Shown: one piece after another, positions 1 to 64,000 of the stretch
How the letters are laid out: each line of letters starts with the position of its first letter
How positions within the stretch are numbered: position 1 is the stretch's first letter
The notes under the pieces: generated by a model
What the model was told of the DNA's origin: nothing
Seen by the model: only the letters and a program-made list of their open reading frames with translations
Databases searched by the model: none
Position numbers and translations under genes: made by a program
NCBI GenBank assembly: GCA_965203175.1
Contig: OZ241867.1
Span: forward strand, 2,880,001-2,944,000
Length of the DNA stretch: 64,000 bases
DNA from: Candidatus Latescibacterota bacterium
GTDB lineage: Bacteria > Latescibacterota > UBA2968 > UBA8231
Direction: 5' to 3'

Positions 1-546
1 ATGATCGCCGAGGATAGCACCGAGGTGCGAGTTACCTTCGACAACGCGGTGCTGCGCTTCGGCACGACCTTTACGACGCGGGCGTTCAATTCGGGTGAGG
101 AAGTGCAGATTGCCCAAGATGTAGTATCGGGCAACGCCGCCGATCTGGGTGAAGCCGATCCGGACTTACAGCCTTTGGGTACGCCTTTCAGCGGGAACCT
201 CTCGGTGGCTGTGCCGATCGTTGGAGACCTGCTGGTCAATATAAGTGCGGTCCCCGGGGCCTTTAGCCCCAACGGGGACGGCATAAATGATCAAGCTGCG
301 GTCCAGTACGACATTACCAATATCGCTCGACCAACCGATGTAGAAATCGTCGTGCGCGACTTAGCGGGTCGGCCAGTGCGGAATCTCTACCGCGGACTCG
401 ACAGCAGCGGACGCCATGCTCGTCTTTGGGATGGCAAAAACGACGCCGGGGAGGCATTGCCCCCAGGCAACTATCTGTTCAGTGTGACGCTGGACGCTGG
501 TACTGGCCAGGAACGCGGCGTCGGCATGGTCAGCTTGGCTTATTGA
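1..546 (+). CDS. C-terminal fragment (5'-truncated by window edge) of a secreted protein with FlgD-Ig/CHU_C-like C-terminal domain
   Basis: Motifs FSPNGDGIND, RDLAGRPVR and WDGKNDAGEALPPGNY; ends VSLAY like the eight downstream paralogs. Confidence 0.75.
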   Translation: MIAEDSTEVRVTFDNAVLRFGTTFTTRAFNSGEEVQIAQDVVSGNAADLGEADPDLQPLGTPFSGNLSVAVPIVGDLLVNISAVPGAFSPNGDGINDQAAVQYDITNIARPTDVEIVVRDLAGRPVRNLYRGLDSSGRHARLWDGKNDAGEALPPGNYLFSVTLDAGTGQERGVGMVSLAY

Positions 547-552
547 GGTGCT

Positions 553-3375
553 ATGGAACGAGGGAGAGCAGTGTTGAAAGCGATGCGAAGTCTTGCAGTG
601 ATCGGTGCTTTACTTGGCTTAACTCCAGTGCATGGGCAGGAGGACTACCAGGGTCGGTTAGGGGTACAGCGCGGCGGTGCTGTCAGTTTTGAGCCTATCG
701 GCCCAGGCGTAATATTTGGCGCACTCGATCCGACGGTCAAAAAGTGGTACGTGCCGCAGGAACTCTTCGTAGACTACGGCTGGCGTCAGTGGGAGTACTC
801 CAACTACGCCCGCACCCCGTACGAGCGCTACGTCAACACTACCCGCGAGGGCGACTACTTCTACGATGTGTACGGCAATTTTACCACCCATGGTTGGCTG
901 ATCTACGACTGGCGTCAGGATCAGCCGTTGCCCTTGGGCAGCGGCATCTTCCAGGGTTCGCGTTTTAATACTTGGTTCAATGCGGTGACCATCAGCGGCG
1001 ACTCACAGGGTCAGTACAACTACGCGATCACGGTTGGCGACCGGATTCGCACGACGCTGACGCCGATGACGTTTTCCAAGCCGGACTTCAACGGGGTGCA
1101 GATCGACTTTGCCTCGGACAAGTATCAGGCGACGATCCTCGCCTCGCGCATCAGCGAGCCGATCCGCGGCTCTTCGCAGGGCATTGGCGGCAGCACCGAG
1201 CCGGTCTCCCAGACCAATACGACCTCGATGTTTGGTGGACGGGCGACGTTCCAGGTTGGCGACTTCATCACGCTGGGGGCCACACTAGTCGATGCCCGCA
1301 ACGCCAATACCACCCTTGATCTCTTCTCTGGCGACCTGATCGCCGGCAGCCTCACCGCTGGGCAGAGCACGACACCGCTGACGGCGATTGCGGTAATCCT
1401 AAGCGACGACTCGCCCGAAGACGGCGAGGGAGGTGCGGCCCTGTTCAGCCACGACGTGCGGATCACCAGCCGCGACTTCGACACCGGCAAGGAGACCGTT
1501 TCCACCTTGCAGGAGGTGGTGCGGCCCGGTTCGCAGTGGCCGGTCATCTTCGGCGGGTTCCGGCGTCCGGGCTTTTTGGCTGCGGATGGCCCAGAGCGGA
1601 TTATCGTCAACTACGACTTCAACGACCCGGCTTATATTGGTCCAGATCCGACGACCATTGTCGGAGTGGACTTCAACTACGTGGTGGCCAACGACTTCAA
1701 AGTCGAATTGTGGTCCGACCGCCAGACGGGCCAGCGGGCGGTACCAGCGGCCCCGCTGACCAGCGAAGTAATCGACAACAGCCAGCCGGCCTTTGTGGTG
1801 CTGCGGCGCGCCGAGGGCAATGTGAAGGATATCTCCAATTTGCAGCGGATCAAGTTCGATTATGGCTTGCCGACTGCCAACCTAATCGGCGGCTTTACCA
1901 TCGAGGGGGCCGATGCCTTCGGCTTTGACTTCTACGGCGAGTGGGACCGCAACAAGCGCTATGCTCAGTACCCCAACGCCGCGCTGTTCAACGAGGGGAA
2001 GAAACACGCGATCTCTTCAGAGTCATCCGACGCTTGGTACTTCAGCGCCTCGCGCGACGACTTTCCCTACTTCCTCTATGGCGAGGCCTACGCCATTGAT
2101 GAGGCTTATTCGACCACTACCTTTCTGGTCAACGCCAATGGCGATGTGCAATACGACAATAGCCAGCGGCACTTCTACGAGTTCGTCGACGACAACGACG
2201 ATCAAGATCGCTACCCCGACTGGGTTCGCTTCGGCACGATCAACGACCGGGCAATCTATCCGGGTTGGGACCAGAACAACGACTTCATCTCCGACTTCAA
2301 CCAGAACGACAATGCCACGGTAGGCAATATCACTCCCGATTACGAGGAGCCGTTCCTGCGCTACAACGTCGATCGGCCGGAGTTTCTCTTTGGCATTGAC
2401 CTCAACAACAACAACTGGATCGATCGCTTTGAGGACGATGACTTACCCGACTTTCCCTATAAACCCGATCGTCGGGGATTCAATGTCTTTGGTGGGGTGC
2501 ACCTGCTGCCGGAAGCTCGGCTGATTGTCGGTCGCACTGATGAAGAGTCGCAGACGACCGACGCGACCAACGCGACCAACTATGCGATGTTCACCTTTGA
2601 CAAGAACTACGCGGATCTGGGGCGCCTGCGGGTCTTCGATATGATCAAACAGGCCAAGGATACTATCCCCGATGCCCGCCGCGAGCCGACGCCCTTTGAG
2701 GGTGCACCGATCCAGCCCGTAGTCCGAGATATCCTCCCGGCGCAGGATACTTGGATCAACACCGCCTTTGTGCAGTTCGACTACAAGGGCATTGAGGGCT
2801 TGAACTTGGTCAATAAGCTCAAGTGGGAGACCTTCCGCCAGACCCAAGCCGAGACCCGCGACGCCAACGGTCGCCTGATGGAGGACAATTCCAGCTTTTT
2901 GGGCTTGATCAACAAGGTTGACTACACCTACGGCTTGGGACGTTTGGACTTGCAGCCGAGGTTCAAAAGCGAGCTTCTGCGCCAGACGGCTTTTCTCGTT
3001 GCAGAAGACGATCGCGAAGAATGGACGGCCACGGCGCAGTTGATAGCGACCTTGCCGGTACTGCGCCACACGATTGTGCAGGCCGGGCTAGAGCAGTTGT
3101 GGTTCAGCGACCAGAGCGTGGACGAGAACGCGCTTATTGCCGGCGGTCGCCAGCAGGAGACGGGCGACCTGAGTTCGACCAATGTGGCCGTACAGCTCTC
3201 GACCACTTCGGATTATTTGGGCTACCGGCTGACTACCCAGATTGGTCTGCGCTACGGCCGGATTTTCACCGAACAGGTGATTGAGGACAGCGAACGACCG
3301 GGTACTTTCGTGATTGGCGACGAGACCAGCAACGAGACGACCAGTTTTATTACGGTCTTCGCCGGGCTGGAGTAA
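553..3375 (+). CDS. Large secreted, probably outer-membrane beta-rich protein with Asp-rich Ca-binding-like motifs (paralog 1)
   Basis: Signal peptide (..TPVHG/QE); DDNDDQDRYPD, WDQNNDFISDFNQNDN and DLNNNNWIDRFEDDD motifs; alternating beta-strand C-terminus TSFITVFAGLE; paralog of the next gene. Confidence 0.65.
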   Translation: MERGRAVLKAMRSLAVIGALLGLTPVHGQEDYQGRLGVQRGGAVSFEPIGPGVIFGALDPTVKKWYVPQELFVDYGWRQWEYSNYARTPYERYVNTTREGDYFYDVYGNFTTHGWLIYDWRQDQPLPLGSGIFQGSRFNTWFNAVTISGDSQGQYNYAITVGDRIRTTLTPMTFSKPDFNGVQIDFASDKYQATILASRISEPIRGSSQGIGGSTEPVSQTNTTSMFGGRATFQVGDFITLGATLVDARNANTTLDLFSGDLIAGSLTAGQSTTPLTAIAVILSDDSPEDGEGGAALFSHDVRITSRDFDTGKETVSTLQEVVRPGSQWPVIFGGFRRPGFLAADGPERIIVNYDFNDPAYIGPDPTTIVGVDFNYVVANDFKVELWSDRQTGQRAVPAAPLTSEVIDNSQPAFVVLRRAEGNVKDISNLQRIKFDYGLPTANLIGGFTIEGADAFGFDFYGEWDRNKRYAQYPNAALFNEGKKHAISSESSDAWYFSASRDDFPYFLYGEAYAIDEAYSTTTFLVNANGDVQYDNSQRHFYEFVDDNDDQDRYPDWVRFGTINDRAIYPGWDQNNDFISDFNQNDNATVGNITPDYEEPFLRYNVDRPEFLFGIDLNNNNWIDRFEDDDLPDFPYKPDRRGFNVFGGVHLLPEARLIVGRTDEESQTTDATNATNYAMFTFDKNYADLGRLRVFDMIKQAKDTIPDARREPTPFEGAPIQPVVRDILPAQDTWINTAFVQFDYKGIEGLNLVNKLKWETFRQTQAETRDANGRLMEDNSSFLGLINKVDYTYGLGRLDLQPRFKSELLRQTAFLVAEDDREEWTATAQLIATLPVLRHTIVQAGLEQLWFSDQSVDENALIAGGRQQETGDLSSTNVAVQLSTTSDYLGYRLTTQIGLRYGRIFTEQVIEDSERPGTFVIGDETSNETTSFITVFAGLE

Positions 3376-3376
3376 T

Positions 3377-6355
3377 ATGAGACGGGTGCGAATAATGTCG
3401 AGGCTCACGGCGCTTTTCGCCTTCGTCCTATCCTTGGCGCTAGGCGAAGCGGAGGCCCAGGACATGGATTACGGCAATCGCCTGGGGTATCGCGTGGCCG
3501 AGCAGGTGCGCTACTCCTCGGTCGGCGCAGCGGTTGATATGGACGTGCTAGACCCGACGGTTATGCGCTGGTACATGCCGCAGGAGCTGTTCAGTGAGTA
3601 CGGGCGTCGCCAATGGAGCTACACCAACTACGCCAAAGAACCTTACCGCCGCTACCTAGACCGCAATCTCGATGGCAACTACTTCTACGACGCCTACGGG
3701 GATTTTATCACCCGCGGCTACCTCGTCTACGATTGGCGCCAGACCCAGCCGCGTGCTTTCGAAAGCAGTTCGGTCACCAAGACCGGCCGCTACGCGGGCT
3801 GGTTTGACCGCTTGATTATCACCTCAGACCAAACCAGTACTTATAGCTATTCGATCATCGTCGGTGACGAGATCCGCACCACGTTGACGCCAATGACCTT
3901 CAACAAGGTCGGCTTCAATGGCGTGGTGACCAGCTTCGCAGCGGGACGAACTCGGGCTACGGGCCTGTTTTCGCGGGTGACCCTGCCCATCGTCGATATT
4001 GACGCCGATGTCCCGACGGCCTCGTTGGAGAATTTTTCCAACTTGGCAGCTGGCCGTTTTGAACTCGACGTGGTCGACCAGGCGACCCTGGGGCTAACGT
4101 TGGTCAACGTCCACAACGGCAATGGTGCACGCGAAAGTTTTCAGGGCAACCCACTCAAAGGCCAGTTGACTTCGGGTCAACTCGACCGCCAACTGAACCT
4201 ACTGGTAGTTAGGCTTGCAGATGATTCGCCCGAAGATGGCGAAGGAGGGGCGGTGCTCTTCACTGACGACGTGGAAATTACTACTACCCTAATGCGCGAG
4301 GTCACAGTCGGCGATAGCGTACAGCTAGTAGCGCGCGATACCACCATCATCGGCAGCGGCATAGGCTTTCGCCCGGTGCGCGATGGCGGTGAGCTACGCG
4401 ACGGCTTTTTGCGCGCCGATGGCGCTGAGAGCATCGTGCTTAAGTACGTGCTGGCACCCGAGGATGAAGCCTCTGAGGAAGGCTCCCTGCGCTTGCTTTT
4501 GCAGCAGCATCTAGGGCTGACGCTGACCGAGGCCGCCGATGCGATTACCGCCATCAAAAACGTGAGATTTCGCCTAGTGCTGGCCAACGATTACCGGGTG
4601 GAGGTGTCGTCCGATCGCCAGACCAACCGCTCGGGCCAGCCTCAGTTCATCGTCATGGAGCGGGCACCGGGAAATATCAAGAACGAACTCAATCAGCGCG
4701 AGGTCGTCATCGACTACGGCCTGCCGACGGCCAGCCAGATCTTCGGGGCCAGCGCCGAGCTGCGCGACTTTTTCGGCTTCGACTTCTACGGCGAGTTCAA
4801 CGTCAGCAACCAATACCGTCAATACCCTGCGATCAACCGCAAAAAGCACGAGAGTTTCTCGGGTATCGTCGATGACGAGACCGCTCTCGGCTGGATGTTC
4901 AACTTGGCGCAGAAGTCCGGTCCGTGGCTGCTCTTTTTAGAGGGCTTCGGCATGGATGAGACGTACTCTACCAGTGTGCTGCCGGTCGATGGCCGCGGCG
5001 TGGCCGACTACTCGCCCGAGGCCACCAACCTGCTCTACGATTTCGTCGACGACAACGACGACCACGACCGGCACCCGGACCAATTGCGGATTTTTCAGGG
5101 AAGCTTGATTCCGCCGCATACGACCTCGATCAGCAACTTCACGGTGACTTCCGAGGGCGTGGCCGATCCAGCGGTTTTCCCTGGCTACGACGAGAACGGA
5201 GATTTCATCTCGGATTTCAACCAGAACAGCAACGGAGATCGGGAGAATCTTTTTCCCGACTATGAAGAGCCCTTCCTGCGCTATCACTCAGACCGGCCGG
5301 AGTTTCTTTTTGGCATTGACCTAAATAACAATGGTTGGGCCGAGCGCTTTGAAAACGACGACTTGCCCGATTATCCCTACAAAAAGGACCACTGGGGCTA
5401 CAATACCTACGCCCGAGTTCAAGTCAATCCAGAGATGCGCCTGATGGGCGGTTTCCTCTATCAGGATCAGCGCGAAACCGATCGCCGCAATGAGACGGCC
5501 TATGGAATTTTGACCTATCAGCGGGCTGGGCCTACTTGGGGTGCCTTGCGGGTCTATGACATGCTCAAAAGGGCTGAAGACACCATCCCCGACCCGCTCT
5601 CACAGTGGATTATACCCGAATTGGAGTTGGGTAGCGTCGTCGAAGAGGTCAGTGGGCGCAACGTTCCCGTACCCGACCTTTTGGCCGCCGAGGACACTTG
5701 GATCAATACGTTCTATGCCGATTGGGAATACAAGAGTCCGCGACGCTGGGCCACGCGGCACCGCTTTAAATGGGAGTGGTGGCACCAGCGCGATGCGGAT
5801 GTAGTCTTTGCTCTCGACGAGGCCGGAGAAAGGATGCTCGATGCAGAGGGGAATCCGGTGGTGCTTTTCGACCCGCTCGGTCCGGAGGCGCGCAATGGCC
5901 GTAAGACCTCGGGCTTCATTGGGCTAATCGACAAAATTGACTATGCCTTTAACTGGAAACAGCTGTGGATTTCGCCTAGGTTCAAAAGCGAATTTCTGCG
6001 CCAGGTACCATTTAACCGCGACTTGGTTGAGCGGCGCTCTTGGGACGCTTTGTGGTCGCTCTTAGTGCGTTTCCCGCTTTTGGTGAGCTCTAGTGTTGAC
6101 CTCGGCGTTGAACAGCGCCAGTTCTACAGTCTCATAGGCGACGAGGATAAACTAGGGGCAGGGGAGCGAACCGGAGATTTCAGAGGCACAGTCTTGGCTG
6201 TACAGCTGACCAACCGCAGGGATTACTTGGGCTACGAACTCACTGCTCAGCTCGGCATACGCTACGACCGACGTGCGATCGAAGTTGTCGATGGCGACGC
6301 TGAGACGCGCACGGCGGGACTGGCCTTTCTCTCGGTTTTCGCCAGTCTAAGGTAG
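3377..6355 (+). CDS. Large secreted, probably outer-membrane beta-rich protein (paralog 2)
   Basis: Start re-placed at ATG 3377 (or 3395); signal peptide ..EAEA/QD; shares LDPTVxxWYxPQELF, DDSPEDGEGGA and the D-rich blocks with 553..3375; ends LAFLSVFASLR. Confidence 0.65.
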   Translation: MRRVRIMSRLTALFAFVLSLALGEAEAQDMDYGNRLGYRVAEQVRYSSVGAAVDMDVLDPTVMRWYMPQELFSEYGRRQWSYTNYAKEPYRRYLDRNLDGNYFYDAYGDFITRGYLVYDWRQTQPRAFESSSVTKTGRYAGWFDRLIITSDQTSTYSYSIIVGDEIRTTLTPMTFNKVGFNGVVTSFAAGRTRATGLFSRVTLPIVDIDADVPTASLENFSNLAAGRFELDVVDQATLGLTLVNVHNGNGARESFQGNPLKGQLTSGQLDRQLNLLVVRLADDSPEDGEGGAVLFTDDVEITTTLMREVTVGDSVQLVARDTTIIGSGIGFRPVRDGGELRDGFLRADGAESIVLKYVLAPEDEASEEGSLRLLLQQHLGLTLTEAADAITAIKNVRFRLVLANDYRVEVSSDRQTNRSGQPQFIVMERAPGNIKNELNQREVVIDYGLPTASQIFGASAELRDFFGFDFYGEFNVSNQYRQYPAINRKKHESFSGIVDDETALGWMFNLAQKSGPWLLFLEGFGMDETYSTSVLPVDGRGVADYSPEATNLLYDFVDDNDDHDRHPDQLRIFQGSLIPPHTTSISNFTVTSEGVADPAVFPGYDENGDFISDFNQNSNGDRENLFPDYEEPFLRYHSDRPEFLFGIDLNNNGWAERFENDDLPDYPYKKDHWGYNTYARVQVNPEMRLMGGFLYQDQRETDRRNETAYGILTYQRAGPTWGALRVYDMLKRAEDTIPDPLSQWIIPELELGSVVEEVSGRNVPVPDLLAAEDTWINTFYADWEYKSPRRWATRHRFKWEWWHQRDADVVFALDEAGERMLDAEGNPVVLFDPLGPEARNGRKTSGFIGLIDKIDYAFNWKQLWISPRFKSEFLRQVPFNRDLVERRSWDALWSLLVRFPLLVSSSVDLGVEQRQFYSLIGDEDKLGAGERTGDFRGTVLAVQLTNRRDYLGYELTAQLGIRYDRRAIEVVDGDAETRTAGLAFLSVFASLR

Positions 6356-6368
6356 ATAAATCCACGAC

Positions 6369-8111
6369 ATGAGTGGTGTCTCTACTGTGCAAGGTTGGAT
6401 CATCAACCGCGGCTGCGATGCGATCTTTTTTATCGGCACGCCCCTTTTGTCGCTGGCCGCATTACTCATTGCTTCACAGTACTTCAGTTCGGCCGACATT
6501 GCTTGGTTCGTGTTGGCATTCTTTGCGGTAGGCCATCACTTACCCGGCTTCATGCGTGCCTACGGCGAAAGAGAGCTTTTCGACCGCCACAAGGCGACCT
6601 TCCTCGTCTCGCCGCTGGTGGTAACCGCCTTCGTGGCTTGGAGTGTGTTCAACGGCCATCTGGGTTTTTTCATCTTCTTGGCTCTGTGGGATCTGTGGCA
6701 TTTCTTCATGCAGCACTACGGCTTCATGAGGATCTACGATGTTAAACGCCGCAAGCCCTCCCACCTCAGTTCGCGGCTGGACTGGTGGCTGACGGCCGTT
6801 TGGTTCGGCTATATCATCATCGACAGCCCCCATTACTTGATCAATTTTCTCGAGCGCTGCCACCGCTATGGCTTCGGCCTGTACACCTGGATCACACCGG
6901 AGTTTCTCTTAGAGTTTAGAGAGTGGGTTTTCTATCTGGCTGTTGGAATAGCCGTTCTCTACGTGGTAAACATGGTCGTCGAGCGGGCGCGGGGTATACC
7001 AGTGGTTTGGCCGAAGCTGGCAATTTCGCTGACGACCTTTGCCACTGTTTATTACGCCTATATCGTCCTCGAAGATATCATCCTCGGCTACGCGATTACG
7101 GCCTTGGCCCACGACATTCAGTACTTTGCCATCGTCTGGATTTACAACCACGGGGTGCTCAAGCGCTCGCGGGAGTTGGGCGCATCCTTCTTCCGCTTCC
7201 TGTTCTCCGACGGCCGCTTCCGCATCGTGTTGTTCTACGTGATTCTGATCTTGGCCTATGGCGGAATTGAGGCCTTGGCCCGAGCGACGGACAACTACCT
7301 GATGTACGATGTGGCTAAGGTTATCATCGCCGCTTCGGCTTTTTTGCACTATTACTACGACGGTTTTATGTGGAAGGTGCGCAAAAAAGAGATCCGCCAG
7401 AATTTGGTCGACGGAGACGAGGGCGAAGCGGTCGCAGGCGACCGCAAGGGGCTGCGCGAAAGGCTACAGGAAAGCGTCGGGCGCTGGGTGGGGTTGCGCT
7501 ATGCATTCGAGACCGGGCGACAAGTGCTCTACTTCGGCGTACCCATTCTCTTTTTGGCTTGGAGCGATGCCACCTATTCGGTGTCCGATCTGGAAATGGG
7601 AGAATACATGGCGCGGATAACGCCGAATGTGGGCAAAACTCACGATGACTTGGGCAGGGCCTACGTGAAGCAAGGCCAGTACGAGCGCGCGATAGAAGAG
7701 CACCAAAAAGCGGTGGACCTGGATCCTGAATTTGCACCGGCCTATACTCATCTCGGCATTGCCTATTCGCTATCTGGCGACCCGAATCGAGCCATAGAGC
7801 TCCACCGCAAGGCCATCGACTTGGACCCAGAAATGGCCCAGGCTCATTACAATCTAGGCGTAGATTATTGGAAAATGGGCAAGCTAGTCGAGGCGGAGCG
7901 GGCTTTCAAGCGGTCAATTGAGGAGGATAGCCAGTATATTCGCGCACATCAGGCATTATCTCAAGTGTATAAAAAGCAGGGGAATAGAGCAGAGTATGTC
8001 AGAGTTTCCGCTCTAGTCCGCGACCTAGAAAAGGCCGCTCAACGCAGAGAGTTGAGCCGAAACGCTATGCCATGGGCTACGGGCACTGCACTGGCCGAGG
8101 ACACGCGCTGA
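6369..8111 (+). CDS. Polytopic membrane protein with conserved His motifs and C-terminal TPR repeats
   Basis: Many hydrophobic helices; GHHLPGF, WHFFMQHYG, AHDIQY and LHYYYDGF motifs; TPR pattern (AYTHLGIAY, AHYNLGVDY). Confidence 0.7.
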   Translation: MSGVSTVQGWIINRGCDAIFFIGTPLLSLAALLIASQYFSSADIAWFVLAFFAVGHHLPGFMRAYGERELFDRHKATFLVSPLVVTAFVAWSVFNGHLGFFIFLALWDLWHFFMQHYGFMRIYDVKRRKPSHLSSRLDWWLTAVWFGYIIIDSPHYLINFLERCHRYGFGLYTWITPEFLLEFREWVFYLAVGIAVLYVVNMVVERARGIPVVWPKLAISLTTFATVYYAYIVLEDIILGYAITALAHDIQYFAIVWIYNHGVLKRSRELGASFFRFLFSDGRFRIVLFYVILILAYGGIEALARATDNYLMYDVAKVIIAASAFLHYYYDGFMWKVRKKEIRQNLVDGDEGEAVAGDRKGLRERLQESVGRWVGLRYAFETGRQVLYFGVPILFLAWSDATYSVSDLEMGEYMARITPNVGKTHDDLGRAYVKQGQYERAIEEHQKAVDLDPEFAPAYTHLGIAYSLSGDPNRAIELHRKAIDLDPEMAQAHYNLGVDYWKMGKLVEAERAFKRSIEEDSQYIRAHQALSQVYKKQGNRAEYVRVSALVRDLEKAAQRRELSRNAMPWATGTALAEDTR

Positions 8112-8119
8112 GAAAATCA

Positions 8120-8150
8120 TTGACAAATTATCTAATCCTTTTTTTGTTAG
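8120..8150 (+). promoter_or_regulatory. Putative sigma70 promoter (TTGACA -35) upstream of 8269
   Basis: Perfect TTGACA at 8120-8125 in an AT-rich intergenic region; -10 is degenerate. Confidence 0.4.
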
Positions 8151-8268
8151 TTGGCGGTTTTACACAGGGAGTGTTCGGCGGAAATGCTCTCAAGCTAAAG
8201 GCGGTCGCCAACAACACTAGGTGGTGACGCCGCTTTTTATTTTCAACCTTACATAGGAGGTTTCAGCA

Positions 8269-9195
8269 ATGAAAAAATTGTTAGCTTTCGCCGCTACGGC
8301 GTTGATGCTGACTAGCACGGCTAGCCTCGCCCACTTTCCAGAAGGCCAGATTTTCGGGGCGTGGCAGTGGCCGTCGACTCACCTTCCCAACTTGGATGGC
8401 GACATCTCCGAGTGGAATGTGCTGCCGGCGGAGTTGTGGATCGACATCTTCCAGACGGAAGTCGCCGAGGGCGATATCGGTCGCGAGATCGATACTGCCA
8501 ACCTCAACTTCCGCGTTGCCGTTGGTTGGAACGACGAGTTGGATCGCGTCTATTATGTCTATGATCGCTTCGATGACATTTGGGATCGCGATGCTGGCGG
8601 CTTCGGCTGCTGCGGTCAGGACGACAGCATTGAGATTTTCCTCGATGCTGACCACAGCGCCGACCGCTTCGCCTTCTGGTCGGGTGACTACGAAGACGCA
8701 GAGGAACGGGCCCGCAACAACGGCCGCACCAACCAGACGGGTCACTACCGCTGGCCGGCTCTCGAGCCTTTTGGCTTCTACTGGTTCTGGCTGAGCAGCT
8801 CGACTTGGCACGACAAAGAGCCTTATTCGTGCTGCCCGACTTCCTTCAACCTCGACGGTGCTCACGGCACCGAGGCGAACTTCCAAGCCGAGTGGTACAC
8901 GGTTGGTTGGGATGATTTCGATCACAACAGCCCCGAAAACAGCATCCTCCACGACTTTGTCGAGGGTGAGATTATCGGCGTTGGTATCCAAGTCGTCGAT
9001 AACGACAACGGCCCGAGTTCGGACGATCCTCGCACTGCCAAGTGGGCGCTGGGCGGCCAGCCCTGCATCAACGGCGACGGTGCCTGCGGCAGCGACTACA
9101 TTCTGCTGCCGGTCATGGCCGAGTTGCTGCCGGAGCAGACGACGTCTGTCGAGGGCAATAGCTGGGGCCACATCAAGGCTTCGTTCGGCCAATAG
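8269..9195 (+). CDS. Secreted DOMON/CBM9-like sugar-binding protein with C-terminal SWGxIK motif
   Basis: Strong RBS AGGAGG; signal peptide; P.LDGDISEW, DSIEIFLDAD and IGVGIQVVDND CBM9-like motifs; ends TTSVEGNSWGHIKASFGQ. Confidence 0.65.
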   Translation: MKKLLAFAATALMLTSTASLAHFPEGQIFGAWQWPSTHLPNLDGDISEWNVLPAELWIDIFQTEVAEGDIGREIDTANLNFRVAVGWNDELDRVYYVYDRFDDIWDRDAGGFGCCGQDDSIEIFLDADHSADRFAFWSGDYEDAEERARNNGRTNQTGHYRWPALEPFGFYWFWLSSSTWHDKEPYSCCPTSFNLDGAHGTEANFQAEWYTVGWDDFDHNSPENSILHDFVEGEIIGVGIQVVDNDNGPSSDDPRTAKWALGGQPCINGDGACGSDYILLPVMAELLPEQTTSVEGNSWGHIKASFGQ

Positions 9196-9232
9196 GCGCG
9201 AACAGCTAGTAGTTTTTAAGTACCAATTGAGG

Positions 9233-9268
9233 AGGGAGGGTAGAGTTGCTCTACTCTCCCTCTTTGTA
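9233..9268 (+). terminator. Rho-independent terminator-like hairpin
   Basis: AGGGAGGGTAGAG-ttg-CTCTACTCTCCCT followed by ctttgt. Confidence 0.65.
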
Positions 9269-9308
9269 TTATGATTCCTACATTCTACAAACCTTGGGGA
9301 TCGCGAGC

Positions 9309-11234
9309 ATGAAGAGGGGCTTATGGTTCTTGGCGCTTTGGGCGGTGGTAGGATGGAGTGGAGGCAGTGGTGCGCTGACCATTTACCGCATCGGCGCAGC
9401 GGATTTGCCTGCGCCCGAGTTGGACGTACCCTATCAATTTGTCCAGCTCGAGTGGAAGGCCATAAATGCTAAAGCGCACGGTAGCGCGGTGCAAATGGCG
9501 CTCGCCCCCGATGGGATCATCCCGCAGCAGCTAGACCCAGCAGTCAATCTGACGCCCCTTTTGAACGAACGCGGCGGCCGGATTGAGACCTTGCAGACAA
9601 TCGTCGGGTTCGCCGACTTCCCGGCCCGCGATGCACCGATGTTCGACGGCGACCCAACGACGCACTTTCTCGGCGATGGCGATTGGGGCGGAGACTACGG
9701 CCGGGTCAAAAACAAACTCCTGATCTTCGACTTGGGCGGCAACTTCATCGTCGATCGCATCAAGTTTTACCCCCGTGAACGCTTTCTCGACACTCGCTTC
9801 ATCGAGCGCTTCGTCATCGGCACCAGCGACGGCGATCCGCTCAAGAGGAATACGCGCGAGTACGTCGTCGGCGGCGAGGGTGGCCAGTTTCGCGATTACG
9901 ACTTGGTGTACAACATCACCGAAAACACGCAGTCGGTGATCGAACTGAGCATCCCGGATGTGCCTATCCGCCAACTCATGTTTGAAGCGCCGCCCAACAC
10001 CCGCGGCGTTTGGGAAATCGCCGAGTTTGAACTCTACGGTATCGGTTTCGCGCCCGCGAGCCAGTACACAACCAACGTCATCGACTTAGGCGGTATGGCG
10101 AGTTTGGGAGACCTAACGTGGTCGGGGGAGGCTGAGGGAGGAGCAGAGGTGGCGATAGCGATGCGCAGCGGCGATGACGACGATCCCCATTCCTATTGGC
10201 GCCTGACCTTTCGCGGTGACGAGCGCAGTCGCTTTGGTGCCGATGGCACCGCCCTGACGCTCAGCACGTACAAGCGATTGGAAAAAGGCGAAAAGGCCGG
10301 GATCACGCCTGACACCGAAAACTGGTCCGACTGGAGCCCGCCATACAACTTCGCCGCCGGAGGGGACGTGCTGCTCGCGGATAGACCGCGTCGTTACGTG
10401 CAGCTCAAGGCCGATTTCACTTCGCAAAAAGAAGCTGGTGGGCGCTTAGACTTTTTGCAGTTCAGCGTCTCGAACCCGCCGGTGGCGACGCAAGCCTTGG
10501 CCGAGCTCGCGCCGGCGAGCGCTCGCGCCGGCGAGGTGACGTCTTTTACGTATGCGATTCTGCCCCAACTGCGCGACGAGGATTTGGGGTTTGATACTAT
10601 TGAGATTGAGACCCCAGTCGAGGTTGCAAGCCTCGACGCGCTGCGGATCGATGGTCAAGAGGTCGGCTTTGACATTGTGCGCTCGGACGCGCGAGGATTC
10701 GCGTTGCGGATCCCGCGCATGGACCCGCAACAGACGGGCGAACTAATTGAGATTGACTTTGCGGTGGAAGTGTTCAAGTTCGGGACGGTGTTCACCGGGA
10801 GGATCTCCGACAGCGAGAAGCCCTTTGAGGTGCGGCAGGCTCTGACCGCTGGCAACGCCGATCCACTGGTGGATAGCAATACCCTGAGCGTGGGACTGGT
10901 AAACGTAGAGGAGAAGGCGGTCAACGCGCTCAAGCTGTCCTCGCCGGTGTTTACACCCAACGGCGACGGCATCAACGACGTTCTCGAGATTGAATACGAG
11001 TTGTTAAATCTCTTCGGCGCAGTGCCGGTGGAGCTGGAGCTATACGATCTATCGGGACGGCGGGTGGGGATGGTGCATCGGGGAACGGCGGCGAGCGGCC
11101 GATTCGCGCTGGCGTGGAACGGAGTGCTAGCGAATGGAACCGTGACAGTGCCGGGGCTGTATCTACTGCGATTAGAAGTTGACAGCGACCACGGTAAGGA
11201 AGCGCGTCAGCGCGTCATTGCCCTGGCCTATTGA
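9309..11234 (+). CDS. Family A secreted protein A1 (discoidin-like domain plus FlgD-Ig/CHU_C-like CTD)
   Basis: Start re-placed to ATG 9309, after the terminator; signal peptide then ALTIYRIG; IFDLGG..IKFYPR..WEIAEFELYG; FTPNGDGIND; ends IALAY. Confidence 0.8.
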   Translation: MKRGLWFLALWAVVGWSGGSGALTIYRIGAADLPAPELDVPYQFVQLEWKAINAKAHGSAVQMALAPDGIIPQQLDPAVNLTPLLNERGGRIETLQTIVGFADFPARDAPMFDGDPTTHFLGDGDWGGDYGRVKNKLLIFDLGGNFIVDRIKFYPRERFLDTRFIERFVIGTSDGDPLKRNTREYVVGGEGGQFRDYDLVYNITENTQSVIELSIPDVPIRQLMFEAPPNTRGVWEIAEFELYGIGFAPASQYTTNVIDLGGMASLGDLTWSGEAEGGAEVAIAMRSGDDDDPHSYWRLTFRGDERSRFGADGTALTLSTYKRLEKGEKAGITPDTENWSDWSPPYNFAAGGDVLLADRPRRYVQLKADFTSQKEAGGRLDFLQFSVSNPPVATQALAELAPASARAGEVTSFTYAILPQLRDEDLGFDTIEIETPVEVASLDALRIDGQEVGFDIVRSDARGFALRIPRMDPQQTGELIEIDFAVEVFKFGTVFTGRISDSEKPFEVRQALTAGNADPLVDSNTLSVGLVNVEEKAVNALKLSSPVFTPNGDGINDVLEIEYELLNLFGAVPVELELYDLSGRRVGMVHRGTAASGRFALAWNGVLANGTVTVPGLYLLRLEVDSDHGKEARQRVIALAY

Positions 11235-11236
11235 GG

Positions 11237-13177
11237 ATGAGAATGAGCCAGCTGAGGTACATAGTCGCATTGTGGACGGTGGGGTCGCTGGCGGTCGGAG
11301 CAGGCGATCTTAGTGCTCTAACGATATACCGAATCGGGGGTGTCGACCAACCCGCGCCGGAGTTGGCATCAGTTGAAGGGGTGGAGTTCGTGCAGATCGA
11401 TTGGGCCGATATCGACGAGGATTTGCACGGTAGTATCAACTTGCTAGAGGTGACTAGCAGTCACATCGAGCCGCGGCAACTCGACTCCACGGTCAATCTG
11501 ACACCGCTTTTGCCGCAGGCCGATTCTCTTGGTGATATCTTCTACCTGACTTGGATTGGCTGGGGGGGATTCAACGACGACGATGAGCTTATCTGGGACG
11601 AGGATCCCAATACGGCCTATCTGGGAGATGGTCGTTTTGCCTCGCATGGACCGAATACTAAAAACCTGATCTTCGATTTTGGCGGGCTGTTCTTTATCGA
11701 CCGGGTCAAGTTCTACCCGCGGCCTAGCTATATGACCGACCGCTTTGTCGAACGCTTCATTATCGGCACTAGCGACGGCGACCCGCTCAAGGACCCCAAT
11801 CGAGACCTTCAGGCCGGGTCGCGGGGCGATTATGTGGCCTTCGATGTGATTTACAATATCCGCGACAATACGCAGCCGATCATTGACTTGAAGATGCCCG
11901 ACGAGCCGATCCGCAAGTTGCTCTTCCGGGCACCGGAGAATACGCGGGGAATTTGGGAATTGGCCGAGTTGGAACTCTACGGTTCGGGTTTTGCGCCCTT
12001 CTCCAATTATACCAGTAGCATTATCGATTTGGGCAAGCCGGTGGCCTTGGGCGATTTGAGCTGGTCGGGCGAAGTCGATGCTGGTGCTCAGATCGACTTA
12101 GTGATGCGCAGCGGCGATGTGCCAGACCCGAGCATCTATTGGCGCTTCACCTTCCGCGGTGACGAGCAGAGTCGCTTTGACGCCAAGGGTCAGCCGCTTA
12201 CGGCGCGAGCCTACGATAGGCTCAATAAAGGCGAGAAGGCTGGGATCACGCCCGATACCCAGAACTGGGAGCTGTGGAGTCAGGCCTATGATTTTGTGGC
12301 CGGTTCGGGGGCGATGCAAGCTGACAGACCGCGGCGCTACGTACAGCTCAAAGCCGATATTACCGCGCGAAAGGACGCTGGCGGACGGCTGGACTTTTTA
12401 CAGTTTAGCGTCTCGGATCCGCCCGTGGCAACGCAAGTGTTAGCCGAGATTACGCCGCCGAGCGCCCAAGCTGGGGACGTCACCCAGTTTACCTATAGTA
12501 TTCTGCCGCAATTCGAGCGCGAAGATTTGGGATTTGACACCATCGAGATTGAGACGCCGGTCGAAGTGACCAGCATCGACGGCGTGCGAATCGCCGGCCA
12601 GGAAGTCGGTTTTGAGGTCGTGCGCTCGGACGCCGCTGGCTTTGCCCTCAAAATCCCAAGAATGGACGTGCAGCAAACCAGTGAACGGATCGAGGTGGAT
12701 TTCGCCGTGGAGGTGTTCAAGTTTGGGACGGTGTTCGCCGGCCGGATCTCCGATAGCGAAAAGCCCTTTGAGGTGCGGCAGGCATTAACCCCAGGCGATG
12801 CCAATCCGCTGACCGATAGCAATACCCTGAGCGTGGAGTTAGCCGAGGTAGGGGAGAAAGCGGTCAACGCGCTCAAGCTATCCTCATCGGTGTTTACGCC
12901 CAACGGCGATGGCATCAACGACGTCCTTGAGATTGAATACGAGTTGTTGAACCTTTTTGGTGCAGTGCCAGTGATGCTGGACTTATACGACTTGTCGGGG
13001 CGGTGGATCGGGGCGGTGGATCGAGGCACCGCGGCGAGCGGTCGGATTGCCCTGCACTGGGACGGGAGGTTAGCGGATGGGTCAGTGGCTGCACCGGGAT
13101 TGTATCTGCTACGGCTGAAAGTAGAAAGCGACCAACGCAAAGAAGCACGCCAGCGCGTTGTCGTTTTAGCCTACTGA
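11237..13177 (+). CDS. Family A secreted protein A2
   Basis: Same architecture as A1; start 11237 or 11243; ends VVLAY. Confidence 0.8.
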   Translation: MRMSQLRYIVALWTVGSLAVGAGDLSALTIYRIGGVDQPAPELASVEGVEFVQIDWADIDEDLHGSINLLEVTSSHIEPRQLDSTVNLTPLLPQADSLGDIFYLTWIGWGGFNDDDELIWDEDPNTAYLGDGRFASHGPNTKNLIFDFGGLFFIDRVKFYPRPSYMTDRFVERFIIGTSDGDPLKDPNRDLQAGSRGDYVAFDVIYNIRDNTQPIIDLKMPDEPIRKLLFRAPENTRGIWELAELELYGSGFAPFSNYTSSIIDLGKPVALGDLSWSGEVDAGAQIDLVMRSGDVPDPSIYWRFTFRGDEQSRFDAKGQPLTARAYDRLNKGEKAGITPDTQNWELWSQAYDFVAGSGAMQADRPRRYVQLKADITARKDAGGRLDFLQFSVSDPPVATQVLAEITPPSAQAGDVTQFTYSILPQFEREDLGFDTIEIETPVEVTSIDGVRIAGQEVGFEVVRSDAAGFALKIPRMDVQQTSERIEVDFAVEVFKFGTVFAGRISDSEKPFEVRQALTPGDANPLTDSNTLSVELAEVGEKAVNALKLSSSVFTPNGDGINDVLEIEYELLNLFGAVPVMLDLYDLSGRWIGAVDRGTAASGRIALHWDGRLADGSVAAPGLYLLRLKVESDQRKEARQRVVVLAY

Positions 13178-13180
13178 AAG

Positions 13181-15781
13181 ATGGGTATGCAGCGTATCAG
13201 CGTCGTATTAGTGCTTGGTTGGGCCGTGAGCGTCTCGGCCCAAGTCGGGCATCGGGTGACGGCGAGTCAGGTAGTAGTCAACAGCCGCGCCCACTGGCAG
13301 AACTGGAGTTTCCCACCGGGGGTGCTGGAACTAGGTGCCGACGGCTCAGTGCGGCCTCAGCACGTCCGCCGCGACATCAATGCGGTGCAAGATATCGTCG
13401 ATTACTTGCGCTTGCGCCCCCCGGAAAGAATCAAAAAAGACCCCGAAGACATTGTTCCACTCGATGCGGTACAGGGCGGGGCCACGGCAAATATCGCCGC
13501 GGTGCCCAACATTTTTGATGGAGATTTGACGACCTACTGGGAACCACTTGCGGCGAGCGAGGAGTCCGACCTCGCTTCGCAGTGGTGGTTCGTCGTTGAC
13601 TTGGGCCGGTTGGTGATCACTAAGAAGATCGTGCTCAAATTCGTCGCCGAGGATTTGGGAGACCCGTTCTTGCAGTTCGATGTGCTGGCCTCACAGGGCA
13701 ACAAGCCCAAGGGCAACCAGCGCTCGCCGCTGCCAGAGTTCAGCACTCTATTGCGCACCTTGCGGCCCAACAAGGAACAGCGCGTCTTCGAGATCGACAT
13801 GGACCAGTTGGGAGATGATTTTGTCGGCGCTGGTCTTCGCTTTGTGCAGATCGTGGTGACCGGCAGCGATTTCGACCGCGGCCGGGAGCTAAGCCAAGCC
13901 GAGTACGAGGCCCTGCCGGTAGGAGAGCAAGGGGCGATCGACTACTTCAAAAAACTCGCTGGGGGCCGCGAAACCTTAGTGGAGCAGAAGGTTTTTGAGC
14001 GTCTCGACGCCGACCGCCAAGGCGCGATCCGCTACTATCGCAAGGAGCGTCCGCGGCTGGCGGAGTTGGAGGTTCTGGCCGAGGGAGACGAGATCCTTTC
14101 CGAGATGCTGGAGCGCGGTGGTTCCGGCACGGCGACGCAGACGGCCTCAATCAGCAACATGATCGACGGAGAAATCGAAAGCAGGGTCCAATTTATCACC
14201 CGCTTTGGCCGGGGATCACTGAATTCCCCGGAGGGTGGGGTCTTGTTCGATTTGGGGGCCTTCTACTGGATCGATGCCTTCCGCATCGCCTACGCTGGCG
14301 CGGCCTTTCAAGCCTACCATCTAGATTTTTCCGACGGCAGCCTCGAAGCCGACGGCAGCCTCAAGTGGTCGGTCGCGGTCAATCGCACGGAAAACAGCGA
14401 CTATGGCAGCAGTCAGGGGTTGGGTTTCGGCCTCTACGAGGGCAACGACTTCGAGCGGATTAAGGCGCGCTTCTTTCACCTCGTCTGGAAGCAGTATGAG
14501 GCGGGCGGCGGCTTTGGCGGTGGTTCTGGTCAGCCAGCCGAGATTCAGCTCTACGGGCGGGGGTATCAGCCAGAAGTGACTTTGACATCCGACTTGGTGC
14601 GCTTGGGCGGCAGCCGCAACCTGTCCTCCATTGAGTGGGACGCTGATACGCCGCCGAGGACCAGCGTCGTGTTGCAAACTCGCACCGGCAACGAACTCGA
14701 CGAAGTGTTGCGCTACTTCAAAAAAGACGGTACTGAAGTCACCGAGGCCGAATACAACAAGCTGCTGTCGATTTTTCGCGGCGACACGGTTGGTGAGGAG
14801 GTCGCCGGTGGGGACTGGAGCGATTGGAGTGCGCCCTACGAAGACGCCAGCGGTAGCCCGATTACCTCACCTAGCCCGCGCGAATTTCTCGAGATCCGCG
14901 CGGTCCTGCTATCGGACGATCCAGAGGTCAGTGCAACGCTGCGCTCGATTCGGCTCAACTTCACCAACCCAGTCGCGCAAGAGCTCATCGGCGAAGTTGT
15001 TCCTTTCGAGGTCGAGAACCTCGGCGAGGAGCAGCGTTTTTCCTTTTACGTGCGCCCGGACTTCGCCCGCAGTGACCCCGGCTTCGATCAGTTGCTTTTG
15101 ATCGCTCCTACTGATATGAACCTGCGCTTCGAGGGTCTTTATGGCGGTACAGCAGCCGAACTAGCAGCCGGGGAGCCGGCTGGGACGGCTCTTGCTGCTG
15201 AGGTCGTGCCTACTTCGGGCGACAGCTTGCAGGTAGCGTTTTCGCCGCTGGGGCCTGACTCGGGGGTTGAGGTGATGCGGTTGGACTTTTCGACCGCGCT
15301 GTTTTCGACCGGAGCAGTGATGCAGGCGTCGTTGCAGAATAGTGCAGAGGGGGAGGGCGGCTGGCAGCGGGTGGATCCAGGAGAGGCCGTCGCGGAGGTG
15401 GTCAGCAATACGACGACGTTAGTGGGCAAAGTCGCGTCCGGATCTTTGGTGCAAGCGGTGTCGGTGGAGCCTGCGGCGTTTACACCTAACGGCGATGGCA
15501 TTAACGACGAGACTTCGTTCCGCTTTGCAGTGGTCAAGGTGGGCGATGACAGTCCGGTGGAGGTGCTCGTCTACGATCTGCAAGGGCGGCTGACAAGGCG
15601 GCTGGTCGAGCAGCGGGCGTTGAGCACGGGATCGTATGGGATCGCTTGGGATGGGCGGGATGAGCAGGGGGCGGTGGTGCCCCCGGGAGTCTATCTGGCG
15701 CGCGTGCGAGTCGATACGGACACCGAGGGTGCCCGCATTGGACGCGACGAAATTTTCCGCACCATCGCCGTTACCTATTAG
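13181..15781 (+). CDS. Family B secreted protein B1 (two discoidin-like domains plus FlgD-Ig/CHU_C-like CTD)
   Basis: Signal peptide; VVV..HWQNWSF; FDGDLTTYWEP..WWFVVDLGR; FDLGAFYWID..KARFF..EIQLYG; FTPNGDGIND; ends IAVTY. Confidence 0.8.
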   Translation: MGMQRISVVLVLGWAVSVSAQVGHRVTASQVVVNSRAHWQNWSFPPGVLELGADGSVRPQHVRRDINAVQDIVDYLRLRPPERIKKDPEDIVPLDAVQGGATANIAAVPNIFDGDLTTYWEPLAASEESDLASQWWFVVDLGRLVITKKIVLKFVAEDLGDPFLQFDVLASQGNKPKGNQRSPLPEFSTLLRTLRPNKEQRVFEIDMDQLGDDFVGAGLRFVQIVVTGSDFDRGRELSQAEYEALPVGEQGAIDYFKKLAGGRETLVEQKVFERLDADRQGAIRYYRKERPRLAELEVLAEGDEILSEMLERGGSGTATQTASISNMIDGEIESRVQFITRFGRGSLNSPEGGVLFDLGAFYWIDAFRIAYAGAAFQAYHLDFSDGSLEADGSLKWSVAVNRTENSDYGSSQGLGFGLYEGNDFERIKARFFHLVWKQYEAGGGFGGGSGQPAEIQLYGRGYQPEVTLTSDLVRLGGSRNLSSIEWDADTPPRTSVVLQTRTGNELDEVLRYFKKDGTEVTEAEYNKLLSIFRGDTVGEEVAGGDWSDWSAPYEDASGSPITSPSPREFLEIRAVLLSDDPEVSATLRSIRLNFTNPVAQELIGEVVPFEVENLGEEQRFSFYVRPDFARSDPGFDQLLLIAPTDMNLRFEGLYGGTAAELAAGEPAGTALAAEVVPTSGDSLQVAFSPLGPDSGVEVMRLDFSTALFSTGAVMQASLQNSAEGEGGWQRVDPGEAVAEVVSNTTTLVGKVASGSLVQAVSVEPAAFTPNGDGINDETSFRFAVVKVGDDSPVEVLVYDLQGRLTRRLVEQRALSTGSYGIAWDGRDEQGAVVPPGVYLARVRVDTDTEGARIGRDEIFRTIAVTY

Positions 15782-15791
15782 AGGGGCATTA

Positions 15792-18404
15792 ATGATGACT
15801 CGATCATTGGTCCTAGCCGTGCTGATCGCTGGCACTGCGTTTGCCCAATCGGGCTACCGGATCACTGGAGATCAAGTGGTGGTTGACCGGCGCACGCACT
15901 GGCAAAGTTGGAACTTTCCGCCGGGGGTGCTGGATCTGGGCAGCAGTGGGACGGTGCAACCCCGGAGCCTGCGACGCGATATCAACGCCGTCGGTGACAT
16001 CGTCGCCAACTTGCAAGCCCGTCCGCCGGACGGCCTGAAGAAAGACCCGGAAGATATCGTCCTCGCCGACGCCATCTTAGGAGGGGTCCGCTCCAATGTC
16101 GCGGGTGTAGAAAACCTCTTTGACGGGGATATGACGACTTATTGGGAGCCGGATTCGCCGACCGAGGAGTTGGATTTGGGCACGCAGTGGTGGTTTATCG
16201 TCGATCTGGGGCGTTTGGTGATGGCTAAGAAGCTGGTGCTCAGGTTCGTTTCCGAGGAGTTGGGCGATCCTTTCTTGCAGTTCGACCTGTTGGCTTCGCA
16301 GGGCAATATTCCCAAGGGCAACCAGCGTTCGCCTACGCCTGAGTTTACCACTATCCTGCGCACGTTAAAGCCCAACAAGAAGCAGCGGGTGTTCGAACTG
16401 GTCACCAATTCGGAGCCGACCTTTGCTGGAACGGGTATGCGCTTTGTGCAGATCATCATTACCGGTAGTGACTTTGATCGCGGACGAGAGGTGAGTCCGG
16501 CTCAATACGAGGCTTTGCCGGCGGATGATCAGGGGGCGATTGAGTTTTACAAGAAGCAGGTTGATGGCAGCGAGACGGTGGTGTCGCCGGAGATTTACGA
16601 GTTGCTGACATCCGCGCAGCAAGGGCCGATTCGCTACTTCCAGCGGGAGCGTCCACGATTGGCGGAATTGGAGGTTTGGGCTGAAGGCGACGAGATCCTG
16701 ACGGGGACGTTGGCACGGGGGGGATATGGTACGGCGACGCAGACGGCGGCGATCAACAACTTGATTGACGGTCAGATCGAGAGCAAGGTTCAATTTCTCT
16801 ATTCTTTTGGTCGCGGTTCGTTCAAAGATCCAGAGGGCATTGTCTTTTTTGACTTGGGAGCCTTTTACTGGATCGATGCTTTTCGCATGGCCTACGGTGG
16901 CTCGCCATTTAAGGACTATCGGCTCGACTTTTCCGACGGCAGCCTCGAAGCGGACGGCACCCTCAAGTGGACTACTACGGGGACGCGCCAGACCTCCGCC
17001 CCTACCGCGGTGGGGTCGAAGTGGGAAAGCGAGACTAATCTCAGATTCGGAACCTATGAGGGTAACGATTTCGAGCGGGTAAAAGCGCGCTTCTTTCGCT
17101 TGGTGTGGGAGCAGGTCGAAAGCGCCACAGCCCGCGGCGGAGCCACCGGCCAGCCGTCGGAGATCCAGCTTTACGGCCAGGGGTATCACCCAGAGGTGGC
17201 GCTGACCTCCAATTTGATCCGCTTGGGCGGCAGTCGCAACCTGCTGTCGATTGAGTGGGACGCTGATACGCCGCCGGGCACCAGTGTCGTGTTGCAGACC
17301 CGCACCGGCAACGAACTCGACGAGGTGCTGCGCTACTTCAAAAAAGACGGTACTGAAGTCACCGAGGCCGAATACAATAAGCTGCTGTCGATTTTCCGCG
17401 GCGACACGGTCGGCGAGGAGGTCGCTGGTGGGGACTGGAGCGACTGGAGTGCGCCCTATGAAGACGCCAGCGGCAGTCCGATTACCTCGCCTAGCCCGCG
17501 GGCGTACTTGGAGGTGCGGGCGGTGCTGCGGTCGGACACACCTGATTACAGTGCGACGCTGCGGTCGATTCGCTTGAATTTTACCAATCCGGTCGCACAG
17601 GGGCTGTCTGGCGAAGTGACTCCCTTTGCGGTGGAGCAGTTGGGGCAGCCGCAGCGATTTTCGCTCTATGTGCGCCCAGAGTTTGCCGCAGGCGATCCGG
17701 GGTTTGATCAGTTGTTAGTAGTCGCCCCGTCGGATATGCGTTTGGCTTTTGAGGGGGTATATGGCGGTCCGGCGGCGTCACTGGCTGCTGACGTAGGAGC
17801 CGATTGGGCGTTGGACGGAGCAGAGGTTGTGCCTACCGCTGGCGATAGTTTGCAGGTAGCGTTTTCGGAGATAAATCCATCTTCGGGGGTTGAGGTGGTG
17901 CGGTTGGATTTTTCGACGGCTTTGTTTTCGACCGGAGCAGTGATGCTGGCGTCATTGCAGAACAGTGCGGAGGGCGAGGGCGGCTGGCAGCGGGTGGACC
18001 CGGGCGAGGCGGTCGCGGAGGTGGTCAGCAATACGACGACGCTGGTAGGCAAAGTCGCGTCTGGGCCTTTGGTGCAAGCAGTGTCGGTGGTGCCCTCGGT
18101 GTTTACGCCCAATGGTGATGGCATTAACGATGAGGCATCGTTCCGCTTTACGGTGGTCAAGGTGGGCGATGACAGTCCGGTGGAGGTGCTCATCTACGAT
18201 CTGCAAGGACGGCTGGTGCGGCGGCTGGTCGAGCGGCGGGCGTTGAGTACGGGATCGTATGGGGTCGCTTGGGACGGACGCGACGAACAGGGCGAAGTCG
18301 CTCCACCGGGGGTCTATCTAGCGCGGCTGCGCGTGGACACCGATACTGAGGGATCCCAAATAGGCAATGCCGAGATTTTCCGCACCATCGCCGTTGCCTA
18401 CTAG
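15792..18404 (+). CDS. Family B secreted protein B2
   Basis: Start re-placed to ATG 15792 (RBS gagggg); near-identical to B3 over long stretches; ends IAVAY. Confidence 0.8.
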   Translation: MMTRSLVLAVLIAGTAFAQSGYRITGDQVVVDRRTHWQSWNFPPGVLDLGSSGTVQPRSLRRDINAVGDIVANLQARPPDGLKKDPEDIVLADAILGGVRSNVAGVENLFDGDMTTYWEPDSPTEELDLGTQWWFIVDLGRLVMAKKLVLRFVSEELGDPFLQFDLLASQGNIPKGNQRSPTPEFTTILRTLKPNKKQRVFELVTNSEPTFAGTGMRFVQIIITGSDFDRGREVSPAQYEALPADDQGAIEFYKKQVDGSETVVSPEIYELLTSAQQGPIRYFQRERPRLAELEVWAEGDEILTGTLARGGYGTATQTAAINNLIDGQIESKVQFLYSFGRGSFKDPEGIVFFDLGAFYWIDAFRMAYGGSPFKDYRLDFSDGSLEADGTLKWTTTGTRQTSAPTAVGSKWESETNLRFGTYEGNDFERVKARFFRLVWEQVESATARGGATGQPSEIQLYGQGYHPEVALTSNLIRLGGSRNLLSIEWDADTPPGTSVVLQTRTGNELDEVLRYFKKDGTEVTEAEYNKLLSIFRGDTVGEEVAGGDWSDWSAPYEDASGSPITSPSPRAYLEVRAVLRSDTPDYSATLRSIRLNFTNPVAQGLSGEVTPFAVEQLGQPQRFSLYVRPEFAAGDPGFDQLLVVAPSDMRLAFEGVYGGPAASLAADVGADWALDGAEVVPTAGDSLQVAFSEINPSSGVEVVRLDFSTALFSTGAVMLASLQNSAEGEGGWQRVDPGEAVAEVVSNTTTLVGKVASGPLVQAVSVVPSVFTPNGDGINDEASFRFTVVKVGDDSPVEVLIYDLQGRLVRRLVERRALSTGSYGVAWDGRDEQGEVAPPGVYLARLRVDTDTEGSQIGNAEIFRTIAVAY

Positions 18405-18413
18405 AGGGCATTA

Positions 18414-21020
18414 ATGATGCATCGATTATTGATCCTAGCCGTGCTGATCGCTGGCACTGCGTTTGCCCAATCGGGCTACCGGATCACTGGAGATCAAGTG
18501 GTGGTTGACCGGCGCACGCACTGGCAAAGCTGGAACTTTCCACCGGGGGTGCTAGATCTGGGCAGCAGCGGGACGGTGCAACCTCGAAGTCTGCGGCGCG
18601 ATATCAACGCCGTCGGTGACATCGTCGCCAACTTGCGAGCCCGTCCGCCGGATGGCCTGAAGAAAGAGCCAGAAGACATCGTCCTCGCCGATGCCATCTT
18701 AGGGGGTGCCCGCTCCAATGTCGCAGGCGTAGAAAACCTCTTAGACGGGGATATGACGACTTATTGGGAGCCGGATTCGCCGACCGAGGAGTTGGATTTG
18801 GGCACGCAGTGGTGGTTTATCGTCGATCTGGGGCGTTTGGTGATGGCTAAGAAGCTGGTGCTCAGGTTCGTTCCTGAGGAGTTGGGCGATCCTTTCTTGC
18901 AGTTCGACCTGTTGGTCTCACAGGGCAATATTCCCAAGGGCAACCAGCGTTCGCCTACGCCCGAGTTTACCACCATCCTGCGCACGTTAAAGCCCAACAA
19001 GAAGCAGCGGGTGTTCGAGTTGGTCACCAATTCGGAGCCGACCTTTGCTGGAACGGGTATGCGCTTTGTGCAGATCATCATTACCGGTAGTGACTTTGAT
19101 CGCGGACGAGAGGTGAGTCCGGCTCAATACGAGGCTTTGCCGGCGGATGATCAGGGGGCGATTGAGTTTTACAAGAAGCAGGTTGATGGCAGCGAGACGG
19201 TGGTGTCGCCGGAGATTTACGAGTTGCTAACATCCGCGCAGCAAGGGCCAATCCGCTACTACCGCAAGGAGCGTCCCCGGTTGGCGGAATTGGAGGTTTG
19301 GGCAGAGGGCGACGAGATTCTGACGGGGACGTTGGCTCGGGGGGGGTATGGCACGGCGACGCAGACGGCGGCGATCAACAACTTGATTGACGGTCAGATC
19401 GAGAGCAAGGTTCAGTTTATCTATTCTTTTGGTCGCGGCTCGTTCAAAGATCCAGAGGGCATTGTCTTTTTTGACTTGGGAGCCTTTTACTGGATCGACG
19501 CGTTTCGTCTAGCTTACGGCGGCTCGACGTTTAGGGACTACCGGCTCGACTTTTCCGACGGCAGCCTTGAAGCAGACGGCAGCCTTAAGTGGGTCACCGG
19601 AGGGACGCGCGTACCGACTCAGGATGTCACGGCCTCTGCCGGCCGCGTGACCAACCTCGGTTTCGGGGTGTACGAGGGTAACGATTTCGAGCGGATAAAA
19701 GCGCGCTTCTTTCGCTTGGTGTGGGAGCAGTATGAAAGCGCCACAGCCCGCGGCGGAGCCACCGGCCAACCAGCCGAGATCCAGCTCTACGGTCAGGGGT
19801 ATCACCCCGAGGTAGCGCTGACCTCCAATTTGATCCGCTTGGGCGGCAGTCGCAACCTGCTGTCGATTGCCTGGGATGCCGACACGCCGCCGGGCACCAG
19901 CGTCGTGTTGCAGACCCGCACCGGCAACGAACTCGACGAAGTGTTGCGCTACTTCAAAAAGGACGGCACCGAAGTCACCGAGGACGAATACAACAAGCTG
20001 CTGTCGATTTTCCGCGGCGACACCATCGGTGAAGAGGTTGCTGGTGGAGATTGGAGCGACTGGAGTGCGCCCTACGAAGACGCCAGCGGCAGTCCGATTA
20101 CTTCACCCTCACCGCGGGCGTACTTGGAGGTGCGGGCGGTGTTGCGGTCGGACACGCCCGATTACAGTGCGACGCTGCGGTCGCTGCGGTTGCATTTTGC
20201 CAATCCGGTTGCGCAGGGACTATCGGGCGAAGTAACCCCCTTTGCAGTAGAGCAGTTGGGGCAGCCGCAGCGGTTTTCGCTTTATGTGCGTCCCCAGTTT
20301 GCCGCTGGTGATCCGGGATTTGATCAGTTGTTAGTGGTAGCCCCGTCGGATATGCGTTTGGCGTTTGAAGGGGTGTATGGCGGTCCAGCGTCGGCCTTAG
20401 CTGCTGAGGTAGGCACCGATTGGGCGTTGGATGGAGCAGAGGTCGTGCCTACTGCTAGTGATAGTTTGCAGGTGGCGTTTTCGGCGATAGGTCCCTCCTC
20501 GGAAGTTGAGGTGGTGCGGCTGGACTTTTCAACGGCTTTGTTTTCGACGGGAGCGGTATTGCAGGCGTCGCTGCAGAATAGTATGAAGGGAGAGGGGGGG
20601 TGGCAGCGGGTGGATCCAGGCGAGGCAGTGGAAGCTATTGCCAGTAACACGACGACGCTGGTGGGGGCGGTGCAAGAGGGTGCCTTAGTGCAGGCGGTGG
20701 AAGTGGAGCCGAGCGTGGTTACGCCCAATGGCGACGGGGTCAACGACGAGATGGGGTTTCACTTCCAGGTAGTCAAGGTGGACGGAGCTAGTCCGGTGGA
20801 GTTGTTGATCCACGATGTGCAAGGACGGCGAGTGCGGCGCTTAGTCGAGCAGCGTCCGACGAGCACGGGGGTCTACGGGATGGAGTGGGACGGTCGGGAT
20901 GAGCAGGGGGTGGTGGTGCCCCCGGGAGTCTATCTGGCGCGAGTGCGAGTAGATACGGACACCGAGGGTGCCCGCATTGGACGCGCCGAAATTCTACGCA
21001 CCATTGCCGTTGCCTATTAG
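18414..21020 (+). CDS. Family B secreted protein B3
   Basis: Tandem duplicate of B2 including the RBS/start region; ends IAVAY. Confidence 0.8.
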   Translation: MMHRLLILAVLIAGTAFAQSGYRITGDQVVVDRRTHWQSWNFPPGVLDLGSSGTVQPRSLRRDINAVGDIVANLRARPPDGLKKEPEDIVLADAILGGARSNVAGVENLLDGDMTTYWEPDSPTEELDLGTQWWFIVDLGRLVMAKKLVLRFVPEELGDPFLQFDLLVSQGNIPKGNQRSPTPEFTTILRTLKPNKKQRVFELVTNSEPTFAGTGMRFVQIIITGSDFDRGREVSPAQYEALPADDQGAIEFYKKQVDGSETVVSPEIYELLTSAQQGPIRYYRKERPRLAELEVWAEGDEILTGTLARGGYGTATQTAAINNLIDGQIESKVQFIYSFGRGSFKDPEGIVFFDLGAFYWIDAFRLAYGGSTFRDYRLDFSDGSLEADGSLKWVTGGTRVPTQDVTASAGRVTNLGFGVYEGNDFERIKARFFRLVWEQYESATARGGATGQPAEIQLYGQGYHPEVALTSNLIRLGGSRNLLSIAWDADTPPGTSVVLQTRTGNELDEVLRYFKKDGTEVTEDEYNKLLSIFRGDTIGEEVAGGDWSDWSAPYEDASGSPITSPSPRAYLEVRAVLRSDTPDYSATLRSLRLHFANPVAQGLSGEVTPFAVEQLGQPQRFSLYVRPQFAAGDPGFDQLLVVAPSDMRLAFEGVYGGPASALAAEVGTDWALDGAEVVPTASDSLQVAFSAIGPSSEVEVVRLDFSTALFSTGAVLQASLQNSMKGEGGWQRVDPGEAVEAIASNTTTLVGAVQEGALVQAVEVEPSVVTPNGDGVNDEMGFHFQVVKVDGASPVELLIHDVQGRRVRRLVEQRPTSTGVYGMEWDGRDEQGVVVPPGVYLARVRVDTDTEGARIGRAEILRTIAVAY

Positions 21021-21048
21021 CGCTTCTCCTCTCAGCGGAGAGAGTACT

Positions 21049-23010
21049 ATGCGGGTATCGCTGATTCTGCTGGCCCTTGGTTTCCTTTGGAGCCAAGCGT
21101 CGGCGTTGACGATTTATCGGATCGGTGGGCAGAGCCTGCCGCCGCCGGAATTGGACGCGCCCTACGAATTCGTGTCGTTGGCTTGGGCCGATGCCGACGA
21201 AGCCCTCGACGGTCAGATCAAGTTGGTCGAAGTAGAAACCGACTTCATTCATCCGCAGCGCCTAGATCCTGCCGTCAACATCGCACCGCAGATCTACGAC
21301 TTGGACGGCGGCACCGTGTTCGTCATGCATTCGCACACTGGCTGGACCGAGAACTTAGAGGACGACGATCACTTCATCTTTGATGGCGATCCCGAAACGG
21401 TCTATCTGGGCGATGGCCATTGGCCGTGGGGGGCCATTTTCTTTGGCAGACGCTCCCTCGATGAGGGTTGGGGCAAGGGACGATGGATCTACACCAAGGT
21501 CTGGATCTTCGACCTCGGCGGCCTATTCACCCTGCAGCGCATTCGACTTTTCCCCCGCGAAAAGTTTGTCAACGAGCGCTTTATCCAGCGATTCAGAGTC
21601 GGCACCAGCGATGGCGATCCCCTCAAGGACGGCACCCGCGATCACGCGATCACGCATCGGGGCTTTTTTTTCGACTTCGATATCGCCTATGACATCAAGG
21701 AAAACTCGAGTGGGGTGTTGGAACTGGCGATGCCCTCCGAGCCGGTCCAGCGTCTGCTGCTCGATGCCCCAGAAAACTCAAGAGGGATCTGGGAGCTAGC
21801 TGAGTTCGAGATATACGGGTTTGGCTTTGCCAACGAGGCCACCTACCGCTCGAACATCATTGATCTCGGTGAGGCGGTTGCACTGGGTCCCATAATTTGG
21901 TCGGGAAGGCAAGATCCAGAGGCCGCAGTCGAATTGCGTACGCGCAGCGGTGACAGCGCCGACCCGAACAACTACTGGCGCTTCACGTTCAGGGGCGACG
22001 AGAAGTCACTCTTCGACCAGCAAGGGAAGCCCCTCACCCGGCGGAGTTACGCCAAACTCAACAAGGGAGAGAAGGCCGGGATTACCTATGATACCCGCAA
22101 CTGGGACTCGTGGAGTCCGGCCTACGACTTCAGCGCCGGGGTGGGCGATATACAGGCGAACAAACCGCGTCGCTACGTCCAGTTCAGCGTTGACTTCTAC
22201 TCGGTCCGCGACCAGGGCAGTCAACTCGACTACGTGCAGTTTGCGGTGTCGGACCCGCCAATTGCGACCCAAGCCCTAGCGGAAATCACCCCAGGCGCGG
22301 TGCGGGCAGGCGAGCCAGCGGCATTTACCTATGTGTTGACTCCAATGTTTAGCCCCCGAGATTTGGGCTTCGATTCGATTGAAATCGATACTCCGAGCCT
22401 CCCCGGCGGGGTGGATGCGGTGCGGATCAGCGGCGAGGAGGTGGGGTTTGAGATCCGGCGGCTGGACGAACGCGGCTTTGAATTGGGGATTCCCCGGATC
22501 GACGCGACGCGAACCGGCGAGCGGATCGAGGTCGATTTCCGCGCCGAAGTCTTCCAGTTTGGGACGCTTTTTACCGGGCGGGTTTTCGATAGCGAGAAAC
22601 CACACGAGGTGCGGCAGGCGCTGACGGCCGGTGATGCGGACCCGCTCATAGAGGGCGATCGCTTGAGCGTAGATATTCTGGATTTGGCCCAAAAGAGCAT
22701 CAAAGGGTTGCGCGTGCAGGCCGGCGTTTTTACCCCCAACGGCGACGGGATTAACGATGTGGTCTCGATCGAGTGCGACTTGCTGAACGTAGAGGCCGCA
22801 CCCGTGGCGATCCAGATATTTGATTTGGCGGGGCGCGAGATCGACCAGATCGACGGCGGTGAGCAAGTCAGCGGGCGGTTCACCGCAGCGTGGGACGGGC
22901 GCGATGTCGATGGGAGACTTGCGCCGCCGGGAACGTATCTGCTGCAGCTCACCGTAGAGACGGACGAAGGGGTTGATCGGGCACAACGAGTTGTCGGCAT
23001 GGCTTATTAA
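21049..23010 (+). CDS. Family A secreted protein A3
   Basis: Start re-placed to ATG 21049; ALTIYRIGG; long aromatic loop insertion; ends VGMAY. Confidence 0.8.
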   Translation: MRVSLILLALGFLWSQASALTIYRIGGQSLPPPELDAPYEFVSLAWADADEALDGQIKLVEVETDFIHPQRLDPAVNIAPQIYDLDGGTVFVMHSHTGWTENLEDDDHFIFDGDPETVYLGDGHWPWGAIFFGRRSLDEGWGKGRWIYTKVWIFDLGGLFTLQRIRLFPREKFVNERFIQRFRVGTSDGDPLKDGTRDHAITHRGFFFDFDIAYDIKENSSGVLELAMPSEPVQRLLLDAPENSRGIWELAEFEIYGFGFANEATYRSNIIDLGEAVALGPIIWSGRQDPEAAVELRTRSGDSADPNNYWRFTFRGDEKSLFDQQGKPLTRRSYAKLNKGEKAGITYDTRNWDSWSPAYDFSAGVGDIQANKPRRYVQFSVDFYSVRDQGSQLDYVQFAVSDPPIATQALAEITPGAVRAGEPAAFTYVLTPMFSPRDLGFDSIEIDTPSLPGGVDAVRISGEEVGFEIRRLDERGFELGIPRIDATRTGERIEVDFRAEVFQFGTLFTGRVFDSEKPHEVRQALTAGDADPLIEGDRLSVDILDLAQKSIKGLRVQAGVFTPNGDGINDVVSIECDLLNVEAAPVAIQIFDLAGREIDQIDGGEQVSGRFTAAWDGRDVDGRLAPPGTYLLQLTVETDEGVDRAQRVVGMAY

Positions 23011-23174
23011 AACAGGCTTGTGCTGTATTTGCGGTCGCGCCGGTGCCGGAAGGATGGCGGGGATCGTCGATTGGGGCGTTGTGGCTGTTTGCTGGGCTAA
23101 AGACGGCGACGCGTGGACGCCTATGAGATCGTCCAAGAGCAAACGGAGTTGACTATTAATCAGGGAGCCTATCT

Positions 23175-24143
23175 ATGAGCAGACCCGTATGTCTGGTTTC
23201 TGGTTCGAGCAGTGGAATTGGCACGGCTGTTGTGGCCGCCTTCGCCGCCAATGGCTACGACGTGGTGGTGCACTACAATTCCGGCAGCGATCCCTCCGAC
23301 CCCCGTGCGCATAAAAGCTCCGGCGAGGAGCGGGCGGCCGCGGTGGCCAACAAACTGCGGACGGAGCACGGGGTGGAGGCGCTGAGTTTGGGTGCCGATT
23401 TGAGCCGGCCCGAAGCCCCTTTCGACCTAGTGGATCGGGCCTACGCGCATTTCGGCCGTCTCGATACCGTTGTCAGCAACAGCGGCGTGACCAACTACGT
23501 GCGCGGCGCAGACGGGCAGATTGCGCGCTACCGCTTCACCGAGACGCCGGTCGATCATCTTGAACAGGAGTTGGACCGGGTCCTCAGCGTCAATCTCAAA
23601 GGGGCCTACCGCCTGTGTCAGCGCGCGCTCAAACGCATGATCGAGCAGGCCGAAAACGAGCGGCGGGCCGGGCAAGAAGTCCCGCACCGCAGCTTTCTGT
23701 TTATCGCTACGGTATCGGATGTGGCGCCCGACAGCACGCGCATCCCCTACGGGGTGAGCAAGGCCGGGCTCAACCACGTGGTCCTAGGGGCCGCCTTTGA
23801 TGCGGGACAGCACAATATTACCGTCAACGCCCTGCGTCCAGGGGTGGTGGAGACGCCGCTGACGTCGCGTCCTTCTGGCATCGTCGATCCGGAGACCGAC
23901 CAGCAGTATACCGTGGCTGAAACCTACGGTCTGATGGCCGAGGGGGGCTCGCAGGCGCTGCCGCGCATCGGCCAGCCCGAAGATATCGCCGGTGCTGCCT
24001 TCGCCTTCACCCAAATCCCCTATATGACCGGTCAGTTGATCGCGGTGGACGGGGGATTCACGTTGGTCAATGGCTTTCCCAACCGCGAACTGTTCCTGCA
24101 GGAGGGCATGCGGCGACGACAGGAGAGCAAACAAGGAGATTGA
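23175..24143 (+). CDS. SDR family NAD(P)-dependent oxidoreductase
   Basis: SGSSSGIG nucleotide-binding motif, YGVSK catalytic motif, VNALRPG and TGQLIAVDGG. Confidence 0.85.
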   Translation: MSRPVCLVSGSSSGIGTAVVAAFAANGYDVVVHYNSGSDPSDPRAHKSSGEERAAAVANKLRTEHGVEALSLGADLSRPEAPFDLVDRAYAHFGRLDTVVSNSGVTNYVRGADGQIARYRFTETPVDHLEQELDRVLSVNLKGAYRLCQRALKRMIEQAENERRAGQEVPHRSFLFIATVSDVAPDSTRIPYGVSKAGLNHVVLGAAFDAGQHNITVNALRPGVVETPLTSRPSGIVDPETDQQYTVAETYGLMAEGGSQALPRIGQPEDIAGAAFAFTQIPYMTGQLIAVDGGFTLVNGFPNRELFLQEGMRRRQESKQGD

Positions 24144-24144
24144 C

Positions 24145-24528
24145 ATGGCCCATGACGAAGCAGCAGCGGTAATCGCAGCAGCGAAAATCGCCACCGCCGC
24201 GTATTGCGCCGGCGATATAGACGCCTTTCTGCCGTATATCCACCCCCAACGCACTACCTTTGGACCCGACGGCAGTCGTCTGGCGGCTTTCGACGCTAAA
24301 GCGCTGCGGGCCGGCATGGCCGCAGGCCGTGTCCAGGCGCAGGTGGAATGGCGGGATCTCCAAGCCACCGTACATGGCGATGTCGCGGTCAGTACGGGGT
24401 ATCTGGTCGGCACTTGGACCATCGGCGACAGCGTCGAGGAAGGTACCTGGCGCGAAACCATCGTCTGGCTCAAGCAGGACCAGCGCTGGCAGGTTTCCCA
24501 TTTGCATGTATCCGCGTGTCTGACCTGA
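24145..24528 (+). CDS. NTF2/SnoaL-like (DUF4440-type) protein
   Basis: RBS aaggag and ATG 24145; VHGDVAV..R.T.VW.K..RWQVSHLH.S pattern. Confidence 0.7.
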   Translation: MAHDEAAAVIAAAKIATAAYCAGDIDAFLPYIHPQRTTFGPDGSRLAAFDAKALRAGMAAGRVQAQVEWRDLQATVHGDVAVSTGYLVGTWTIGDSVEEGTWRETIVWLKQDQRWQVSHLHVSACLT

Positions 24529-24561
24529 GAAGGCTGAACCAAGAAGCGAACGGAGGTCAAA

Positions 24562-25344
24562 ATGAGCGCAGAGCGGTCGTTTCATCTAGGGTATTCCACG
24601 ATCACTTGGGGCCCCACACCGGATTTGGACAAGGTGTTTGGCACCATCGCCGACGCTGGCTGGGAAGGGGTGGAGTTCATCAGCGTTTCGATGGACTGGC
24701 TGGGCACGCCCCGAAGGCTGCGCGGCTTGCTCGATCAGCACGGGTTGCCGCCGGTGTGCCTGTTCGGCAGTGTGTCGCTGGCACCCGACGCCGAACAGGT
24801 GCTCGCTCGGCAGCAGCGCATCATCGAGTACGCGGCTGAGTTGGGTTGCCCCAATTACTGCTTTCTCGGCGGCAATCGCGTGGCGCTACGCCAGCCCAAC
24901 GACGACGAGTTTAAACGCTTGGCTGAGCAGGCGGAGACCCTCATCGATTACGCCGAGCCTCTGGGGGTGAAGGTGACCTATCACGCGCATCCGCGCTGCA
25001 CGGTCGAAAGCGAAGAGGAGCAGGACAAGCTCCTCGCATACGCCGAGCGGCTGCAGATCTGCATGGACGTGTCGGTGGCGGCTTTTATGCAGGAAGACGC
25101 GGTCGCCCAGATCTTCAAATACCGCGAGCGCATCGGCTACGTGCACATGAAGGACTGGGCTCAGGGCAAGTTCTGCGTGATGGGGCAGGGCACGGTGGGG
25201 CTGGATTTCGCCGCGATTCGCACGGCGCTTGAGGAGATCGGCTATCAGGGCTGGGTAATGGGCGAGTTGTCCAGCTATGCAGACACCGACGCGGATAAAT
25301 CGTGTCGGGCCAATCGGGAATTCCTACGCTCGGTGGGTTACTGA
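24562..25344 (+). CDS. Sugar phosphate isomerase/epimerase (IolE-like TIM barrel)
   Basis: GWEGVE, YHAH, YVHMKD, G.GTVGLDF and GYQGWVMGE motifs. Confidence 0.8.
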   Translation: MSAERSFHLGYSTITWGPTPDLDKVFGTIADAGWEGVEFISVSMDWLGTPRRLRGLLDQHGLPPVCLFGSVSLAPDAEQVLARQQRIIEYAAELGCPNYCFLGGNRVALRQPNDDEFKRLAEQAETLIDYAEPLGVKVTYHAHPRCTVESEEEQDKLLAYAERLQICMDVSVAAFMQEDAVAQIFKYRERIGYVHMKDWAQGKFCVMGQGTVGLDFAAIRTALEEIGYQGWVMGELSSYADTDADKSCRANREFLRSVGY

Positions 25345-25365
25345 GCGTTATACAAGGAGCAGACA

Positions 25366-26613
25366 TTGAAAAAGATTCCACTTTGCTTGATCGGCTGCGG
25401 CGGTATGGGCCATCGCCATATCCTCGCCTACAAAGAACTGGAGAACAGCGGCATCGGCAATATCGAGCTGATGGCCGTATGCGACCTCAACCCCAAGAAC
25501 GCGGATCTGGGTCGGCGGGAAGTAGAGCGCCTCTTCGGTCGCACGCCCTTGGTCTTCACCGATCTGGGCGAGGCCGTGTCGCACCCCGACATTGCGGCGG
25601 TGGACGTGGCCACTGATCCCGCGGTCCACCACCAAGTGGCGGTGCCGGCGCTGGAGGCCGGCAAGCATGTCTTGTGCGAAAAGCCGCTGGGCATCACCAT
25701 TCGCGCCTGCACGGCGATGATTGCGGCGGCCGAAAAGAGTGGCGTGGTGCTGGCCACGGCTGAGAATTTGCGGCGCGACCCACCCAATAGATTGGCGCGC
25801 GCGATCCTCGACCACGGGCTTTTGGGCGACCCTTACCTGATGATCCACAACTGTCTAGGCGGCAACAACAAGATGGTCATCACCCCGTGGCGGCATCTCA
25901 AGGACAAAGGGGCGATCGGTCTAGATATGGCGGTGCATTTTACCGATATCGTGCAGTACTACATGGGTGCCTTCGACCAGATCTACGGCACTGGTTGGAT
26001 CATCGAGCCGGTGCGCTATAAGCCCGATGATTCCGGTCTCCAACTCGAGTCCTATGTCGAGCGGCTCAAGACCTTTCCCGATTCGATTGAAGCTACCGGC
26101 GAGGATTCGGTCTGCGCGATGTACAAGATGCAGTCCGGGGCCATGGTGCAGTTTACCTACGCGGCCGGCGGTCGCGGCAGCACCGGTTTTGAGCGCAGCG
26201 TACACGGCCGCTTGGGGGCGTTGTATGCGCCTGGGGACCGCAATGGCCGGCCGGTGGTCCTGCGCCGCGAGGGCCAACAGTTTGAGGGCGCAGAGATTTT
26301 GCCGTTATTGCCCGATTTTCAGATGAGCGAAATCACCGAGCGGCTTTTCGGCGCGAAGGTGGTGACCTACGAGCTGGACTTCCCGCCGATTGATGCCAAG
26401 CACATGGCCATCGAGATGCACGACTTCGGCGAGGCGGTCCTCAAGGGCACCAAACCCGAGGTCGATGGCCATCTGGGCATGACGGCGGTGGCGGCGATAT
26501 ACGGGGCCTATGAGTCGATCCTCGCTGGCCGGGCCGTGACTATGGATGAGATCCTCTCGGGCCAAGTGCGGGCCTACCAACAAGAGATCGACGCAGCGCT
26601 CGGGCTGGACTGA
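25366..26613 (+). CDS. Gfo/Idh/MocA family oxidoreductase
   Basis: IGCGGMG, AGKHVLCEKP and DMAVHFTD motifs; TTG start with RBS aaggag. Confidence 0.85.
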   Translation: MKKIPLCLIGCGGMGHRHILAYKELENSGIGNIELMAVCDLNPKNADLGRREVERLFGRTPLVFTDLGEAVSHPDIAAVDVATDPAVHHQVAVPALEAGKHVLCEKPLGITIRACTAMIAAAEKSGVVLATAENLRRDPPNRLARAILDHGLLGDPYLMIHNCLGGNNKMVITPWRHLKDKGAIGLDMAVHFTDIVQYYMGAFDQIYGTGWIIEPVRYKPDDSGLQLESYVERLKTFPDSIEATGEDSVCAMYKMQSGAMVQFTYAAGGRGSTGFERSVHGRLGALYAPGDRNGRPVVLRREGQQFEGAEILPLLPDFQMSEITERLFGAKVVTYELDFPPIDAKHMAIEMHDFGEAVLKGTKPEVDGHLGMTAVAAIYGAYESILAGRAVTMDEILSGQVRAYQQEIDAALGLD

Positions 26614-26647
26614 AGATTTATTATACGGGGAGCAAGGAGACGCAACC

Positions 26648-27805
26648 ATGGAGCGCAGTACTGACCGCATCTTGACTACCCACGTTGGCAGCTTGGCACG
26701 TCCTGTGGACTTGCTCGACCTGATGAAGGCCAAAGTCAACGGCAGACCCTACGACGAGGAGGTCTATGCTCGGCGAATTTCGGCTGCCGTGGCCGAGGTT
26801 GTCAGCAAGCAGGTCGAGAGCGGCATCGACATTGTCACCGATGGCGAGCAGAGTAAGCTCGGTTTCTCGACGTACGTGAGCGAGCGGTTGGCCGGTTATG
26901 AAGCGAGACCGGGTGCGATCGACTCCGCTGAATTTTCGCAGGAGGTGGCCGCTTTCCCGGAGTATTACGAGCGCTACTTTGGCGAGGCCATGCACGGGGG
27001 TGCCGTCGCCAAAATAAACCCCGTCGCGTGCATCGGCCCCGTCAGTTATAAGGGGATTGATGCCCTGAACGAGGACATTGAAAATCTCAAAGCCGCGGTC
27101 GCGGGAGTGGACAAGGTGGATGTCTTTATGCCCTCGGTGGCGCCGAGTGGGGTCGGCGGAAACGAGTATTATCCGACTGAGGAGGAGTATCTGCAGGCGG
27201 TCGGCGAGGCGATGCGCACGGAGTATAAGGCGATCGTCGATGCGGGCTTCATCGTGCAGATCGACGATCCCTGGATGACAGTGGTCCGCGGCGACGGGAG
27301 CTTGAGCCTAGACGACCGCCTGCGGAAGATCGAACTGTCCGTCGAGGTTCTCAACCACAGCTTGCGCGGTATTCCCCCCGAGCAGGTGCGGCTGCATACT
27401 TGCTACGGGATCAACGAAGGTCCGCGCATCCACGACGCGGCGCTCAAGGACATCGTGGGGATCATGCTCAAGGTGAACGCCGGTGCCTATTCGTTCGAGG
27501 CCGCCAACCCGCGGCACGAACACGAGTACCACGTCTGGGAAGACGCCAAACTGCCGGAGGGCAAGTTGATTATTCCAGGAATGGTCGCACACGCGAGCAA
27601 TATCGTCGAGCATCCCGAACTCATCTGCGAGCGCATCGTCCGCTTCGCCAACATCGTGGGACGAGAGAACGTGATCGCTGGGACCGATTGCGGCTTTTCG
27701 ACCCAGGCTACCTATACCCCAGAAGTCCATCCGACCGTGGTGTGGGCCAAGTTCCAAGCCATAGCCACCGGTGCACAGCTGGCGACGAAGCAGCTCTGGG
27801 GATGA
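26648..27805 (+). CDS. Cobalamin-independent methionine synthase II (MetE C-terminal-like) family protein
   Basis: ILTTHVGSLARP, IVTDGE, Zn ligands HTCYG..E..DCGF; start re-placed to ATG 26648 with RBS aaggag. Confidence 0.85.
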   Translation: MERSTDRILTTHVGSLARPVDLLDLMKAKVNGRPYDEEVYARRISAAVAEVVSKQVESGIDIVTDGEQSKLGFSTYVSERLAGYEARPGAIDSAEFSQEVAAFPEYYERYFGEAMHGGAVAKINPVACIGPVSYKGIDALNEDIENLKAAVAGVDKVDVFMPSVAPSGVGGNEYYPTEEEYLQAVGEAMRTEYKAIVDAGFIVQIDDPWMTVVRGDGSLSLDDRLRKIELSVEVLNHSLRGIPPEQVRLHTCYGINEGPRIHDAALKDIVGIMLKVNAGAYSFEAANPRHEHEYHVWEDAKLPEGKLIIPGMVAHASNIVEHPELICERIVRFANIVGRENVIAGTDCGFSTQATYTPEVHPTVVWAKFQAIATGAQLATKQLWG

Positions 27806-27901
27806 GCCTGTCGCCGGGCATCGCTGGCCACGGCGATCAAACGCGATCGGGCCAAGATATGCTCTTCGTCGCAGGAAGGTTTTTATAGGGAGCCCCCATT
27901 C

Positions 27902-29848
27902 ATGTACCAACGCCTCAGAGATTCCTTAGCTGTATGGTGCGGGTTTTTGCTGTTCATTGTCGGCCCTCTCGACGCGCTGACAATCTACCGGCTCGGGGGT
28001 AGCGATTTGCCGGCTCCAGAGTTAGCGGCGCTTGAGGGGGTGGAATTCGTGCAACTAGCGTGGGCCGACGTAGCTGAAGATCGGCACGGCCAGACCGACC
28101 TAATCGAAGTAACCCCCAATCACATCGCACCGCGCCAACTCGACCCGACGGTCAACCTGACGCCGCTGTTGCCCCAGCCCGATTTCCTCGGGGATATTTT
28201 CTATCTGACTTGGATTGGCTGGGGTGGTCCCGATGTCGATGACTGGTTTATCTGGGACGAGGATCCCAATACGGTCTATCTGGGCGATGGGCACTTCGCG
28301 ATGCATGGGCCCAAACACAAAAGTCTGATTTTCGACCTCGGCGGCCTGTTTTTTCTCGAGCGAATCAAGTTCTACCCCCGCGAAAGACATCGGCACGACC
28401 GCTTCGTGGAGAGCTTTACCATTGGCATCAGTGACGGCGATCCGTTCAAAGATCCCCATCGAGAGCTACAGGCTGGAGTGGGGGGATTCGGCAGGGGGTC
28501 TGTCGTCGCCTTTGACGTGCTCTACGACATCAGGGAAAACACCGAGCCTATCATTGAGTTAGAGTTGCCAGCGCAACCTGTACAGAAGGTACTCTTTCGA
28601 GCAGCGGAGAATACGCGGGGCATCTGGGAGCTGGCCGAACTTGAACTCTACGGCGCGGGTTTTGCCCCCTTTGCTGGCTACCAAAGCAATGTCATTGATC
28701 TAGGCCGAGCGGTGTCGCTGGGCGATCTGAGCTGGTCGGGTGTGGTCGAGCCGGGTGCCCGCGTTGCCTTGACTATGCGCAGCGGCGCTACGCCGACGCC
28801 CAACATCTACTGGCGCTTCACCTTTCGCGGCGATGAGCAAAGTCGCTTCGATACCCAGGGCCGGGTGTTGACGCGCAAAGCCTATAACAAGCTCAACAAG
28901 GGCGAGCGGGCCGGGATCACGCCCGATACTCAGCAGTGGGAAGCTTGGAGCCAGGCGTACGATTTCGCGGACAGTACGGGGGCGATGCAGGCGAACCAGC
29001 CTAGGCGCTACGTGCAACTGCGCGCCGACTTTGAATCGCTCAAGGAGGCGGGCGGGCGGCTGGACTATGTACAGTTCAGCGTCTCGGACCCGCCGGTGGC
29101 CACCCAAGTGCTAGCCGAGATCTCTCCGGCGCAGGTCAAAGCGGGCGAGGTGACTTCCTTTACCTATGCGGTATTGCCTCAATTCGAAGAGGACGATTTG
29201 GGATTTGACACCATTGAGATTGAGACGCCCGTGCAGGTGAGGGAGGTTGACGCGGTGCGCATTAGCGAGATGGAGGTAGGCTTTGACGTCCTGCGCTCGG
29301 ACGCGGAGGGCTTTGCCCTGCGCATCCCGCGCATGGACTTGCAGCGCACCGAAGAACTGGTTGAGGTGGATTTTCAGGTGGAAGTGTTCAAGTTCGGCAC
29401 GATGTTCACCGGCCGGGTATCGGACAGCGAAAGGCCCTTTGAGGTGCATCAGCGGCTCACCGCAGGCGACGCCGATCCGCTAGTCGAGGGCAACACGCTG
29501 AACGTAGGTTTGGTCGAAGTGGAACACAAGGCAGCCAACGCGCTCAGACTAGCCTCGCCCGTGTTTACGCCCAATGGCGACGGAGTCAACGACGAGTTGC
29601 AGATCGAATACGAGCTGTTGAATCTCTTGGGAGCGGTACCAGTGGCATTGGATCTGTACGATTTGTCGGGCCATCGCTTGGGAGCAGTGTATCGCGGTAC
29701 AGCGCAGAGCGGCCGATTTCGCTTGGAGTGGGATGGGGTGTTGGCAAGTGGGGAACGGGCAGTGCCGGGGTGCTACTTGTTGCGCCTAGCGGTGACTAGC
29801 GACCGAGGTGGAGAAATCCTCCAGCGCGTCATCGCGCTGGCTTATTAG
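27902..29848 (+). CDS. Family A secreted protein A4
   Basis: Closest to A2 (LGDIFYLTWIGWGG); ends IALAY. Confidence 0.8.
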   Translation: MYQRLRDSLAVWCGFLLFIVGPLDALTIYRLGGSDLPAPELAALEGVEFVQLAWADVAEDRHGQTDLIEVTPNHIAPRQLDPTVNLTPLLPQPDFLGDIFYLTWIGWGGPDVDDWFIWDEDPNTVYLGDGHFAMHGPKHKSLIFDLGGLFFLERIKFYPRERHRHDRFVESFTIGISDGDPFKDPHRELQAGVGGFGRGSVVAFDVLYDIRENTEPIIELELPAQPVQKVLFRAAENTRGIWELAELELYGAGFAPFAGYQSNVIDLGRAVSLGDLSWSGVVEPGARVALTMRSGATPTPNIYWRFTFRGDEQSRFDTQGRVLTRKAYNKLNKGERAGITPDTQQWEAWSQAYDFADSTGAMQANQPRRYVQLRADFESLKEAGGRLDYVQFSVSDPPVATQVLAEISPAQVKAGEVTSFTYAVLPQFEEDDLGFDTIEIETPVQVREVDAVRISEMEVGFDVLRSDAEGFALRIPRMDLQRTEELVEVDFQVEVFKFGTMFTGRVSDSERPFEVHQRLTAGDADPLVEGNTLNVGLVEVEHKAANALRLASPVFTPNGDGVNDELQIEYELLNLLGAVPVALDLYDLSGHRLGAVYRGTAQSGRFRLEWDGVLASGERAVPGCYLLRLAVTSDRGGEILQRVIALAY

Positions 29849-29862
29849 AGGACAAGAGTGCA

Positions 29863-32466
29863 ATGAAGACCATTTGGACTTTTGCCTGCGCCTTGTTGTT
29901 GGGCGCGGTGTGCGCCAGCGCTCAAGGAAAGGGCCATCGCGTCACCGCCGACCAAGTCGTAGTCAATACTCAACAGCACTGGCAGACCTGGTCCTTCGGG
30001 ACGGGCACCCTAGACATTGGGACTGACGGTGAAGTTCGGCCACGGCGGCTGCGCAAGAATATCAATGCCGTGGAGAATGCCCGCGAATTCTTGCGCCTGA
30101 ATCCTCCCAATTACATCAAAAAAGACGCGGCCGATATTGAACTCAGCGACGGAATCCGCGCGGGCTCCAATGCGTCGGGTGTACTGGCTCTCTTTGACGG
30201 CGATATGGAGACTTATTGGGAACCTGACGCGCTCGAGTTAGGTGTCGATTTGGCGACGCAGTGGTGGTTTATCGTCGATTTGGGCCGCTTCGTCATGGCC
30301 CGCAAGATCGTGCTCAAGTTTGTCGATGAAGCACTGGGCGACCCCTTCTTGCAGTTTGATGTGCTGGTCTCGGAAGGCCGCCAACCCAAGGGCAACAGCC
30401 GTTCCGAGACACCGGAATTCAGACGCGTGGCGCGCACCTTGGTGCCCAACAAGCACCAGCGGCTCTTTGAGATCGAACTGGAGTACGCAGAAGAGTTTGC
30501 GGGCATGGGTCTGCGCTTCGTGCAGGTGCTCGTGACCGGCAGCGACTTTGCCCAAGGGCGGGAGATCAGCCGCGACGAGTACGAGGCCCTGTTAGAGGCA
30601 GACCGGGGGGCAATCCTCTATCACAAGCTGCTGCCGAACGGCAATGAGGCCGCGGTCAAAAAGGAGGTCTATGACCGACTCGAAGCGTCGCGGCAAGGTT
30701 CCGTGCGCTATTTTGTGCGCGAAAGGCCGCGCTTGGCCGAGTTGGAAGTGTGGGCCGAAGGCGACGAGATCCTGATCAATACGGTCGAGCGCGGGGGCAT
30801 GGTCACCTCGACCCAATCGCTGGCGCTGGCGAGCCTGTTCGACGGCAATGTGCTCAGCTTCAGCGAGGTAATTTTCATCTTCTCTCCCGGGCAATTAAAG
30901 TCACCAGAGGGCGAGGTGTTTTTCGATATGGGAGCCTCGTTCTGGATCGACGCCTTCCGTATGGCTCTGGGAGCGCGCCAGCGCAATTTTGAGGGTTATA
31001 GACTGGATTTCTCCAATGGTGAGCGCGAGGCAGACGGCAGCCTCAAGTGGACTTCTGCGGCCGCAGTGAGTGGTGCGGAAGTCCTCGGTGCCGGCACGAT
31101 TGGTACCCAAAGCGTAATGGGCAACGACTTTAGCCCCCTAAGGGCGCGTTTTTTCCGCTTCGTGTGGAATCAGATTGTGCGCGGGGTGGGCAATAGCGGT
31201 GCGGCCATTTTGGCTGATCCGTCCGAGTTGCAGCTCTACGGGGAAGGGTTTATGTCGGAGGTAAGCCTGACTTCGGATCTGGTGCGGCTGGGCGGCAGCC
31301 GCAATTTGGTCTCGCTCGAATGGGACGCGGATGTGCCGCCGGGCACGAGTGTGCTGGTGCAAACGCGCACTGGCAACGAACTAGCCGAGAACCTGCGCTA
31401 TTTCAAAAAAGACGGCACTGAAGTGAGCAAAGACCAGTACGATAAGCTGCTCTCGATATTCAAGGGGGATATTATAGCCGAGGAAGTAGTGGGCGGAGAT
31501 TGGAGCGACTGGAGCCAGCCGGGCGAAGATCCCAGCGGCAGCCCGATTGCTTCGCCGTCGCCGCGCGAGTTCCTAGAGATCCGAGCAACCCTGTTGTCGG
31601 ACGCTCCTGCAGTGAGCGCGACCTTGCGTTCGATCCGGCTCAATTTTACGCATCCGGTGGCGCAGAGCCTGACGGGAGAGGTGGCACCGGCGGTGGTAGA
31701 GACGCTGGGGGAAGAGCAGCGCTTTTCGCTTTTTGTGCGGCCGAACTTCGCCCCCCGAGATCCCGGCTTTGACGAGTTCTTGCTGGTGGCTCCGGCGGAC
31801 ATGAGGCTTGGGTTCGACGGTCTGTATGCTGGTGCGGGCGAGGTGTTGGCCAGCCGCGATCTGGACGGGTTGGCGGTGGCTGATGTCGAGGTTGTGGCGA
31901 CGAGCGGCGACAGCCTGCGCTTGGCTTTTCCGCTAATCGGTCCGGAGTCAGGGGTGGAGGTGTTGCGGCTGGACTTTACCACGGCACTGTTTGCGGCCGG
32001 AGCGGTGCTGCAGGCGTCGCTGCAGAACAGCACTTCGGAGGAATGGGATTGGCAGCGGGTGGACCCGGGCGACGCAGTAGGGGCAGTGATCAGTAACACC
32101 ACGACCTTGAGGGGCGCATTGCAGAGCCGATCCTTGTTGGAGGACGTGGTGATACCGGAGGTCTTCACTCCCAATGGGGATGGGGTCAACGACCAAGTGT
32201 CGTTCCATTTCAAGGTGATCAAGGTAGGCGACGACAGTCCGGTGGAGGTGCTGATCTACGATTTGAGCGGTCGGCTAGTGGGGCAGTTGGTCGAGCAGCG
32301 CGAGGTGAGTACAGGAGAGTACGGAGTTGTGTGGGATGGTCGGGATGAGTCGGGGGCGGTGGTCGCACCGGGAGTGTATGTGGTGCGTCTGCGGGTAGAT
32401 ACTGATACCCAAGGGGCGCGCGTCGGGGCCGGGGAGGTCTTGTATACTATTGCCGTAGCCTACTGA
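29863..32466 (+). CDS. Family B secreted protein B4
   Basis: Family B scaffold with divergent loops; FTPNGDGVND; ends IAVAY. Confidence 0.8.
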   Translation: MKTIWTFACALLLGAVCASAQGKGHRVTADQVVVNTQQHWQTWSFGTGTLDIGTDGEVRPRRLRKNINAVENAREFLRLNPPNYIKKDAADIELSDGIRAGSNASGVLALFDGDMETYWEPDALELGVDLATQWWFIVDLGRFVMARKIVLKFVDEALGDPFLQFDVLVSEGRQPKGNSRSETPEFRRVARTLVPNKHQRLFEIELEYAEEFAGMGLRFVQVLVTGSDFAQGREISRDEYEALLEADRGAILYHKLLPNGNEAAVKKEVYDRLEASRQGSVRYFVRERPRLAELEVWAEGDEILINTVERGGMVTSTQSLALASLFDGNVLSFSEVIFIFSPGQLKSPEGEVFFDMGASFWIDAFRMALGARQRNFEGYRLDFSNGEREADGSLKWTSAAAVSGAEVLGAGTIGTQSVMGNDFSPLRARFFRFVWNQIVRGVGNSGAAILADPSELQLYGEGFMSEVSLTSDLVRLGGSRNLVSLEWDADVPPGTSVLVQTRTGNELAENLRYFKKDGTEVSKDQYDKLLSIFKGDIIAEEVVGGDWSDWSQPGEDPSGSPIASPSPREFLEIRATLLSDAPAVSATLRSIRLNFTHPVAQSLTGEVAPAVVETLGEEQRFSLFVRPNFAPRDPGFDEFLLVAPADMRLGFDGLYAGAGEVLASRDLDGLAVADVEVVATSGDSLRLAFPLIGPESGVEVLRLDFTTALFAAGAVLQASLQNSTSEEWDWQRVDPGDAVGAVISNTTTLRGALQSRSLLEDVVIPEVFTPNGDGVNDQVSFHFKVIKVGDDSPVEVLIYDLSGRLVGQLVEQREVSTGEYGVVWDGRDESGAVVAPGVYVVRLRVDTDTQGARVGAGEVLYTIAVAY

Positions 32467-32468
32467 CG

Positions 32469-34058
32469 GTGACGCGCATGGTTTTGCCGGGGATGGTCTG
32501 TCTGATTCTCGTGCTATGCGGCTGCCAAGGATCGGACCCAGACCCCACACGACGGCCACCTGCTGCCATCGATCCTGAACTGATCCACACTCTGCATTTC
32601 CAGCCGCCCGATTCCACCGATAGCGAGGGACGCCGTCTGGCCAAGTTGTACTGCCAGAGTTGCCACGTCTTCGCCGAGCCTGAGCTGCTGGACCGGACGA
32701 CGCTGCGCGAGTGGGTTCTGCCGACATTGGCCAAAATCCTCGGTTTGCCGCAGGAACTGGCGGGCTTGCCGCCTAAGAAATATCAGCGGGAGGACGAGCA
32801 GCCGGGCATCTATCCCCAAGAGCCGTTGATCCCTGCGAATGTTTGGGCACCGATTGTCGAATACTATCTGCAGGCCGCGCCGGAACAGCTCTTGCCCCAG
32901 GGCGCACGGCCAGCGATCGGTCGCGACTTGGGGCAATTTGACGTCTTGATACCGGAGTCCCGCGTCGAAAGTCCCTTTACGACGCTTGTGGCGATCCATG
33001 AGGGGCGGATTTACGCTGGGGACTCGCGCGAGCGCTCGGTGTCGATCCTCGATGGTCAGGGTCAGCTCTTGCAGAAGCTGAGGCTCAACCTAACCCCGAC
33101 TGATATCGACTGGCGCGAAGGAACTATCTGGGTTACCTCAATTGGCTCGCCGTTCCCGTCAGACGATCCGCAGGGCCAGTTGATGGCCGTGGCCAAGGAG
33201 GGCGATACCTTGCTGCAGGTCGGCAAACGGGTGCTCAGGGATCTGTCGCGGCCAGTTACTACGTCGTTTGCCGATCTGGACGGCGACGGGGTGGCGGAGA
33301 TCGTCGTCTCCGAGTTCGGCAACCGGCTGGGGCATTTGTCTTATTTCACTGCCAAGGAAGACGGGGGCTACGAGGAGCGCTGGCTCAACCAGTACCCCGG
33401 GGCCATCAGCCACTACGTGCGCGATTTCAACGGCGACGGCCGCCCGGACATCATCGCTTTAATGGGGCAAGCTCGCGAGGGTGTGTTTATTTATTACAAT
33501 CGCGGCGACGGCACCTTTGCGGAGTCCTATGTGGTGCAGTGGCCGCCTTCCTACGGGGCTGCGCATCTGAGTCTGGTGGATTTTGATGGGGATGGGGATC
33601 TCGATCTACTCACGGCCAACGGCGACAACGCCGACTACGCGCTGCTGCTCAAACCGTACCACGGGATCCGGCTCTATCTCAACGACGGCCGCAATCGCTT
33701 TGCAGAGGCCTATTTCTTCCCGCTCAACGGGGCCTACAAGGCGCAGGCCGCTGACTTCGACGGGGATGGGGATTTCGATATAGCTGCGATCGGCTTTTTC
33801 GCCGATTACGCCGCTGCGCCCGCAGAGACCTTCGTGTACTTGCGCAACGAGGGCGGAATGCAGTTTGTGCCCGCGACGTTCGACGAGGTACTGGCGGGCC
33901 GCTGGCTAACGATGGATGTGGGCGACGTGGACCTCGACGGCGACGAAGATATCGTCCTCGGCTCCTTTGCCATGGGTTGGTCCAATGTGTCGGCCGAGCT
34001 AGAAGCGCGTTGGCGGCGGGGACCGTCGATATTGATTCTCAAAAATCGACGCTATTGA
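32469..34058 (+). CDS. Lipoprotein with c-type heme motif and FG-GAP/VCBS repeats
   Basis: Lipobox LCGC; CQSCH; repeated DxDGDGxxDI motifs. Confidence 0.8.
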   Translation: MTRMVLPGMVCLILVLCGCQGSDPDPTRRPPAAIDPELIHTLHFQPPDSTDSEGRRLAKLYCQSCHVFAEPELLDRTTLREWVLPTLAKILGLPQELAGLPPKKYQREDEQPGIYPQEPLIPANVWAPIVEYYLQAAPEQLLPQGARPAIGRDLGQFDVLIPESRVESPFTTLVAIHEGRIYAGDSRERSVSILDGQGQLLQKLRLNLTPTDIDWREGTIWVTSIGSPFPSDDPQGQLMAVAKEGDTLLQVGKRVLRDLSRPVTTSFADLDGDGVAEIVVSEFGNRLGHLSYFTAKEDGGYEERWLNQYPGAISHYVRDFNGDGRPDIIALMGQAREGVFIYYNRGDGTFAESYVVQWPPSYGAAHLSLVDFDGDGDLDLLTANGDNADYALLLKPYHGIRLYLNDGRNRFAEAYFFPLNGAYKAQAADFDGDGDFDIAAIGFFADYAAAPAETFVYLRNEGGMQFVPATFDEVLAGRWLTMDVGDVDLDGDEDIVLGSFAMGWSNVSAELEARWRRGPSILILKNRRY

Positions 34059-34855
34059 TCGGCTGCGACTTCGCGGGCGATGCGAACCCCTACATCCGGG
34101 CTGCGGGCATCGGGCGGGCTAAAAAAGCGCGAGGCCGAACGTCCGCCTAACCCCAAGGTGCCAAAGGAACCACCGCGGCCGACGCGGCGCTCACCTGCGG
34201 CCGGGCCTTGGGGATCGATTTGTTTATCCGCACTGTATGGCCCCTCCCAGTCGGCGACCCATTCCCAGACATTGCCGTGCATATCGTAAAGCCCCCAAGC
34301 ATTGGGTGCCTTTTGGCCGACGGCGTGGGGGTATTTCTCGCCGATTGCCCAGGCGTTGCCGCTGACCCAGGCATAGTCGGCTAGCGTTTGTTCGTCGTCG
34401 CCGGAGAACCAGCGCGTGGTGGCCCCGGCGCGACAGGCGTATTCCCACTCGGCTTCGGTGGGGAAGCGATAGAGCGTTTTGCCGGCCTTTTTATTGAGCC
34501 GCTGGATGAAATGTGCGGCTTCGATCCACGAGATGTAGGTGGCCGGGTATTGCGCTCCTTCTTTGACGTACTGACGCCGACGCCACGGTTGAGTGCCGAC
34601 GACGGCGCGCCACTGGGCCTGAGTAAGCTCGTATTTGGCGAGGTAGAATCCGCGCGATAGTTCGACTTGGTGTTGGGGTGTTTCGCTGTCGTCGAGAGGT
34701 CCCTCCTCGCCCGGGGCTGCGCCCATGGCAAAGGTGCCGGGCGGAATGTAGGCGAACTCCATCGCCACGCCAGGGGCTAGTTCGACTGTCAGCGACTCGG
34801 GGACGCGGCTACAGGCGGGCAGGATTAGGGCAAGGATAAGCAGAGCGCGGAACAT
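34052..34855 (-). CDS. Formylglycine-generating enzyme (FGE-sulfatase) domain lipoprotein
   Basis: F.MG..E.P.H.V, RFPTEAEWEYACRAG, NAWGLYDMHGNVWEW and RGGSF motifs; lipobox LPAC; start re-placed to 34855. Confidence 0.85.
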   Translation of the reverse strand: MFRALLILALILPACSRVPESLTVELAPGVAMEFAYIPPGTFAMGAAPGEEGPLDDSETPQHQVELSRGFYLAKYELTQAQWRAVVGTQPWRRRQYVKEGAQYPATYISWIEAAHFIQRLNKKAGKTLYRFPTEAEWEYACRAGATTRWFSGDDEQTLADYAWVSGNAWAIGEKYPHAVGQKAPNAWGLYDMHGNVWEWVADWEGPYSADKQIDPQGPAAGERRVGRGGSFGTLGLGGRSASRFFSPPDARSPDVGVRIAREVAADQ

Positions 34856-34894
34856 GGGGTGGAAATAAATTGGCGGGAAAATTCCTCGCAAGGG

Positions 34895-36580
34895 TCAGGG
34901 GAGCAGGCCCTGCCCCTCGCGCACCGTGAGGATGCGGTCCGCCTGAATGTCGGCGAAGCGGTCAACCTGACCACTGGGCCAATGCACTGCAAGCCGCCGC
35001 ACCACGCGTTCTTCGCCTAAGCCGAAATGAGCGCGCATATCATCCTGAGCCAGAAAACTGCTACCAGCGCGGATTTCGCGGCTCTGGGTGCTGGCGCTGG
35101 TTTCGACGGTGACGATAGCACCGATCCCGTCGCGATTGCTTTTGACGCCTTGGACGCGGACGATGAGCCAGTGGTTGCTAGCCGGTGAATCGTTGCGCAA
35201 AAGCGAGGGCGTCGAGTCGAGATTGTGGACGGCAATGTCGATATCGCCATCGTTGTCGAAGTCGGCTAGGACGGCACCGCGGCTCGATTCTTCAATGGCA
35301 AAACCCGGTCCGGCTTCCTCGGTAGCCTCGGTGAAACGCCCGTTGCCCGCGCTGAGAAAGAGCTGGTTGTTTTGCCGGTAGGAGGCCCCGCGCTCGAGCT
35401 GCTCGACTTGGGGATAGACGTGGCCGTTGGCCACGAAAAGGTCTTGCCAGCCGTCGTTGTCAAAGTCGGCAAAGCCCGTGCCCCAGCCGACGAAGGGCCA
35501 GGTGGGGTAGATAAGGCCAGCGGTGGCGGTGACGTCCTTGAAGAAGCCGCGCCCATCGTTCTGATAGAGGGTATTGTAGTCGAGGGCGAAGTTGGTGACG
35601 TAGAGGTCGAAGTCGCCATCGTTGTCGTAATCGGCCGACGCCGCACCCATACACGCTTGGGCATCGCCGCTTTCGAGTAAGGCCACGGCTGCTTCCAGCG
35701 CTTCCTCCGCGAAGGTGCCATTGCCCTGATTGCGGTAGAACATATTGGGACCCGCATCGTTGGCGACGAAGAGATCTGGGTCGCCGTCGCGGTCGAAGTC
35801 GCTAAAAAGCGGGGTAAAACCATAGCGCTTATAGCGATCGGGGACGCCAACTGCTTGGGTAGCATCGGTGAAGGTGCCGTCGCCTTCGTTGCGATAAAGC
35901 GCATCGGCCGCGCCGACTAGTCCGCGGGGGCCATACATGACGTTCAGGCCGCGCCACATTCCCGCGTCGGCTCCCTCGGGGATGAAATTGACATCAAAGT
36001 CGATGTAATTCGCCACGTAGAGGTCGAGGTCGCCGTCGTTGTCGTAGTCGCTCCATGCGGCGCCCGTACTCCAGCGAGCATCGTCGAGGCCGGCCAACGG
36101 GGCATGGTCGGTGAAGGTGCCGTTGCCGTCGTTCTGGTAGAAGCGGTTCGCACCATAGTTGGTGACATAGAGGTCCGGGTCGCCGTCGTTGTCGTAGTCG
36201 GCGGCCACCACGCCCATACCCCACCGCGCGTCATCGACGCCCGCAGCCGCGCCCACGTCTTGGAAGGTCGCATCACCCGCATTTTGGTAGAGTGCATTGC
36301 GGGGAGCGGTCTCGGGCGGAAAGCCTTCGAGGGTTGATCCATTGACGATGTAGAGGTCGAGGTCGCCGTCTTGGTCGTAGTCAAAAGCGGCGAGGCTGCC
36401 GCCCTTGGCCTCGACAATGTAGCGCTTGTCTGAACTGCCGCAGATATTGCGCAGGGTCAGACCGGCTGGTTGGGCTACTTCCACGAAGTGAACGCGGGGT
36501 AGGCTCTGCTCCGCTGGGGCGCAGGCCGTTAGAAGACAAATGAGGCCGATGCGCCACGCCAAAAAGGGATGTTCGGACAA
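34895..36580 (-). CDS. CRTAC1 family (FG-GAP plus ASPIC/UnbV) lipoprotein
   Basis: DYDNDGDLDLYVAN repeats; C-terminal GSSFLAQ..HFGLG..WPSG; lipobox LTAC. Confidence 0.85.
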   Translation of the reverse strand: MSEHPFLAWRIGLICLLTACAPAEQSLPRVHFVEVAQPAGLTLRNICGSSDKRYIVEAKGGSLAAFDYDQDGDLDLYIVNGSTLEGFPPETAPRNALYQNAGDATFQDVGAAAGVDDARWGMGVVAADYDNDGDPDLYVTNYGANRFYQNDGNGTFTDHAPLAGLDDARWSTGAAWSDYDNDGDLDLYVANYIDFDVNFIPEGADAGMWRGLNVMYGPRGLVGAADALYRNEGDGTFTDATQAVGVPDRYKRYGFTPLFSDFDRDGDPDLFVANDAGPNMFYRNQGNGTFAEEALEAAVALLESGDAQACMGAASADYDNDGDFDLYVTNFALDYNTLYQNDGRGFFKDVTATAGLIYPTWPFVGWGTGFADFDNDGWQDLFVANGHVYPQVEQLERGASYRQNNQLFLSAGNGRFTEATEEAGPGFAIEESSRGAVLADFDNDGDIDIAVHNLDSTPSLLRNDSPASNHWLIVRVQGVKSNRDGIGAIVTVETSASTQSREIRAGSSFLAQDDMRAHFGLGEERVVRRLAVHWPSGQVDRFADIQADRILTVREGQGLLP

Positions 36581-36760
36581 TTTATTGGTATCTTATATCT
36601 TCGTGGTTTGTGTCTCAAAATATCTATATCCGCTGGGAACCGCCAGCCAGTTACGGGCGCGATTCGGGCGGCAAAGGCGGGTAGCAAAGGGAACATTTTG
36701 CTTGGTTTTGACAAAGAGCCGCAACGGAGTTGTGGGCTGGGCCTGCTAGGGGCCGGGTTG

Positions 36761-37891
36761 ATGCTTGGCAGCTATTGGCTGCTGTGGGGATCGATTGATG
36801 GGTTTGTCAAAGCCATCGACCATGGAGAACAACTCTTTGGCGATTTTCGGCGCTTCTACTATCCGATGGGCGAGGTGCTTTTTGCCGAAAAGTGGCCCGT
36901 TCGGGGATACTACTATACCTCGTTTTTTGCATTGGGACTGAGCCTCATAGCACTCTTGCCGCTGGCGGCGGCGGCTGTTTTGTGGGGATTTTTGCAGGTG
37001 GGGTGGGCTGCTGTGTTCTACTACGCGTCTGGCCGCTATCTACTCGGCCTCTCTGCTCGGGGTATGCTGGTTTATTGGTTGTTGTTGCTGGCTTCCTTCC
37101 CCTTGTTGCACAATTTCAAATGGGGGCAGGTCAGCGTGTTGGTGACGCTTGGCATTGTGGCGGCGTTTGCGCTGCACCAGCGGGGACGGAGCGCGCTGGG
37201 GGGGATCGCGTTGGCGCTGGTCACCTGCATCAAGTACTATCCCGGCGCATTTGTCGTGTATTTTCTTATTCGTCGCGACGGGCGCTTCCTCGCGGCTTTT
37301 GGCATCGGCTTGTTGGGGTTTTACTGCCTGCTGCCAGCCGCGTTATTAGGACCTGCGGATTGGTGGTATTTCGAACACGCATCCGCACAATCGCTGCCAG
37401 AGGCGGCCCGGCTCCTCCGAGATTTTAATACTCAGTATTTTGTCCACGTACTCAACCGCTGGGGGCAGCCGCTGGGGTATCGCCTCGGGGAATCGACGCT
37501 CGATGTGCTGCGGCTCGCAGGTGCGCTGGTCTTTTGCGCCAATAGCGTTGCGGTGTGGTGGTTGCACAAGCGAAAAATCGCGCATAGGGAGGCGCTATCT
37601 GCTACAGCGCTCTTTCTCGTCTTGCCGTTTGTGGTGCAGACTTCGTGGCCCCACTACTTCGTCTTCTTGCCCTTTTGCCAAGCGGCGTTGTGGGTGGCGC
37701 TCGGAGATGCCCGAGCGCATTGGCTGTGGCGGGTGCCGGTTGTGTGCTCGGCGGTGCTGGCGAGCGGGTACTGCTTTGCCTTGTTCCCAAGTTGGCGGTT
37801 GTACAATGGGGTGAGTGTGTTGTGGGTAGCTGATGCGGCCCTGTTGTGTTCGCTCTACGGTTTGGCCCTACGGCGAGGATTGCGCCAGTGA
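36761..37891 (+). CDS. GT87/DUF2029-like GT-C membrane glycosyltransferase
   Basis: GDF..FY, GQVS, IKYYP and SWPHYF motifs; polytopic; true start uncertain (ORF is open from 36569). Confidence 0.7.
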   Translation: MLGSYWLLWGSIDGFVKAIDHGEQLFGDFRRFYYPMGEVLFAEKWPVRGYYYTSFFALGLSLIALLPLAAAAVLWGFLQVGWAAVFYYASGRYLLGLSARGMLVYWLLLLASFPLLHNFKWGQVSVLVTLGIVAAFALHQRGRSALGGIALALVTCIKYYPGAFVVYFLIRRDGRFLAAFGIGLLGFYCLLPAALLGPADWWYFEHASAQSLPEAARLLRDFNTQYFVHVLNRWGQPLGYRLGESTLDVLRLAGALVFCANSVAVWWLHKRKIAHREALSATALFLVLPFVVQTSWPHYFVFLPFCQAALWVALGDARAHWLWRVPVVCSAVLASGYCFALFPSWRLYNGVSVLWVADAALLCSLYGLALRRGLRQ

Positions 37892-39657
37892 CTCGTCTAT
37901 TGCTGCTACTGGTGATCTGCGCCGCCTGCGAGCCTGCACCACCGGCCATTCCTGGTCCGTTCCAAGTGGTCGAGGATGCGGGTCTCGATTTTACCTACAC
38001 CAACGGTGCCGCGGGCGATTACTTTCTCATTGAGACCATGGGGGCTGGCGGGGCTTTCCTCGACTACGACCAAGATGGCTGGCTCGACATCTACTTGGTG
38101 GATGGATTCGACTTGTCGCATCTGCGCGGCCAGTACCCGCCGATCAATCTCAGCTACCGCGACGAGACCCACTACTGGGTAGAAAAGGACTACCGGCCCG
38201 GTCTGAGCTTTGAGGGCCTAGTGGATGAGAGTGCCTATCAAGTAGCCCCGGCCACCGCCCGCCCACCCAAGGGCAACAAACTCTACCGCAACGAGGGAGA
38301 CGGGACGTTTCGCGAGGTAGAAGGTGCGGCCGGGGCGGGCGATACTGGCTATGGCATGGGCGTGGCTGTCGGCGACTTTGACGCGGACGGCGACCCGGAT
38401 CTCTATGTCACCAACTACGGTTCCAACGTTCTTTACCGCAACGACGGTGGTGCGTTTGTCGATGTTACTGAAAAAGCCGGCGTGGGCGATCCGCGCTGGA
38501 GTACCAGTGCCCTGTTCTTCGACTACGACGCCGATGGCGATCTCGACCTTTACGCGGCCAATTACCTCGACTTCTACCCGGCCAACAACCGCGTTTGCGG
38601 CGGCACTATCACCCCTAAGAGCCGGCGCAAAGAGTTGCTGAAAATTCCCTTCGCCCTGCGCACCTATTGCAGCCCGCGCCGCTACAATGGCGTCCCGGAT
38701 GTGCTCTACCGCAACGATGGCGCTACCTTTGTCGATATCACCGAACAGGCGGGGGTCTTCAACCGCTTTGGCAAGGGCTTGGGGGCGCTGGCCGGCGACA
38801 TTGACGCGGATGGCGATTTGGATCTGTACGTGGCCAATGACGGGGTCCGCAATGCGCTTTACCGCAACGACGGCGGCACCTTCGTCGATATCGCGCTCGT
38901 CGCGGGGGCCGCGTACAATGGCAACGGCCAGGCCGAGGCTGGCATGGGCGTGGCTGCTGGCGACTTTGACGCGGACGGCGACCCGGACCTTTTCGTCACC
39001 AATTTCTCGCGCGAGAGCAATACGCTCTACCGCAACGACGGTGCGCTTCGCTTCACCGACAGCGGGGATGCTATCGGCCTCGCCGATCCGAGTTTGCGCC
39101 CCTTGGGCTTTGGCACCCTGTTTTTCGACGCGGACAACGACGCCGACCTCGACCTCTTCGTCGCCAATGGGCATGTCATGGACCGGATTCAGCTCCTCGA
39201 AGAAGACCTCCGCTACGCCCAACCCGATCAGCTTTTCGCCAATAGCGGCGGCCAGTTCCGCGACGTGTCGGCGGCGGCCGGCCCGGCCTTTGCTCGGATT
39301 GCGGTCTCGCGTGGCGCAGCGTATGGCGACTACGACGCGGATGGCGACCTCGACTTGTTGGTCACCCATGCCAGCGGTCCGGCGGTCCTCTACCGCAACG
39401 ACCTGCCGCCTCGTTCTCATTGGCTCTTGGTGGAGGGCCTAGTGGCCGGTGCCCGCGTCCGCCTGCGGTGCGATGGCCACCAGCAGACGCGGACCGTCAC
39501 CGCTGGCGGCAGCTACCTGTCAGCCAGCGATCCGCGCCTCCACTTTGGCTTGGGGACTTGCACCCGCATAGAGCATCTCGAAATCCGCTGGCCGGATGGT
39601 GCGCGGACGGACCACTACGACTTGGCCGCCGACCAAGTACTCGACAGCGGACGATGA
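37888..39657 (+). CDS. CRTAC1 family (FG-GAP plus ASPIC/UnbV) lipoprotein
   Basis: GTG start overlaps the upstream stop; lipobox CAAC; ETMGAGGAFLDYD; GSYLSASDPRLHFGLG. Confidence 0.85.
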   Translation: MTRLLLLLVICAACEPAPPAIPGPFQVVEDAGLDFTYTNGAAGDYFLIETMGAGGAFLDYDQDGWLDIYLVDGFDLSHLRGQYPPINLSYRDETHYWVEKDYRPGLSFEGLVDESAYQVAPATARPPKGNKLYRNEGDGTFREVEGAAGAGDTGYGMGVAVGDFDADGDPDLYVTNYGSNVLYRNDGGAFVDVTEKAGVGDPRWSTSALFFDYDADGDLDLYAANYLDFYPANNRVCGGTITPKSRRKELLKIPFALRTYCSPRRYNGVPDVLYRNDGATFVDITEQAGVFNRFGKGLGALAGDIDADGDLDLYVANDGVRNALYRNDGGTFVDIALVAGAAYNGNGQAEAGMGVAAGDFDADGDPDLFVTNFSRESNTLYRNDGALRFTDSGDAIGLADPSLRPLGFGTLFFDADNDADLDLFVANGHVMDRIQLLEEDLRYAQPDQLFANSGGQFRDVSAAAGPAFARIAVSRGAAYGDYDADGDLDLLVTHASGPAVLYRNDLPPRSHWLLVEGLVAGARVRLRCDGHQQTRTVTAGGSYLSASDPRLHFGLGTCTRIEHLEIRWPDGARTDHYDLAADQVLDSGR

Positions 39658-41252
39658 ACCAGCGCGAACGCCTGCTCCACGCTCTGATCCTGCTGTTGGC
39701 CGGTGCTGCGCTCTGCTATGGCTGGAAACTGTACTGGTTCCTCACCGACGATGCCTACATTTCCTTTCGCTACGTAAGCAACTGGGCTTTGGGCCACGGC
39801 CCGGTGTGGAATCCGCCCCCGTTTCGTCCGGTCGAAGGCTACACCAATTTTCTGTGGATCGTCCTGCTGTATGGGGTCTGGCAGGCCTTGGACGTTGTCC
39901 CTCCCGCAGCGGCCAACTACCTCGCCTTGTGCTTTGCCCTGTGTTCGGTGTACATCGCTTCACAGATGCTGCTGCGCTTGCCTTGGTCGCCCGGGCTGCG
40001 CCCCTATCGCTTGGTCTTTCTCGCCCTTTTGCTGCTCGCAGTGGTCACCAACCGCACCTTCTTGGCTTGGAGCAGTTCGGGCTTAGAAACGGCGCTGTTT
40101 GGTTGCACGGTCCTCGCTTGGACTTGGGCTTGCGCTTTTGTTGCTCCTAGCCACCGGAGGTGGCCCTTAGTTATTTCCGCTGCCGCCGCCGGTATCTATC
40201 TGACGCGTCCCGATGGCTTGCTTTTTCTCAGTGCCACTGCGGTCGCGCTCTTTTGGGCTTGGCGCACTGGCTGCTATCCCGCTCGGCGGCTCGCCCAAGC
40301 CCTGCCCCTGCTGGCCGCGCCGCTGCACCTAGTCTGGCGTCAGAGCTTGTACGGCGAATGGCTGCCCAATACCTATTACGCCAAAGCCATCGGAGCTTGG
40401 CCGGCCAGCGGTTTCCGCTACGCGCTCTCTTTTGTCCTCGAATACGCCCTGTGGACGTGGGGGCTACTTTTGATCTATGTGCTATGGAAAAAGAAGGAGG
40501 CGCTCAGGCCGTCTTGGCATGGACTGCTGGCCGCGCTCGCACTGTGCGGACACGCTGCGTACTACACGTTCGTCCACGGTGGAGACCACTTTGAGTATCG
40601 AATTTACGCGCACTTGGTGCCCTTGTGCTACCTCGCCTTTGCGTGGTGCCTAAACGCCGTGGGAGTCCAACCGAAAAAAGCGCTTGCGGCGCTCGGCCTC
40701 GCGGTTGTGCTTTCCTGGCCGGTTCCTTGGATCCATTGGTCCCAGACCCACCACATCGCCAGCCGCGGCCAGACCTTGCAACTCAAAGTGCCCGTGGCTC
40801 CTCACTTTCCCGCTCCAATCCGCTGGTACGCCGCTGCTTTTGACGAGCTGCAATTTTGGCTCATCGACCGCTTCGTCTGCATTCGCCACCAAGAGCACAA
40901 AACCAACGCGGAATTCCTCGCCGGGATGTTTCCTCCGCGTGCTCAGGGTCAGTTTCTGCCCGCGGCCAACTATCCGGTTTTTTTCTTCCCCGCCATTGGC
41001 ATCCCGGCCTGGCGCTTGCCGCACATCAACATCCTCGACGTTCACGGCCTCAACGACTACGTCATCGCCCGTACGCCCCCCGAGCCGACCGCCGAGCGCA
41101 TGATGGCCCACGAGCGCACGCCGCCGGCCGGTTATGTAGAGTGCTTCCAGCCCAATGTCCGCCTCGTCGCCCCTGGGCAAGTTAAAGTGTTTCCCCGCGC
41201 ACTGTCAGCCGACGACATTGCCGACTGCGAGACCCGTTGGGCGGCCCGTTAG
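39654..41252 (+). CDS. AftB-like GT-C membrane glycosyltransferase
   Basis: DDAYISFRY..N..G.G.VWN..VEGYT, SGLET, TRPDG, LPNTYYAK and D..GLND motifs; ATGA overlap with upstream gene. Confidence 0.7.
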   Translation: MNQRERLLHALILLLAGAALCYGWKLYWFLTDDAYISFRYVSNWALGHGPVWNPPPFRPVEGYTNFLWIVLLYGVWQALDVVPPAAANYLALCFALCSVYIASQMLLRLPWSPGLRPYRLVFLALLLLAVVTNRTFLAWSSSGLETALFGCTVLAWTWACAFVAPSHRRWPLVISAAAAGIYLTRPDGLLFLSATAVALFWAWRTGCYPARRLAQALPLLAAPLHLVWRQSLYGEWLPNTYYAKAIGAWPASGFRYALSFVLEYALWTWGLLLIYVLWKKKEALRPSWHGLLAALALCGHAAYYTFVHGGDHFEYRIYAHLVPLCYLAFAWCLNAVGVQPKKALAALGLAVVLSWPVPWIHWSQTHHIASRGQTLQLKVPVAPHFPAPIRWYAAAFDELQFWLIDRFVCIRHQEHKTNAEFLAGMFPPRAQGQFLPAANYPVFFFPAIGIPAWRLPHINILDVHGLNDYVIARTPPEPTAERMMAHERTPPAGYVECFQPNVRLVAPGQVKVFPRALSADDIADCETRWAAR

Positions 41253-41366
41253 GTACTCTCACCTTCTGGGTGCAGGTTTAGATAGCATTCGTAAGTAGGC
41301 CAAAGCGGGGATTGGCTCAAGAGGTGTGGGGATGGTTATATTGCAAAGCCAGAAAGGAGAGCCTGT

Positions 41367-42380
41367 ATGCGTCTGCTACTAATTTGGGCTGTCGCGCTCG
41401 TTGCAGCCGGATGCGGTGGGTCCGGCGAATCGGGCGACGAGCCCACGGAGAAGAAAATCGTTTGGTACGCCCTGATGGTTCACCCCTATGTCGAAGAGGT
41501 GCAAAAAGGGGTGATCGGCTATGAGCGCGACACCGGGATCAAGATCAAGCGCCAGATCGGCCAAAACTGGACCCAAGACAACGAAAACGCCAACGTCGAG
41601 CCGCTGGCTGCTCAGGGCTACAAGGGCTTCTCGCTCTACCCCGCCGACGCCAGCGCTGCCAATGGACTCTACGAGGAATTGGTGCAAAACGGGGCCTATG
41701 TCGTCAGCTATGGAGCGCCGACGACGCTGCCGACGCCGGCGTCGTTTTGCGTGGCGACCGATGTTAAACAGGCGGCGATGGAAGCCACCGAGGCGCTAAT
41801 CGGCTTTATGGACGGCAAGGGGAATATCCTCAACGTGCTCGAACTGGTCGAAGACCCGAACACCATTCTGCGCAAAGAAGGTGTCGAGGCAGCGGTAGCC
41901 AAATACCCAGAGGTCCAGATCATCCAGGAAATCGCCGGCATGGAGTCGATTGAGACCAGCACGGCCAAGATCCAAGACGCACTCTCGGCGCGGATCGAGG
42001 AGATCGACGGCGTGATTTGTACGGGGTACACTCCCACCGTGGCCGCGGCGACCATTCTGTCGGAGTGGAACCAAACTCCGGACAACAAGCGCATCCACTT
42101 CGTCGGCATCGACACGGACTCGGTGGTGCTCGACGCGATCCGCCAGGGGGCCATCGACGCGACCATCTCGCAAAACCCCTATGGCCACGGCTATATCACG
42201 TGCGCTCTCCTGAGCTATCTGCTCGACGGCTGGCTGGCCAATCCCGACCACTACTTCATCAACTCGGGCACGGTGCTGGTGACCAAGGACAACGTCGATA
42301 CCTTTGAGGATGAAGTCAGGGCCATCACCGCGCAGATTATGGGCGAGTTGGAGACCAAATACCTCAGCCCACCTCGCTAA
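41367..42380 (+). CDS. Sugar ABC transporter substrate-binding lipoprotein (RbsB-like)
   Basis: Lipobox AAGC; VGIDT..AIRQG.I.ATISQNPYGHGY. Confidence 0.85.
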   Translation: MRLLLIWAVALVAAGCGGSGESGDEPTEKKIVWYALMVHPYVEEVQKGVIGYERDTGIKIKRQIGQNWTQDNENANVEPLAAQGYKGFSLYPADASAANGLYEELVQNGAYVVSYGAPTTLPTPASFCVATDVKQAAMEATEALIGFMDGKGNILNVLELVEDPNTILRKEGVEAAVAKYPEVQIIQEIAGMESIETSTAKIQDALSARIEEIDGVICTGYTPTVAAATILSEWNQTPDNKRIHFVGIDTDSVVLDAIRQGAIDATISQNPYGHGYITCALLSYLLDGWLANPDHYFINSGTVLVTKDNVDTFEDEVRAITAQIMGELETKYLSPPR

Positions 42381-42383
42381 TTC

Positions 42384-43892
42384 GTGCTCGAACTGCAATC
42401 CATCAGCAAGCGCTTTCCCGGCGTCCGGGCACTGGATGACGTGTCGCTCTCGTTCCAGCCGGGCCAGATCCACGCCTTAGTCGGCGAAAACGGCGCAGGT
42501 AAGAGCACCCTGCTCAAAATTGTCACCGGGATATACCAGCCCGACGCCGGGAGGATGATCTTCGACGGTGCGCCGCTGCGCGTGCGCAACTGCCGCGACT
42601 GTCTCGACCGCGGCATTGGCTTGGTCCACCAAGAAATCCAGGTGGTAGCCGAGGCCAGCGTCGCCGAGAACATCATGCTCGACAAGTTGGACGACTTCAG
42701 CCGGTGGGGCCGCCTCGACTGGCCGCGGCTGGCCGATCAGGCGCAGGCTGCGATGGCGCGGGTCGGGCTGGACATCGACCCGCAAGTGCCCATTGGCGAT
42801 TTGAGCGCGGCGCACAAGCAGCTCGTGCAGATTGCCCGGGTGCTGTCGGCCGAGGCGCGGGTGTTGCTATTAGACGAGCCGACGTCGTCGCTTACCGAGC
42901 ACGAAGCGGCCCGCCTGTTTGGCATTTTGCGCCAGTTGCAGGAAGCGGGCGTGGCCATCGTCTTTGTCTCGCACAAGTTCGACGAGGTCTATCAAATCGG
43001 CGACCAAGTCAGCGTGTTGCGGGACGGGCGACACGTGGGTACGAGGAAATTGGCTGGCCTACCGCGCGCCGAGTTAATCGAGATGATGATCGGCCGGCGG
43101 GCAGAGACGGCTTCGTTTGGCATGCCAGTGGTGGATCGGGCGCGGGAGGTGCTCAGGGTCGAAGGGCTGTACGCGTTGGGCCAGACGCACGACGTGAGTT
43201 TTTCGCTCTACGCTGGCGAGATTTTGGGTTTGTACGGCTTGGTGGGAGCCGGGCGCACCGAGCTGGCGCGGTTGCTAGTCGGAGCCGAGCAGGCCGAGCG
43301 CGGTGCCGTCTATATCCACGGGACCAAAGCGCGGATCGGCTCGGTGGCTGACAGCCTGTACAAATACAGCATGGGCTATGTAACCGAAAACCGCAAAGAA
43401 GAGGGCCTGCTGCTGGAATCAGCCGTACGGACCAATCTCGGCATTACTATATGGGAGCGGATCGTTGGCAAGTTCACCCGCCGGATCGACGACCGGGCGG
43501 AGACCCAAAGCGCGCAGGCGATGATTGCAGCGCTGGATATTCGCACGACGGGTTTGGAGCAGGAGGTAGCTAACCTCAGCGGTGGCAATCAGCAGAAGGT
43601 CAGCTTGGGCAAGTGGCTGACGGCCGGCTGCGACATCCTGATCGTCGATGAGCCGACCGTTGGGGTGGATATCCAAGCCAAGGCACAGATCCACCGCTTG
43701 CTCTGGGACTTGGCGGCCAAAGAAGGTAAGGCCATCATTTTGATCTCGTCGGACATGCCGGAGATCATCAGCTTGGCGGGGCGGATTCTCGTCTTTAAGG
43801 ACAAGCAGATCGTCCACGAGATCGCCGAGATTCACGAGCAGGGCTTGAGCTACGACGCGATAAGCCGCCGCATCGGCCTGCATCTGAATTGA
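42384..43892 (+). CDS. Sugar ABC transporter ATP-binding protein (RbsA-like, two ABC domains)
   Basis: GENGAGKST, LDEPT, LSGGNQQK and DEPTVGVD motifs. Confidence 0.92.
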   Translation: MLELQSISKRFPGVRALDDVSLSFQPGQIHALVGENGAGKSTLLKIVTGIYQPDAGRMIFDGAPLRVRNCRDCLDRGIGLVHQEIQVVAEASVAENIMLDKLDDFSRWGRLDWPRLADQAQAAMARVGLDIDPQVPIGDLSAAHKQLVQIARVLSAEARVLLLDEPTSSLTEHEAARLFGILRQLQEAGVAIVFVSHKFDEVYQIGDQVSVLRDGRHVGTRKLAGLPRAELIEMMIGRRAETASFGMPVVDRAREVLRVEGLYALGQTHDVSFSLYAGEILGLYGLVGAGRTELARLLVGAEQAERGAVYIHGTKARIGSVADSLYKYSMGYVTENRKEEGLLLESAVRTNLGITIWERIVGKFTRRIDDRAETQSAQAMIAALDIRTTGLEQEVANLSGGNQQKVSLGKWLTAGCDILIVDEPTVGVDIQAKAQIHRLLWDLAAKEGKAIILISSDMPEIISLAGRILVFKDKQIVHEIAEIHEQGLSYDAISRRIGLHLN

Positions 43893-43894
43893 TT

Positions 43895-44854
43895 ATGGAA
43901 CGCCTACGCAGACTCATGCAGCACAACGACTCGGGGATCGCCTTGTCCGCGGGGTTGTTGTTTGTGGGATGTGCGCTCAGCTCGGAGAGCTTTCTGTCGG
44001 CGTACAACCTCTTCAACATCTCGCGGATCGTTGCGTTCTCCGTGTTGGTGGCGCTGGCTCAGGCGCTGGTGCTGGTCGCTGGGGGGATGAATCTTTCCGT
44101 GGGGGCCATTGGCGGCTTGGCGACTATTACCACTGGGTACTGCATTCAGGTGTTGGGTTTGCCGGGGTGGTTAGCGGCGTTGGTAGCACTGGGGATTGGC
44201 GGTGTGGCCGGGTGGGTCAACGGGGTCATCATCACGCGGTTGCAGATCAATTCCTTTATCGCCACGCTGGCCACGCTTTTTGTCTTTACGGGGCTAGTGC
44301 ATGGGTTTTCCGAAGGCTACGCCTACACGGATATTCCACGGGAATTCACATTCTTAGGACGGCAGAAGTTTTTGGGACTGTCGAATTTGTTCTGGACGAT
44401 GGGGCTGGTATTGCTGGCGACGCACTACGCATTCCGGCACACGGTCTTCGGGCGGCGGCTGTTGGCGACTGGGGGGAATCAGGAGGCGGCTCGGTTGGCG
44501 GGGATCAATACCGACCGGATGATTTTGTTGTCGCACGTGCTGTCGGGCGGAGTGGGGGCGCTGGCCGCGGTGTTGTGGGTTTCGCGGATGGGGTCGGCGC
44601 AACCGGCGACGGGTAAGGACTGGCTGATCACTAGCTTTGCGGTGGCTATTGTCGGCGGGACTGGGCTGGCGGGAGGGCGCATCTCGGCGCTGGGACTGCT
44701 GTTAGGGGCGGTCATCATCGTCCTCATCAAAAATGGCTTGGTGATGCTGGAGGCCAACGTCTATTACGAGCAGGCGTTTTTGGGGTCGATAATCTTGTTG
44801 GCCGTGGTGGTGAGTCGGGTGCGGGATTTGTATGGGGGGCGAGGTGGAGGCTAG
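43895..44854 (+). CDS. Sugar ABC transporter permease (RbsC-like)
   Basis: GGMNLSVG, SFIATLA, GGNQEAARLAGI and AIVGGT motifs. Confidence 0.9.
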   Translation: MERLRRLMQHNDSGIALSAGLLFVGCALSSESFLSAYNLFNISRIVAFSVLVALAQALVLVAGGMNLSVGAIGGLATITTGYCIQVLGLPGWLAALVALGIGGVAGWVNGVIITRLQINSFIATLATLFVFTGLVHGFSEGYAYTDIPREFTFLGRQKFLGLSNLFWTMGLVLLATHYAFRHTVFGRRLLATGGNQEAARLAGINTDRMILLSHVLSGGVGALAAVLWVSRMGSAQPATGKDWLITSFAVAIVGGTGLAGGRISALGLLLGAVIIVLIKNGLVMLEANVYYEQAFLGSIILLAVVVSRVRDLYGGRGGG

Positions 44855-44962
44855 CGAGTTGGTCTCAATCGGTCGCGAAAGCAGAGACGTTCATTAGGCC
44901 AGATGTCCTCTCGGGAAGTTGAGGTTATCGGTCTGTTCCTTGATTAGTAAAGTGCGATCTCA

Positions 44963-44987
44963 TATAATGATACTATATCGATATCAT
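44963..44987 (+). promoter_or_regulatory. -10 box (TATAAT) overlapped by an inverted repeat, probable antitoxin operator
   Basis: TATAAT at 44963-44968; ATGATA-N9-TATCAT at 44967-44987. Confidence 0.55.
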
Positions 44988-45016
44988 ACTTTAGTTTCAT
45001 TTTAAGGAGGTGCGCC

Positions 45017-45289
45017 TTGGCAGACATTCTGAAGAACATGACCCTACGCGGACTAGATCCCCAGCTTGCCGCTAAGTTGAGGGAGGAGGCCGAGCGGGAA
45101 GGCAAGAGCGTAAACCAGACGGCACTGGACGCCCTGCGCAAGCAGTTCGGATTGGACAAATCCCGTCGGTTCACCGAGGTCCATCACGACTTGGATCACC
45201 TTTTCGGACGCTGGGACGAGGACGAGTTCACCCAGATTCAGCAGAAGATCGACTCCGAGCGGCGCATTGATTCGGAACTGTGGCAGTGA
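45017..45289 (+). CDS. FitA-like ribbon-helix-helix antitoxin
   Basis: MTLRGLDPQL..KLR..A..EGKSVNQ; RBS AAGGAGG; stop overlaps the PIN gene start. Confidence 0.75.
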   Translation: MADILKNMTLRGLDPQLAAKLREEAEREGKSVNQTALDALRKQFGLDKSRRFTEVHHDLDHLFGRWDEDEFTQIQQKIDSERRIDSELWQ

Positions 45290-45732
45290 ACGAATTCTTG
45301 ATTGATACCAATATCTACTCGCACGCCATGCGCGCAGAGCCGGCGGTTGTGTCTCTATTGCGGCGAGCCTCGCGGATCGTACTGAGTTCGATAAGCATAG
45401 GGGAACTGCTATCGGGCTTCAAGGGCGGGACACAGGAACGCAAAAACCGCGAAGAGTTGGCTGAATTCCTCGATACGCGACGCGTGTCGATATGTGGCGT
45501 CAGCGAGGATACAGCCGAGTTCTATGCCGAGGTCCTCAATGGGTTGAGGAATGCCGGAACTCCGATCCCGACGAACGACATCTGGATTGCGGCGCAGGCC
45601 ATGGAGCACGGTTTGCGATTGGTCTCGATGGATCGCCATTTCGCATCCGTGGCGGGGTTGCTTCTGGTTTCACCGGAGCCGTCCATGCCGCAAGGGGAGA
45701 ACGGAGAACCGGACGAACAACCGGGAAGCTGA
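45286..45732 (+). CDS. vapC: VapC/PIN-domain toxin
   Basis: LIDTN, IGEL, GTPIPTNDIWIAA and DRHF motifs. Confidence 0.9.
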   Translation: MNEFLIDTNIYSHAMRAEPAVVSLLRRASRIVLSSISIGELLSGFKGGTQERKNREELAEFLDTRRVSICGVSEDTAEFYAEVLNGLRNAGTPIPTNDIWIAAQAMEHGLRLVSMDRHFASVAGLLLVSPEPSMPQGENGEPDEQPGS

Positions 45733-45783
45733 GCGGTTCCAGAAATAAATCAGGCTGCGAGCGTCGTTACACAAAGGCGAATT

Positions 45784-46818
45784 ATGTACCAACAGTTGGA
45801 CTCCATCACGCTCAAATCCGGTGAAGTTGTACAAGCTGGCGTCGTGCAAGGCCCTGATCTCGACTGGGCCGAGCGCGTCGAGACTCTATTGAGCCACAAA
45901 GGCCCGTCTTGGCGCTGGGGCAACGAACAGGTACTACGCACCCAGACGGGCCTCGACGTCTTCTTCTATCTGCTGCACCGCGATGGCGATCCCTTTGCCA
46001 ATATAATGACCATTGAATACCGCGGCGTGGGGCTGCTCGGTCATGTGTACACCCGTCCCGAAGACCGCCGCCAAGGCGCTGCCATGCAGCTAATGGCCTG
46101 TGTCATGGAGCACTTTAGGCAGCGCGGTGGCCAAGCCTTGTCCTTAGGTACGGGCTACGATACGCCGCCTTATCACATCTATCGGGTCAATGGCTTTGCC
46201 GGGGTCGAGCCTGAAAGCGGTTATATGGACTATTACAGCACCTCGCAAGACGAATTCGATACGGCTTATTTCGCGCCGGGTTCCACGGCTATAGAACCGG
46301 TTGGCTGGCTCCATTGGCCCGTTTCGATCCCTCTGTTCTTGGGTGATTTTCCCGGCGTGGTGCGCGGCACTGGCTTGGGTGTATGGGGTCGCCGCTCCAC
46401 TGAGGGGCCTTTGCTGCCCTTGCTGCAGGATTGTTTGGAACGCGACTCAAGCAACCTCCCACCCCGTGCGCTGGCTCTGGTGCAACAGGAGACCCGCGCC
46501 GTGGTGGGTTGGGCGATGTGGTCCGACCATCCGCTGTGGCCCGACACCTGTCTAGTGGACTTGTATTGCCATCCGGCTTTTTGGGAGGAGGGAGCCGCCT
46601 TGCTTCAGGCGCTAGAGCTACCGGGGAGCCATACGTGCTTGGCCTATTGTGACGCTGGGTTGCAACCCAAAGCTGCCGCTCTGACTGAGGCTGGCTTTCG
46701 TTGCAGCGCCACCTTAAACGAACGGGTCGCTGCTGATCGGGCGCAAACGGGTTGGGTGGATGTCGAGGTGTGGGAAAACAAGGGGAGTTTTCAAGCCGAC
46801 GGATTGGTGGTGCACTAA
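45784..46818 (+). CDS. GNAT family N-acetyltransferase
   Basis: HVYTRPEDRRQGAA acetyl-CoA motif; Y...GF. Confidence 0.75.
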   Translation: MYQQLDSITLKSGEVVQAGVVQGPDLDWAERVETLLSHKGPSWRWGNEQVLRTQTGLDVFFYLLHRDGDPFANIMTIEYRGVGLLGHVYTRPEDRRQGAAMQLMACVMEHFRQRGGQALSLGTGYDTPPYHIYRVNGFAGVEPESGYMDYYSTSQDEFDTAYFAPGSTAIEPVGWLHWPVSIPLFLGDFPGVVRGTGLGVWGRRSTEGPLLPLLQDCLERDSSNLPPRALALVQQETRAVVGWAMWSDHPLWPDTCLVDLYCHPAFWEEGAALLQALELPGSHTCLAYCDAGLQPKAAALTEAGFRCSATLNERVAADRAQTGWVDVEVWENKGSFQADGLVVH

Positions 46819-47156
46819 TGATACTCTATTTGTCGGGTCGGGATACGGATGATTTGCTGATGGTGTTGGAAGGGGTGACGGGCGTGGTGTTCAAACGGAG
46901 CGACGAGCGCAAGAAGCGAAAGTATTTTGAAAAGGGGGCGCGCAAGGATTCGATGGGCGAGGTTTCGGCGAAGGTTTTTCTCGGTAGTAGCGTCGAGGTG
47001 AAGGCACGAGCGGCGGTGCGGGAGATCGTGGTTGAGGGCGTGCGGTCGAAGCAGGTTGCGGTTGTAATAAAAGGCGAGGGAAATGCGGAGATCGCGTTGG
47101 CCGGGCCGAATCCTGACGAGGGACAATTACAGGCGTTGGCCGATCGGTTAATGTAG
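46818..47156 (+). CDS. Hypothetical protein
   Basis: ATG overlaps the GNAT stop (TAATG); no recognised motif. Confidence 0.45.
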   Translation: MILYLSGRDTDDLLMVLEGVTGVVFKRSDERKKRKYFEKGARKDSMGEVSAKVFLGSSVEVKARAAVREIVVEGVRSKQVAVVIKGEGNAEIALAGPNPDEGQLQALADRLM

Positions 47157-47246
47157 GATGGGTACCTATTGAGTGTGAAGACGCCGATGACATGTTTCAG
47201 AAGCTCAATGTTTGATGCGGCGTCCCTCTGGTGGTTGTTGACAGGG

Positions 47247-47579
47247 TTACTCGGACACGCTCTTCTCCAGTGCTTGCATGATCCAGCTATTCAAGCTCAG
47301 ACCGCTCTCTGCCGCCGAGCGAGCAACGCGCTGATGCAAGTCTGGCCCGAGCCGAACGTTGAGCTTGCCTGAGAAAGGCCTTCGCGGCTCAATGCCGTCT
47401 TCCTCACAGGACTTGAGATACTCGTCGATGGAGCGATGGAACTCGCGCCGAATCCCCTCGACGTCAGTTGCCTCAAAGGTGGCAATCGAATAAGCGCCGC
47501 TGTTGACGACCCGTCCGTGAAGACATCCCACGGAATCGTCGAATTCGACCTTGGCGGCGTATCCTTTGTACTGCATCAT
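47247..47579 (-). CDS. hicB: HicB family antitoxin
   Basis: YKGY..V.FD..G; FSGKLNVRL.P.LH..SLNSWI. Confidence 0.9.
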   Translation of the reverse strand: MMQYKGYAAKVEFDDSVGCLHGRVVNSGAYSIATFEATDVEGIRREFHRSIDEYLKSCEEDGIEPRRPFSGKLNVRLGPDLHQRVARSAAESGLSLNSWIMQALEKSVSE

Positions 47580-47830
47580 GGCTTGACTCCTACGGCTTTG
47601 AGGAACGCGGCGATGTCGCGCACCGTCGCTCTCCCAGTCTCTGGCTCTGGATGGGGTCGGTGAACTACCATCCGTTCTGCTCCCTTCTTCAGCAGAATGC
47701 GCGACCCCGAACGCTGAGACACCTCCACGCCTGCTGCCTTCAGCATGGCAACGATGTCAGTCCACCGGATACCTGCTGGCGTCGGCGTCTTGAGCACATT
47801 CTCCAGCGTGCGCTGATGCTTCGCTCGCAT
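47576..47830 (-). CDS. hicA: HicA family toxin
   Basis: I.W.DI..L...G...SGSR...HRPHP motif. Confidence 0.9.
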   Translation of the reverse strand: MRAKHQRTLENVLKTPTPAGIRWTDIVAMLKAAGVEVSQRSGSRILLKKGAERMVVHRPHPEPETGRATVRDIAAFLKAVGVKP

Positions 47831-47839
47831 TACGATTTA

Positions 47840-47868
47840 ATGGTACTAAACGCAGTACCATGATGCAA
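47840..47868 (-). promoter_or_regulatory. hicAB promoter with palindromic operator
   Basis: ATGGTACT-N6-AGTACCAT at 47840-47861; on the minus strand TTGCAT-N17-TACCAT, then 9 nt to the ATG. Confidence 0.6.
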
Positions 47869-47959
47869 GTTTGTCCCGAGCTGCACGTTGAGCTTGCAGC
47901 TCGATGTCGTTTCCTCTTCATTGAATTTACAAACGCTCATCTTTAGCGGAGACGACAAC

Positions 47960-48331
47960 ATGAGTGACTTGAGTTTGCTGAGAGGGGTTTACGCCGATGT
48001 CGAGGCTTATGGCACCCTGATAGACAAGGTAATTGAACGGCTGGGGCGAGGGGAGACCGATCTGCCCGATCCAAATCAGAAGAAGCTCGGGCAGCTTCTC
48101 ATTGATACCAGTGATCAGGGCCTCGAATCACAGTCCCTTGAGGCGCTGACCTTGGACAGCTTGCTCTGGTCAAACACCGGCGAGCCTTTTACGGGTCTGG
48201 ATTTGAAGCAACTTGGCGAGCACCTTCTCAGCGGCCAAGTTGATGTCAGCTATCATAAAGAGCTAGAGACGCTTGCCCGAAGACTGGAAAGGGAGCGGGC
48301 GGAGATTGCCCGTCAACTATGGAGACGTTGA
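47960..48331 (+). CDS. Hypothetical alpha-helical protein
   Basis: RBS ggag and ATG 47960; no recognised motif. Confidence 0.5.
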   Translation: MSDLSLLRGVYADVEAYGTLIDKVIERLGRGETDLPDPNQKKLGQLLIDTSDQGLESQSLEALTLDSLLWSNTGEPFTGLDLKQLGEHLLSGQVDVSYHKELETLARRLERERAEIARQLWRR

Positions 48332-48548
48332 TGATTGAAACCTATCTCATTGGGTCGGTCGGCCAATCGCTAAAGCGGATACGGCGACTGCAACAAATTA
48401 TCCAAGGACCGTATTCGCAGGAGATCGGGCTTTCAGGAGGGTACATCTTAGCCGTGTGGTAATGAGCCGAGTGTGGAACCTGTACGGCGGGCAGAGCGAA
48501 AGTCAAAAGAATAAGGACGTACCCACAACCAGAATAGGAGATAGCTCT

Positions 48549-48842
48549 ATGAAATTCTTGGATAAGATCAGTGGTAAAGCGGTAGAAGAGAAGATAGGGG
48601 AGTATAGCGAAGTATATGGGGAAGTTCTACTCGGCTTACACAAAGAATTAGAGAGACAGAATACCCTACTTGAAAAGCACGAGCAACAATTCAATTCTCA
48701 GGAAGAAAATTTGCATGAGCAAATTCAGCTCAAATCTCAGGTAAAAAAGCTGCATGGGCAAGTTCAACAGTTACGAATCCTCTGTGTTCTCTCATATGTT
48801 TTCGTTATCGGTGTGGGGGTAGTTATATGGATGATAAGTTAA
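48549..48842 (+). CDS. Coiled-coil protein with C-terminal transmembrane helix
   Basis: RBS aggag; Q/E/L heptads; hydrophobic tail; low GC. Confidence 0.6.
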   Translation: MKFLDKISGKAVEEKIGEYSEVYGEVLLGLHKELERQNTLLEKHEQQFNSQEENLHEQIQLKSQVKKLHGQVQQLRILCVLSYVFVIGVGVVIWMIS

Positions 48843-49846
48843 GTTCTCTTGCCAATCGGTATCGAAACAACCGCGGATCAGATCAATCGGTTAGAGATGC
48901 TATAGTGGAACTTTATCAGCACTACGTCAAAAAGCGTGAACAGGCACTTATTGACGCAGCCGCAGCAGCTACGGCCGTGAGTGCGCTATTCCTTACCGAT
49001 CAGATTGATATGTCTCAAGTTACCCCACAGATGGCTGAGGCGTTTAGCTTAGCTTATCCAAATGTTGATCTTTCATCTCTAGCGGATCGCTCACCTGATG
49101 AGATCGAAGGGTTTCTCTCGGCTTGGAAAGGGAAGTATTTTGAAGTTCTCGTTCGAGATGAACTGAATGCAGGTGAATGGGTAGGTGATATTCACTTGGA
49201 ACCAGGACAGACAGCTCTGCTAGCGGAAAGCGCAACACAGCCGGGATGGGATCTGCAAATAATTAACAGTGATGGCTCGGTTGCCCAAGACCTCCAATTA
49301 AAAGCCACTGAGTCACTCTCTTATGTCAAAGAAGCATTAGAACGTTATCCAGATATTGATGTGCTAACAACGGATGAAGTGTTTAATGCTGGGGGGGATA
49401 CGGCGCAAAATATATTCTCTAGTGGCTTTTCAGATGAAGCACTAGAGGAGACTATCCGTGCTCCTATGGAAGATCTTCTTGACGGACCACTAGAAGAATT
49501 GCTTGAAACTGTTTTACCCGGTTTACCTTTTGCCTTAATTGCAGTAGGAGAAGGACGCAAGGTCCTGATGGGGCGCAAAACTTTCGATATTGCGATGCAG
49601 GATGGATTATCGAGAGCCGTAAAATCTGGAGCCGCTATTGGGGCTGGCGCACTTGTAGCATTTCTTGATGGTGGCCTATTAAGTATTCCTGCATCGTTCT
49701 TGACTCGTATGGGAATAGATCGCTACCAAATAATGGGACGATCTGTCATAAATTTGGATAGACGCATTGAGTCTATTCGCAGTTTAGAGTCTCGACCTCT
49801 TCTGCTCAATGCAGGTCGTAACGTGAGATTATCTCAGACCAGTTAG
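48827..49846 (+). CDS. Hypothetical protein with a PD-(D/E)XK-like motif and Gly-rich hydrophobic tail; 3' end lies inside the IS
   Basis: KGKYFE...PGWDLQI...LQLKAT; last 10 residues are encoded by the IS left end. Confidence 0.55.
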   Translation: MDDKLSSLANRYRNNRGSDQSVRDAIVELYQHYVKKREQALIDAAAAATAVSALFLTDQIDMSQVTPQMAEAFSLAYPNVDLSSLADRSPDEIEGFLSAWKGKYFEVLVRDELNAGEWVGDIHLEPGQTALLAESATQPGWDLQIINSDGSVAQDLQLKATESLSYVKEALERYPDIDVLTTDEVFNAGGDTAQNIFSSGFSDEALEETIRAPMEDLLDGPLEELLETVLPGLPFALIAVGEGRKVLMGRKTFDIAMQDGLSRAVKSGAAIGAGALVAFLDGGLLSIPASFLTRMGIDRYQIMGRSVINLDRRIESIRSLESRPLLLNAGRNVRLSQTS

Positions 49847-51043
49847 GTCTAGTGCTGGCCTTGTGCTCTTTATTTATCTCTCCAAACCGCCAAGCAAGGA
49901 GGGATAAAGATGCAAGAGCCAAGACCAGCGTTGGAGAATTTGTGCTGTCTCAATACCCAATGCAAGACCTACGGCCAACGCGGCCAAGCCAACCTGCGGG
50001 TGCGCAAGATCTATGGGGCGGATCGGATTCGCTATCTGCGCTGTCGGTGCTGCGGCGAGGAATTCAGCGAGCGCAAAGGCACGGCGTTGTTTAACTGCAA
50101 GATCAGCGAGGCGCAAGCCGTGTCGGTGATGGAGCATCTGGATAGTGCCTGTGGCTTGAATGCCACGGCGCGCTTGGTGGGGGTATCCAAGGATGCGGTT
50201 GGTCGTCTGCTGCGCGTGGGGGGCCGGATCAGCTATCAACTGCATGATCGGCTGGTTCGTAACGTGCATCCAGCGGCCCTCCAGTTTGATGAGAAATGGT
50301 CGTATGTGGCCAAAAAACAACGGCACATGACGCCGATGGACGATCCGAGTGAACGGGGGGATTATTGGGATGCCAACAGCTTGGATCCGCAGAGCAAACT
50401 GCTGGTATCGCTGGTGCCTGGACGCCGTACGACCCGCACGATTCACCAAGTGGTGGCCGACGCGGCCGAGCGGCTGGCTGCCAAGGCGGGGCTGCCGGCG
50501 CTGTTTACCGATGGCGAACCGACCTATCGCGAAGCGATTGTAGCTACCTTTGGTCGGGCCTATCCCGTGCCGCGTCGAGGCCCCCGCGGCCGACCCCCGG
50601 CCCCGGTGGTGCGGATCCCCCAAGCGCTGGTGTATGCCCAGATTGTCAAACATCGGCAAGGGGGGCGGATCCAACAGATGGAAGTCCGACCGATCTTTGG
50701 CAAGGGCAAATTGGCCCAAGTCGTAGCCGATTTGGGCTGGACGAAAGCCAACACCAGCGCCATTGAGCGGTTCAACCTGACCGATCGGATGCGCAACGCA
50801 CGAAAGGGGCGCAAAACCCTGCACTTTTCGCGTCGGACGGATCGGCATGATGCCCTCAGTTGGATTGGTGCGGTGCGCTACAATTTTCATCATCCGCATC
50901 GGTCCTTGCGACAGCCGACGCAAGAAGGCCGATGGCAACACAGGAGTCCGGCGATGGCCGCCGGCATCGCCGATCATCTCTATTCCTCTCTGGAACTCAT
51001 GCGACTTTGTCCGGTTGGACTGAGATAATCACAAGCTACGACC
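49814..51043 (+). mobile_element. IS1-family insertion sequence, 1230 bp, 28-bp imperfect terminal inverted repeats, no target-site duplication
   Basis: Left GGTCGTAACGTGAGATTATCTCAGACCA; right (rc) GGTCGTAGCTTGTGATTATCTCAGTCCA, 24/28 match; GC higher than the flanks. Confidence 0.85.
49910..51028 (+). CDS. IS1-family transposase (Zn ribbon, HTH, DDE)
   Basis: C..N..C...C..C; QFDEKWSYV, FTDG, NTSAIERFN.T.R, YNF...H..L and SPAMAAGI motifs. Confidence 0.88.
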   Translation: MQEPRPALENLCCLNTQCKTYGQRGQANLRVRKIYGADRIRYLRCRCCGEEFSERKGTALFNCKISEAQAVSVMEHLDSACGLNATARLVGVSKDAVGRLLRVGGRISYQLHDRLVRNVHPAALQFDEKWSYVAKKQRHMTPMDDPSERGDYWDANSLDPQSKLLVSLVPGRRTTRTIHQVVADAAERLAAKAGLPALFTDGEPTYREAIVATFGRAYPVPRRGPRGRPPAPVVRIPQALVYAQIVKHRQGGRIQQMEVRPIFGKGKLAQVVADLGWTKANTSAIERFNLTDRMRNARKGRKTLHFSRRTDRHDALSWIGAVRYNFHHPHRSLRQPTQEGRWQHRSPAMAAGIADHLYSSLELMRLCPVGLR

Positions 51044-51451
51044 GAAGATGACTCAGACTTGCAAGATCTTTGGGCTAAGTTACTTGTCAATTCTAGCACT
51101 GAAGCCAGTGGGATATCTCTCAACCGAATTTATATAGATATATTAGAAAGACTCAGTCCATTAGAAGCTCAAATTCTATCGGCCATCTATTCATTGCAAG
51201 AAATAGAAGAGCTTCAACATCTAGGTGTATTAACATCAGAGCTTCCACAGAAGGCGCTGCCCGCTACTGAGCAGGAAAAAAATCAGGCTATTGATCCTTC
51301 TGACGACGTCAAGCTCGCTCTAGCTAATTTAGCAAATATCGGTTGTATAAATATAGTTCGAACCCTAGGTGGGGGTGAAGCATTCGGGTGGGTTAATCCT
51401 ACTGTTCTTGGTAAGAGCTTTTATGAGGCATGTACTCTAAATAAGGGATGA
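51044..51451 (+). pseudogene. C-terminal part of an Abi-alpha/DUF4393-like protein, cut at the 5' side by the IS
   Basis: Frame starts at the IS end with EDDSDLQDLWAKLLVNS..IYIDILERLSPLEAQIL; no RBS or start of its own; low GC. Confidence 0.6.
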
Positions 51452-51641
51452 TATTTAACAGGACCTCCTATTAGGCTTGCTACGCTACTTTAAGGTTAGA
51501 TGAAATAGGAAAAGTAAAATCAGATTCTTTAAGTATACCTCTATATTATCGAGAGTTATACTGCATTTTTGCAGTATGACCACTAGTTATGCAGTAGCAA
51601 GCTTATCACGACGGGCCCCGTCGTAGCCAGGATTGACCTAG

Positions 51642-52946
51642 TTGCCATTCGACACTGACGAACGACTGAAGAGCTGTCTGGACACCAATCAGCTAGCACG
51701 GGAGCGGCTGTGCCACGCTGTACTGGCCCTAGACAAGAGATTCACCGAGGTCAATCCACGCCATCCGAGAGGAGGTCCGGATGGCGGACGAGACATCGAG
51801 GCGGTATTCAGGCAGGAGCAGCGTGTCTTTGGTGCGGTGGGCTTTGTCAACCAGGCCAACGACTCCGACGAACAGAAGAAGATCATCCGGAAGAAATTCG
51901 GGGATGATCTTAAGAGCGCTCTTGCCGCCGCTCCGAAACCTGAGGTCTTCGTCTTCCTGACCAACGTCAACCTCACCATCGGCGAAAAAGACGAGCTTGT
52001 CAGCAAGGCGAAGGCAAAGCGCTTGGTACATGCCGAGATCCTCGATAGAGAACGGATCCGGATTGCCCTCGACAGTCCAGATGGATTCGCTGCGAGATTC
52101 CAATATCTCGGCATTTCGATGTCTGAGGCGGAACAAGCTAGCTTTTTCTCGAGGTGGGGCGACGACATCCAGTCCCTAGTCACCACGGGCTTCCAGCGCC
52201 TTGAAGGCACGCTCGAACGGCTCCTCTTCCTTCAAGAGGCGACAGATGTCGTGCCAACTCTTGTTGTTGTACTCGAACTGAGGGAATCGTACTCCGCCGA
52301 ACAGATCGGACACTTCAGGGCGTTCTGTTCACTCTATCTCAAAGAGGTCCGACACGGAATCGTGTCAATTCTCTTCGGCTCTACTGACAAGCAGGATCGC
52401 CTAAGGACCGTCATTTCCTCCACTGAGAAGGGGGGAATTAAGTACGGCATCAGTGGAGGCCAGTGGGAGCAACGCATCGATCTTGCCAGACGAGACCTTG
52501 GGGAACAAGGGATGAAGCAAGAGGACGAGGACGGATCCGAACCGATTCTCACTGGCTCCTCGTCGGGAATCGGTGTCGATCCTGTGCCAAGAATTGCTAT
52601 ACAATACAACAACGATAACTTCATCAGGTTCGAACCACGCCTCTCACTGAGAGACTTCGATAAGGCGATGTTCCTTCCGATTCTCAATGAGTCGCTTGCG
52701 GAGAAGGTCAGGGGCGTCCATCTCTTCGGTGGGGGCTACAAGATCATGCAAGTGATGGAGGACGACCTCGGTATCGACAGATCGCCCTTTGAGCTGGATA
52801 TCCCAGTGGAGTTCACGTCGTCGGAGCTGGCTGATCCGTGGGTCCGGATTCGACCGAAAAGGGTGTCTGCCTTCAGGATCTCGTTCTTCGAACAGACGCC
52901 TATGCGAATGTCCAATCCTCGCAAGACTGAACACGAGGATTGGTAA
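51642..52946 (+). CDS. Protein with N-terminal restriction-endonuclease-like (Mrr-type) domain and unknown C-terminal domain
   Basis: ERLC..VL..P.GGPDGGRDIEA..KKF.DDL.....FVFLTNV; codon usage differs from the host-like genes. Confidence 0.55.
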   Translation: MPFDTDERLKSCLDTNQLARERLCHAVLALDKRFTEVNPRHPRGGPDGGRDIEAVFRQEQRVFGAVGFVNQANDSDEQKKIIRKKFGDDLKSALAAAPKPEVFVFLTNVNLTIGEKDELVSKAKAKRLVHAEILDRERIRIALDSPDGFAARFQYLGISMSEAEQASFFSRWGDDIQSLVTTGFQRLEGTLERLLFLQEATDVVPTLVVVLELRESYSAEQIGHFRAFCSLYLKEVRHGIVSILFGSTDKQDRLRTVISSTEKGGIKYGISGGQWEQRIDLARRDLGEQGMKQEDEDGSEPILTGSSSGIGVDPVPRIAIQYNNDNFIRFEPRLSLRDFDKAMFLPILNESLAEKVRGVHLFGGGYKIMQVMEDDLGIDRSPFELDIPVEFTSSELADPWVRIRPKRVSAFRISFFEQTPMRMSNPRKTEHEDW

Positions 52947-53070
52947 GTCCTTGAGAATGCATAATATGAAAATGGATCAAACGAATTTAAACTGTGGTTC
53001 AGCGGCGTCCCAATGGAGGTTCATCGGGCTAGATTGGTGAAACTGACCGACGGTGTAGCCACCTTATGAC

Positions 53071-53301
53071 TTAGTGCAGAGCATCGTCTAGTGTTGCTTC
53101 AACCGGGGGTGGGAATTCGATTTTGTAAAAGCGGTCGGCATCAAATACGTAATCTTCGCCACTTTCATCTACCATGCGAATGTACCCGTGAGCAGCGGAC
53201 TCCTGATCGGGAATTACGCGATACACTTTTCCGACTTCGAGCGAAGCCTCATAACCTTCGTTGTTGAGACAAATCGCGAATTGTGACGTTCTTTTTTTCA
53301 C
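53071..53301 (-). CDS. Small conserved-looking hypothetical protein
   Basis: FAICLNNEGYEASLE..KVY..IPD...IR..DESGEDY; GTG start at 53301. Confidence 0.55.
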   Translation of the reverse strand: MKKRTSQFAICLNNEGYEASLEVGKVYRVIPDQESAAHGYIRMVDESGEDYVFDADRFYKIEFPPPVEATLDDALH

Positions 53302-53326
53302 TGTAAAGCGTGGTTTCTCGCACTTC

Positions 53327-54133
53327 TTAGATCGTCGTCGCCAAAAACCCCCCATCAACACGGATGTCCGTGCCGGTGACAAAGCCGCTGGCCGCGTCCG
53401 ACGCGAGGAACACCGCTGCGCCGACCAGTTCCTCGGGGCGGCCAAAGCGGTCCATGGGCGTGTGGGAGAGGATTTGTTGGCCGCGTTCGGTTGGGGTGCC
53501 GTCGTCTTCAAAGAGCAAGCGGCGGTTTTGCTCGGCGGGGAAGAAGCCCGGGGTGATAGAGTTGACCCGCACGCCTTTGTCGGCCCATTCCCGCGCGAGG
53601 AATTGCGTTAGGTTCAATACAGCCGCTTTGGCCGCTGAGTACGCCACCACCCGCGAAACCGGCAGATGGGCGGCGATCGAGGCGATGTTGATGATGCTGC
53701 CCCGGCCCCGTGCGGCCATGGCCGAGCCGAATTCTTGGCAGGGCAACAGCGCGCCAGCCCCCAAGTTCAAGTCGAAACAACGCTGCCAATCGTCGGTTGC
53801 TATCGCGGCAAAGTCTAGGTCGTCGTTTAGGGTCACCTGTGGCTGATTGCCGCCGGCTGCGTTGAGTAGCACGTTGACGGGCCCCAACGCTGCGACGACC
53901 GCTTCGTGGGCGGCCTTGAGCGACGCTTTGTCTGTGGCGTCGCAAGCGGCAAAAACGCCCGTGCCTCCTGCGGCCTCTATCGCTGCTACTCGCTTATTTC
54001 CCCGGTCATGGTCTCGCCCCAACACTGCTACGGAGGCTCCGGCCTCGGCCAATCCCTGGGCCATTGCCCCGCCCAATACGCCAGTGCCACCGATGACTAC
54101 TGCTACTTCGCCCTGCAAATTCCATTGACTCAT
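53327..54133 (-). CDS. SDR oxidoreductase (D-mannonate/gluconate dehydrogenase-like)
   Basis: GGTGVLG, NAAGGN, YSAAK and PGFFPAEQNR motifs. Confidence 0.85.
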   Translation of the reverse strand: MSQWNLQGEVAVVIGGTGVLGGAMAQGLAEAGASVAVLGRDHDRGNKRVAAIEAAGGTGVFAACDATDKASLKAAHEAVVAALGPVNVLLNAAGGNQPQVTLNDDLDFAAIATDDWQRCFDLNLGAGALLPCQEFGSAMAARGRGSIINIASIAAHLPVSRVVAYSAAKAAVLNLTQFLAREWADKGVRVNSITPGFFPAEQNRRLLFEDDGTPTERGQQILSHTPMDRFGRPEELVGAAVFLASDAASGFVTGTDIRVDGGFLATTI

Positions 54134-54134
54134 T

Positions 54135-54842
54135 TCAATACCCCAGTGCTTTAGATAAAAGTCCAATAGTGCCGCCGAACACATTGCCCCAGACGATTAG
54201 CCAGCCCAAGTGCTCGCGGATTACTTCCTCCATCATCTCCTTGACCCGGTCGGGGGTCAGCTCCTCTAACTTGGTTTCCAGCAGGCCGTCAACCTGCTGT
54301 CGCATTGAGCTGACGTCAATACCCGCTTCGTCGGCCAAAAGCGGCGCAATCTCGCTCCCGAACCCAATCACGAACTGCTTGACCAGCGGCTTGACCGTCT
54401 GCGTCCCCACCAACTGGAGCATCATCCCCTGCGGCGATTCCGCCAACTCTTCGAGCTTGCGGTCGATGATCGCGTCAACCTCGTCGGACGCCAGCACCGT
54501 CTGTACCTTTTCTCCCACATCGTCTCCGGCCATCCGCTCGGCGAAGAATCGCTCTAGATACTCCTCGTCGAAGAAGTAGCGCATGATGGCGTCTTTGACC
54601 GCTTCCCGGATGGCGCGGAAGCGCGCTGGAATTACCCCCGATCCGTACAGCAGGGGCACGCGGTCGAAGAGCATTTTTACTGCTAACCAGTTGGTCGCAC
54701 CGCCGGCAAAGCCAAACAATCCGACCGCCAGCACCCACTCGCTGCCATCGATCCCTTCAACGCGCCCCCATAGACCTGCTAGCAATAGGACGAGTGAAAT
54801 CAGGTTGCTGACGTTGCCCTTTTCCCACCGCGCTTTCTTCAT
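54135..54842 (-). CDS. DUF445-like membrane protein
   Basis: GGATNWLAVKMLF..GVIP; HLGWLIVWGNVFGG. Confidence 0.75.
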   Translation of the reverse strand: MKKARWEKGNVSNLISLVLLLAGLWGRVEGIDGSEWVLAVGLFGFAGGATNWLAVKMLFDRVPLLYGSGVIPARFRAIREAVKDAIMRYFFDEEYLERFFAERMAGDDVGEKVQTVLASDEVDAIIDRKLEELAESPQGMMLQLVGTQTVKPLVKQFVIGFGSEIAPLLADEAGIDVSSMRQQVDGLLETKLEELTPDRVKEMMEEVIREHLGWLIVWGNVFGGTIGLLSKALGY

Positions 54843-54848
54843 AGGGTC

Positions 54849-55943
54849 TTATCGGGCTGTCTTCGTCTTCTGCTTGTCCTCGTGCCGCTCGATTCCCAAC
54901 TGGACCAACCGGTCGATCAAATCACCGTAACTCAGGCCGCTCGCCTCCCACAACTTGGGATACATGCTGATGGGCGTAAACCCCGGCATGGTGTTGATCT
55001 CGTTGATGAAAATCGCCTCGTCGCTTTCGCGCACGAAAAAGTCCACTCGCGCTAAACCCCAGGCTTCGACCGCCTGAAAGGCCCGGATGCCCAGCTCGCG
55101 CACGGCCTCTTGGGTGGCCGGCGAGATGCGCGCTGGAATGATCAGGTCGGAGTTGTCGTCAATGTATTTGGCGTTATAGTCGTAAAAGTCATTGCCCGGC
55201 ACGATCTCGCCGGTGATGGACGCTTCTGGCGACTCGTTGCCCAAAATCGCCACTTCGACTTCGCGGCAGCCGCTCGCTTCGGCCTCGACAACGACTTTGT
55301 AGTCGTATTGCGCTGCTTCGTCGATGGCCTGTTCCAGTTCGGCACCATCGCGGGCTTTGCTCACCCCGACGCTCGAACCGAGGTTCACCGGCTTGACGAA
55401 GACGGGGTAGGCCAGCGCTGCTTCGACCTCGGTCCGCACTCCGGCGCGGTCCTTTTCCCAACGGCTGCGTCGGACTATCTGGTAGTCCACCTGCGGCAAT
55501 CCCTCGGCCTTGAAGACCCGCTTCATCAGCTCCTTGTCCATGCCCACGGCTGAGCCGACGACGCCGGCCCCCACATAGGCTACATTGGCGAGTTCCATCA
55601 GGCCCTGCACAGTGCCGTCCTCGCCGTAGGGGCCGTGCAGGAGAGGGAAGATTACGTCGAGGGCTTGGTCCTGCACATCGCCTCGCTGCGCCACGAGCGA
55701 GCGCGTCCCCAGATAGTCCAGCGCCACCGGCGTTAGCCCGTCCTCGTGGACTTGACTAGACGCTAGAAGCTGCTGCGTGTCCGCGGCGGACAGCCAGCGC
55801 CCTTCCTTGGAGATGCCGATCATCACCAGTTCGTACTTGTCCTTGTCGATGGCTTCCAACATCGAGCGCGCTGAAATCACCGAGACCTCGTGCTCGGCCG
55901 AGCGCCCGCCGCAGAGCACACCGAGGCGTATCTTGCGACCCAT
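54849..55943 (-). CDS. ddl: D-alanine--D-alanine ligase
   Basis: GGRSAEHEVS, LHGPYGEDG, KPVNLGSSVG, FYDYNAKY and NEINTMPGFT motifs. Confidence 0.96.
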   Translation of the reverse strand: MGRKIRLGVLCGGRSAEHEVSVISARSMLEAIDKDKYELVMIGISKEGRWLSAADTQQLLASSQVHEDGLTPVALDYLGTRSLVAQRGDVQDQALDVIFPLLHGPYGEDGTVQGLMELANVAYVGAGVVGSAVGMDKELMKRVFKAEGLPQVDYQIVRRSRWEKDRAGVRTEVEAALAYPVFVKPVNLGSSVGVSKARDGAELEQAIDEAAQYDYKVVVEAEASGCREVEVAILGNESPEASITGEIVPGNDFYDYNAKYIDDNSDLIIPARISPATQEAVRELGIRAFQAVEAWGLARVDFFVRESDEAIFINEINTMPGFTPISMYPKLWEASGLSYGDLIDRLVQLGIERHEDKQKTKTAR

Positions 55944-56111
55944 GTATTGCTGTTCCTTCGATTAAGTTGCGAGTAAAGTTGCCCCTTCTACCAATATAGA
56001 AGGGATGCCAAAAACTGTCGAGGAACGGCAACTTGCCCCTGCTGCGCGAATTGCGTATTTCTTCCCGCGTTCTCGTGCGCTGACTCTACTACACTCAAGG
56101 AGCGAACCGCT

Positions 56112-56924
56112 GTGAAATACCGCTACGCTGAAATGATTTGGAACGAGACCCGGGACGCCGCAGCCGCGGGCCGCGTGGCCGTGCTGCCCGTCGCTACCCA
56201 CGAAGACCACGGCCCGCATCTGCCGGTGGATACGGATGTGGTGCTGTGCCACGGCATCTGCGAGCGCGCCGTGGCTCGCATCCCAGAAGAAGCCGTGCTC
56301 GCCCCGCCTGTCACCCACGGCTACAGCCCGCACCACATGGATTTCCACGGCACCCTGACTATTACGTGGGACACCTTTATCCGCTACGTCAAGGACGTGT
56401 GTTGCAGCTTGGCCCACCACGGTTTTAAGCGCATCCTCATCGTCAATGGCCACGGCTCCAATACCTCGCCGCTCGACCTAGCAGCCCGTCTCACCGTCCT
56501 CGAATACGAGGGCCAGATCCTCTGCGCCTCGGTCAATCACTGGGATATACGCCGCGCCAAGACCGTGGGCAACGAACTGCGCGACTCAGACTACGGCGGT
56601 ACCTCGCACGCCGGCGAATACGAGACCTCGCTTTACTTGGCGCTCAAGCCGGAACTCGTCGAAATGGACAAGGCTGTTGACGAGCGTTCGCCGCTGTCGC
56701 CCAGCTTCCGCACCGACCTGTTGGCTGGCACGCACCCCGAGGGATCGGGTGCGCGACTGATACCGTACTGGAGCCAGCAGACGGGTAGCGGGGTTATGGG
56801 GGATGCGACTAAAGCTACCAAGGAAAAGGGTGAGAAATTTTTAGCAGCGGCGACCGAGGGGCTTGTAGAGCTAGTCCGCGAGTTGAAGAATCAGCCGATT
56901 CTGCCGCGCCGCGATCAGCATTGA
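56112..56924 (+). CDS. Creatininase family amidohydrolase
   Basis: EDHGPHLPVDTD, NGHGSN and HAGEYETS motifs. Confidence 0.9.
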   Translation: MKYRYAEMIWNETRDAAAAGRVAVLPVATHEDHGPHLPVDTDVVLCHGICERAVARIPEEAVLAPPVTHGYSPHHMDFHGTLTITWDTFIRYVKDVCCSLAHHGFKRILIVNGHGSNTSPLDLAARLTVLEYEGQILCASVNHWDIRRAKTVGNELRDSDYGGTSHAGEYETSLYLALKPELVEMDKAVDERSPLSPSFRTDLLAGTHPEGSGARLIPYWSQQTGSGVMGDATKATKEKGEKFLAAATEGLVELVRELKNQPILPRRDQH

Positions 56925-56968
56925 CGCGACGCGCACATTTGGAACTACTGTGAATAAGGAGGATTGTC

Positions 56969-57361
56969 ATGGACCGTTGGAATTTTGAGTGGTGGCATGT
57001 CCTTGTGCTGTACGCAGCGATGATCGTTACCAATGCCGTGATGGCCATTATTGAGAAAGAGATCGGCACAATAGGTGCCTATCTGACCATACTCGCGCTC
57101 TTTGTCGTATCTGCGAATCTGTTTTACTATGTGCGAAAGAAGAAAGCGACGACACAAGAAGGAAGTGTCATGGACCGTTGGAACTTTGAGTGGCGACATA
57201 TTCTTGTATTGTACGCAGCGATGATCGTTACCAATGCTGTGATGGCCATTATTGAGAAAGAGATCGGCACAATAGGTGCCTATCTGACCATACTCGCTAT
57301 GTTCCTCGTAGCGAATCTGCTTTACCATACGCGACGTAAAAACGCGACTGACGCAAGTTGA
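56969..57361 (+). CDS. Small membrane protein made of two in-frame tandem copies of a two-TM unit
   Basis: MDRWNFEW..AYLTILA occurs twice, 201 bp apart; RBS taaggagg. Confidence 0.7.
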   Translation: MDRWNFEWWHVLVLYAAMIVTNAVMAIIEKEIGTIGAYLTILALFVVSANLFYYVRKKKATTQEGSVMDRWNFEWRHILVLYAAMIVTNAVMAIIEKEIGTIGAYLTILAMFLVANLLYHTRRKNATDAS

Positions 57362-57391
57362 CGTTTTCCATTACCCAATCAGGAGCCTGTA

Positions 57392-58120
57392 ATGACCGAA
57401 CAAGAAATGCTCGCCGAGCTGAAGAATTTCGACACGCCTTCCATTACCAATGTCGTCGCCACCTATCCGGGCGACCCCTTGTGCTTGGGGCTGTACAATC
57501 CCTGGAGCGAAAACTGGTACACCGATCAGTCGCTGCGCTGCATGTATCCCGAGCTTGGCCCCACGGTCGGCTACGCGGTCACCTGCACTTACGGCCTGCC
57601 CGACCCCAGTTACAACGGCGTTAGCTTCATGGACGTTCTCGATGCCCTCGACGCCTCGCCCAAGCCAACGATCTTGGTCTTCCAGCAGAAGTTTCCGCCT
57701 GAAATCCAGGGCAAGGTCGGCTTAGCTGGTGGCAATATGACTACTGCCATGCAGGCCATTGGCTGCGTCGGCGCGATTTCCAACGGCCCCTCGCGCGACA
57801 TCGACGAGATCCGCCCGATGAAGTTCCAGTACTTGCTCAGTGGCGTCACCGCTGGTCACGGTGCCCAGGCCATTCACGCAGTCAATGTGCCGGTCTCGGT
57901 GGCTGGCATGGACGTGGCCCCTGGCGAGATCATCCACATGGACGAAAACGGCGCGGTGAAATTCCCCGCCGACAAGCTCAGCGCGGTGCTGGAAAACGTC
58001 CGCGCCCTGCAAAAACACGAGGCCGAGCGCATGGCCCAGATGCGCCAAGCCACGTCCGCGGCCGAACTGCGGGCCATTTTCGGTGGGCACTCGTACGGCG
58101 ACGAGGAAGAGGAATCGTGA
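57392..58120 (+). CDS. RraA/HMG-CHA aldolase family protein
   Basis: DTPSITN, GYAVT, G..RDIDE and PGEIIHMDENG motifs. Confidence 0.85.
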   Translation: MTEQEMLAELKNFDTPSITNVVATYPGDPLCLGLYNPWSENWYTDQSLRCMYPELGPTVGYAVTCTYGLPDPSYNGVSFMDVLDALDASPKPTILVFQQKFPPEIQGKVGLAGGNMTTAMQAIGCVGAISNGPSRDIDEIRPMKFQYLLSGVTAGHGAQAIHAVNVPVSVAGMDVAPGEIIHMDENGAVKFPADKLSAVLENVRALQKHEAERMAQMRQATSAAELRAIFGGHSYGDEEEES

Positions 58121-58132
58121 GTCGAGGTAAGA

Positions 58133-59164
58133 ATGAGTGAAGCCCGCCACAAAATCGCCTTCGCCGGTTTCCGCCACGGCCACATCTTCGACCTCTACGC
58201 ACTAGCTTGCGACTCGTCCACGCTCGAAGTGGTAGCTGCGTGCGAGGAGCACGCGGAGACGCGCGCTGAAATCTGCGCAAAGGGCACTGCCGCAATCACC
58301 CACGACCGGACCGAGCAGATGCTCGATGAGGTGGACTGCGATATCGTCGCCACTGGCACCTATTTTGCCGGTCGCGGCCCGGTGCTGATCGAAGCGCTCA
58401 CGCGCGGCAAGCACGTCATCAGCGACAAACCCCTGTGTACCAAGATGGCCGATCTCGACCGCATTGAGGCGCTGGCGCGCGAGAAAAACCTCAAGGTCGG
58501 CTGCATGTTGACTATGCGCGATGCCGCTGCGTTTATCGGCGCGCGCAACCTGATTCAAGCCGGCCGCATTGGCGAAGTCCACGCCATCGCCTTCGGCGGC
58601 CAACACCCGCTGCTCTTGGGCTCGCGGCCCGGCTGGTATTTTGAACAGGGCAAGCACGGCGGCACCATCACCGATATTGGCATCCACGCCATCGACGCTT
58701 TGCCTTGGGTCACAGGCCGCCAGTGGGCGAAAATCAACGCCGCGCGCTGCTGGCGGGCCTTTGTTCCTCAAGACCTTCACATGCAGGATGCCGGGCAGAT
58801 GATGCTGGAGATGGACAACGGCTGCGGGGTCTTGGGCGATGTGTCGTACTTTGCACCTGATAGGGCGGGATATAGGATGCCCTACTACTGGCGGACTACG
58901 TTTTGGGGGCGGGATGGAGTAATCGAGACTTCGACTACGGCCAAGGACATTCAGGTGCTCGGCAGGGAAGATGACACCGTGCAGATCGAGCCGCTACCCC
59001 CGGCTCAACGGGGCGGCTACCTGCGCTCCTTCCTCGACGACATCGCCGGCGAAGTCCCCGCCAACGGCCTCGACACCGCTGCGGTACTGCGCTCGACGCG
59101 CAACGTCATTCGCATTCAGGAGGCGGCCGACAGGGGGGAGCGTGAAGTTGGGTTCAGTAGCTGA
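58133..59164 (+). CDS. Gfo/Idh/MocA family oxidoreductase
   Basis: GFRHGH, GKHVISDKP and GG.ITDIGIHAID motifs. Confidence 0.85.
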   Translation: MSEARHKIAFAGFRHGHIFDLYALACDSSTLEVVAACEEHAETRAEICAKGTAAITHDRTEQMLDEVDCDIVATGTYFAGRGPVLIEALTRGKHVISDKPLCTKMADLDRIEALAREKNLKVGCMLTMRDAAAFIGARNLIQAGRIGEVHAIAFGGQHPLLLGSRPGWYFEQGKHGGTITDIGIHAIDALPWVTGRQWAKINAARCWRAFVPQDLHMQDAGQMMLEMDNGCGVLGDVSYFAPDRAGYRMPYYWRTTFWGRDGVIETSTTAKDIQVLGREDDTVQIEPLPPAQRGGYLRSFLDDIAGEVPANGLDTAAVLRSTRNVIRIQEAADRGEREVGFSS

Positions 59165-59205
59165 CGAGGTGGGAGCGAGGGGGTTTGTGCTCCAAGCGAT
59201 GACTG

Positions 59206-59616
59206 TCAAGGCGCGTCGAGCAACGTGTAGTCGAGTTCTGCGACGTGGCGATAGTCGCTATCGAAGGTCAACAGGCACCCACGGCACTCCATCGTCGCTG
59301 CTGCGATCCACACATCGTTCATGGGGATTGGTGTACCGGCCCGGCGCAACGCCACGAAGATTTGGGCATAGTGCCGAACGGTTTCGGAAGTGACGTCCAA
59401 TACGCTGACGAAAGGCTCATTGAGGAAGTCAGTGAGGGCATGGCGATTCTCCTGCACACGACTCCCTAACTCGAATGCCGCTTCAAGCTCTCCGAGCACT
59501 GTCACCGGCATGATGACTACCGGTGCATCCGCTACATAGTCGATCACTTGAGGATGTCCGGTACGCAGGTGCGAGTACGCGCTGGTGTCGAGGACAAGTC
59601 GGTCGGTCGAGTTCAC
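59206..59616 (-). CDS. vapC: VapC/PIN-domain toxin
   Basis: VLDTSAY, LGEL, GTPIPMNDVWIAA and LTFD motifs. Confidence 0.9.
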   Translation of the reverse strand: MNSTDRLVLDTSAYSHLRTGHPQVIDYVADAPVVIMPVTVLGELEAAFELGSRVQENRHALTDFLNEPFVSVLDVTSETVRHYAQIFVALRRAGTPIPMNDVWIAAATMECRGCLLTFDSDYRHVAELDYTLLDAP

Positions 59617-59858
59617 TGCCAGTACCGCTCATCGACGACTCGCTGCGCACGTAGCGCATCGGTAAACTCCGAGAGGTCGTCGGCCGTCCAGGTGACGTAT
59701 CGGCGCAGACGGTCGCGACGCGCATCCAAGCCGACCGCGTCTTTCAGGAGGCGCAGCACGGTGCTGTTCAGGCTCTCACCGCGTTCCGCGCTGACAGCGC
59801 GAAGTCGCCGTGAGAGTTCGGGATCGACATTGCGAAGGGTAATCTGAGTAGCAGGCAT
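59613..59858 (-). CDS. FitA-like RHH antitoxin
   Basis: QITLRNVDPEL..RLR...GESLN; paralog of 45017..45289. Confidence 0.75.
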   Translation of the reverse strand: MPATQITLRNVDPELSRRLRAVSAERGESLNSTVLRLLKDAVGLDARRDRLRRYVTWTADDLSEFTDALRAQRVVDERYWQ

Positions 59859-59896
59859 GACATCATGAATCTACTGTCATGCCTGCACTGAGTCAA
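59851..59896 (-). promoter_or_regulatory. vapBC promoter with a 12-bp perfect inverted-repeat operator
   Basis: GCAGGCATGACA-N12-TGTCATGCCTGC at 59851-59886; minus strand TTGACT-N17-TAGATT. Confidence 0.7.
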
Positions 59897-59920
59897 TTCC
59901 AACAGGTGGCGTGACGGAGA

Positions 59921-59999
59921 GATAATGCGTCAGTTTGAATTTTCTTGGATGTTTTGTCTCTTTACCAAGGGATTGAAATTTTCAACCTGACGCACTACC
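59921..59999. mobile_element. 79-bp MITE-like inverted-repeat element with IS1-like termini
   Basis: GATAATGCGTCAGTTTGAA vs rc GGTAGTGCGTCAGGTTGAA (16/19); inner CTTGG/CCAAG pairing. Confidence 0.45.
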
Positions 60000-60170
60000 C
60001 TTAGACCTTAGAGGGTGCTCCCTAAAGGTCTCATGGATGGGTTGTACCCGATGCAGTCTGACCCGAACGGCCCAGGCCTCTCCACTGCACTGCCGTCGTG
60101 GCATGGATCTTGCGAATATCCGGTGCGGAGGTTTGCGCTGTTCATGCTTTAACACTGAGGAGGTCGGATC

Positions 60171-60545
60171 GTGAGTGAGCACCATCCGTCGCCAGAGCGT
60201 CCGTATCCGTTAGATCACGAGGGGCGCATCGCCCGACTAGAGGGCATTGTCGAGCAAATCGACGTGCGGCTAGGTCGCATCGAAACCAAAATCGACGCCA
60301 TTCGTGCGGAATTCGACGGTAAGATTGACGCTACCCGCGAGGCGCTTGACGGTAAGATTGACGCCACCCGTGAGGCGCTCGACGGTAAGATTGACGCTAC
60401 CCGCGAGGCACTCGACGGTAAGATTGACGCCACCCGCGAGGCACTGGAAACCAAAATTGACCGATTATACCGCTGGGTTGTACCGCTCCAGATAACGACG
60501 ATCTTGGCGATTGCCGGGCTGGCGTTCAAGGCGTTTAGCGAATAG
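60171..60545 (+). CDS. Coiled-coil repeat protein with C-terminal TM anchor (DUF1640/Bdr-like)
   Basis: RIARLEG; 11-aa repeat DGKIDATREAL; RWVV plus a hydrophobic tail; RBS gaggagg. Confidence 0.7.
   Translation: MSEHHPSPERPYPLDHEGRIARLEGIVEQIDVRLGRIETKIDAIRAEFDGKIDATREALDGKIDATREALDGKIDATREALDGKIDATREALETKIDRLYRWVVPLQITTILAIAGLAFKAFSE
60315..60446 (+). repeat. 33-bp coding tandem repeat, 4 copies
   Basis: gacggtaagattgacgc(t/c)acccg(c/t)gaggc(g/a)ct(t/c/g) x4, contiguous. Confidence 0.92.
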
Positions 60546-60604
60546 CACTGTTTAGTAAACTTGGTTCCCCATCTACTCGCACGTGAACGTCTGCGCTCCC
60601 TAGC

Positions 60605-62020
60605 TCATAAAAATAGTTCTTCCACCACCGTCCGAGCCTGTTCGACTACTGTTTCGAGGCTGCCGGGGGCGAGCTTGGCCCAGTAGGTAACGTCTTCGTT
60701 GGCCTCGTGTCCGCCTCGGGCATAGGCCGCCCGCGTCGGCAGGTAGCCGACATAGTGCGTGGTGAGGTGCGCTGGAAAGAGAAAAGGGGCTGCTGAGTTT
60801 GTTTTGAGCGCGAGTTGTCCTTCGACAAAAGGTTCTCCAGGCAGGCCGATTACGCCGAGGTCGCCGATGCGGAAAGCCTGGATCTCATAGAGGAACTCGG
60901 CGTCTCGCTGCCGGCATAGTTCGACGCTGTGGGTCGATGCGGCCCGGAACCAGTGCGGATCCACTTCGCCGTTTGCGCCGCGCGGCGGTTGCGGATTCTC
61001 AGCGAGCATTGCGTCGACCTCGCGCAAGCGCTCGGCCGGAATATCGCGCAAGGGCAGGCCGATCTTTTCCATCTTACAATCCAATGCAGCGTCGTTGGCA
61101 AACGCCATATTGTGGACGATTCGTTCGCTCATCTGGGCCAATTCGCGCCCCATCCGCTGGTGATCCGGTCGGCAATCTGGATCGAAGGGATGCCAGGGGT
61201 TGATGTTGCCGCAACAGCCGTTGACGACCAACGGCACGGCGTCGGAGCCGAATAGCTGCTGCATCTGTCGCGTCCAAGCGCCAGGCCAATCCGCTGACAC
61301 GGCCCGGTAGGTCTCGGGATGCCCGAACGCATTGACCGGGTGACAGGTGTAGTGCAGAAGAAAGGCCAGCGGCTGCATCTCCATATCTTGAACGCAGCAC
61401 ACGCCGACTTCCGGGTCCATCGGCCCTTCGAGATAGCAGACATCCGCGATCCCAAACGGCTGCTGCTCCCGTCCCAGTGGCTTGGGCATGGCGATGGTGC
61501 CGTCCCGGCGTATGCCTCGGCGATTGAAGGCCAAATCCCCTAACACGCCGCGCCCCAAACCGATGCGCACAGGTTGCAGCTTACCCGTCGCTGCGACCGC
61601 AGCCTCCACTGCGGCGGCAGCGGCCCGGTCGCCGTAGGCGCGCTCGGCCCCGCGCAGATACTCGGTCTCCTCAGTGGTCTCCAATGGGAAATCTGGGTCC
61701 AGCATAAAATAGCCAAGGCTCGGGGCGGAATGCGTTTGGGTCGCCTGGACCATGATCGCCTCTGGTGAGATACCCGTTTGCTCGCCGATGGCGGTGCGGA
61801 TTTGGTCCGTGTAGTCGCCGGTGACAATGGTGAGATCCAAGATCACCATGCAGACGCGCCGCTCGCCCGCCTCAAAGACGATGGCCTTGGCAAAGAGTGG
61901 GTCCATCACGGCTTGGGCCGGACGGTGTTCGCCAGCTCCGCTGCCCGACAGATGTGTCCCCGCCGGTGGGGTAATGTCGATCATCGCCGCTCCGGCTCTT
62001 AGTAGGTTGGTCTCGTGCAT
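60605..62020 (-). CDS. Neutral/alkaline ceramidase-like hydrolase family protein
   Basis: DITPP, DPLFAKA, ATQTHSAP, YTCHP, SADWPG, PGEPF and GYLPT motifs. Confidence 0.75.
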   Translation of the reverse strand: MHETNLLRAGAAMIDITPPAGTHLSGSGAGEHRPAQAVMDPLFAKAIVFEAGERRVCMVILDLTIVTGDYTDQIRTAIGEQTGISPEAIMVQATQTHSAPSLGYFMLDPDFPLETTEETEYLRGAERAYGDRAAAAAVEAAVAATGKLQPVRIGLGRGVLGDLAFNRRGIRRDGTIAMPKPLGREQQPFGIADVCYLEGPMDPEVGVCCVQDMEMQPLAFLLHYTCHPVNAFGHPETYRAVSADWPGAWTRQMQQLFGSDAVPLVVNGCCGNINPWHPFDPDCRPDHQRMGRELAQMSERIVHNMAFANDAALDCKMEKIGLPLRDIPAERLREVDAMLAENPQPPRGANGEVDPHWFRAASTHSVELCRQRDAEFLYEIQAFRIGDLGVIGLPGEPFVEGQLALKTNSAAPFLFPAHLTTHYVGYLPTRAAYARGGHEANEDVTYWAKLAPGSLETVVEQARTVVEELFL

Positions 62021-62040
62021 GGCTTTTCCTTTCGGCGCAG

Positions 62041-63402
62041 CTAATAGCGCAATGCGGCGTTGTCCCACCGCAGCAGCGCATCCTGTGCCCGCCATTGGGG
62101 ATGCGCTTCATCGTGGGTGGCCACGTGCTGCAACCACTCGGCGCAGCGCGCATCCAAGGGACGCATACTCATCAGCGCGCCGAGGGCGTTAAAGCGCACA
62201 AAAGGCTCGGCATCGGTCAGCGCCTCTACTACCCGCTTCTCTGCACGGTGCGCTTCCTGGCCCCATAGCGCCAGCGCCTGTAGCGCATTGTGCCGCACCC
62301 AGACATCCTCGTCGTCTAGAGCGTGCTCCATATCGGACACTAGCGCTAGGCTTTCGCGGCCCAGATCACCCGCGATGTCCGCGGCCATCGCCCGCAGCCA
62401 CGGATCGGGGTCCGCCAGCGTCTCGCGCAGTGCATCCACGGCGACGCGGCCCGACGCACTCAGTGCTACCGCCGCCATCTCGCGCTCTTGCTCGTCTCCG
62501 TGGCGCATCCGGGCGACTAAAGCCCGCGCTCCGTCAACATCTACTTGCCCACCCAGACCATAGGCTGCCTCTAGAGCCTTGTGCTCCTGGTCCGACGCTA
62601 AATCTTGGAATAGCGACGGCAGCGATGCCGTGCCACCGAGCCGTTCGGCCCCGCGGCCGCTAAACCAGTTCCACATCGTCTGCCAAGTCTTGGGCAGGCA
62701 CAACAAGCGCCCGTCGGGGAGTGCTGACCATTGGTGTGCGGTTGCAGCAAAATCGGGATTGTAGTCGGCTGCGGCCTGCCAGCTAGGCCTTTGCGGTTCA
62801 CCTCGGCGGTCGAAGACAAATTTGAGCATAATCCGCTCGGTGTCGCTCGTATTAGCTCCGGCCCGGTGCCAAGAAGAGAAATGGCAGATGGCCATCACCC
62901 CGGCGTCGCCCTCGACTCTGCATTCCAAGGTCTCCATCGCTTCAGGCCGCTGCCGATAGTACTGTGACCCAGGTACCACGGTTGTCGGCCCCAATTCTTT
63001 GGGCACTGCATGTGGGAAGTACACCAGCAACACCTTGCGCGGCCGGTGTCCATAGCGCCAGGGGCGGGTCCAGCCCCGCAGGGCCCGGGGCGTTCCGTCT
63101 TGGTGAAACCCGCCGGCTGCTTGGCCGGGTTGGGTCAGGTGGGCATGGCGGTGGCAGAGCATGTGATAATCCACACCTAAGATGCTCGTCAGCGCTCCCA
63201 CCACCTGCGGGTGAGACAATACCTGCGCCAGTGCCGGGATTTGCTCGTAGATGGCGTTGCCGGGATTTTTGCCTTGGACAAAGGCGGCGCGGGTCTGCGC
63301 GCAAACCGCTCGATGTATCTCCGCGTCGATAGCGGGGTGGAAGATGTGGTACCCCCGCGCGATAAAGGCGAGTATCTCGTCGTCGTTGAGTCGAAAGTCC
63401 AC
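62041..63402 (-). CDS. PhyH-family Fe(II)/2OG dioxygenase fused to HEAT repeats
   Basis: FHQDG, GPT.VVPGS and WHRAGAN...R motifs; C-terminal L.D.D..VR..A..AL repeats. Confidence 0.8.
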   Translation of the reverse strand: MDFRLNDDEILAFIARGYHIFHPAIDAEIHRAVCAQTRAAFVQGKNPGNAIYEQIPALAQVLSHPQVVGALTSILGVDYHMLCHRHAHLTQPGQAAGGFHQDGTPRALRGWTRPWRYGHRPRKVLLVYFPHAVPKELGPTTVVPGSQYYRQRPEAMETLECRVEGDAGVMAICHFSSWHRAGANTSDTERIMLKFVFDRRGEPQRPSWQAAADYNPDFAATAHQWSALPDGRLLCLPKTWQTMWNWFSGRGAERLGGTASLPSLFQDLASDQEHKALEAAYGLGGQVDVDGARALVARMRHGDEQEREMAAVALSASGRVAVDALRETLADPDPWLRAMAADIAGDLGRESLALVSDMEHALDDEDVWVRHNALQALALWGQEAHRAEKRVVEALTDAEPFVRFNALGALMSMRPLDARCAEWLQHVATHDEAHPQWRAQDALLRWDNAALRY

Positions 63403-63439
63403 CGGCCGTCCTCCTCGTCAGTTGTCTATGGTTGTCGCG

Positions 63440-64000
63440 CTATTCACTCTCCATCCGCGCCGCCTCTAATACGGCTTGCAAATCCTCCGTCAGCGGCGCG
63501 GTAAACTCCATCATCTCTCCGGTAGTCGGATGCGCAAAGCGCAGTTTTTTGGCGTGCAGAGCTTGGCGTTTGATCAAGCTCAGCATCCAGTTGGCTTGGC
63601 GTCGGTATTCGGGGCGAACCCCTCTGGCTTGGTCGCGGCCTCCGTACACGGGATCGCCGAAGACCGGATGGCCGATATGGGCTAGGTGTACGCGGATTTG
63701 GTGGGTGCGTCCGGTCTCTAAGCGGCATTCGACTAGGTTGGTAAAGGGAAAGCGCTCAGCGACCTTGAAGTTGGTGGCCGCGGTCCGACCGTCGGCGATT
63801 ACAGCCATCTTTTTGCGGTTCTTGGGATGGCGGCCAATCGGGGCCTCGATCCGGCCCTCGGCCTCCCGCATCCCTCCCCATACGAGGGCGAGGTAGCAGC
63901 GCTCAATCCGCCGTGCTTGCAGGCTGTGGGCGAGCCGTCGGTGGGCAGCGTCGCGCTTGGCCACTAGCAGCAAGCCGCTAGTTTCCTTGTCGAGTCGGTG
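63440..64000 (-). CDS. rluD: RluA/RluD family pseudouridine synthase (5' part lies beyond the window)
   Basis: HRLDKETSG read at the window end; TGRTHQIRVH, GDPVYG and RQALHA motifs. Confidence 0.85.
   Translation of the reverse strand, partial: HRLDKETSGLLLVAKRDAAHRRLAHSLQARRIERCYLALVWGGMREAEGRIEAPIGRHPKNRKKMAVIADGRTAATNFKVAERFPFTNLVECRLETGRTHQIRVHLAHIGHPVFGDPVYGGRDQARGVRPEYRRQANWMLSLIKRQALHAKKLRFAHPTTGEMMEFTAPLTEDLQAVLEAARMESE

Follow-up and report, generated by a model that had tools for sequence, protein, structure and literature searches.

The locus described here raises the question of whether a set of proteins sharing one C-terminal tag, together with two large proteins encoded beside them, forms a surface display system and, if so, how such a system relates to type IX secretion (T9SS). 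Our window is the whole stretch of DNA that was analyzed, 64,000 nt from the genome of a Latescibacterota bacterium, and the tagged genes lie within its positions 1-32466.

Organization of the locus

Nine genes, all co-directional on the + strand, encode proteins that end in a C-terminal domain (CTD) of ~95 aa with the motif FTPNGDGxND…YDLxGR…WDGxD…PPGxY…(A/T)Y (Table 1). The gene order reported in the first-pass annotation, A,A,B,B,B,A,[four enzymes],A,B, is correct, and the ninth gene, X0, can now be placed as an L-adjacent subtype of family A whose nearest paralogs are all situated directly upstream of L1-type barrels. Families A and B have their C-terminal ~430 aa in common (27% identity, E 2e-42). 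The membrane protein T has just three copies in the genome, yet it is kept in orthologous loci. All of the proteins L, A, B, and S are "hypothetical" in the source annotations.

Table 1. Features of the locus and its flank (window positions; bit scores are for the CTD).
Feature	Position	Strand	Description
X0	1..546	+	C-terminal 181 aa, cut by window start; full open frame 783 aa; Y-type CTD, -AY end; FlgD_ig 40.4 bits, CHU_C 32.1 bits
L1	553..3375	+	940-aa outer-membrane beta-barrel, unnamed family, signal peptide
L2	3377..6355	+	992 aa, L1 paralog; start 1 nt past L1 stop
T	6369..8111	+	Membrane protein, at least 4 hydrophobic segments, C-terminal TPR repeats
S	8269..9195	+	308-aa exported protein, possibly CBM9-like
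Hairpin, terminator-like	9228..9266	+	18-pair stem directly 3' of S; consensus scan only
A1	9309..11234	+	Family A: signal peptide, predicted CBM32-fold head (~75-248), beta-sandwich domains, Y-type CTD (545-641)
A2	11237..13177	+	Family A, -AY end
B1	13181..15781	+	Family B, 866 aa; weak F5/8-type-C match at ~residue 110; Y-type CTD, -TY end
B2	15792..18404	+	Family B, -AY end
B3	18414..21020	+	Family B, -AY end
A3	21049..23010	+	Family A, -AY end; FlgD_ig 40.6 bits, CHU_C 35.3 bits
Enzyme block	23175..27805	+	SDR, IolE-like xylose-isomerase-like TIM barrel, GFO/IDH/MocA oxidoreductase, MetE-like
A4	27902..29848	+	Family A, -AY end
B4	29863..32466	+	Family B, -AY end
FG-GAP gene	32469-34058	+	Flanking; family recurrent at such clusters
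FGE-sulfatase-like gene	34052-34891	-	Flanking; family recurrent at such clusters
FG-GAP/ASPIC gene	34895-36580	-	Flanking; family recurrent at such clusters
GT87 gene	36569-37891	+	Flanking; family recurrent at such clusters
FG-GAP/ASPIC gene	37846-39657	+	Flanking; family recurrent at such clusters

A tyrosine-ended class of C-terminal domain

Terminal CTDs were found on 249 open reading frames of the genome, and they fall into two groups. All 169 A/B proteins end in tyrosine, with the CTD envelope reaching the last residue in every case, while none of the other 80 does so; these end in L, V, or I followed by K, R, or E. The consensus of the A/B group is VFTPNGDGVND…VAVAY, in contrast to NYPNPFN…LLLR for the others. 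The type A model TIGR04183 (curated cut-off 23 bits) was reached by 17 of 18 randomly sampled other CTDs, for which there was no type B match (0/18), but by none of the nine window CTDs, seven of which scored 17-21.5 bits. Eight of the nine matched the type B model TIGR04131 (cut-off 35 bits) at 17.2-30.8 bits, all below cut-off and beginning at model position 3-6, and one had no match. The more general models CHU_C (PF13585) and FlgD_ig (PF13860), each with a cut-off of 27 bits, gave 21-35.3 and 20.8-40.6 bits, with four and six of the nine, respectively, over cut-off. We conclude that the Y-type CTD is a separate class, combining a type-B-like N-terminal motif with an invariant terminal tyrosine, which supports the first-pass view of something analogous to type B but distinct from it.

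This class is nevertheless akin to type A cargo domains in both fold and sequence. Homology links the A/B CTD to the type A CTDs of the same genome (hhalign 99.5%), the CTD of the A1 AlphaFold2 (AF2) model matches the PorU CTD (6za2_B) with a Z of 12.1, and the family A profile matches FlgD (3osv) with an E of 1.3e-9. A and B CTDs are no more alike within a cluster (identity 0.350) than between clusters (0.352; permutation p about 0.52), so that no cognate "address" like that in the CTD/shuttle pairs of F. johnsoniae is seen.

The L proteins model as outer membrane barrels

L1 and L2 are paralogs (39.6% identical), with N-termini that resemble signal peptides as judged by eye, which is also how the signal peptides of the tagged proteins were assigned. 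The AF2 model of L1 is a large beta-barrel of roughly 24-30 strands (pLDDT 68), and all 50 of the fold matches listed for it are outer-membrane barrels, supporting the earlier view of the two large proteins as paralogous outer-membrane partners. The best of these were SlpA (7zgx, Z 14.0, rmsd 9.4 over 382 aa) and MtrB (Z 11.4); the usher PapC (Z 11.4) and the TpsB protein FhaC (Z 10.6) scored about equally to other barrels, and TonB-dependent transporters (Z 9-10) were among the generic barrel matches. The L1 matches are generic in their geometry, with rmsd values of 6-10 Å.

Comparison of paralogs indicated that the most conserved part of L is an acidic Asp/Asn-rich loop (residues 540-640). 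The two most conserved stretches of L1 (~60-120 and 540-640) are almost wholly at pLDDT <50, in a model that is only moderately confident. Neither L1 nor L2 has a Pfam or NCBIfam family at E<=0.01, and no relevant Pfam match at E<=1 was found in any of 35 family members scanned. The family comprises 937 representative clusters among 1.84 billion proteins. Three candidate affiliations found no support: membership of PorP/SprF (no TIGR03519 or Pfam PorP_SprF match), kinship with PorV (no detectable sequence relation; L has about three times the size of PorP/SprF and PorV barrels), and a TonB-dependent or SusC-like identity (no Plug or receptor barrel domain by Pfam). The genome's Plug matches over cut-off (31) are all elsewhere and none is on L.

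Lectin-fold heads and recurrent neighbors

The AF2 model of A1 (pLDDT 90) places at residues ~75-248 a head that matches the CBM32 chain 4a42_B with a Z of 13.6 (A1 residues 79-245, rmsd 2.4, 123/126 residues aligned). Dozens of further CBM32 entries match at Z 10-13, and the SusE-like BT2857 is also among the A1 fold matches (Z 10.2). Family A also has several Ig-like domains, for which Eph ectodomains, complement MG domains, and an archaeal S-layer were among the matches. By sequence, PF00754 matched only B proteins, at 20.2-26.1 bits and under its cut-off of 28.2, although some B homologs carry PF00754 in precomputed tables, and the family A profile matched CBM32 chains at E 0.0025-0.003. 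The first-pass description of these proteins as lectin-like is therefore upheld by the modeled CBM32 fold of the A head, the Pfam sequence cut-off being missed, and it is from this fold that we predict glycan binding. Between paralogs conservation is lowest in the head (0.24) and highest in the CTD (0.40).

S has 34 paralogs in the genome. Its ESM Atlas neighbors (0.93-0.97) carry CBM9_1 on 13, 37, and 94% of members, so S is possibly CBM9-like; this is an embedding lead without Pfam confirmation, as none of 15 members had a CBM9_1 match at E<=0.1 and Pfam gave no family for any of the 15. Neighbors that recur at the 39 L-containing clusters are parvulin PPIases (36 genes, 34 clusters), FG-GAP/ASPIC proteins (69 genes, likewise 34 clusters), and DUF6785/6784 proteins with at least nine hydrophobic segments (25 genes, 21 clusters). 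Sulfatases, MR_MLE dehydratases, and ABC sugar transporters also occur at these clusters. With ~31 TonB-dependent receptors in the genome, L is not required to explain uptake.

Amplification and linkage across the phylum

Clusters of this kind number 64 in the 6.58-Mb genome, the present locus included; they span 11% of it and bring the total to about 62 L barrels and about 170 tagged A/B proteins. The nine genes are therefore not a special repertoire. L is present in 39 of the 64 clusters and the other 25 have A/B genes without L. No L gene (n = 62) is more than 8 kb from an A/B gene. The gene immediately upstream of L is an A/B gene in 43 of the 62 cases, another L in 13, and neither in six. 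The A/B-then-L order is strict, with gaps of 1-10 nt. This association, like the tyrosine ending, is far beyond chance.

The arrangement extends to other genomes. In related loci a gene with a Y-ended CTD is found within 450 nt upstream of L in 65 of 67 cases, and the terminal tyrosine is on all 187 A/B tags. Among 81 genomes sampled from the phylum, 31 have both L and A, 36 have neither, 13 have L only, and one has A only. The 13 with L only, mostly of one family (f9), have distant L-like barrels and no A at E<=1e-30; of three searched for tags, two had a single Y-type CTD each. Five genomes without L and A had no Y-type CTD above 58 bits. Synteny and co-occurrence thus bear out the barrel-tag linkage first proposed from the window, both within and across genomes. 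The window sequence itself was found in sponge metagenomes, and close relatives of it in sponge metatranscriptome assemblies.

Type IX secretion genes in the genome

No T9SS gene is recognizable inside the window, as had been stated, and this is true as worded; PorU (632 bits) is encoded 14.7 kb past the window end, adjoined by a PorV-like gene (147 bits), and SprA (618 bits) is encoded elsewhere in the genome. The same genome encodes ~80 ordinary type A cargo proteins. SprA was found in 76 of the 81 phylum genomes and in 30 of the 31 having both L and A; the SprA search was negative in one genome, G015, which is 96% complete and has weak L and A matches. The genome has no PorP/SprF by TIGR03519, the best match (21 bits) being on the PorV-like gene. 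GldL/GldM models (TIGR03513, TIGR03517, and PF12081) gave no match, a result without a positive control for any of the three, as no control genome matched TIGR03513 or TIGR03517 and PF12081 matched one below cut-off. For GldK only generic FGE-sulfatase matches were found, the highest at 84 bits where the cut-off is 350. The first-pass proposal of an analogous but distinct module therefore holds in part: there is a CTD class of its own, a linked barrel family, and no PorP/SprF, but the presence of SprA, PorU, the PorV-like gene, and type A cargoes, the homology of the CTDs, and the distribution of SprA among genomes with L and A argue against a module standing apart from T9SS.

Comparison with known systems

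The nearest known systems are type B T9SS cargo, the polysaccharide utilization loci (PULs) of Bacteroidota, and the type A cargo considered above. Type B cargo binds and requires a cognate adjacent PorP/SprF barrel, as in the pairs SprB-SprF and PG1035-PorP (PMC9143113, PMC12618676). The likenesses to this arrangement are a C-terminal beta-sandwich signal opening with a TPNGDG-type motif, a cargo gene immediately upstream of an outer-membrane barrel gene, and, with a translocon in the genome, a proposed fate apart from type A cargo and its PorV/PorU. The scale is different, however, this one genome having ~170 cargoes with 62 barrels, as opposed to the 12 type B substrates reported for F. johnsoniae (PMC12618676). 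In addition, the A/B CTDs are under the TIGR04131 cut-off (17-31 vs. 35 bits) and have the invariant tyrosine, and their partner L, of ~950 aa and ~24-30 strands with an acidic loop, has no sequence relation to PorP/SprF. The CTDs also have no locus-specific signature, and the clusters belong to Latescibacterota rather than to Bacteroidota.

Bacteroidota PULs comprise dozens of loci, each with SusC/SusD and SusE/F-like surface glycan-binding proteins, enzymes, and transporters. The Latescibacterota clusters are similar in being dozens of paralogous loci that pair an outer-membrane barrel with surface proteins whose predicted carbohydrate binding is based on fold, a BT2857-like fold included, and in having catabolic enzymes and transporters in the same loci. 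Unlike PULs, they have no SusD, L is without a Plug or TonB-dependent-receptor domain, and the A/B binders bear T9SS-type CTDs rather than lipoprotein signals. Our literature searches found no paper describing this system, and to that extent it is undescribed, as first suggested.

A proposed role for the clusters

We interpret the locus as one of many copies of a surface module that is specific to the lineage, massively amplified, and built on T9SS. In this reading dedicated L barrels would take the place of PorP/SprF in receiving T9SS cargo, and the clusters would be PUL-like modules for glycan capture; we put the probability of this reading at roughly 0.55. A and B would enter the periplasm via Sec and be taken through the outer membrane by the SprA translocon under direction of the CTD. 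Because that CTD is of a distinct, type-B-like class, they would be kept off the PorV/PorU route of the type A cargoes. The L barrels encoded just downstream would then receive and hold them, by analogy with the role of the small PorP/SprF barrels for type B cargo; the export or anchoring role that the first-pass annotation gave the two large proteins is likewise putative. The variable lectin heads, the candidate CBM9-like S, and L may together be a unit for glycan capture and possibly uptake, loosely like a SusC/D PUL, to which individual loci would add a parvulin chaperone and a polytopic inner-membrane protein, as well as FG-GAP/ASPIC proteins and enzymes of sugar catabolism. More tentatively, L may be a new T9SS-linked partner class that is both anchor, with its acidic extracellular loop holding the tyrosine-ended cargo, and plugless SusC-like channel. 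Counted against the main reading were the absence of locus-specific CTDs, the 25 clusters without L, the sequence unrelatedness of L to PorP/SprF, the F5/8-type-C scores below cut-off, and the CBM9 lead for S that Pfam did not bear out, along with the GldL/GldM/GldK results, the 13 genomes with L only, G015, the moderate L1 model, and the TonB receptors.

L could instead be the translocator itself, usher- or TpsB-like, with the parvulin as its chaperone and the tyrosine-ended CTD targeting L without T9SS. The frequency of parvulin genes at L clusters, the difference of the CTD from type A, and the lack of detected GldL, GldM, and PorP/SprF (the Gld searches being without positive control) are all compatible with such autonomous export, and L fits PapC and FhaC as well as it fits other barrels. 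However, those fits are generic, 25 A/B clusters have no L, and the CTD is homologous to domains of the genome's own type A cargo and of PorU. SprA, PorU, and a PorV-like gene are present here, and SprA is found in 30 of the 31 genomes with both L and A; we consider this explanation improbable. Co-regulation without physical coupling, in which A and B are T9SS surface or released proteins and L, under the same regulon, is an independent porin or substrate channel, would account for CTDs that are not matched to their own cluster, for A/B clusters lacking L, for the L-like barrels and few Y-type CTDs of family f9, and for the catabolic and transporter genes within clusters. It leaves unexplained why A and B have their own CTD class, confined to places where L and A are both present, and why the gene order is strict with gaps of a few nucleotides, and we give it little credence.

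The same assembly might also serve another purpose, as a variable adhesin or surface coat directed at the sponge host or at particles rather than at nutrients. The sponge records, the Eph-, complement-, and S-layer-like matches of the Ig-like domains, and the high diversity of heads between paralogs would suit this role. On the other hand, the clusters contain enzymes (sulfatases and sugar-acid dehydratases) as well as ABC sugar transporters and a polytopic inner-membrane protein, glycan binding is typical of CBM32 folds, and the titles of related-locus records suggest non-sponge sources too (e.g., isolate "Baikal-deep"), so we doubt that adhesion is the main function. On the main reading, with cargo held by L, the clusters are probably a phylum-specific means of displaying binders and capturing glycans in this sponge-associated bacterium.

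Implications

Nearly all work on T9SS has been done in Bacteroidota. If another FCB phylum has a third, tyrosine-ended CTD class whose partner barrel is very different and far larger, the rules of sorting after translocation would be broader than now drawn. The families concerned are all unnamed, and their clusters together span about a tenth of the genome. If the loci capture glycans, they would be the missing PUL counterpart in a phylum that is widespread and uncultured and has sponge symbionts among its members, and substrate preferences could be read from metagenomes. If L is indeed both anchor and channel, Latescibacterota would have evolved a PUL equivalent independently of Bacteroidota, in which type IX secretion, not lipoprotein export, puts the surface lectins in place, and this system would take up 11% of the genome studied here.

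Gene Organization of the Window

The window genes, as read from the ORF listing and its translation, include a co-directional run on the plus strand with intergenic gaps of only 1-160 nt (see table). The first-pass annotation had described this run as nine genes sharing a C-terminal tag, together with two paralogous large outer-membrane proteins. The tag does occur nine times, in X0 (an L-adjacent family A protein cut by the window start) and in all members of the two lectin-like families, A1-4 and B1-4, each of which terminates in FTPNGDGxND…PPGxY…(A/T)Y. The C-terminal ~430 residues are common to A and B (27% identity, E 2e-42), and the large proteins L1 and L2 are 39.6% identical. Based on the shared C-termini, the A/B homology and the L1/L2 paralogy, that observation is therefore right in every particular and is confirmed.

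Features of the window and related positions in the genome (window coordinates unless marked)
Feature	Position	Strand	Remarks
X0	1-546	+	C-terminal portion; gene start upstream of window
L1	553-3375	+	940 aa
L2	3377-6355	+	992 aa
T	6369-8111	+	TPR plus membrane domain
S	8269-9195	+	308 aa; exported, possibly CBM9-like
Terminator-like hairpin	9228-9266		one of those flanking S
A1	9309-11234	+	family A
A2	11237-13177	+	family A
B1	13181-15781	+	family B
B2	15792-18404	+	family B
B3	18414-21020	+	family B
A3	21049-23010	+	family A
Four enzymes	23175-27805	+	SDR, xylose-isomerase-like TIM, GFO/IDH/MocA, MetE-like
A4	27902-29848	+	family A
B4	29863-32466	+	family B
FGE-sulfatase-domain protein	34052-34891		cluster edge
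610-aa ORF	39420-41252		no Pfam family
ABC sugar-transporter operon	41367-44854		
PIN-domain gene	45280-45732		near low-GC stretch
Low-GC stretch	48000-51100		GC 0.475 vs ~0.60 elsewhere
ORF in low-GC stretch	49910-51028		weak IS1-transposase match
FGE-sulfatase-domain protein	genome 5761785-5762300		cluster edge
FGE-sulfatase-domain protein	genome 6504842-6505327		cluster edge
Cluster B-L-L-L	genome 6502758-6521925		distant L-like barrels
PorU, then PorV-like gene	genome 2958744-2963097		14.7-19 kb past window end; PorU begins at 14.7 kb
Second PorV-like match	genome 271532-272002		weaker

Further along the window, the low-GC stretch overlaps several ORFs that carry no annotation; a small mobile insertion is the probable explanation. 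The 610-aa ORF lies between an FG-GAP/ASPIC gene and the sugar-transporter operon.

Genome-Wide Amplification and Cluster Content

The window lies on a single contig of 6.58 Mb, and tblastn of the window proteins against the whole genome identified 62 copies of L, 99 of A, 71 of B and 34 of S. These paralogs group into 64 clusters, which together occupy 722 kb (11.0% of the genome) and show recurring gene orders such as S-A-B-A-L-L, A-A-B-L and B-L-…-A-A-L-S. An L gene is present in 39 of the 64 clusters and absent from 25. Clustering of the genes around the 39 L-containing clusters defined several recurrent neighbors: FG-GAP/ASPIC-UnbV proteins (69 genes, 34 clusters), a ~570-aa parvulin PPIase with a single N-terminal hydrophobic segment (36 genes, 34 clusters), DUF6785+DUF6784 proteins with at least nine hydrophobic segments (25 genes, 21 clusters) and an uncharacterized 282-aa family, one member of which appeared lipoprotein-like by eye (16 genes, 14 clusters). 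PhyH dioxygenases, sulfatases, a GDSL hydrolase, MR_MLE dehydratases and ABC sugar-transporter components are also found there. The genome has ~31 Plug-domain receptors elsewhere. Small (~260-300 aa) FGE-sulfatase-domain proteins, of the same domain family as GldK/PorK, are often located at the edges of A/B/L clusters.

Two Classes of CTD

Pfam and NCBIfam placed the C-terminal sorting domains (CTDs) of the window between FlgD_ig (20.8-40.6 bits) and CHU_C (21-35.3 bits), for both of which the Pfam cut-off is 27. With an HMM built on the nine window CTDs and iterated once, we identified 249 ORFs with a terminal CTD genome-wide. All 169 that belong to families A and B end in Tyr (AY 110, VY 50, IY 5, SY 3, TY 1), in contrast to none of the 80 others, whose last residues are K, R, E and similar. 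The two groups have homologous cores (hhalign 99.5%) and differ at both ends, the consensus being VFTPNGDGVND…VAVAY for A/B and NYPNPFN…LLLR for the others. In a random draw of 18 of the other CTDs, 17 scored above the cut-off of 23 of the curated type A model (TIGR04183) and none matched the type B model (TIGR04131, cut-off 35). None of the nine window CTDs exceeded the type A cut-off, and eight matched TIGR04131 from model position 3-6 at 17-31 bits, all under the cut-off. As judged by these model scores, the A/B tag forms a separate class, similar to type B but outside both curated definitions.

The A, B and S Proteins

The predicted structure of A1 (mean pLDDT 90) has a CBM32/F5-8-type-C jelly roll at residues ~75-248 (4a42_B, Z 13.6, rmsd 2.4 over 123 aa), and many CBM32 modules that bind galactose or GalNAc match this head at Z 10-13. 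The A1 CTD superposes onto that of PorU (6za2_B, Z 12.1). These matches came from the domain-level search, which was informative where Foldseek with the whole A1 chain returned only low-TM multi-domain matches. Across 89 family A paralogs, conservation is lowest in the head (0.24) and highest in the CTD (0.40). The F5/8-type-C matches on B proteins were weak and under the cut-off.

The closest ESM Atlas clusters of S have CBM9_1 on 13-94% of their members, an assignment unconfirmed by Pfam, which gave a relevant match for none of 15 S members; the window copy had no Pfam or NCBIfam match and no sequence relatives in the PDB. Four sponge/marine metatranscriptome runs, from three studies, yielded contigs covering window 1-20000 with identities of 90-99%. 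The depth over S (window 8005-9338) is ~5-30x that of neighboring genes in three of these assemblies, which we do not count as expression evidence because such contigs can neither prove transcription nor rank genes.

The L Family Is Predicted to Form Outer-Membrane Barrels

Neither L1 nor L2 matched Pfam or NCBIfam, 35 L family members lacked relevant Pfam matches at a threshold as loose as E<=1, and no sequence relatives of L were found in the PDB. The closest Pfam-bearing ESM Atlas cluster carries DUF6029 at 0.89, under the level that counts as more than a lead. In a search of 1.84 billion proteins, the L profile matched 937 representative clusters at E<=0.001 (336 at the stricter E<=1e-30). 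Homologs of L and B are named only "hypothetical protein" at source, and the labeled organisms are mostly Latescibacterota or "Gemmatimonadetes". From these profile searches, L is a real, lineage-restricted family.

That the large proteins fold as barrels is supported by the predicted structure of L1 (mean pLDDT 68). It shows a large beta-barrel, for which we counted roughly 24-30 strands on the DSSP string, and its structural matches are without exception outer-membrane barrels: SlpA (7zgx, Z 14.0), MtrB (Z 11.4), PapC (Z 11.4) and, by Foldseek, LptD. The TM-scores are low (0.13-0.25), so no particular barrel family is implied. A TonB-dependent transporter was ruled out, as there is no plug.

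Confidence is low in two segments of the model, at the N-terminus (~140 residues) and at residues 538-635. The latter is rich in Asp/Asn, e.g., DDNDDQD and DLNNNGWIDRFEDDD (family consensus), which we take to resemble Ca-binding loops, and would be extracellular based on hairpins counted back from the C-terminus. Among 60 paralogs, conservation peaks at residues 540-640 (0.52-0.68) and is lowest in the C-terminal half of the barrel. Residues ~30-160 (window ~640-1030) are also highly conserved and rich in invariant Trp, Tyr and Pro, yet have an AlphaFold2 pLDDT of 24-58; these N-terminal ~130 residues of mature L may be a plug or partner-binding segment.

Association Between L and the Tyr-Ended Tag

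In the window's genome, an A/B gene is immediately upstream of 43 of the 62 L genes (23 A, 20 B), another L precedes 13, and six have neither; none of the 62 lies farther than 8 kb from an A/B gene. We also considered related loci, taken as the best 78 of at least 642 matches. In 65 of the 67 with enough upstream DNA, a gene for a Tyr-ended CTD ends no more than 450 nt upstream of L, and all 187 A/B tags have the terminal Tyr, although these loci are not independent because they are the closest relatives of L1 and many are orthologous.

Co-occurrence of the families in other genomes was found in a phylum sample of 81 genomes (L called at E<=1e-20, A at E<=1e-30): 44 have L and 32 have A, with both in 31, neither in 36, L only in 13 and A only in one. 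SprA was identified in 76, including 30 of the 31 with both families. Within the same class, two entire families lack both L and A (0/24 and 0/6 genomes). Since related genomes are kin, these counts are descriptive and do not amount to a statistical test.

Twelve of the 13 genomes with L only belong to one family, f9, whose L matches are distant. In f9 (e.g., G006, G012, and G027) the L-like barrels match at E 1e-26 to 1e-53, there is no family A match at E<=1e-30, and Tyr-type CTDs number at most one per genome (one match in each of two of three genomes tested). Distant L-like barrels of a similar kind also occur in the window's genome, in clusters such as B-L-L-L.

A Tyr-type CTD profile matched nothing above 58 bits in five high-quality genomes without L and A, and gave four full-length matches (67-83 bits) in a genome of another family that has both. 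In ten loci inspected from those five genomes, 10 of 11 CTD ORFs were type-A-like with a K/R end. The remaining one (G004:C47:12301-15528) has the type A NPFN motif yet an -MY ending; terminal Tyr is therefore sporadic outside the A/B class.

T9SS Genes and Comparison with Bacteroidota

The genome has matches to SprA (618 bits) and PorU (632 bits), with a PorV-like gene directly downstream of PorU (147 bits, under the cut-off of 250), and at least 150 FlgD_ig matches. A 42-bit match to the C-terminal part of PorZ is found at the C-terminus of an ORF that overlaps the second PorV-like match. Profile searches of the genome found no PorP/SprF, and for GldK only generic FGE-sulfatase matches. The NCBIfam GldL and GldM models had no match in the genome nor in any control genome, so absence is not demonstrated; the GldM model of Pfam likewise had no match in the genome, and its sole match among the controls, in one genome, was below the cut-off.

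According to two papers (PMC9143113, PMC12618676), type B cargo in Bacteroidota both binds and depends on its cognate PorP/SprF-like barrel, whose gene lies alongside, and type A cargo takes the PorV and PorU route instead. The Latescibacterota module resembles the type B system in having a second CTD class, a cargo gene immediately upstream of a barrel gene, and a genome-encoded T9SS. Its differences lie in the tag, in huge amplification, in PUL-like gene content at each locus, and in a barrel, L, that is unrelated to PorP/SprF and three times larger. Full-text searches found no paper that mentions FlgD, T9SS or "type IX secretion" along with Latescibacter*, nor any on DUF6785 or DUF6784. Titles and abstract openings of the Latescibacter* literature on PULs or sponge symbionts gave no pointer to the L, A, B or S families, and the passages of Youssef et al., 2015 (PMC4454575) on the outer membrane, secretion and TonB invoke non-specific porins.

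A reading in which T9SS cargo genes came together here by chance was rejected on the basis of synteny and co-occurrence. The first-pass interpretation, an analogous but distinct module in which the large proteins export or anchor A and B, is partly supported: the idea of a partner barrel stands, while independence from the T9SS does not, given SprA and PorU in the genome. By analogy with the type B system, we favor export by the T9SS followed by hand-over to L as putative anchor. Against hand-over to L are the clusters that have no L, the f9 lineage with L-like barrels and few Tyr-type tags, and the lack of a locus-specific "address" among CTDs (identity 0.350 vs 0.352, p ~0.52), which suggests that the interface, if one exists, is generic and not cognate. 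A predicted complex of L1 (40-940) with the X0 CTD (85-181), run without controls, scored 0.00, which is no answer and speaks neither for nor against binding.

Under the favored T9SS-then-L reading, A/B proteins would be exported by the T9SS and then handed over to L, which would anchor these lectin-headed proteins and might in addition serve as a conduit for the substrate they capture.

Follow-up and report, generated by a model that had tools for sequence, protein, structure and literature searches.

The babA/babB adhesin genes of Helicobacter pylori and the opa genes of Neisseria are bacterial examples with which cases of concerted evolution can be compared. Concerted evolution, as PMC2720389 defines it, leaves paralogues more alike than orthologues. 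In CBM32 modules, according to one account, the sugar site is built by variable loops at the apex, and these loops are not the same in sister modules (PMC5291390). Here, we describe a locus that can be set beside both, namely four tandem paralogues, B1 to B4, in a window of 64 kb, by which we mean the whole stretch of DNA that was analysed. We propose, with a probability of roughly 0.7, that gene conversion has homogenised B2 and B3, and that a patch of ~85 nt is an old paralogue-specific loop, which escaped this process, is kept by purifying selection and likely sets specificity. We thus regard B1-B4 as a family of CBM32-like paralogues of an ordinary kind, whose homogenised genes contain one ancient, predicted specificity loop.

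The genes and features are collected in the table below. B4 is the most divergent paralogue, with 59-61% amino acid identity to B1-B3. The listed ORF of B2 starts at position 15636; the ATG at 15792, 10 nt past the B1 stop codon, is the likely start, because it matches the N-terminus of B3 and of database orthologues such as the 870-aa protein P0001. B1 consists of a signal peptide, two discoidin/CBM32-like domains, a beta-rich middle part and a C-terminal FlgD_ig/CHU_C (T9SS-like) domain. The family A genes are distant paralogues, which have the C-terminal ~410 aa in common with the B family (28% identity, E 3e-36). Searches with the B family found 604 related proteins (E≤0.001) and, in genome contigs, 401 stretches that encode such proteins, and the B1 database cluster has 106 members. 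B1-B4 are tandem paralogues that are predicted to be exported and are probably located at the cell surface, and the family occurs mainly in Latescibacterota-type genomes. A literature search by title and abstract returned no account of the B protein family, and one directed at concerted evolution yielded works of a general kind only. Ours would be the first structural and evolutionary description of this widespread, unnamed family of predicted exported proteins of Latescibacterota.

Features of the B gene array, with positions in the 64-kb window
Feature	Start	End	Strand	Remarks and basis
Family A genes A1 (9246-11234) and A2 (11231-13177)	9246	13177	+	directly upstream of B1; Pfam
B1 gene	13181	15781	+	866 aa; ORF list, Pfam, alignment
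B1-type loop (aa 397-420)	14369	14440	+	100% identical in L032 and P0046
B2 gene	15792	18404	+	870 aa; ORF list, alignment
Tract, B2 with B3 against B1, loop island excepted	15792	17920	+	triplet informative sites; dS 0.17-0.46
B2 domain 2 (aa 291-466), CBM32/F5-8 type C-like beta-sandwich	16662	17189	+	AF2, Foldseek, profile search
B2 loop after IDG (aa 328-350)	16773	16841	+	predicted apical; variable in the family, nearly identical in B2 and B3
B2 loop after WIDAFR (aa 366-375)	16887	16916	+	predicted apical end
B2-type loop (aa 394-423), old divergence island	16971	17060	+	30 residues; alignment
B2 loop after ARFFxxVW (aa 440-456)	17109	17159	+	predicted apical end
Tract, B2 with B1 against B3	17922	18281	+	78 sites versus 17
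Tract, B1 with B3, B2 the odd one out	18282	18371	+	25 sites versus 1 and 0
B3 gene	18414	21020	+	868 aa; ORF list, Pfam, alignment
B3-type loop (aa 394-421)	19593	19676	+	alignment
Family A gene A3	20968	23010	+	directly downstream of B3; Pfam
Family A gene A4	27902	29848	+	directly upstream of B4; Pfam
B4 gene	29863	32466	+	867 aa; ORF list, Pfam, alignment
B4-type loop (aa 397-419)	31051	31119	+	0.90 identical in L013

B2 and B3 have an overall nucleotide identity of 0.872, which is distributed unevenly along the genes. In windows of 20 codons, identity ranges from 0.83 to 1.00 over alignment columns 1-400, drops to 0.46 with indels in columns 401-420, and lies at 0.80-0.95 in columns 421-720 and at 0.57-0.80 in columns 721-870. 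The initial annotation had drawn attention to this sharp difference with an indel, and its positions and sequences are right: the patch covers residues 394-421 of B2 (TTTGTRQT...NLRFGT, 16971-17054) and residues 394-419 of B3 (19593-19670). Although the patch stands out as a sharp island, divergence is also seen in the last 150 codons, which form a second, separate recombination feature. Of the four loops that vary in this domain, only the one after LKW differs strongly between B2 and B3; the other three are identical at 19 of 20, 5 of 7 and 13 of 14 residues.

The island lies in the second discoidin-like domain, and this part of the annotation was borne out by fold and by a profile search against PDB sequences. 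The AF2 domain model of B2 domain 2 (pLDDT 85.0, pTM 0.82) gave 189 Foldseek hits in the PDB at E≤0.001, the best of which are CBM32 modules (4lks, 4lqr, 2v72, 2w1q and 4a41; prob 1.0, TMt 0.58-0.75). A profile of 67 domain-2 sequences matched the GH84C CBM32 entries 2j1a/2j7m (E 1.8e-5) and the sialidase galactose-binding domain entries 1eut and 2bzd (E 1e-4). We relied on fold and profile searches for this assignment, because Pfam gave no discoidin match: isolated B2 domain 2 had no F5_F8_type_C match (PF00754/PF22633) even at E≤1. A Pfam match to CR4_N (E 0.15) is at chance level and was discarded, and domain 1 scored 25.8 bits for F5_F8_type_C, under the gathering cut-off of 28.2. Domain 2 belongs to the CBM32/F5-8 type C (discoidin)-like fold group. 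Foldseek searches with the whole protein returned only multi-domain matches of low TM score (galactose oxidase, neuropilin b1b2, factor Va and ZmpB CBM32-1/2), which are consistent with two discoidin-like domains, though not decisive. The last ~100 residues match FlgD_ig (PF13860) at 33-34 bits and, in B2, CHU_C (PF13585) at 28.4 bits, both above the cut-off of 27, and the NCBIfam T9SS type A and B tails (TIGR04131, TIGR04183) match weakly, below their cut-offs; the C-terminus is a putative T9SS-like sorting domain.

It had also been claimed that four loops vary between fixed motifs, and this holds for B1-B4 and for the family as a whole: the loops that follow (I/F)DG, WIDAFR, LKW and ARFFxxVW show a mean entropy of 2.4-2.9 bits in the 67 domain-2 sequences. 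The opposite end of the sandwich has five loops or turns, three with 1.0-1.4 bits and two with 2.1-2.4 bits. Based on strand parity in the DSSP strings of the models, the four loops appear to lie together at one end of the sandwich, and this end would correspond to the apex at which CBM32 modules bind sugar.

Why are B2 and B3 so similar outside the patch? Over residues 20-290, dS between the two genes of the window is 0.167, versus 0.39 between B2 and its orthologue in L032 and 0.44-0.48 between B3 and its orthologues. Over residues 20-393, the two proteins are 96.3% identical, and the corresponding pair of another genome, P0019 (B2) and L015 (B3), reaches 96.5%; orthologue pairs lie at 93-96%. 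In a DNA tree of codons 20-393, B2 and B3 of the window are sisters (bootstrap 70, SH-aLRT 100), and AU tests on the flanks reject both a clade of B3 orthologues (p=0.0003, delta lnL 77) and a clade of B2 orthologues (p=0.0003). The informative sites among B1, B2 and B3 fall into 222 runs, whereas 2000 shuffles gave 396 runs on average and never fewer than 364; these sites form the tracts listed in the table. Accordingly, B1 and B2 are 88% identical over residues 716-870 and B2 and B3 only 74%, and three proteins (P0036, P0038 and P0040) join a B2-type loop to a B3-type C-terminus. With paralogues that are closer than orthologues and with mosaic tracts, these genes evolve in concert by gene conversion between paralogues. 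B2 and B3 are alike because conversion has homogenised their flanks, and the contrast at the patch is striking for the same reason, not because change in the loop was accelerated.

The patch itself is old, because its synonymous sites are saturated: dS between B2 and B3 is 1.2-2.9 in every combination of genomes, with omega 0.18-0.42. For the two genes of the window, the values are dS 1.9, dN 0.55 and omega 0.29, with indels in the patch alignment that inflate both dS and dN. Between orthologues, the comparison covers three to four other genomes and about 29 codons, and the patch has 7 synonymous and 1 non-synonymous differences (B3 versus L015), 5 and 2 (B3 versus L011), 3 and 1 (B2 versus L032) and 1 and 0 (B1 versus L032), about 16 and 4 in total. 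Three of these comparisons include non-synonymous change, and for them omega lies at 0.05-0.14; the flanks have values of 0.02-0.18. The patch is thus under purifying selection between orthologues and constrained like the framework.

The same stability is seen at the protein level. Among the 120 relatives listed, 34 carry the 27-residue core of the B2 loop without a single change, and full-length relatives with this core are 92-96% identical to B2 overall. The amino acid diversity of the patch in 33 full-length B2 orthologues is 0.076, compared with 0.048 elsewhere (83rd percentile of 29-aa windows), so that its diversity somewhat exceeds that of an average window; this excess depends on P0031-33, and with the remaining 30 orthologues the values are 0.032 and 0.047. 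The B3-type loop is 96% (L015) and 93% (L011) identical in other genomes, and a homologue search restricted to this region found a single database cluster representative with it, P0037 (81 members). The loop types of B1, B2, B3 and B4 all recur in other genomes at 90-100% identity. The terms "hypervariable" and "CDR-like", which had been applied to these loops, are therefore misplaced, as the loop types are fixed across dozens of strain-level relatives and the genomes of other species. The genes carry a small and fixed number of loop types, each paralogue having its own, and no antibody-like hypervariable system. Likewise, the proposed binding repertoire on a fixed scaffold stands as far as the conserved beta-sandwich and the loops that differ between paralogues are concerned, but with few discrete loop types it does not amount to a repertoire.

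Could the loop simply be a tolerant surface loop without function, in which old divergence mechanically blocks conversion, so that the contrast is a by-product? Several properties would fit. The loop is exposed and modelled with low confidence (pLDDT <50 at B2 residues 403-417, and at the loop tip in both models), and its length is flexible in the family: the LKW-to-GNxF segment has a median of 17 and a range of 15-30 residues, with B2 at the upper end. Also, L006 and L007, a pair at the orthologue level, differ by an 11-residue indel in the LKW loop, although their framework is 91% identical. However, a functionless loop would not be expected to show the framework-like constraint found between orthologues, nor a core without any change in those 34 relatives, given differences of 4-8% in the remainder of the protein. 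We consider this explanation unlikely, although of the alternatives it fares best.

If B2 and B3 had arisen by a recent duplication and a short phase of positive selection had then acted on the loop alone, this would explain the low dS of the flanks (0.17-0.46) and the high dN of the patch with its indels. It would not explain that dS in the patch is saturated too, at an omega below 1, or that both loop types are present in other genomes with flanks as diverged as those of the paralogues or more so. In the flanks, the orthologue clades are rejected by the AU tests, which is a signature of conversion and not of one recent duplication. A duplication of this kind is largely refuted and we give it very little weight.

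Even less credible is an active system, be it a diversity-generating retroelement (DGR), cassette switching or another form of hypermutation, that targets the loop for diversification. Such a system could leave a sharply bounded patch of divergence in a domain of the binding type, as is seen here, and the mosaics show that recombination moves segments between the copies. Yet, in agreement with what had been noted before, a Pfam scan of 38 of the window's 43 ORFs with a length of 250 aa or more gave no reverse transcriptase (RVT family). The companion statement that the window lacks a recombinase is not strictly true, as ORF 49910-51028, about 30 kb from the patch, matches an IS1 DDE transposase (E 1.3e-6). 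When the four patches were compared with the window by blastn-short, they returned themselves and matches of 10-15 nt with E of at least 0.003, and no second copy that could serve as a template repeat. In addition, the patch is located centrally in the protein, within a CBM32-like fold, rather than in a variable C-terminal region of the C-type-lectin or Ig type. As far as the 38 ORFs, the window sequence and the listed relatives show, the locus thus has none of the marks of a DGR variable protein looked for here, namely a nearby reverse transcriptase, a template repeat and a region that varies from strain to strain, and the stability of the loop across strains and species contradicts targeted diversification as such. 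Lastly, tandem repeats of ~2.6 kb at 87% identity are hard for short-read assemblers and could be collapsed or chimerically joined into false mosaics, but such an artefact is the least probable explanation of all, as all four ORFs are intact, the B1-B2 order recurs in L032, B3 is followed by a family A gene in L011 and L015, and the B2-type protein P0001 and the B3-type protein P0037 are encoded on one 5.98-Mb contig.

We therefore return to gene conversion around an old, conserved loop and propose the following model. The tandem copies would each encode a signal peptide, two CBM32/discoidin-like beta-sandwiches, a beta-rich stalk and a T9SS-like C-terminal sorting domain. The neighbouring genes B2 and B3 would have been overwritten repeatedly by gene conversion, leaving out the ~85-nt patch, so that each paralogue retains its own loop. 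This loop would sit at the predicted apical end of the second CBM32-like domain, where the fold binds its ligand, and its most likely role would therefore be to set the ligand specificity of each paralogue. Each paralogue of this presumably co-transcribed set might thus recognise a different ligand, probably a glycan, which would make the array a fixed panel rather than a diversifying repertoire. The escape from conversion could be mechanical, in that a diverged segment blocks heteroduplex formation and selection against overwriting is not needed. One might also speculate, though we rate this somewhat below even odds, that selection shields the specificity loop from conversion, resulting in a fixed lectin-like panel with concerted scaffolds and private apical loops conserved across species, in which recombination occasionally re-pairs loops with other C-terminal halves, as in the three recombinant proteins mentioned above. 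If this is true, the array would represent a modular strategy for building and keeping several ligand specificities in a little-studied phylum, and in a protein family without characterised members. Our analysis also removes a tempting misreading, as an island of divergence between near-identical paralogues resembles programmed hypervariability and is here the reverse, a loop that is old and stable between flanks that conversion homogenised recently. One short loop now seems to be the best candidate for a functional difference among the presumably co-transcribed paralogues.

Compared with known systems, B domain 2 shares with CBM32 modules, for example the several modules of the Clostridium perfringens enzymes GH31, GH84C and GH89, a beta-sandwich with a conserved core and variable loops at one end. 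It differs from them in having no Pfam F5_F8_type_C match, and its sugar binding is a prediction. Whereas the C. perfringens CBM32s are modules of one enzyme, each B variant is a polypeptide of its own, presumably co-transcribed with the others, which has a T9SS-like C-terminus and lacks a catalytic module. The B proteins resemble T9SS cargo in their putative C-terminal sorting domain, with FlgD_ig/CHU_C matches above cut-off but the NCBIfam tails below theirs, and T9SS is a putative export route. The proteins targeted by DGRs resemble the B proteins in combining a ligand-binding-type scaffold with a short variable stretch, which is the analogy behind "CDR-like", but in the B proteins the fold and the position of this stretch differ, the loop is invariant between strains, and neither a reverse transcriptase in the 38 ORFs scanned nor a template repeat in the window was found. 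In contrast to babA/babB and opa, the island in the B genes comprises just one loop of ~28 residues, which stays the same from strain to strain and apparently does not serve antigenic or phase variation. The B genes thus fit concerted evolution with an escaping region, in which the flanks are closer between paralogues, mosaic tracts run through the genes and one old island persists.

Nucleotide identity between the family B paralogues B2 and B3, computed per 20-codon window, is 0.83-1.00 in alignment columns 1-400, 0.46, with indels, in columns 401-420, 0.80-0.95 in columns 421-720 and 0.57-0.80 in columns 721-870. The sharp divergence in one patch described in the initial annotation is thus borne out, and the coordinates and peptide strings given for it proved right. 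This patch, the loop between the LKW and GNxF motifs of domain 2, is the identity minimum for all six pairs of B paralogues (0.27-0.46). The four domain-2 loops named as variable, which follow IDG, WIDAFR, LKW and ARFFxxVW, indeed have a mean entropy of 2.4-2.9 bits in 67 domain-2 sequences from the window copies and 60-odd related loci; at the domain's other end, the values for three of five loops or turns are 1.0-1.4 bits. B2 and B3 differ strongly only in the loop after LKW, with 19 of 20, 5 of 7 and 13 of 14 positions identical in the other three.

The four B proteins (about 867 aa) and the related family A proteins (about 650-680 aa), all encoded on the forward strand, have the C-terminal ~410 residues in common (28% identity, E 3e-36). 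Family A also adjoins family B in related loci, e.g. L001, L004, L010 and L032, and the A3 gene carries a ~17-residue insertion (about 21440-21500) in the loop following its DGDPxT motif, a length change on a par with the B patch. The closest relatives are found in MAG records that bear the label Candidatus Latescibacterota or, in some cases, Gemmatimonadetes/Gemmatimonadota. By inspection, the B N-termini resemble Sec signal peptides (e.g. ...AGTAFA-QS). In each B protein, residues 105-172 or so give a weak F5/8 type C match of 20-26 bits, below the Pfam cut-off of 28.2 bits, and the C-terminus carries a FlgD_ig/CHU_C (T9SS-like) domain that scores above its cut-off. The B2 reading frame is open for 52 further codons upstream (15636-15791), overlapping the B1 3' end in another frame, and comparable "extensions" precede B copies in the loci L011, L015 and L032; the simplest explanation is that the conserved sequence coding for the C-terminus of the paralogue just before is read out of frame. 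The ATG at 15792, which agrees with the B3 N-terminus and with 870-aa database orthologues of B2, is likely the true start. As the gaps between B1 and B2 and between B2 and B3 are only 10 nt, the three genes are probably co-transcribed.

Features of the A/B array and the region downstream of B4
Feature	Position	Strand	Remark
Family A gene	9246-11234	+	
Family A gene	11231-13177	+	
B1	13181-15781	+	
B2	15792-18404	+	ORF list gives start 15636
B2=B3 tract	15792-17920		informative sites
Patch in B2	16971-17060		
B1=B2 tract	17922-18281		informative sites
B1=B3 tract	18282-18371		informative sites
B3	18414-21020	+	
Patch in B3	19593-19676		
A3, family A gene	20968-23010	+	
Family A gene	27902-29848	+	
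B4	29863-32466	+	
FG-GAP/ASPIC-UnbV repeat protein	32469-34058		
FGE-sulfatase family gene	34052-34891	-	
FG-GAP/ASPIC-UnbV repeat protein	34895-36580	-	
GT87 glycosyltransferase	36569-37891		
FG-GAP/ASPIC-UnbV repeat protein	37846-39657		
Sugar-type ABC transporter	41367-44854		

Over residues 20-290, dS between B2 and B3 of the window is 0.167, and between-genome orthologues reach 0.39 (B2) and 0.44-0.48 (B3). Over residues 20-393, the B2-B3 pair within a genome has 96.3% (window) or 96.5% (P0019/L015) identity, and orthologue pairs, at 93-96%, do not exceed this. The two window copies are sisters in a DNA tree of codons 20-393 (70/100), and AU tests rejected a clade of B3 orthologues (p=0.0003, delta lnL 77) as well as one of B2 orthologues (p=0.0003). 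Informative sites of B1, B2 and B3 fall into 222 runs; the expectation is 396, and none of 2000 shuffles gave fewer than 364. B2 and B3 types have a saturated patch dS (1.2-2.9) in every genome combination, with omega below 1. Given the low paralogue dS, the AU rejections, the mosaic runs and the saturated patch dS, the near-identity of B2 and B3 is the product of concerted evolution by gene conversion (concerted evolution is defined in the abstract of PMC2720389), which one old island has escaped. A recent B2/B3 duplication followed by positive selection is contradicted by the saturated dS and low omega of the patch and by the rejection of orthologue clades for its flanks. The C-terminal sorting-domain region of B2 (17922-18371) is 88% identical to B1 at the amino acid level versus 74% to B3, and in the last ~30 codons B1 groups with B3. 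In the database proteins P0036, P0038 and P0040, the loop is of B2 type and the C-terminus of B3 type; together with the B2 C-terminal tracts, this indicates that loops and C-terminal halves are reshuffled between lineages. An assembly artefact as the source of the mosaic is contradicted by gene order in other genomes, since L032 also has B1 followed by B2, and in L011 and L015 a family A gene follows B3.

The loop had been described as hypervariable, a view that did not hold, as loop types are conserved between strains and genomes and omega is low. Its 27-residue core in B2 is letter-identical in 34 of the 120 relatives listed in a search with B2, and the full-length relatives sharing it are 92-96% identical to B2 overall. 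Among 33 full-length B2 orthologues, amino acid diversity is 0.076 in the patch versus 0.048 elsewhere, which places the patch at the 83rd percentile among windows of 29 residues; leaving out three divergent members (n=30) changes the two values to 0.032 and 0.047. The B3-type loop recurs in two other genomes (96% identity in L015, 93% in L011), L032 and P0046 carry the B1-type loop at 100% identity, and the B4-type loop has 0.90 identity in L013. DNA comparisons between orthologues gave 7/1, 5/2, 3/1 and 1/0 synonymous/non-synonymous differences in the patch, with an omega of about 0.05-0.14, and the flanks are no different. Because of this conservation and low omega, each paralogue retains its own loop under purifying selection, and we hypothesize that selection is also the cause of the loop's escape from conversion. 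The main rival, a neutral, mechanical escape of an already diverged segment, is weakened by the low omega. Diversification of the loop by a DGR-like system is contradicted by the letter-identical B2 cores and by a blastn-short search of the window, in which the four patches had off-target matches of just 10-15 nt; a Pfam scan of 38 of the 43 window ORFs of at least 250 aa found no reverse transcriptase, in line with the initial annotation. An ORF at 49910-51028 matches an IS1 DDE transposase (E 1.3e-6) and is fully overlapped by an antisense ORF (49874-50977); the surrounding low-GC segment 48001-51028 (GC 0.475 at 48-50 kb versus about 0.6 elsewhere) is probably an insertion-sequence remnant. 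In another lineage, L006:12704-13249 and L007:17365-17868, at corresponding positions in different genomes, share a domain-2 framework of 91% identity, whereas their patch loops are 24% identical and differ by 11 residues in length, which points to occasional abrupt loop remodelling elsewhere in the family.

Residues 286-468 of B2, which span domain 2, go unrecognised by Pfam. AF2 models of the full-length protein (pLDDT 83.5, pTM 0.69) and of the domain only (pLDDT 85.0, pTM 0.82) both give domain 2 as a beta-sandwich, for which the best Foldseek matches in the PDB are CBM32 modules (4lks, 4lqr, 2v72, 2w1q, 4a41 and 4zz5; prob 1.0, TMt 0.58-0.75). A profile of the 67 sequences, searched against PDB sequences, matched the CBM32 of C. 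perfringens GH84C (2j1a/2j7m, E 1.8e-5) and a bacterial sialidase galactose-binding domain (1eut, E 1e-4). On these three grounds, its earlier designation as a second discoidin-like domain is correct at superfamily level. In the models, the B2 patch is a long loop joining strands 394-399 and 421-429, with a tip below pLDDT 50 in both; from the W to the GNxF anchor it has 30 residues, the family maximum (median 17, range 15-30). Tracing strand direction through DSSP strings, we infer that all four named loops lie together at one end of the sandwich, the one away from the C-terminus. In solved CBM32s, according to PMC5291390, apical loops of variable length and sequence make the sugar-binding site and vary between sister modules.

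We propose that the B proteins are exported and display two CBM32-like domains each on a beta-rich stalk. Ligand binding by domain 2 is our hypothesis; its putatively apical loops, chiefly residues 394-423, differ between paralogues and would probably set ligand preference, so that co-transcribed B copies may supply a small fixed set of specificities. Glycan-related functions are abundant downstream of B4 (32469-44854). The two A/B arrays are separated by four genes (23175-27805) for a short-chain dehydrogenase, a xylose-isomerase-like TIM barrel, a Gfo/Idh/MocA oxidoreductase and a Meth_synt_2-like protein, a block typical of sugar or cyclitol metabolism. Upstream of the array (553-9195), ORFs of 940, 1013 and 308 aa have no Pfam or NCBIfam match and stand with a 580-aa TPR protein; synteny of the 1013-aa and TPR genes is kept in L032.

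A literature search, judged by titles and abstracts, found no description of family B. A conserved CBM32 core with variable apical loops is a textbook property of that family, and gene-conversion mosaics containing regions that escape conversion are well known; comparable bacterial cases are the babA/babB adhesin genes of Helicobacter pylori and the Neisseria opa genes. The novelty is modest and lies in an uncharacterised, widespread Latescibacterota family that cleanly combines loop variation with escape from conversion.
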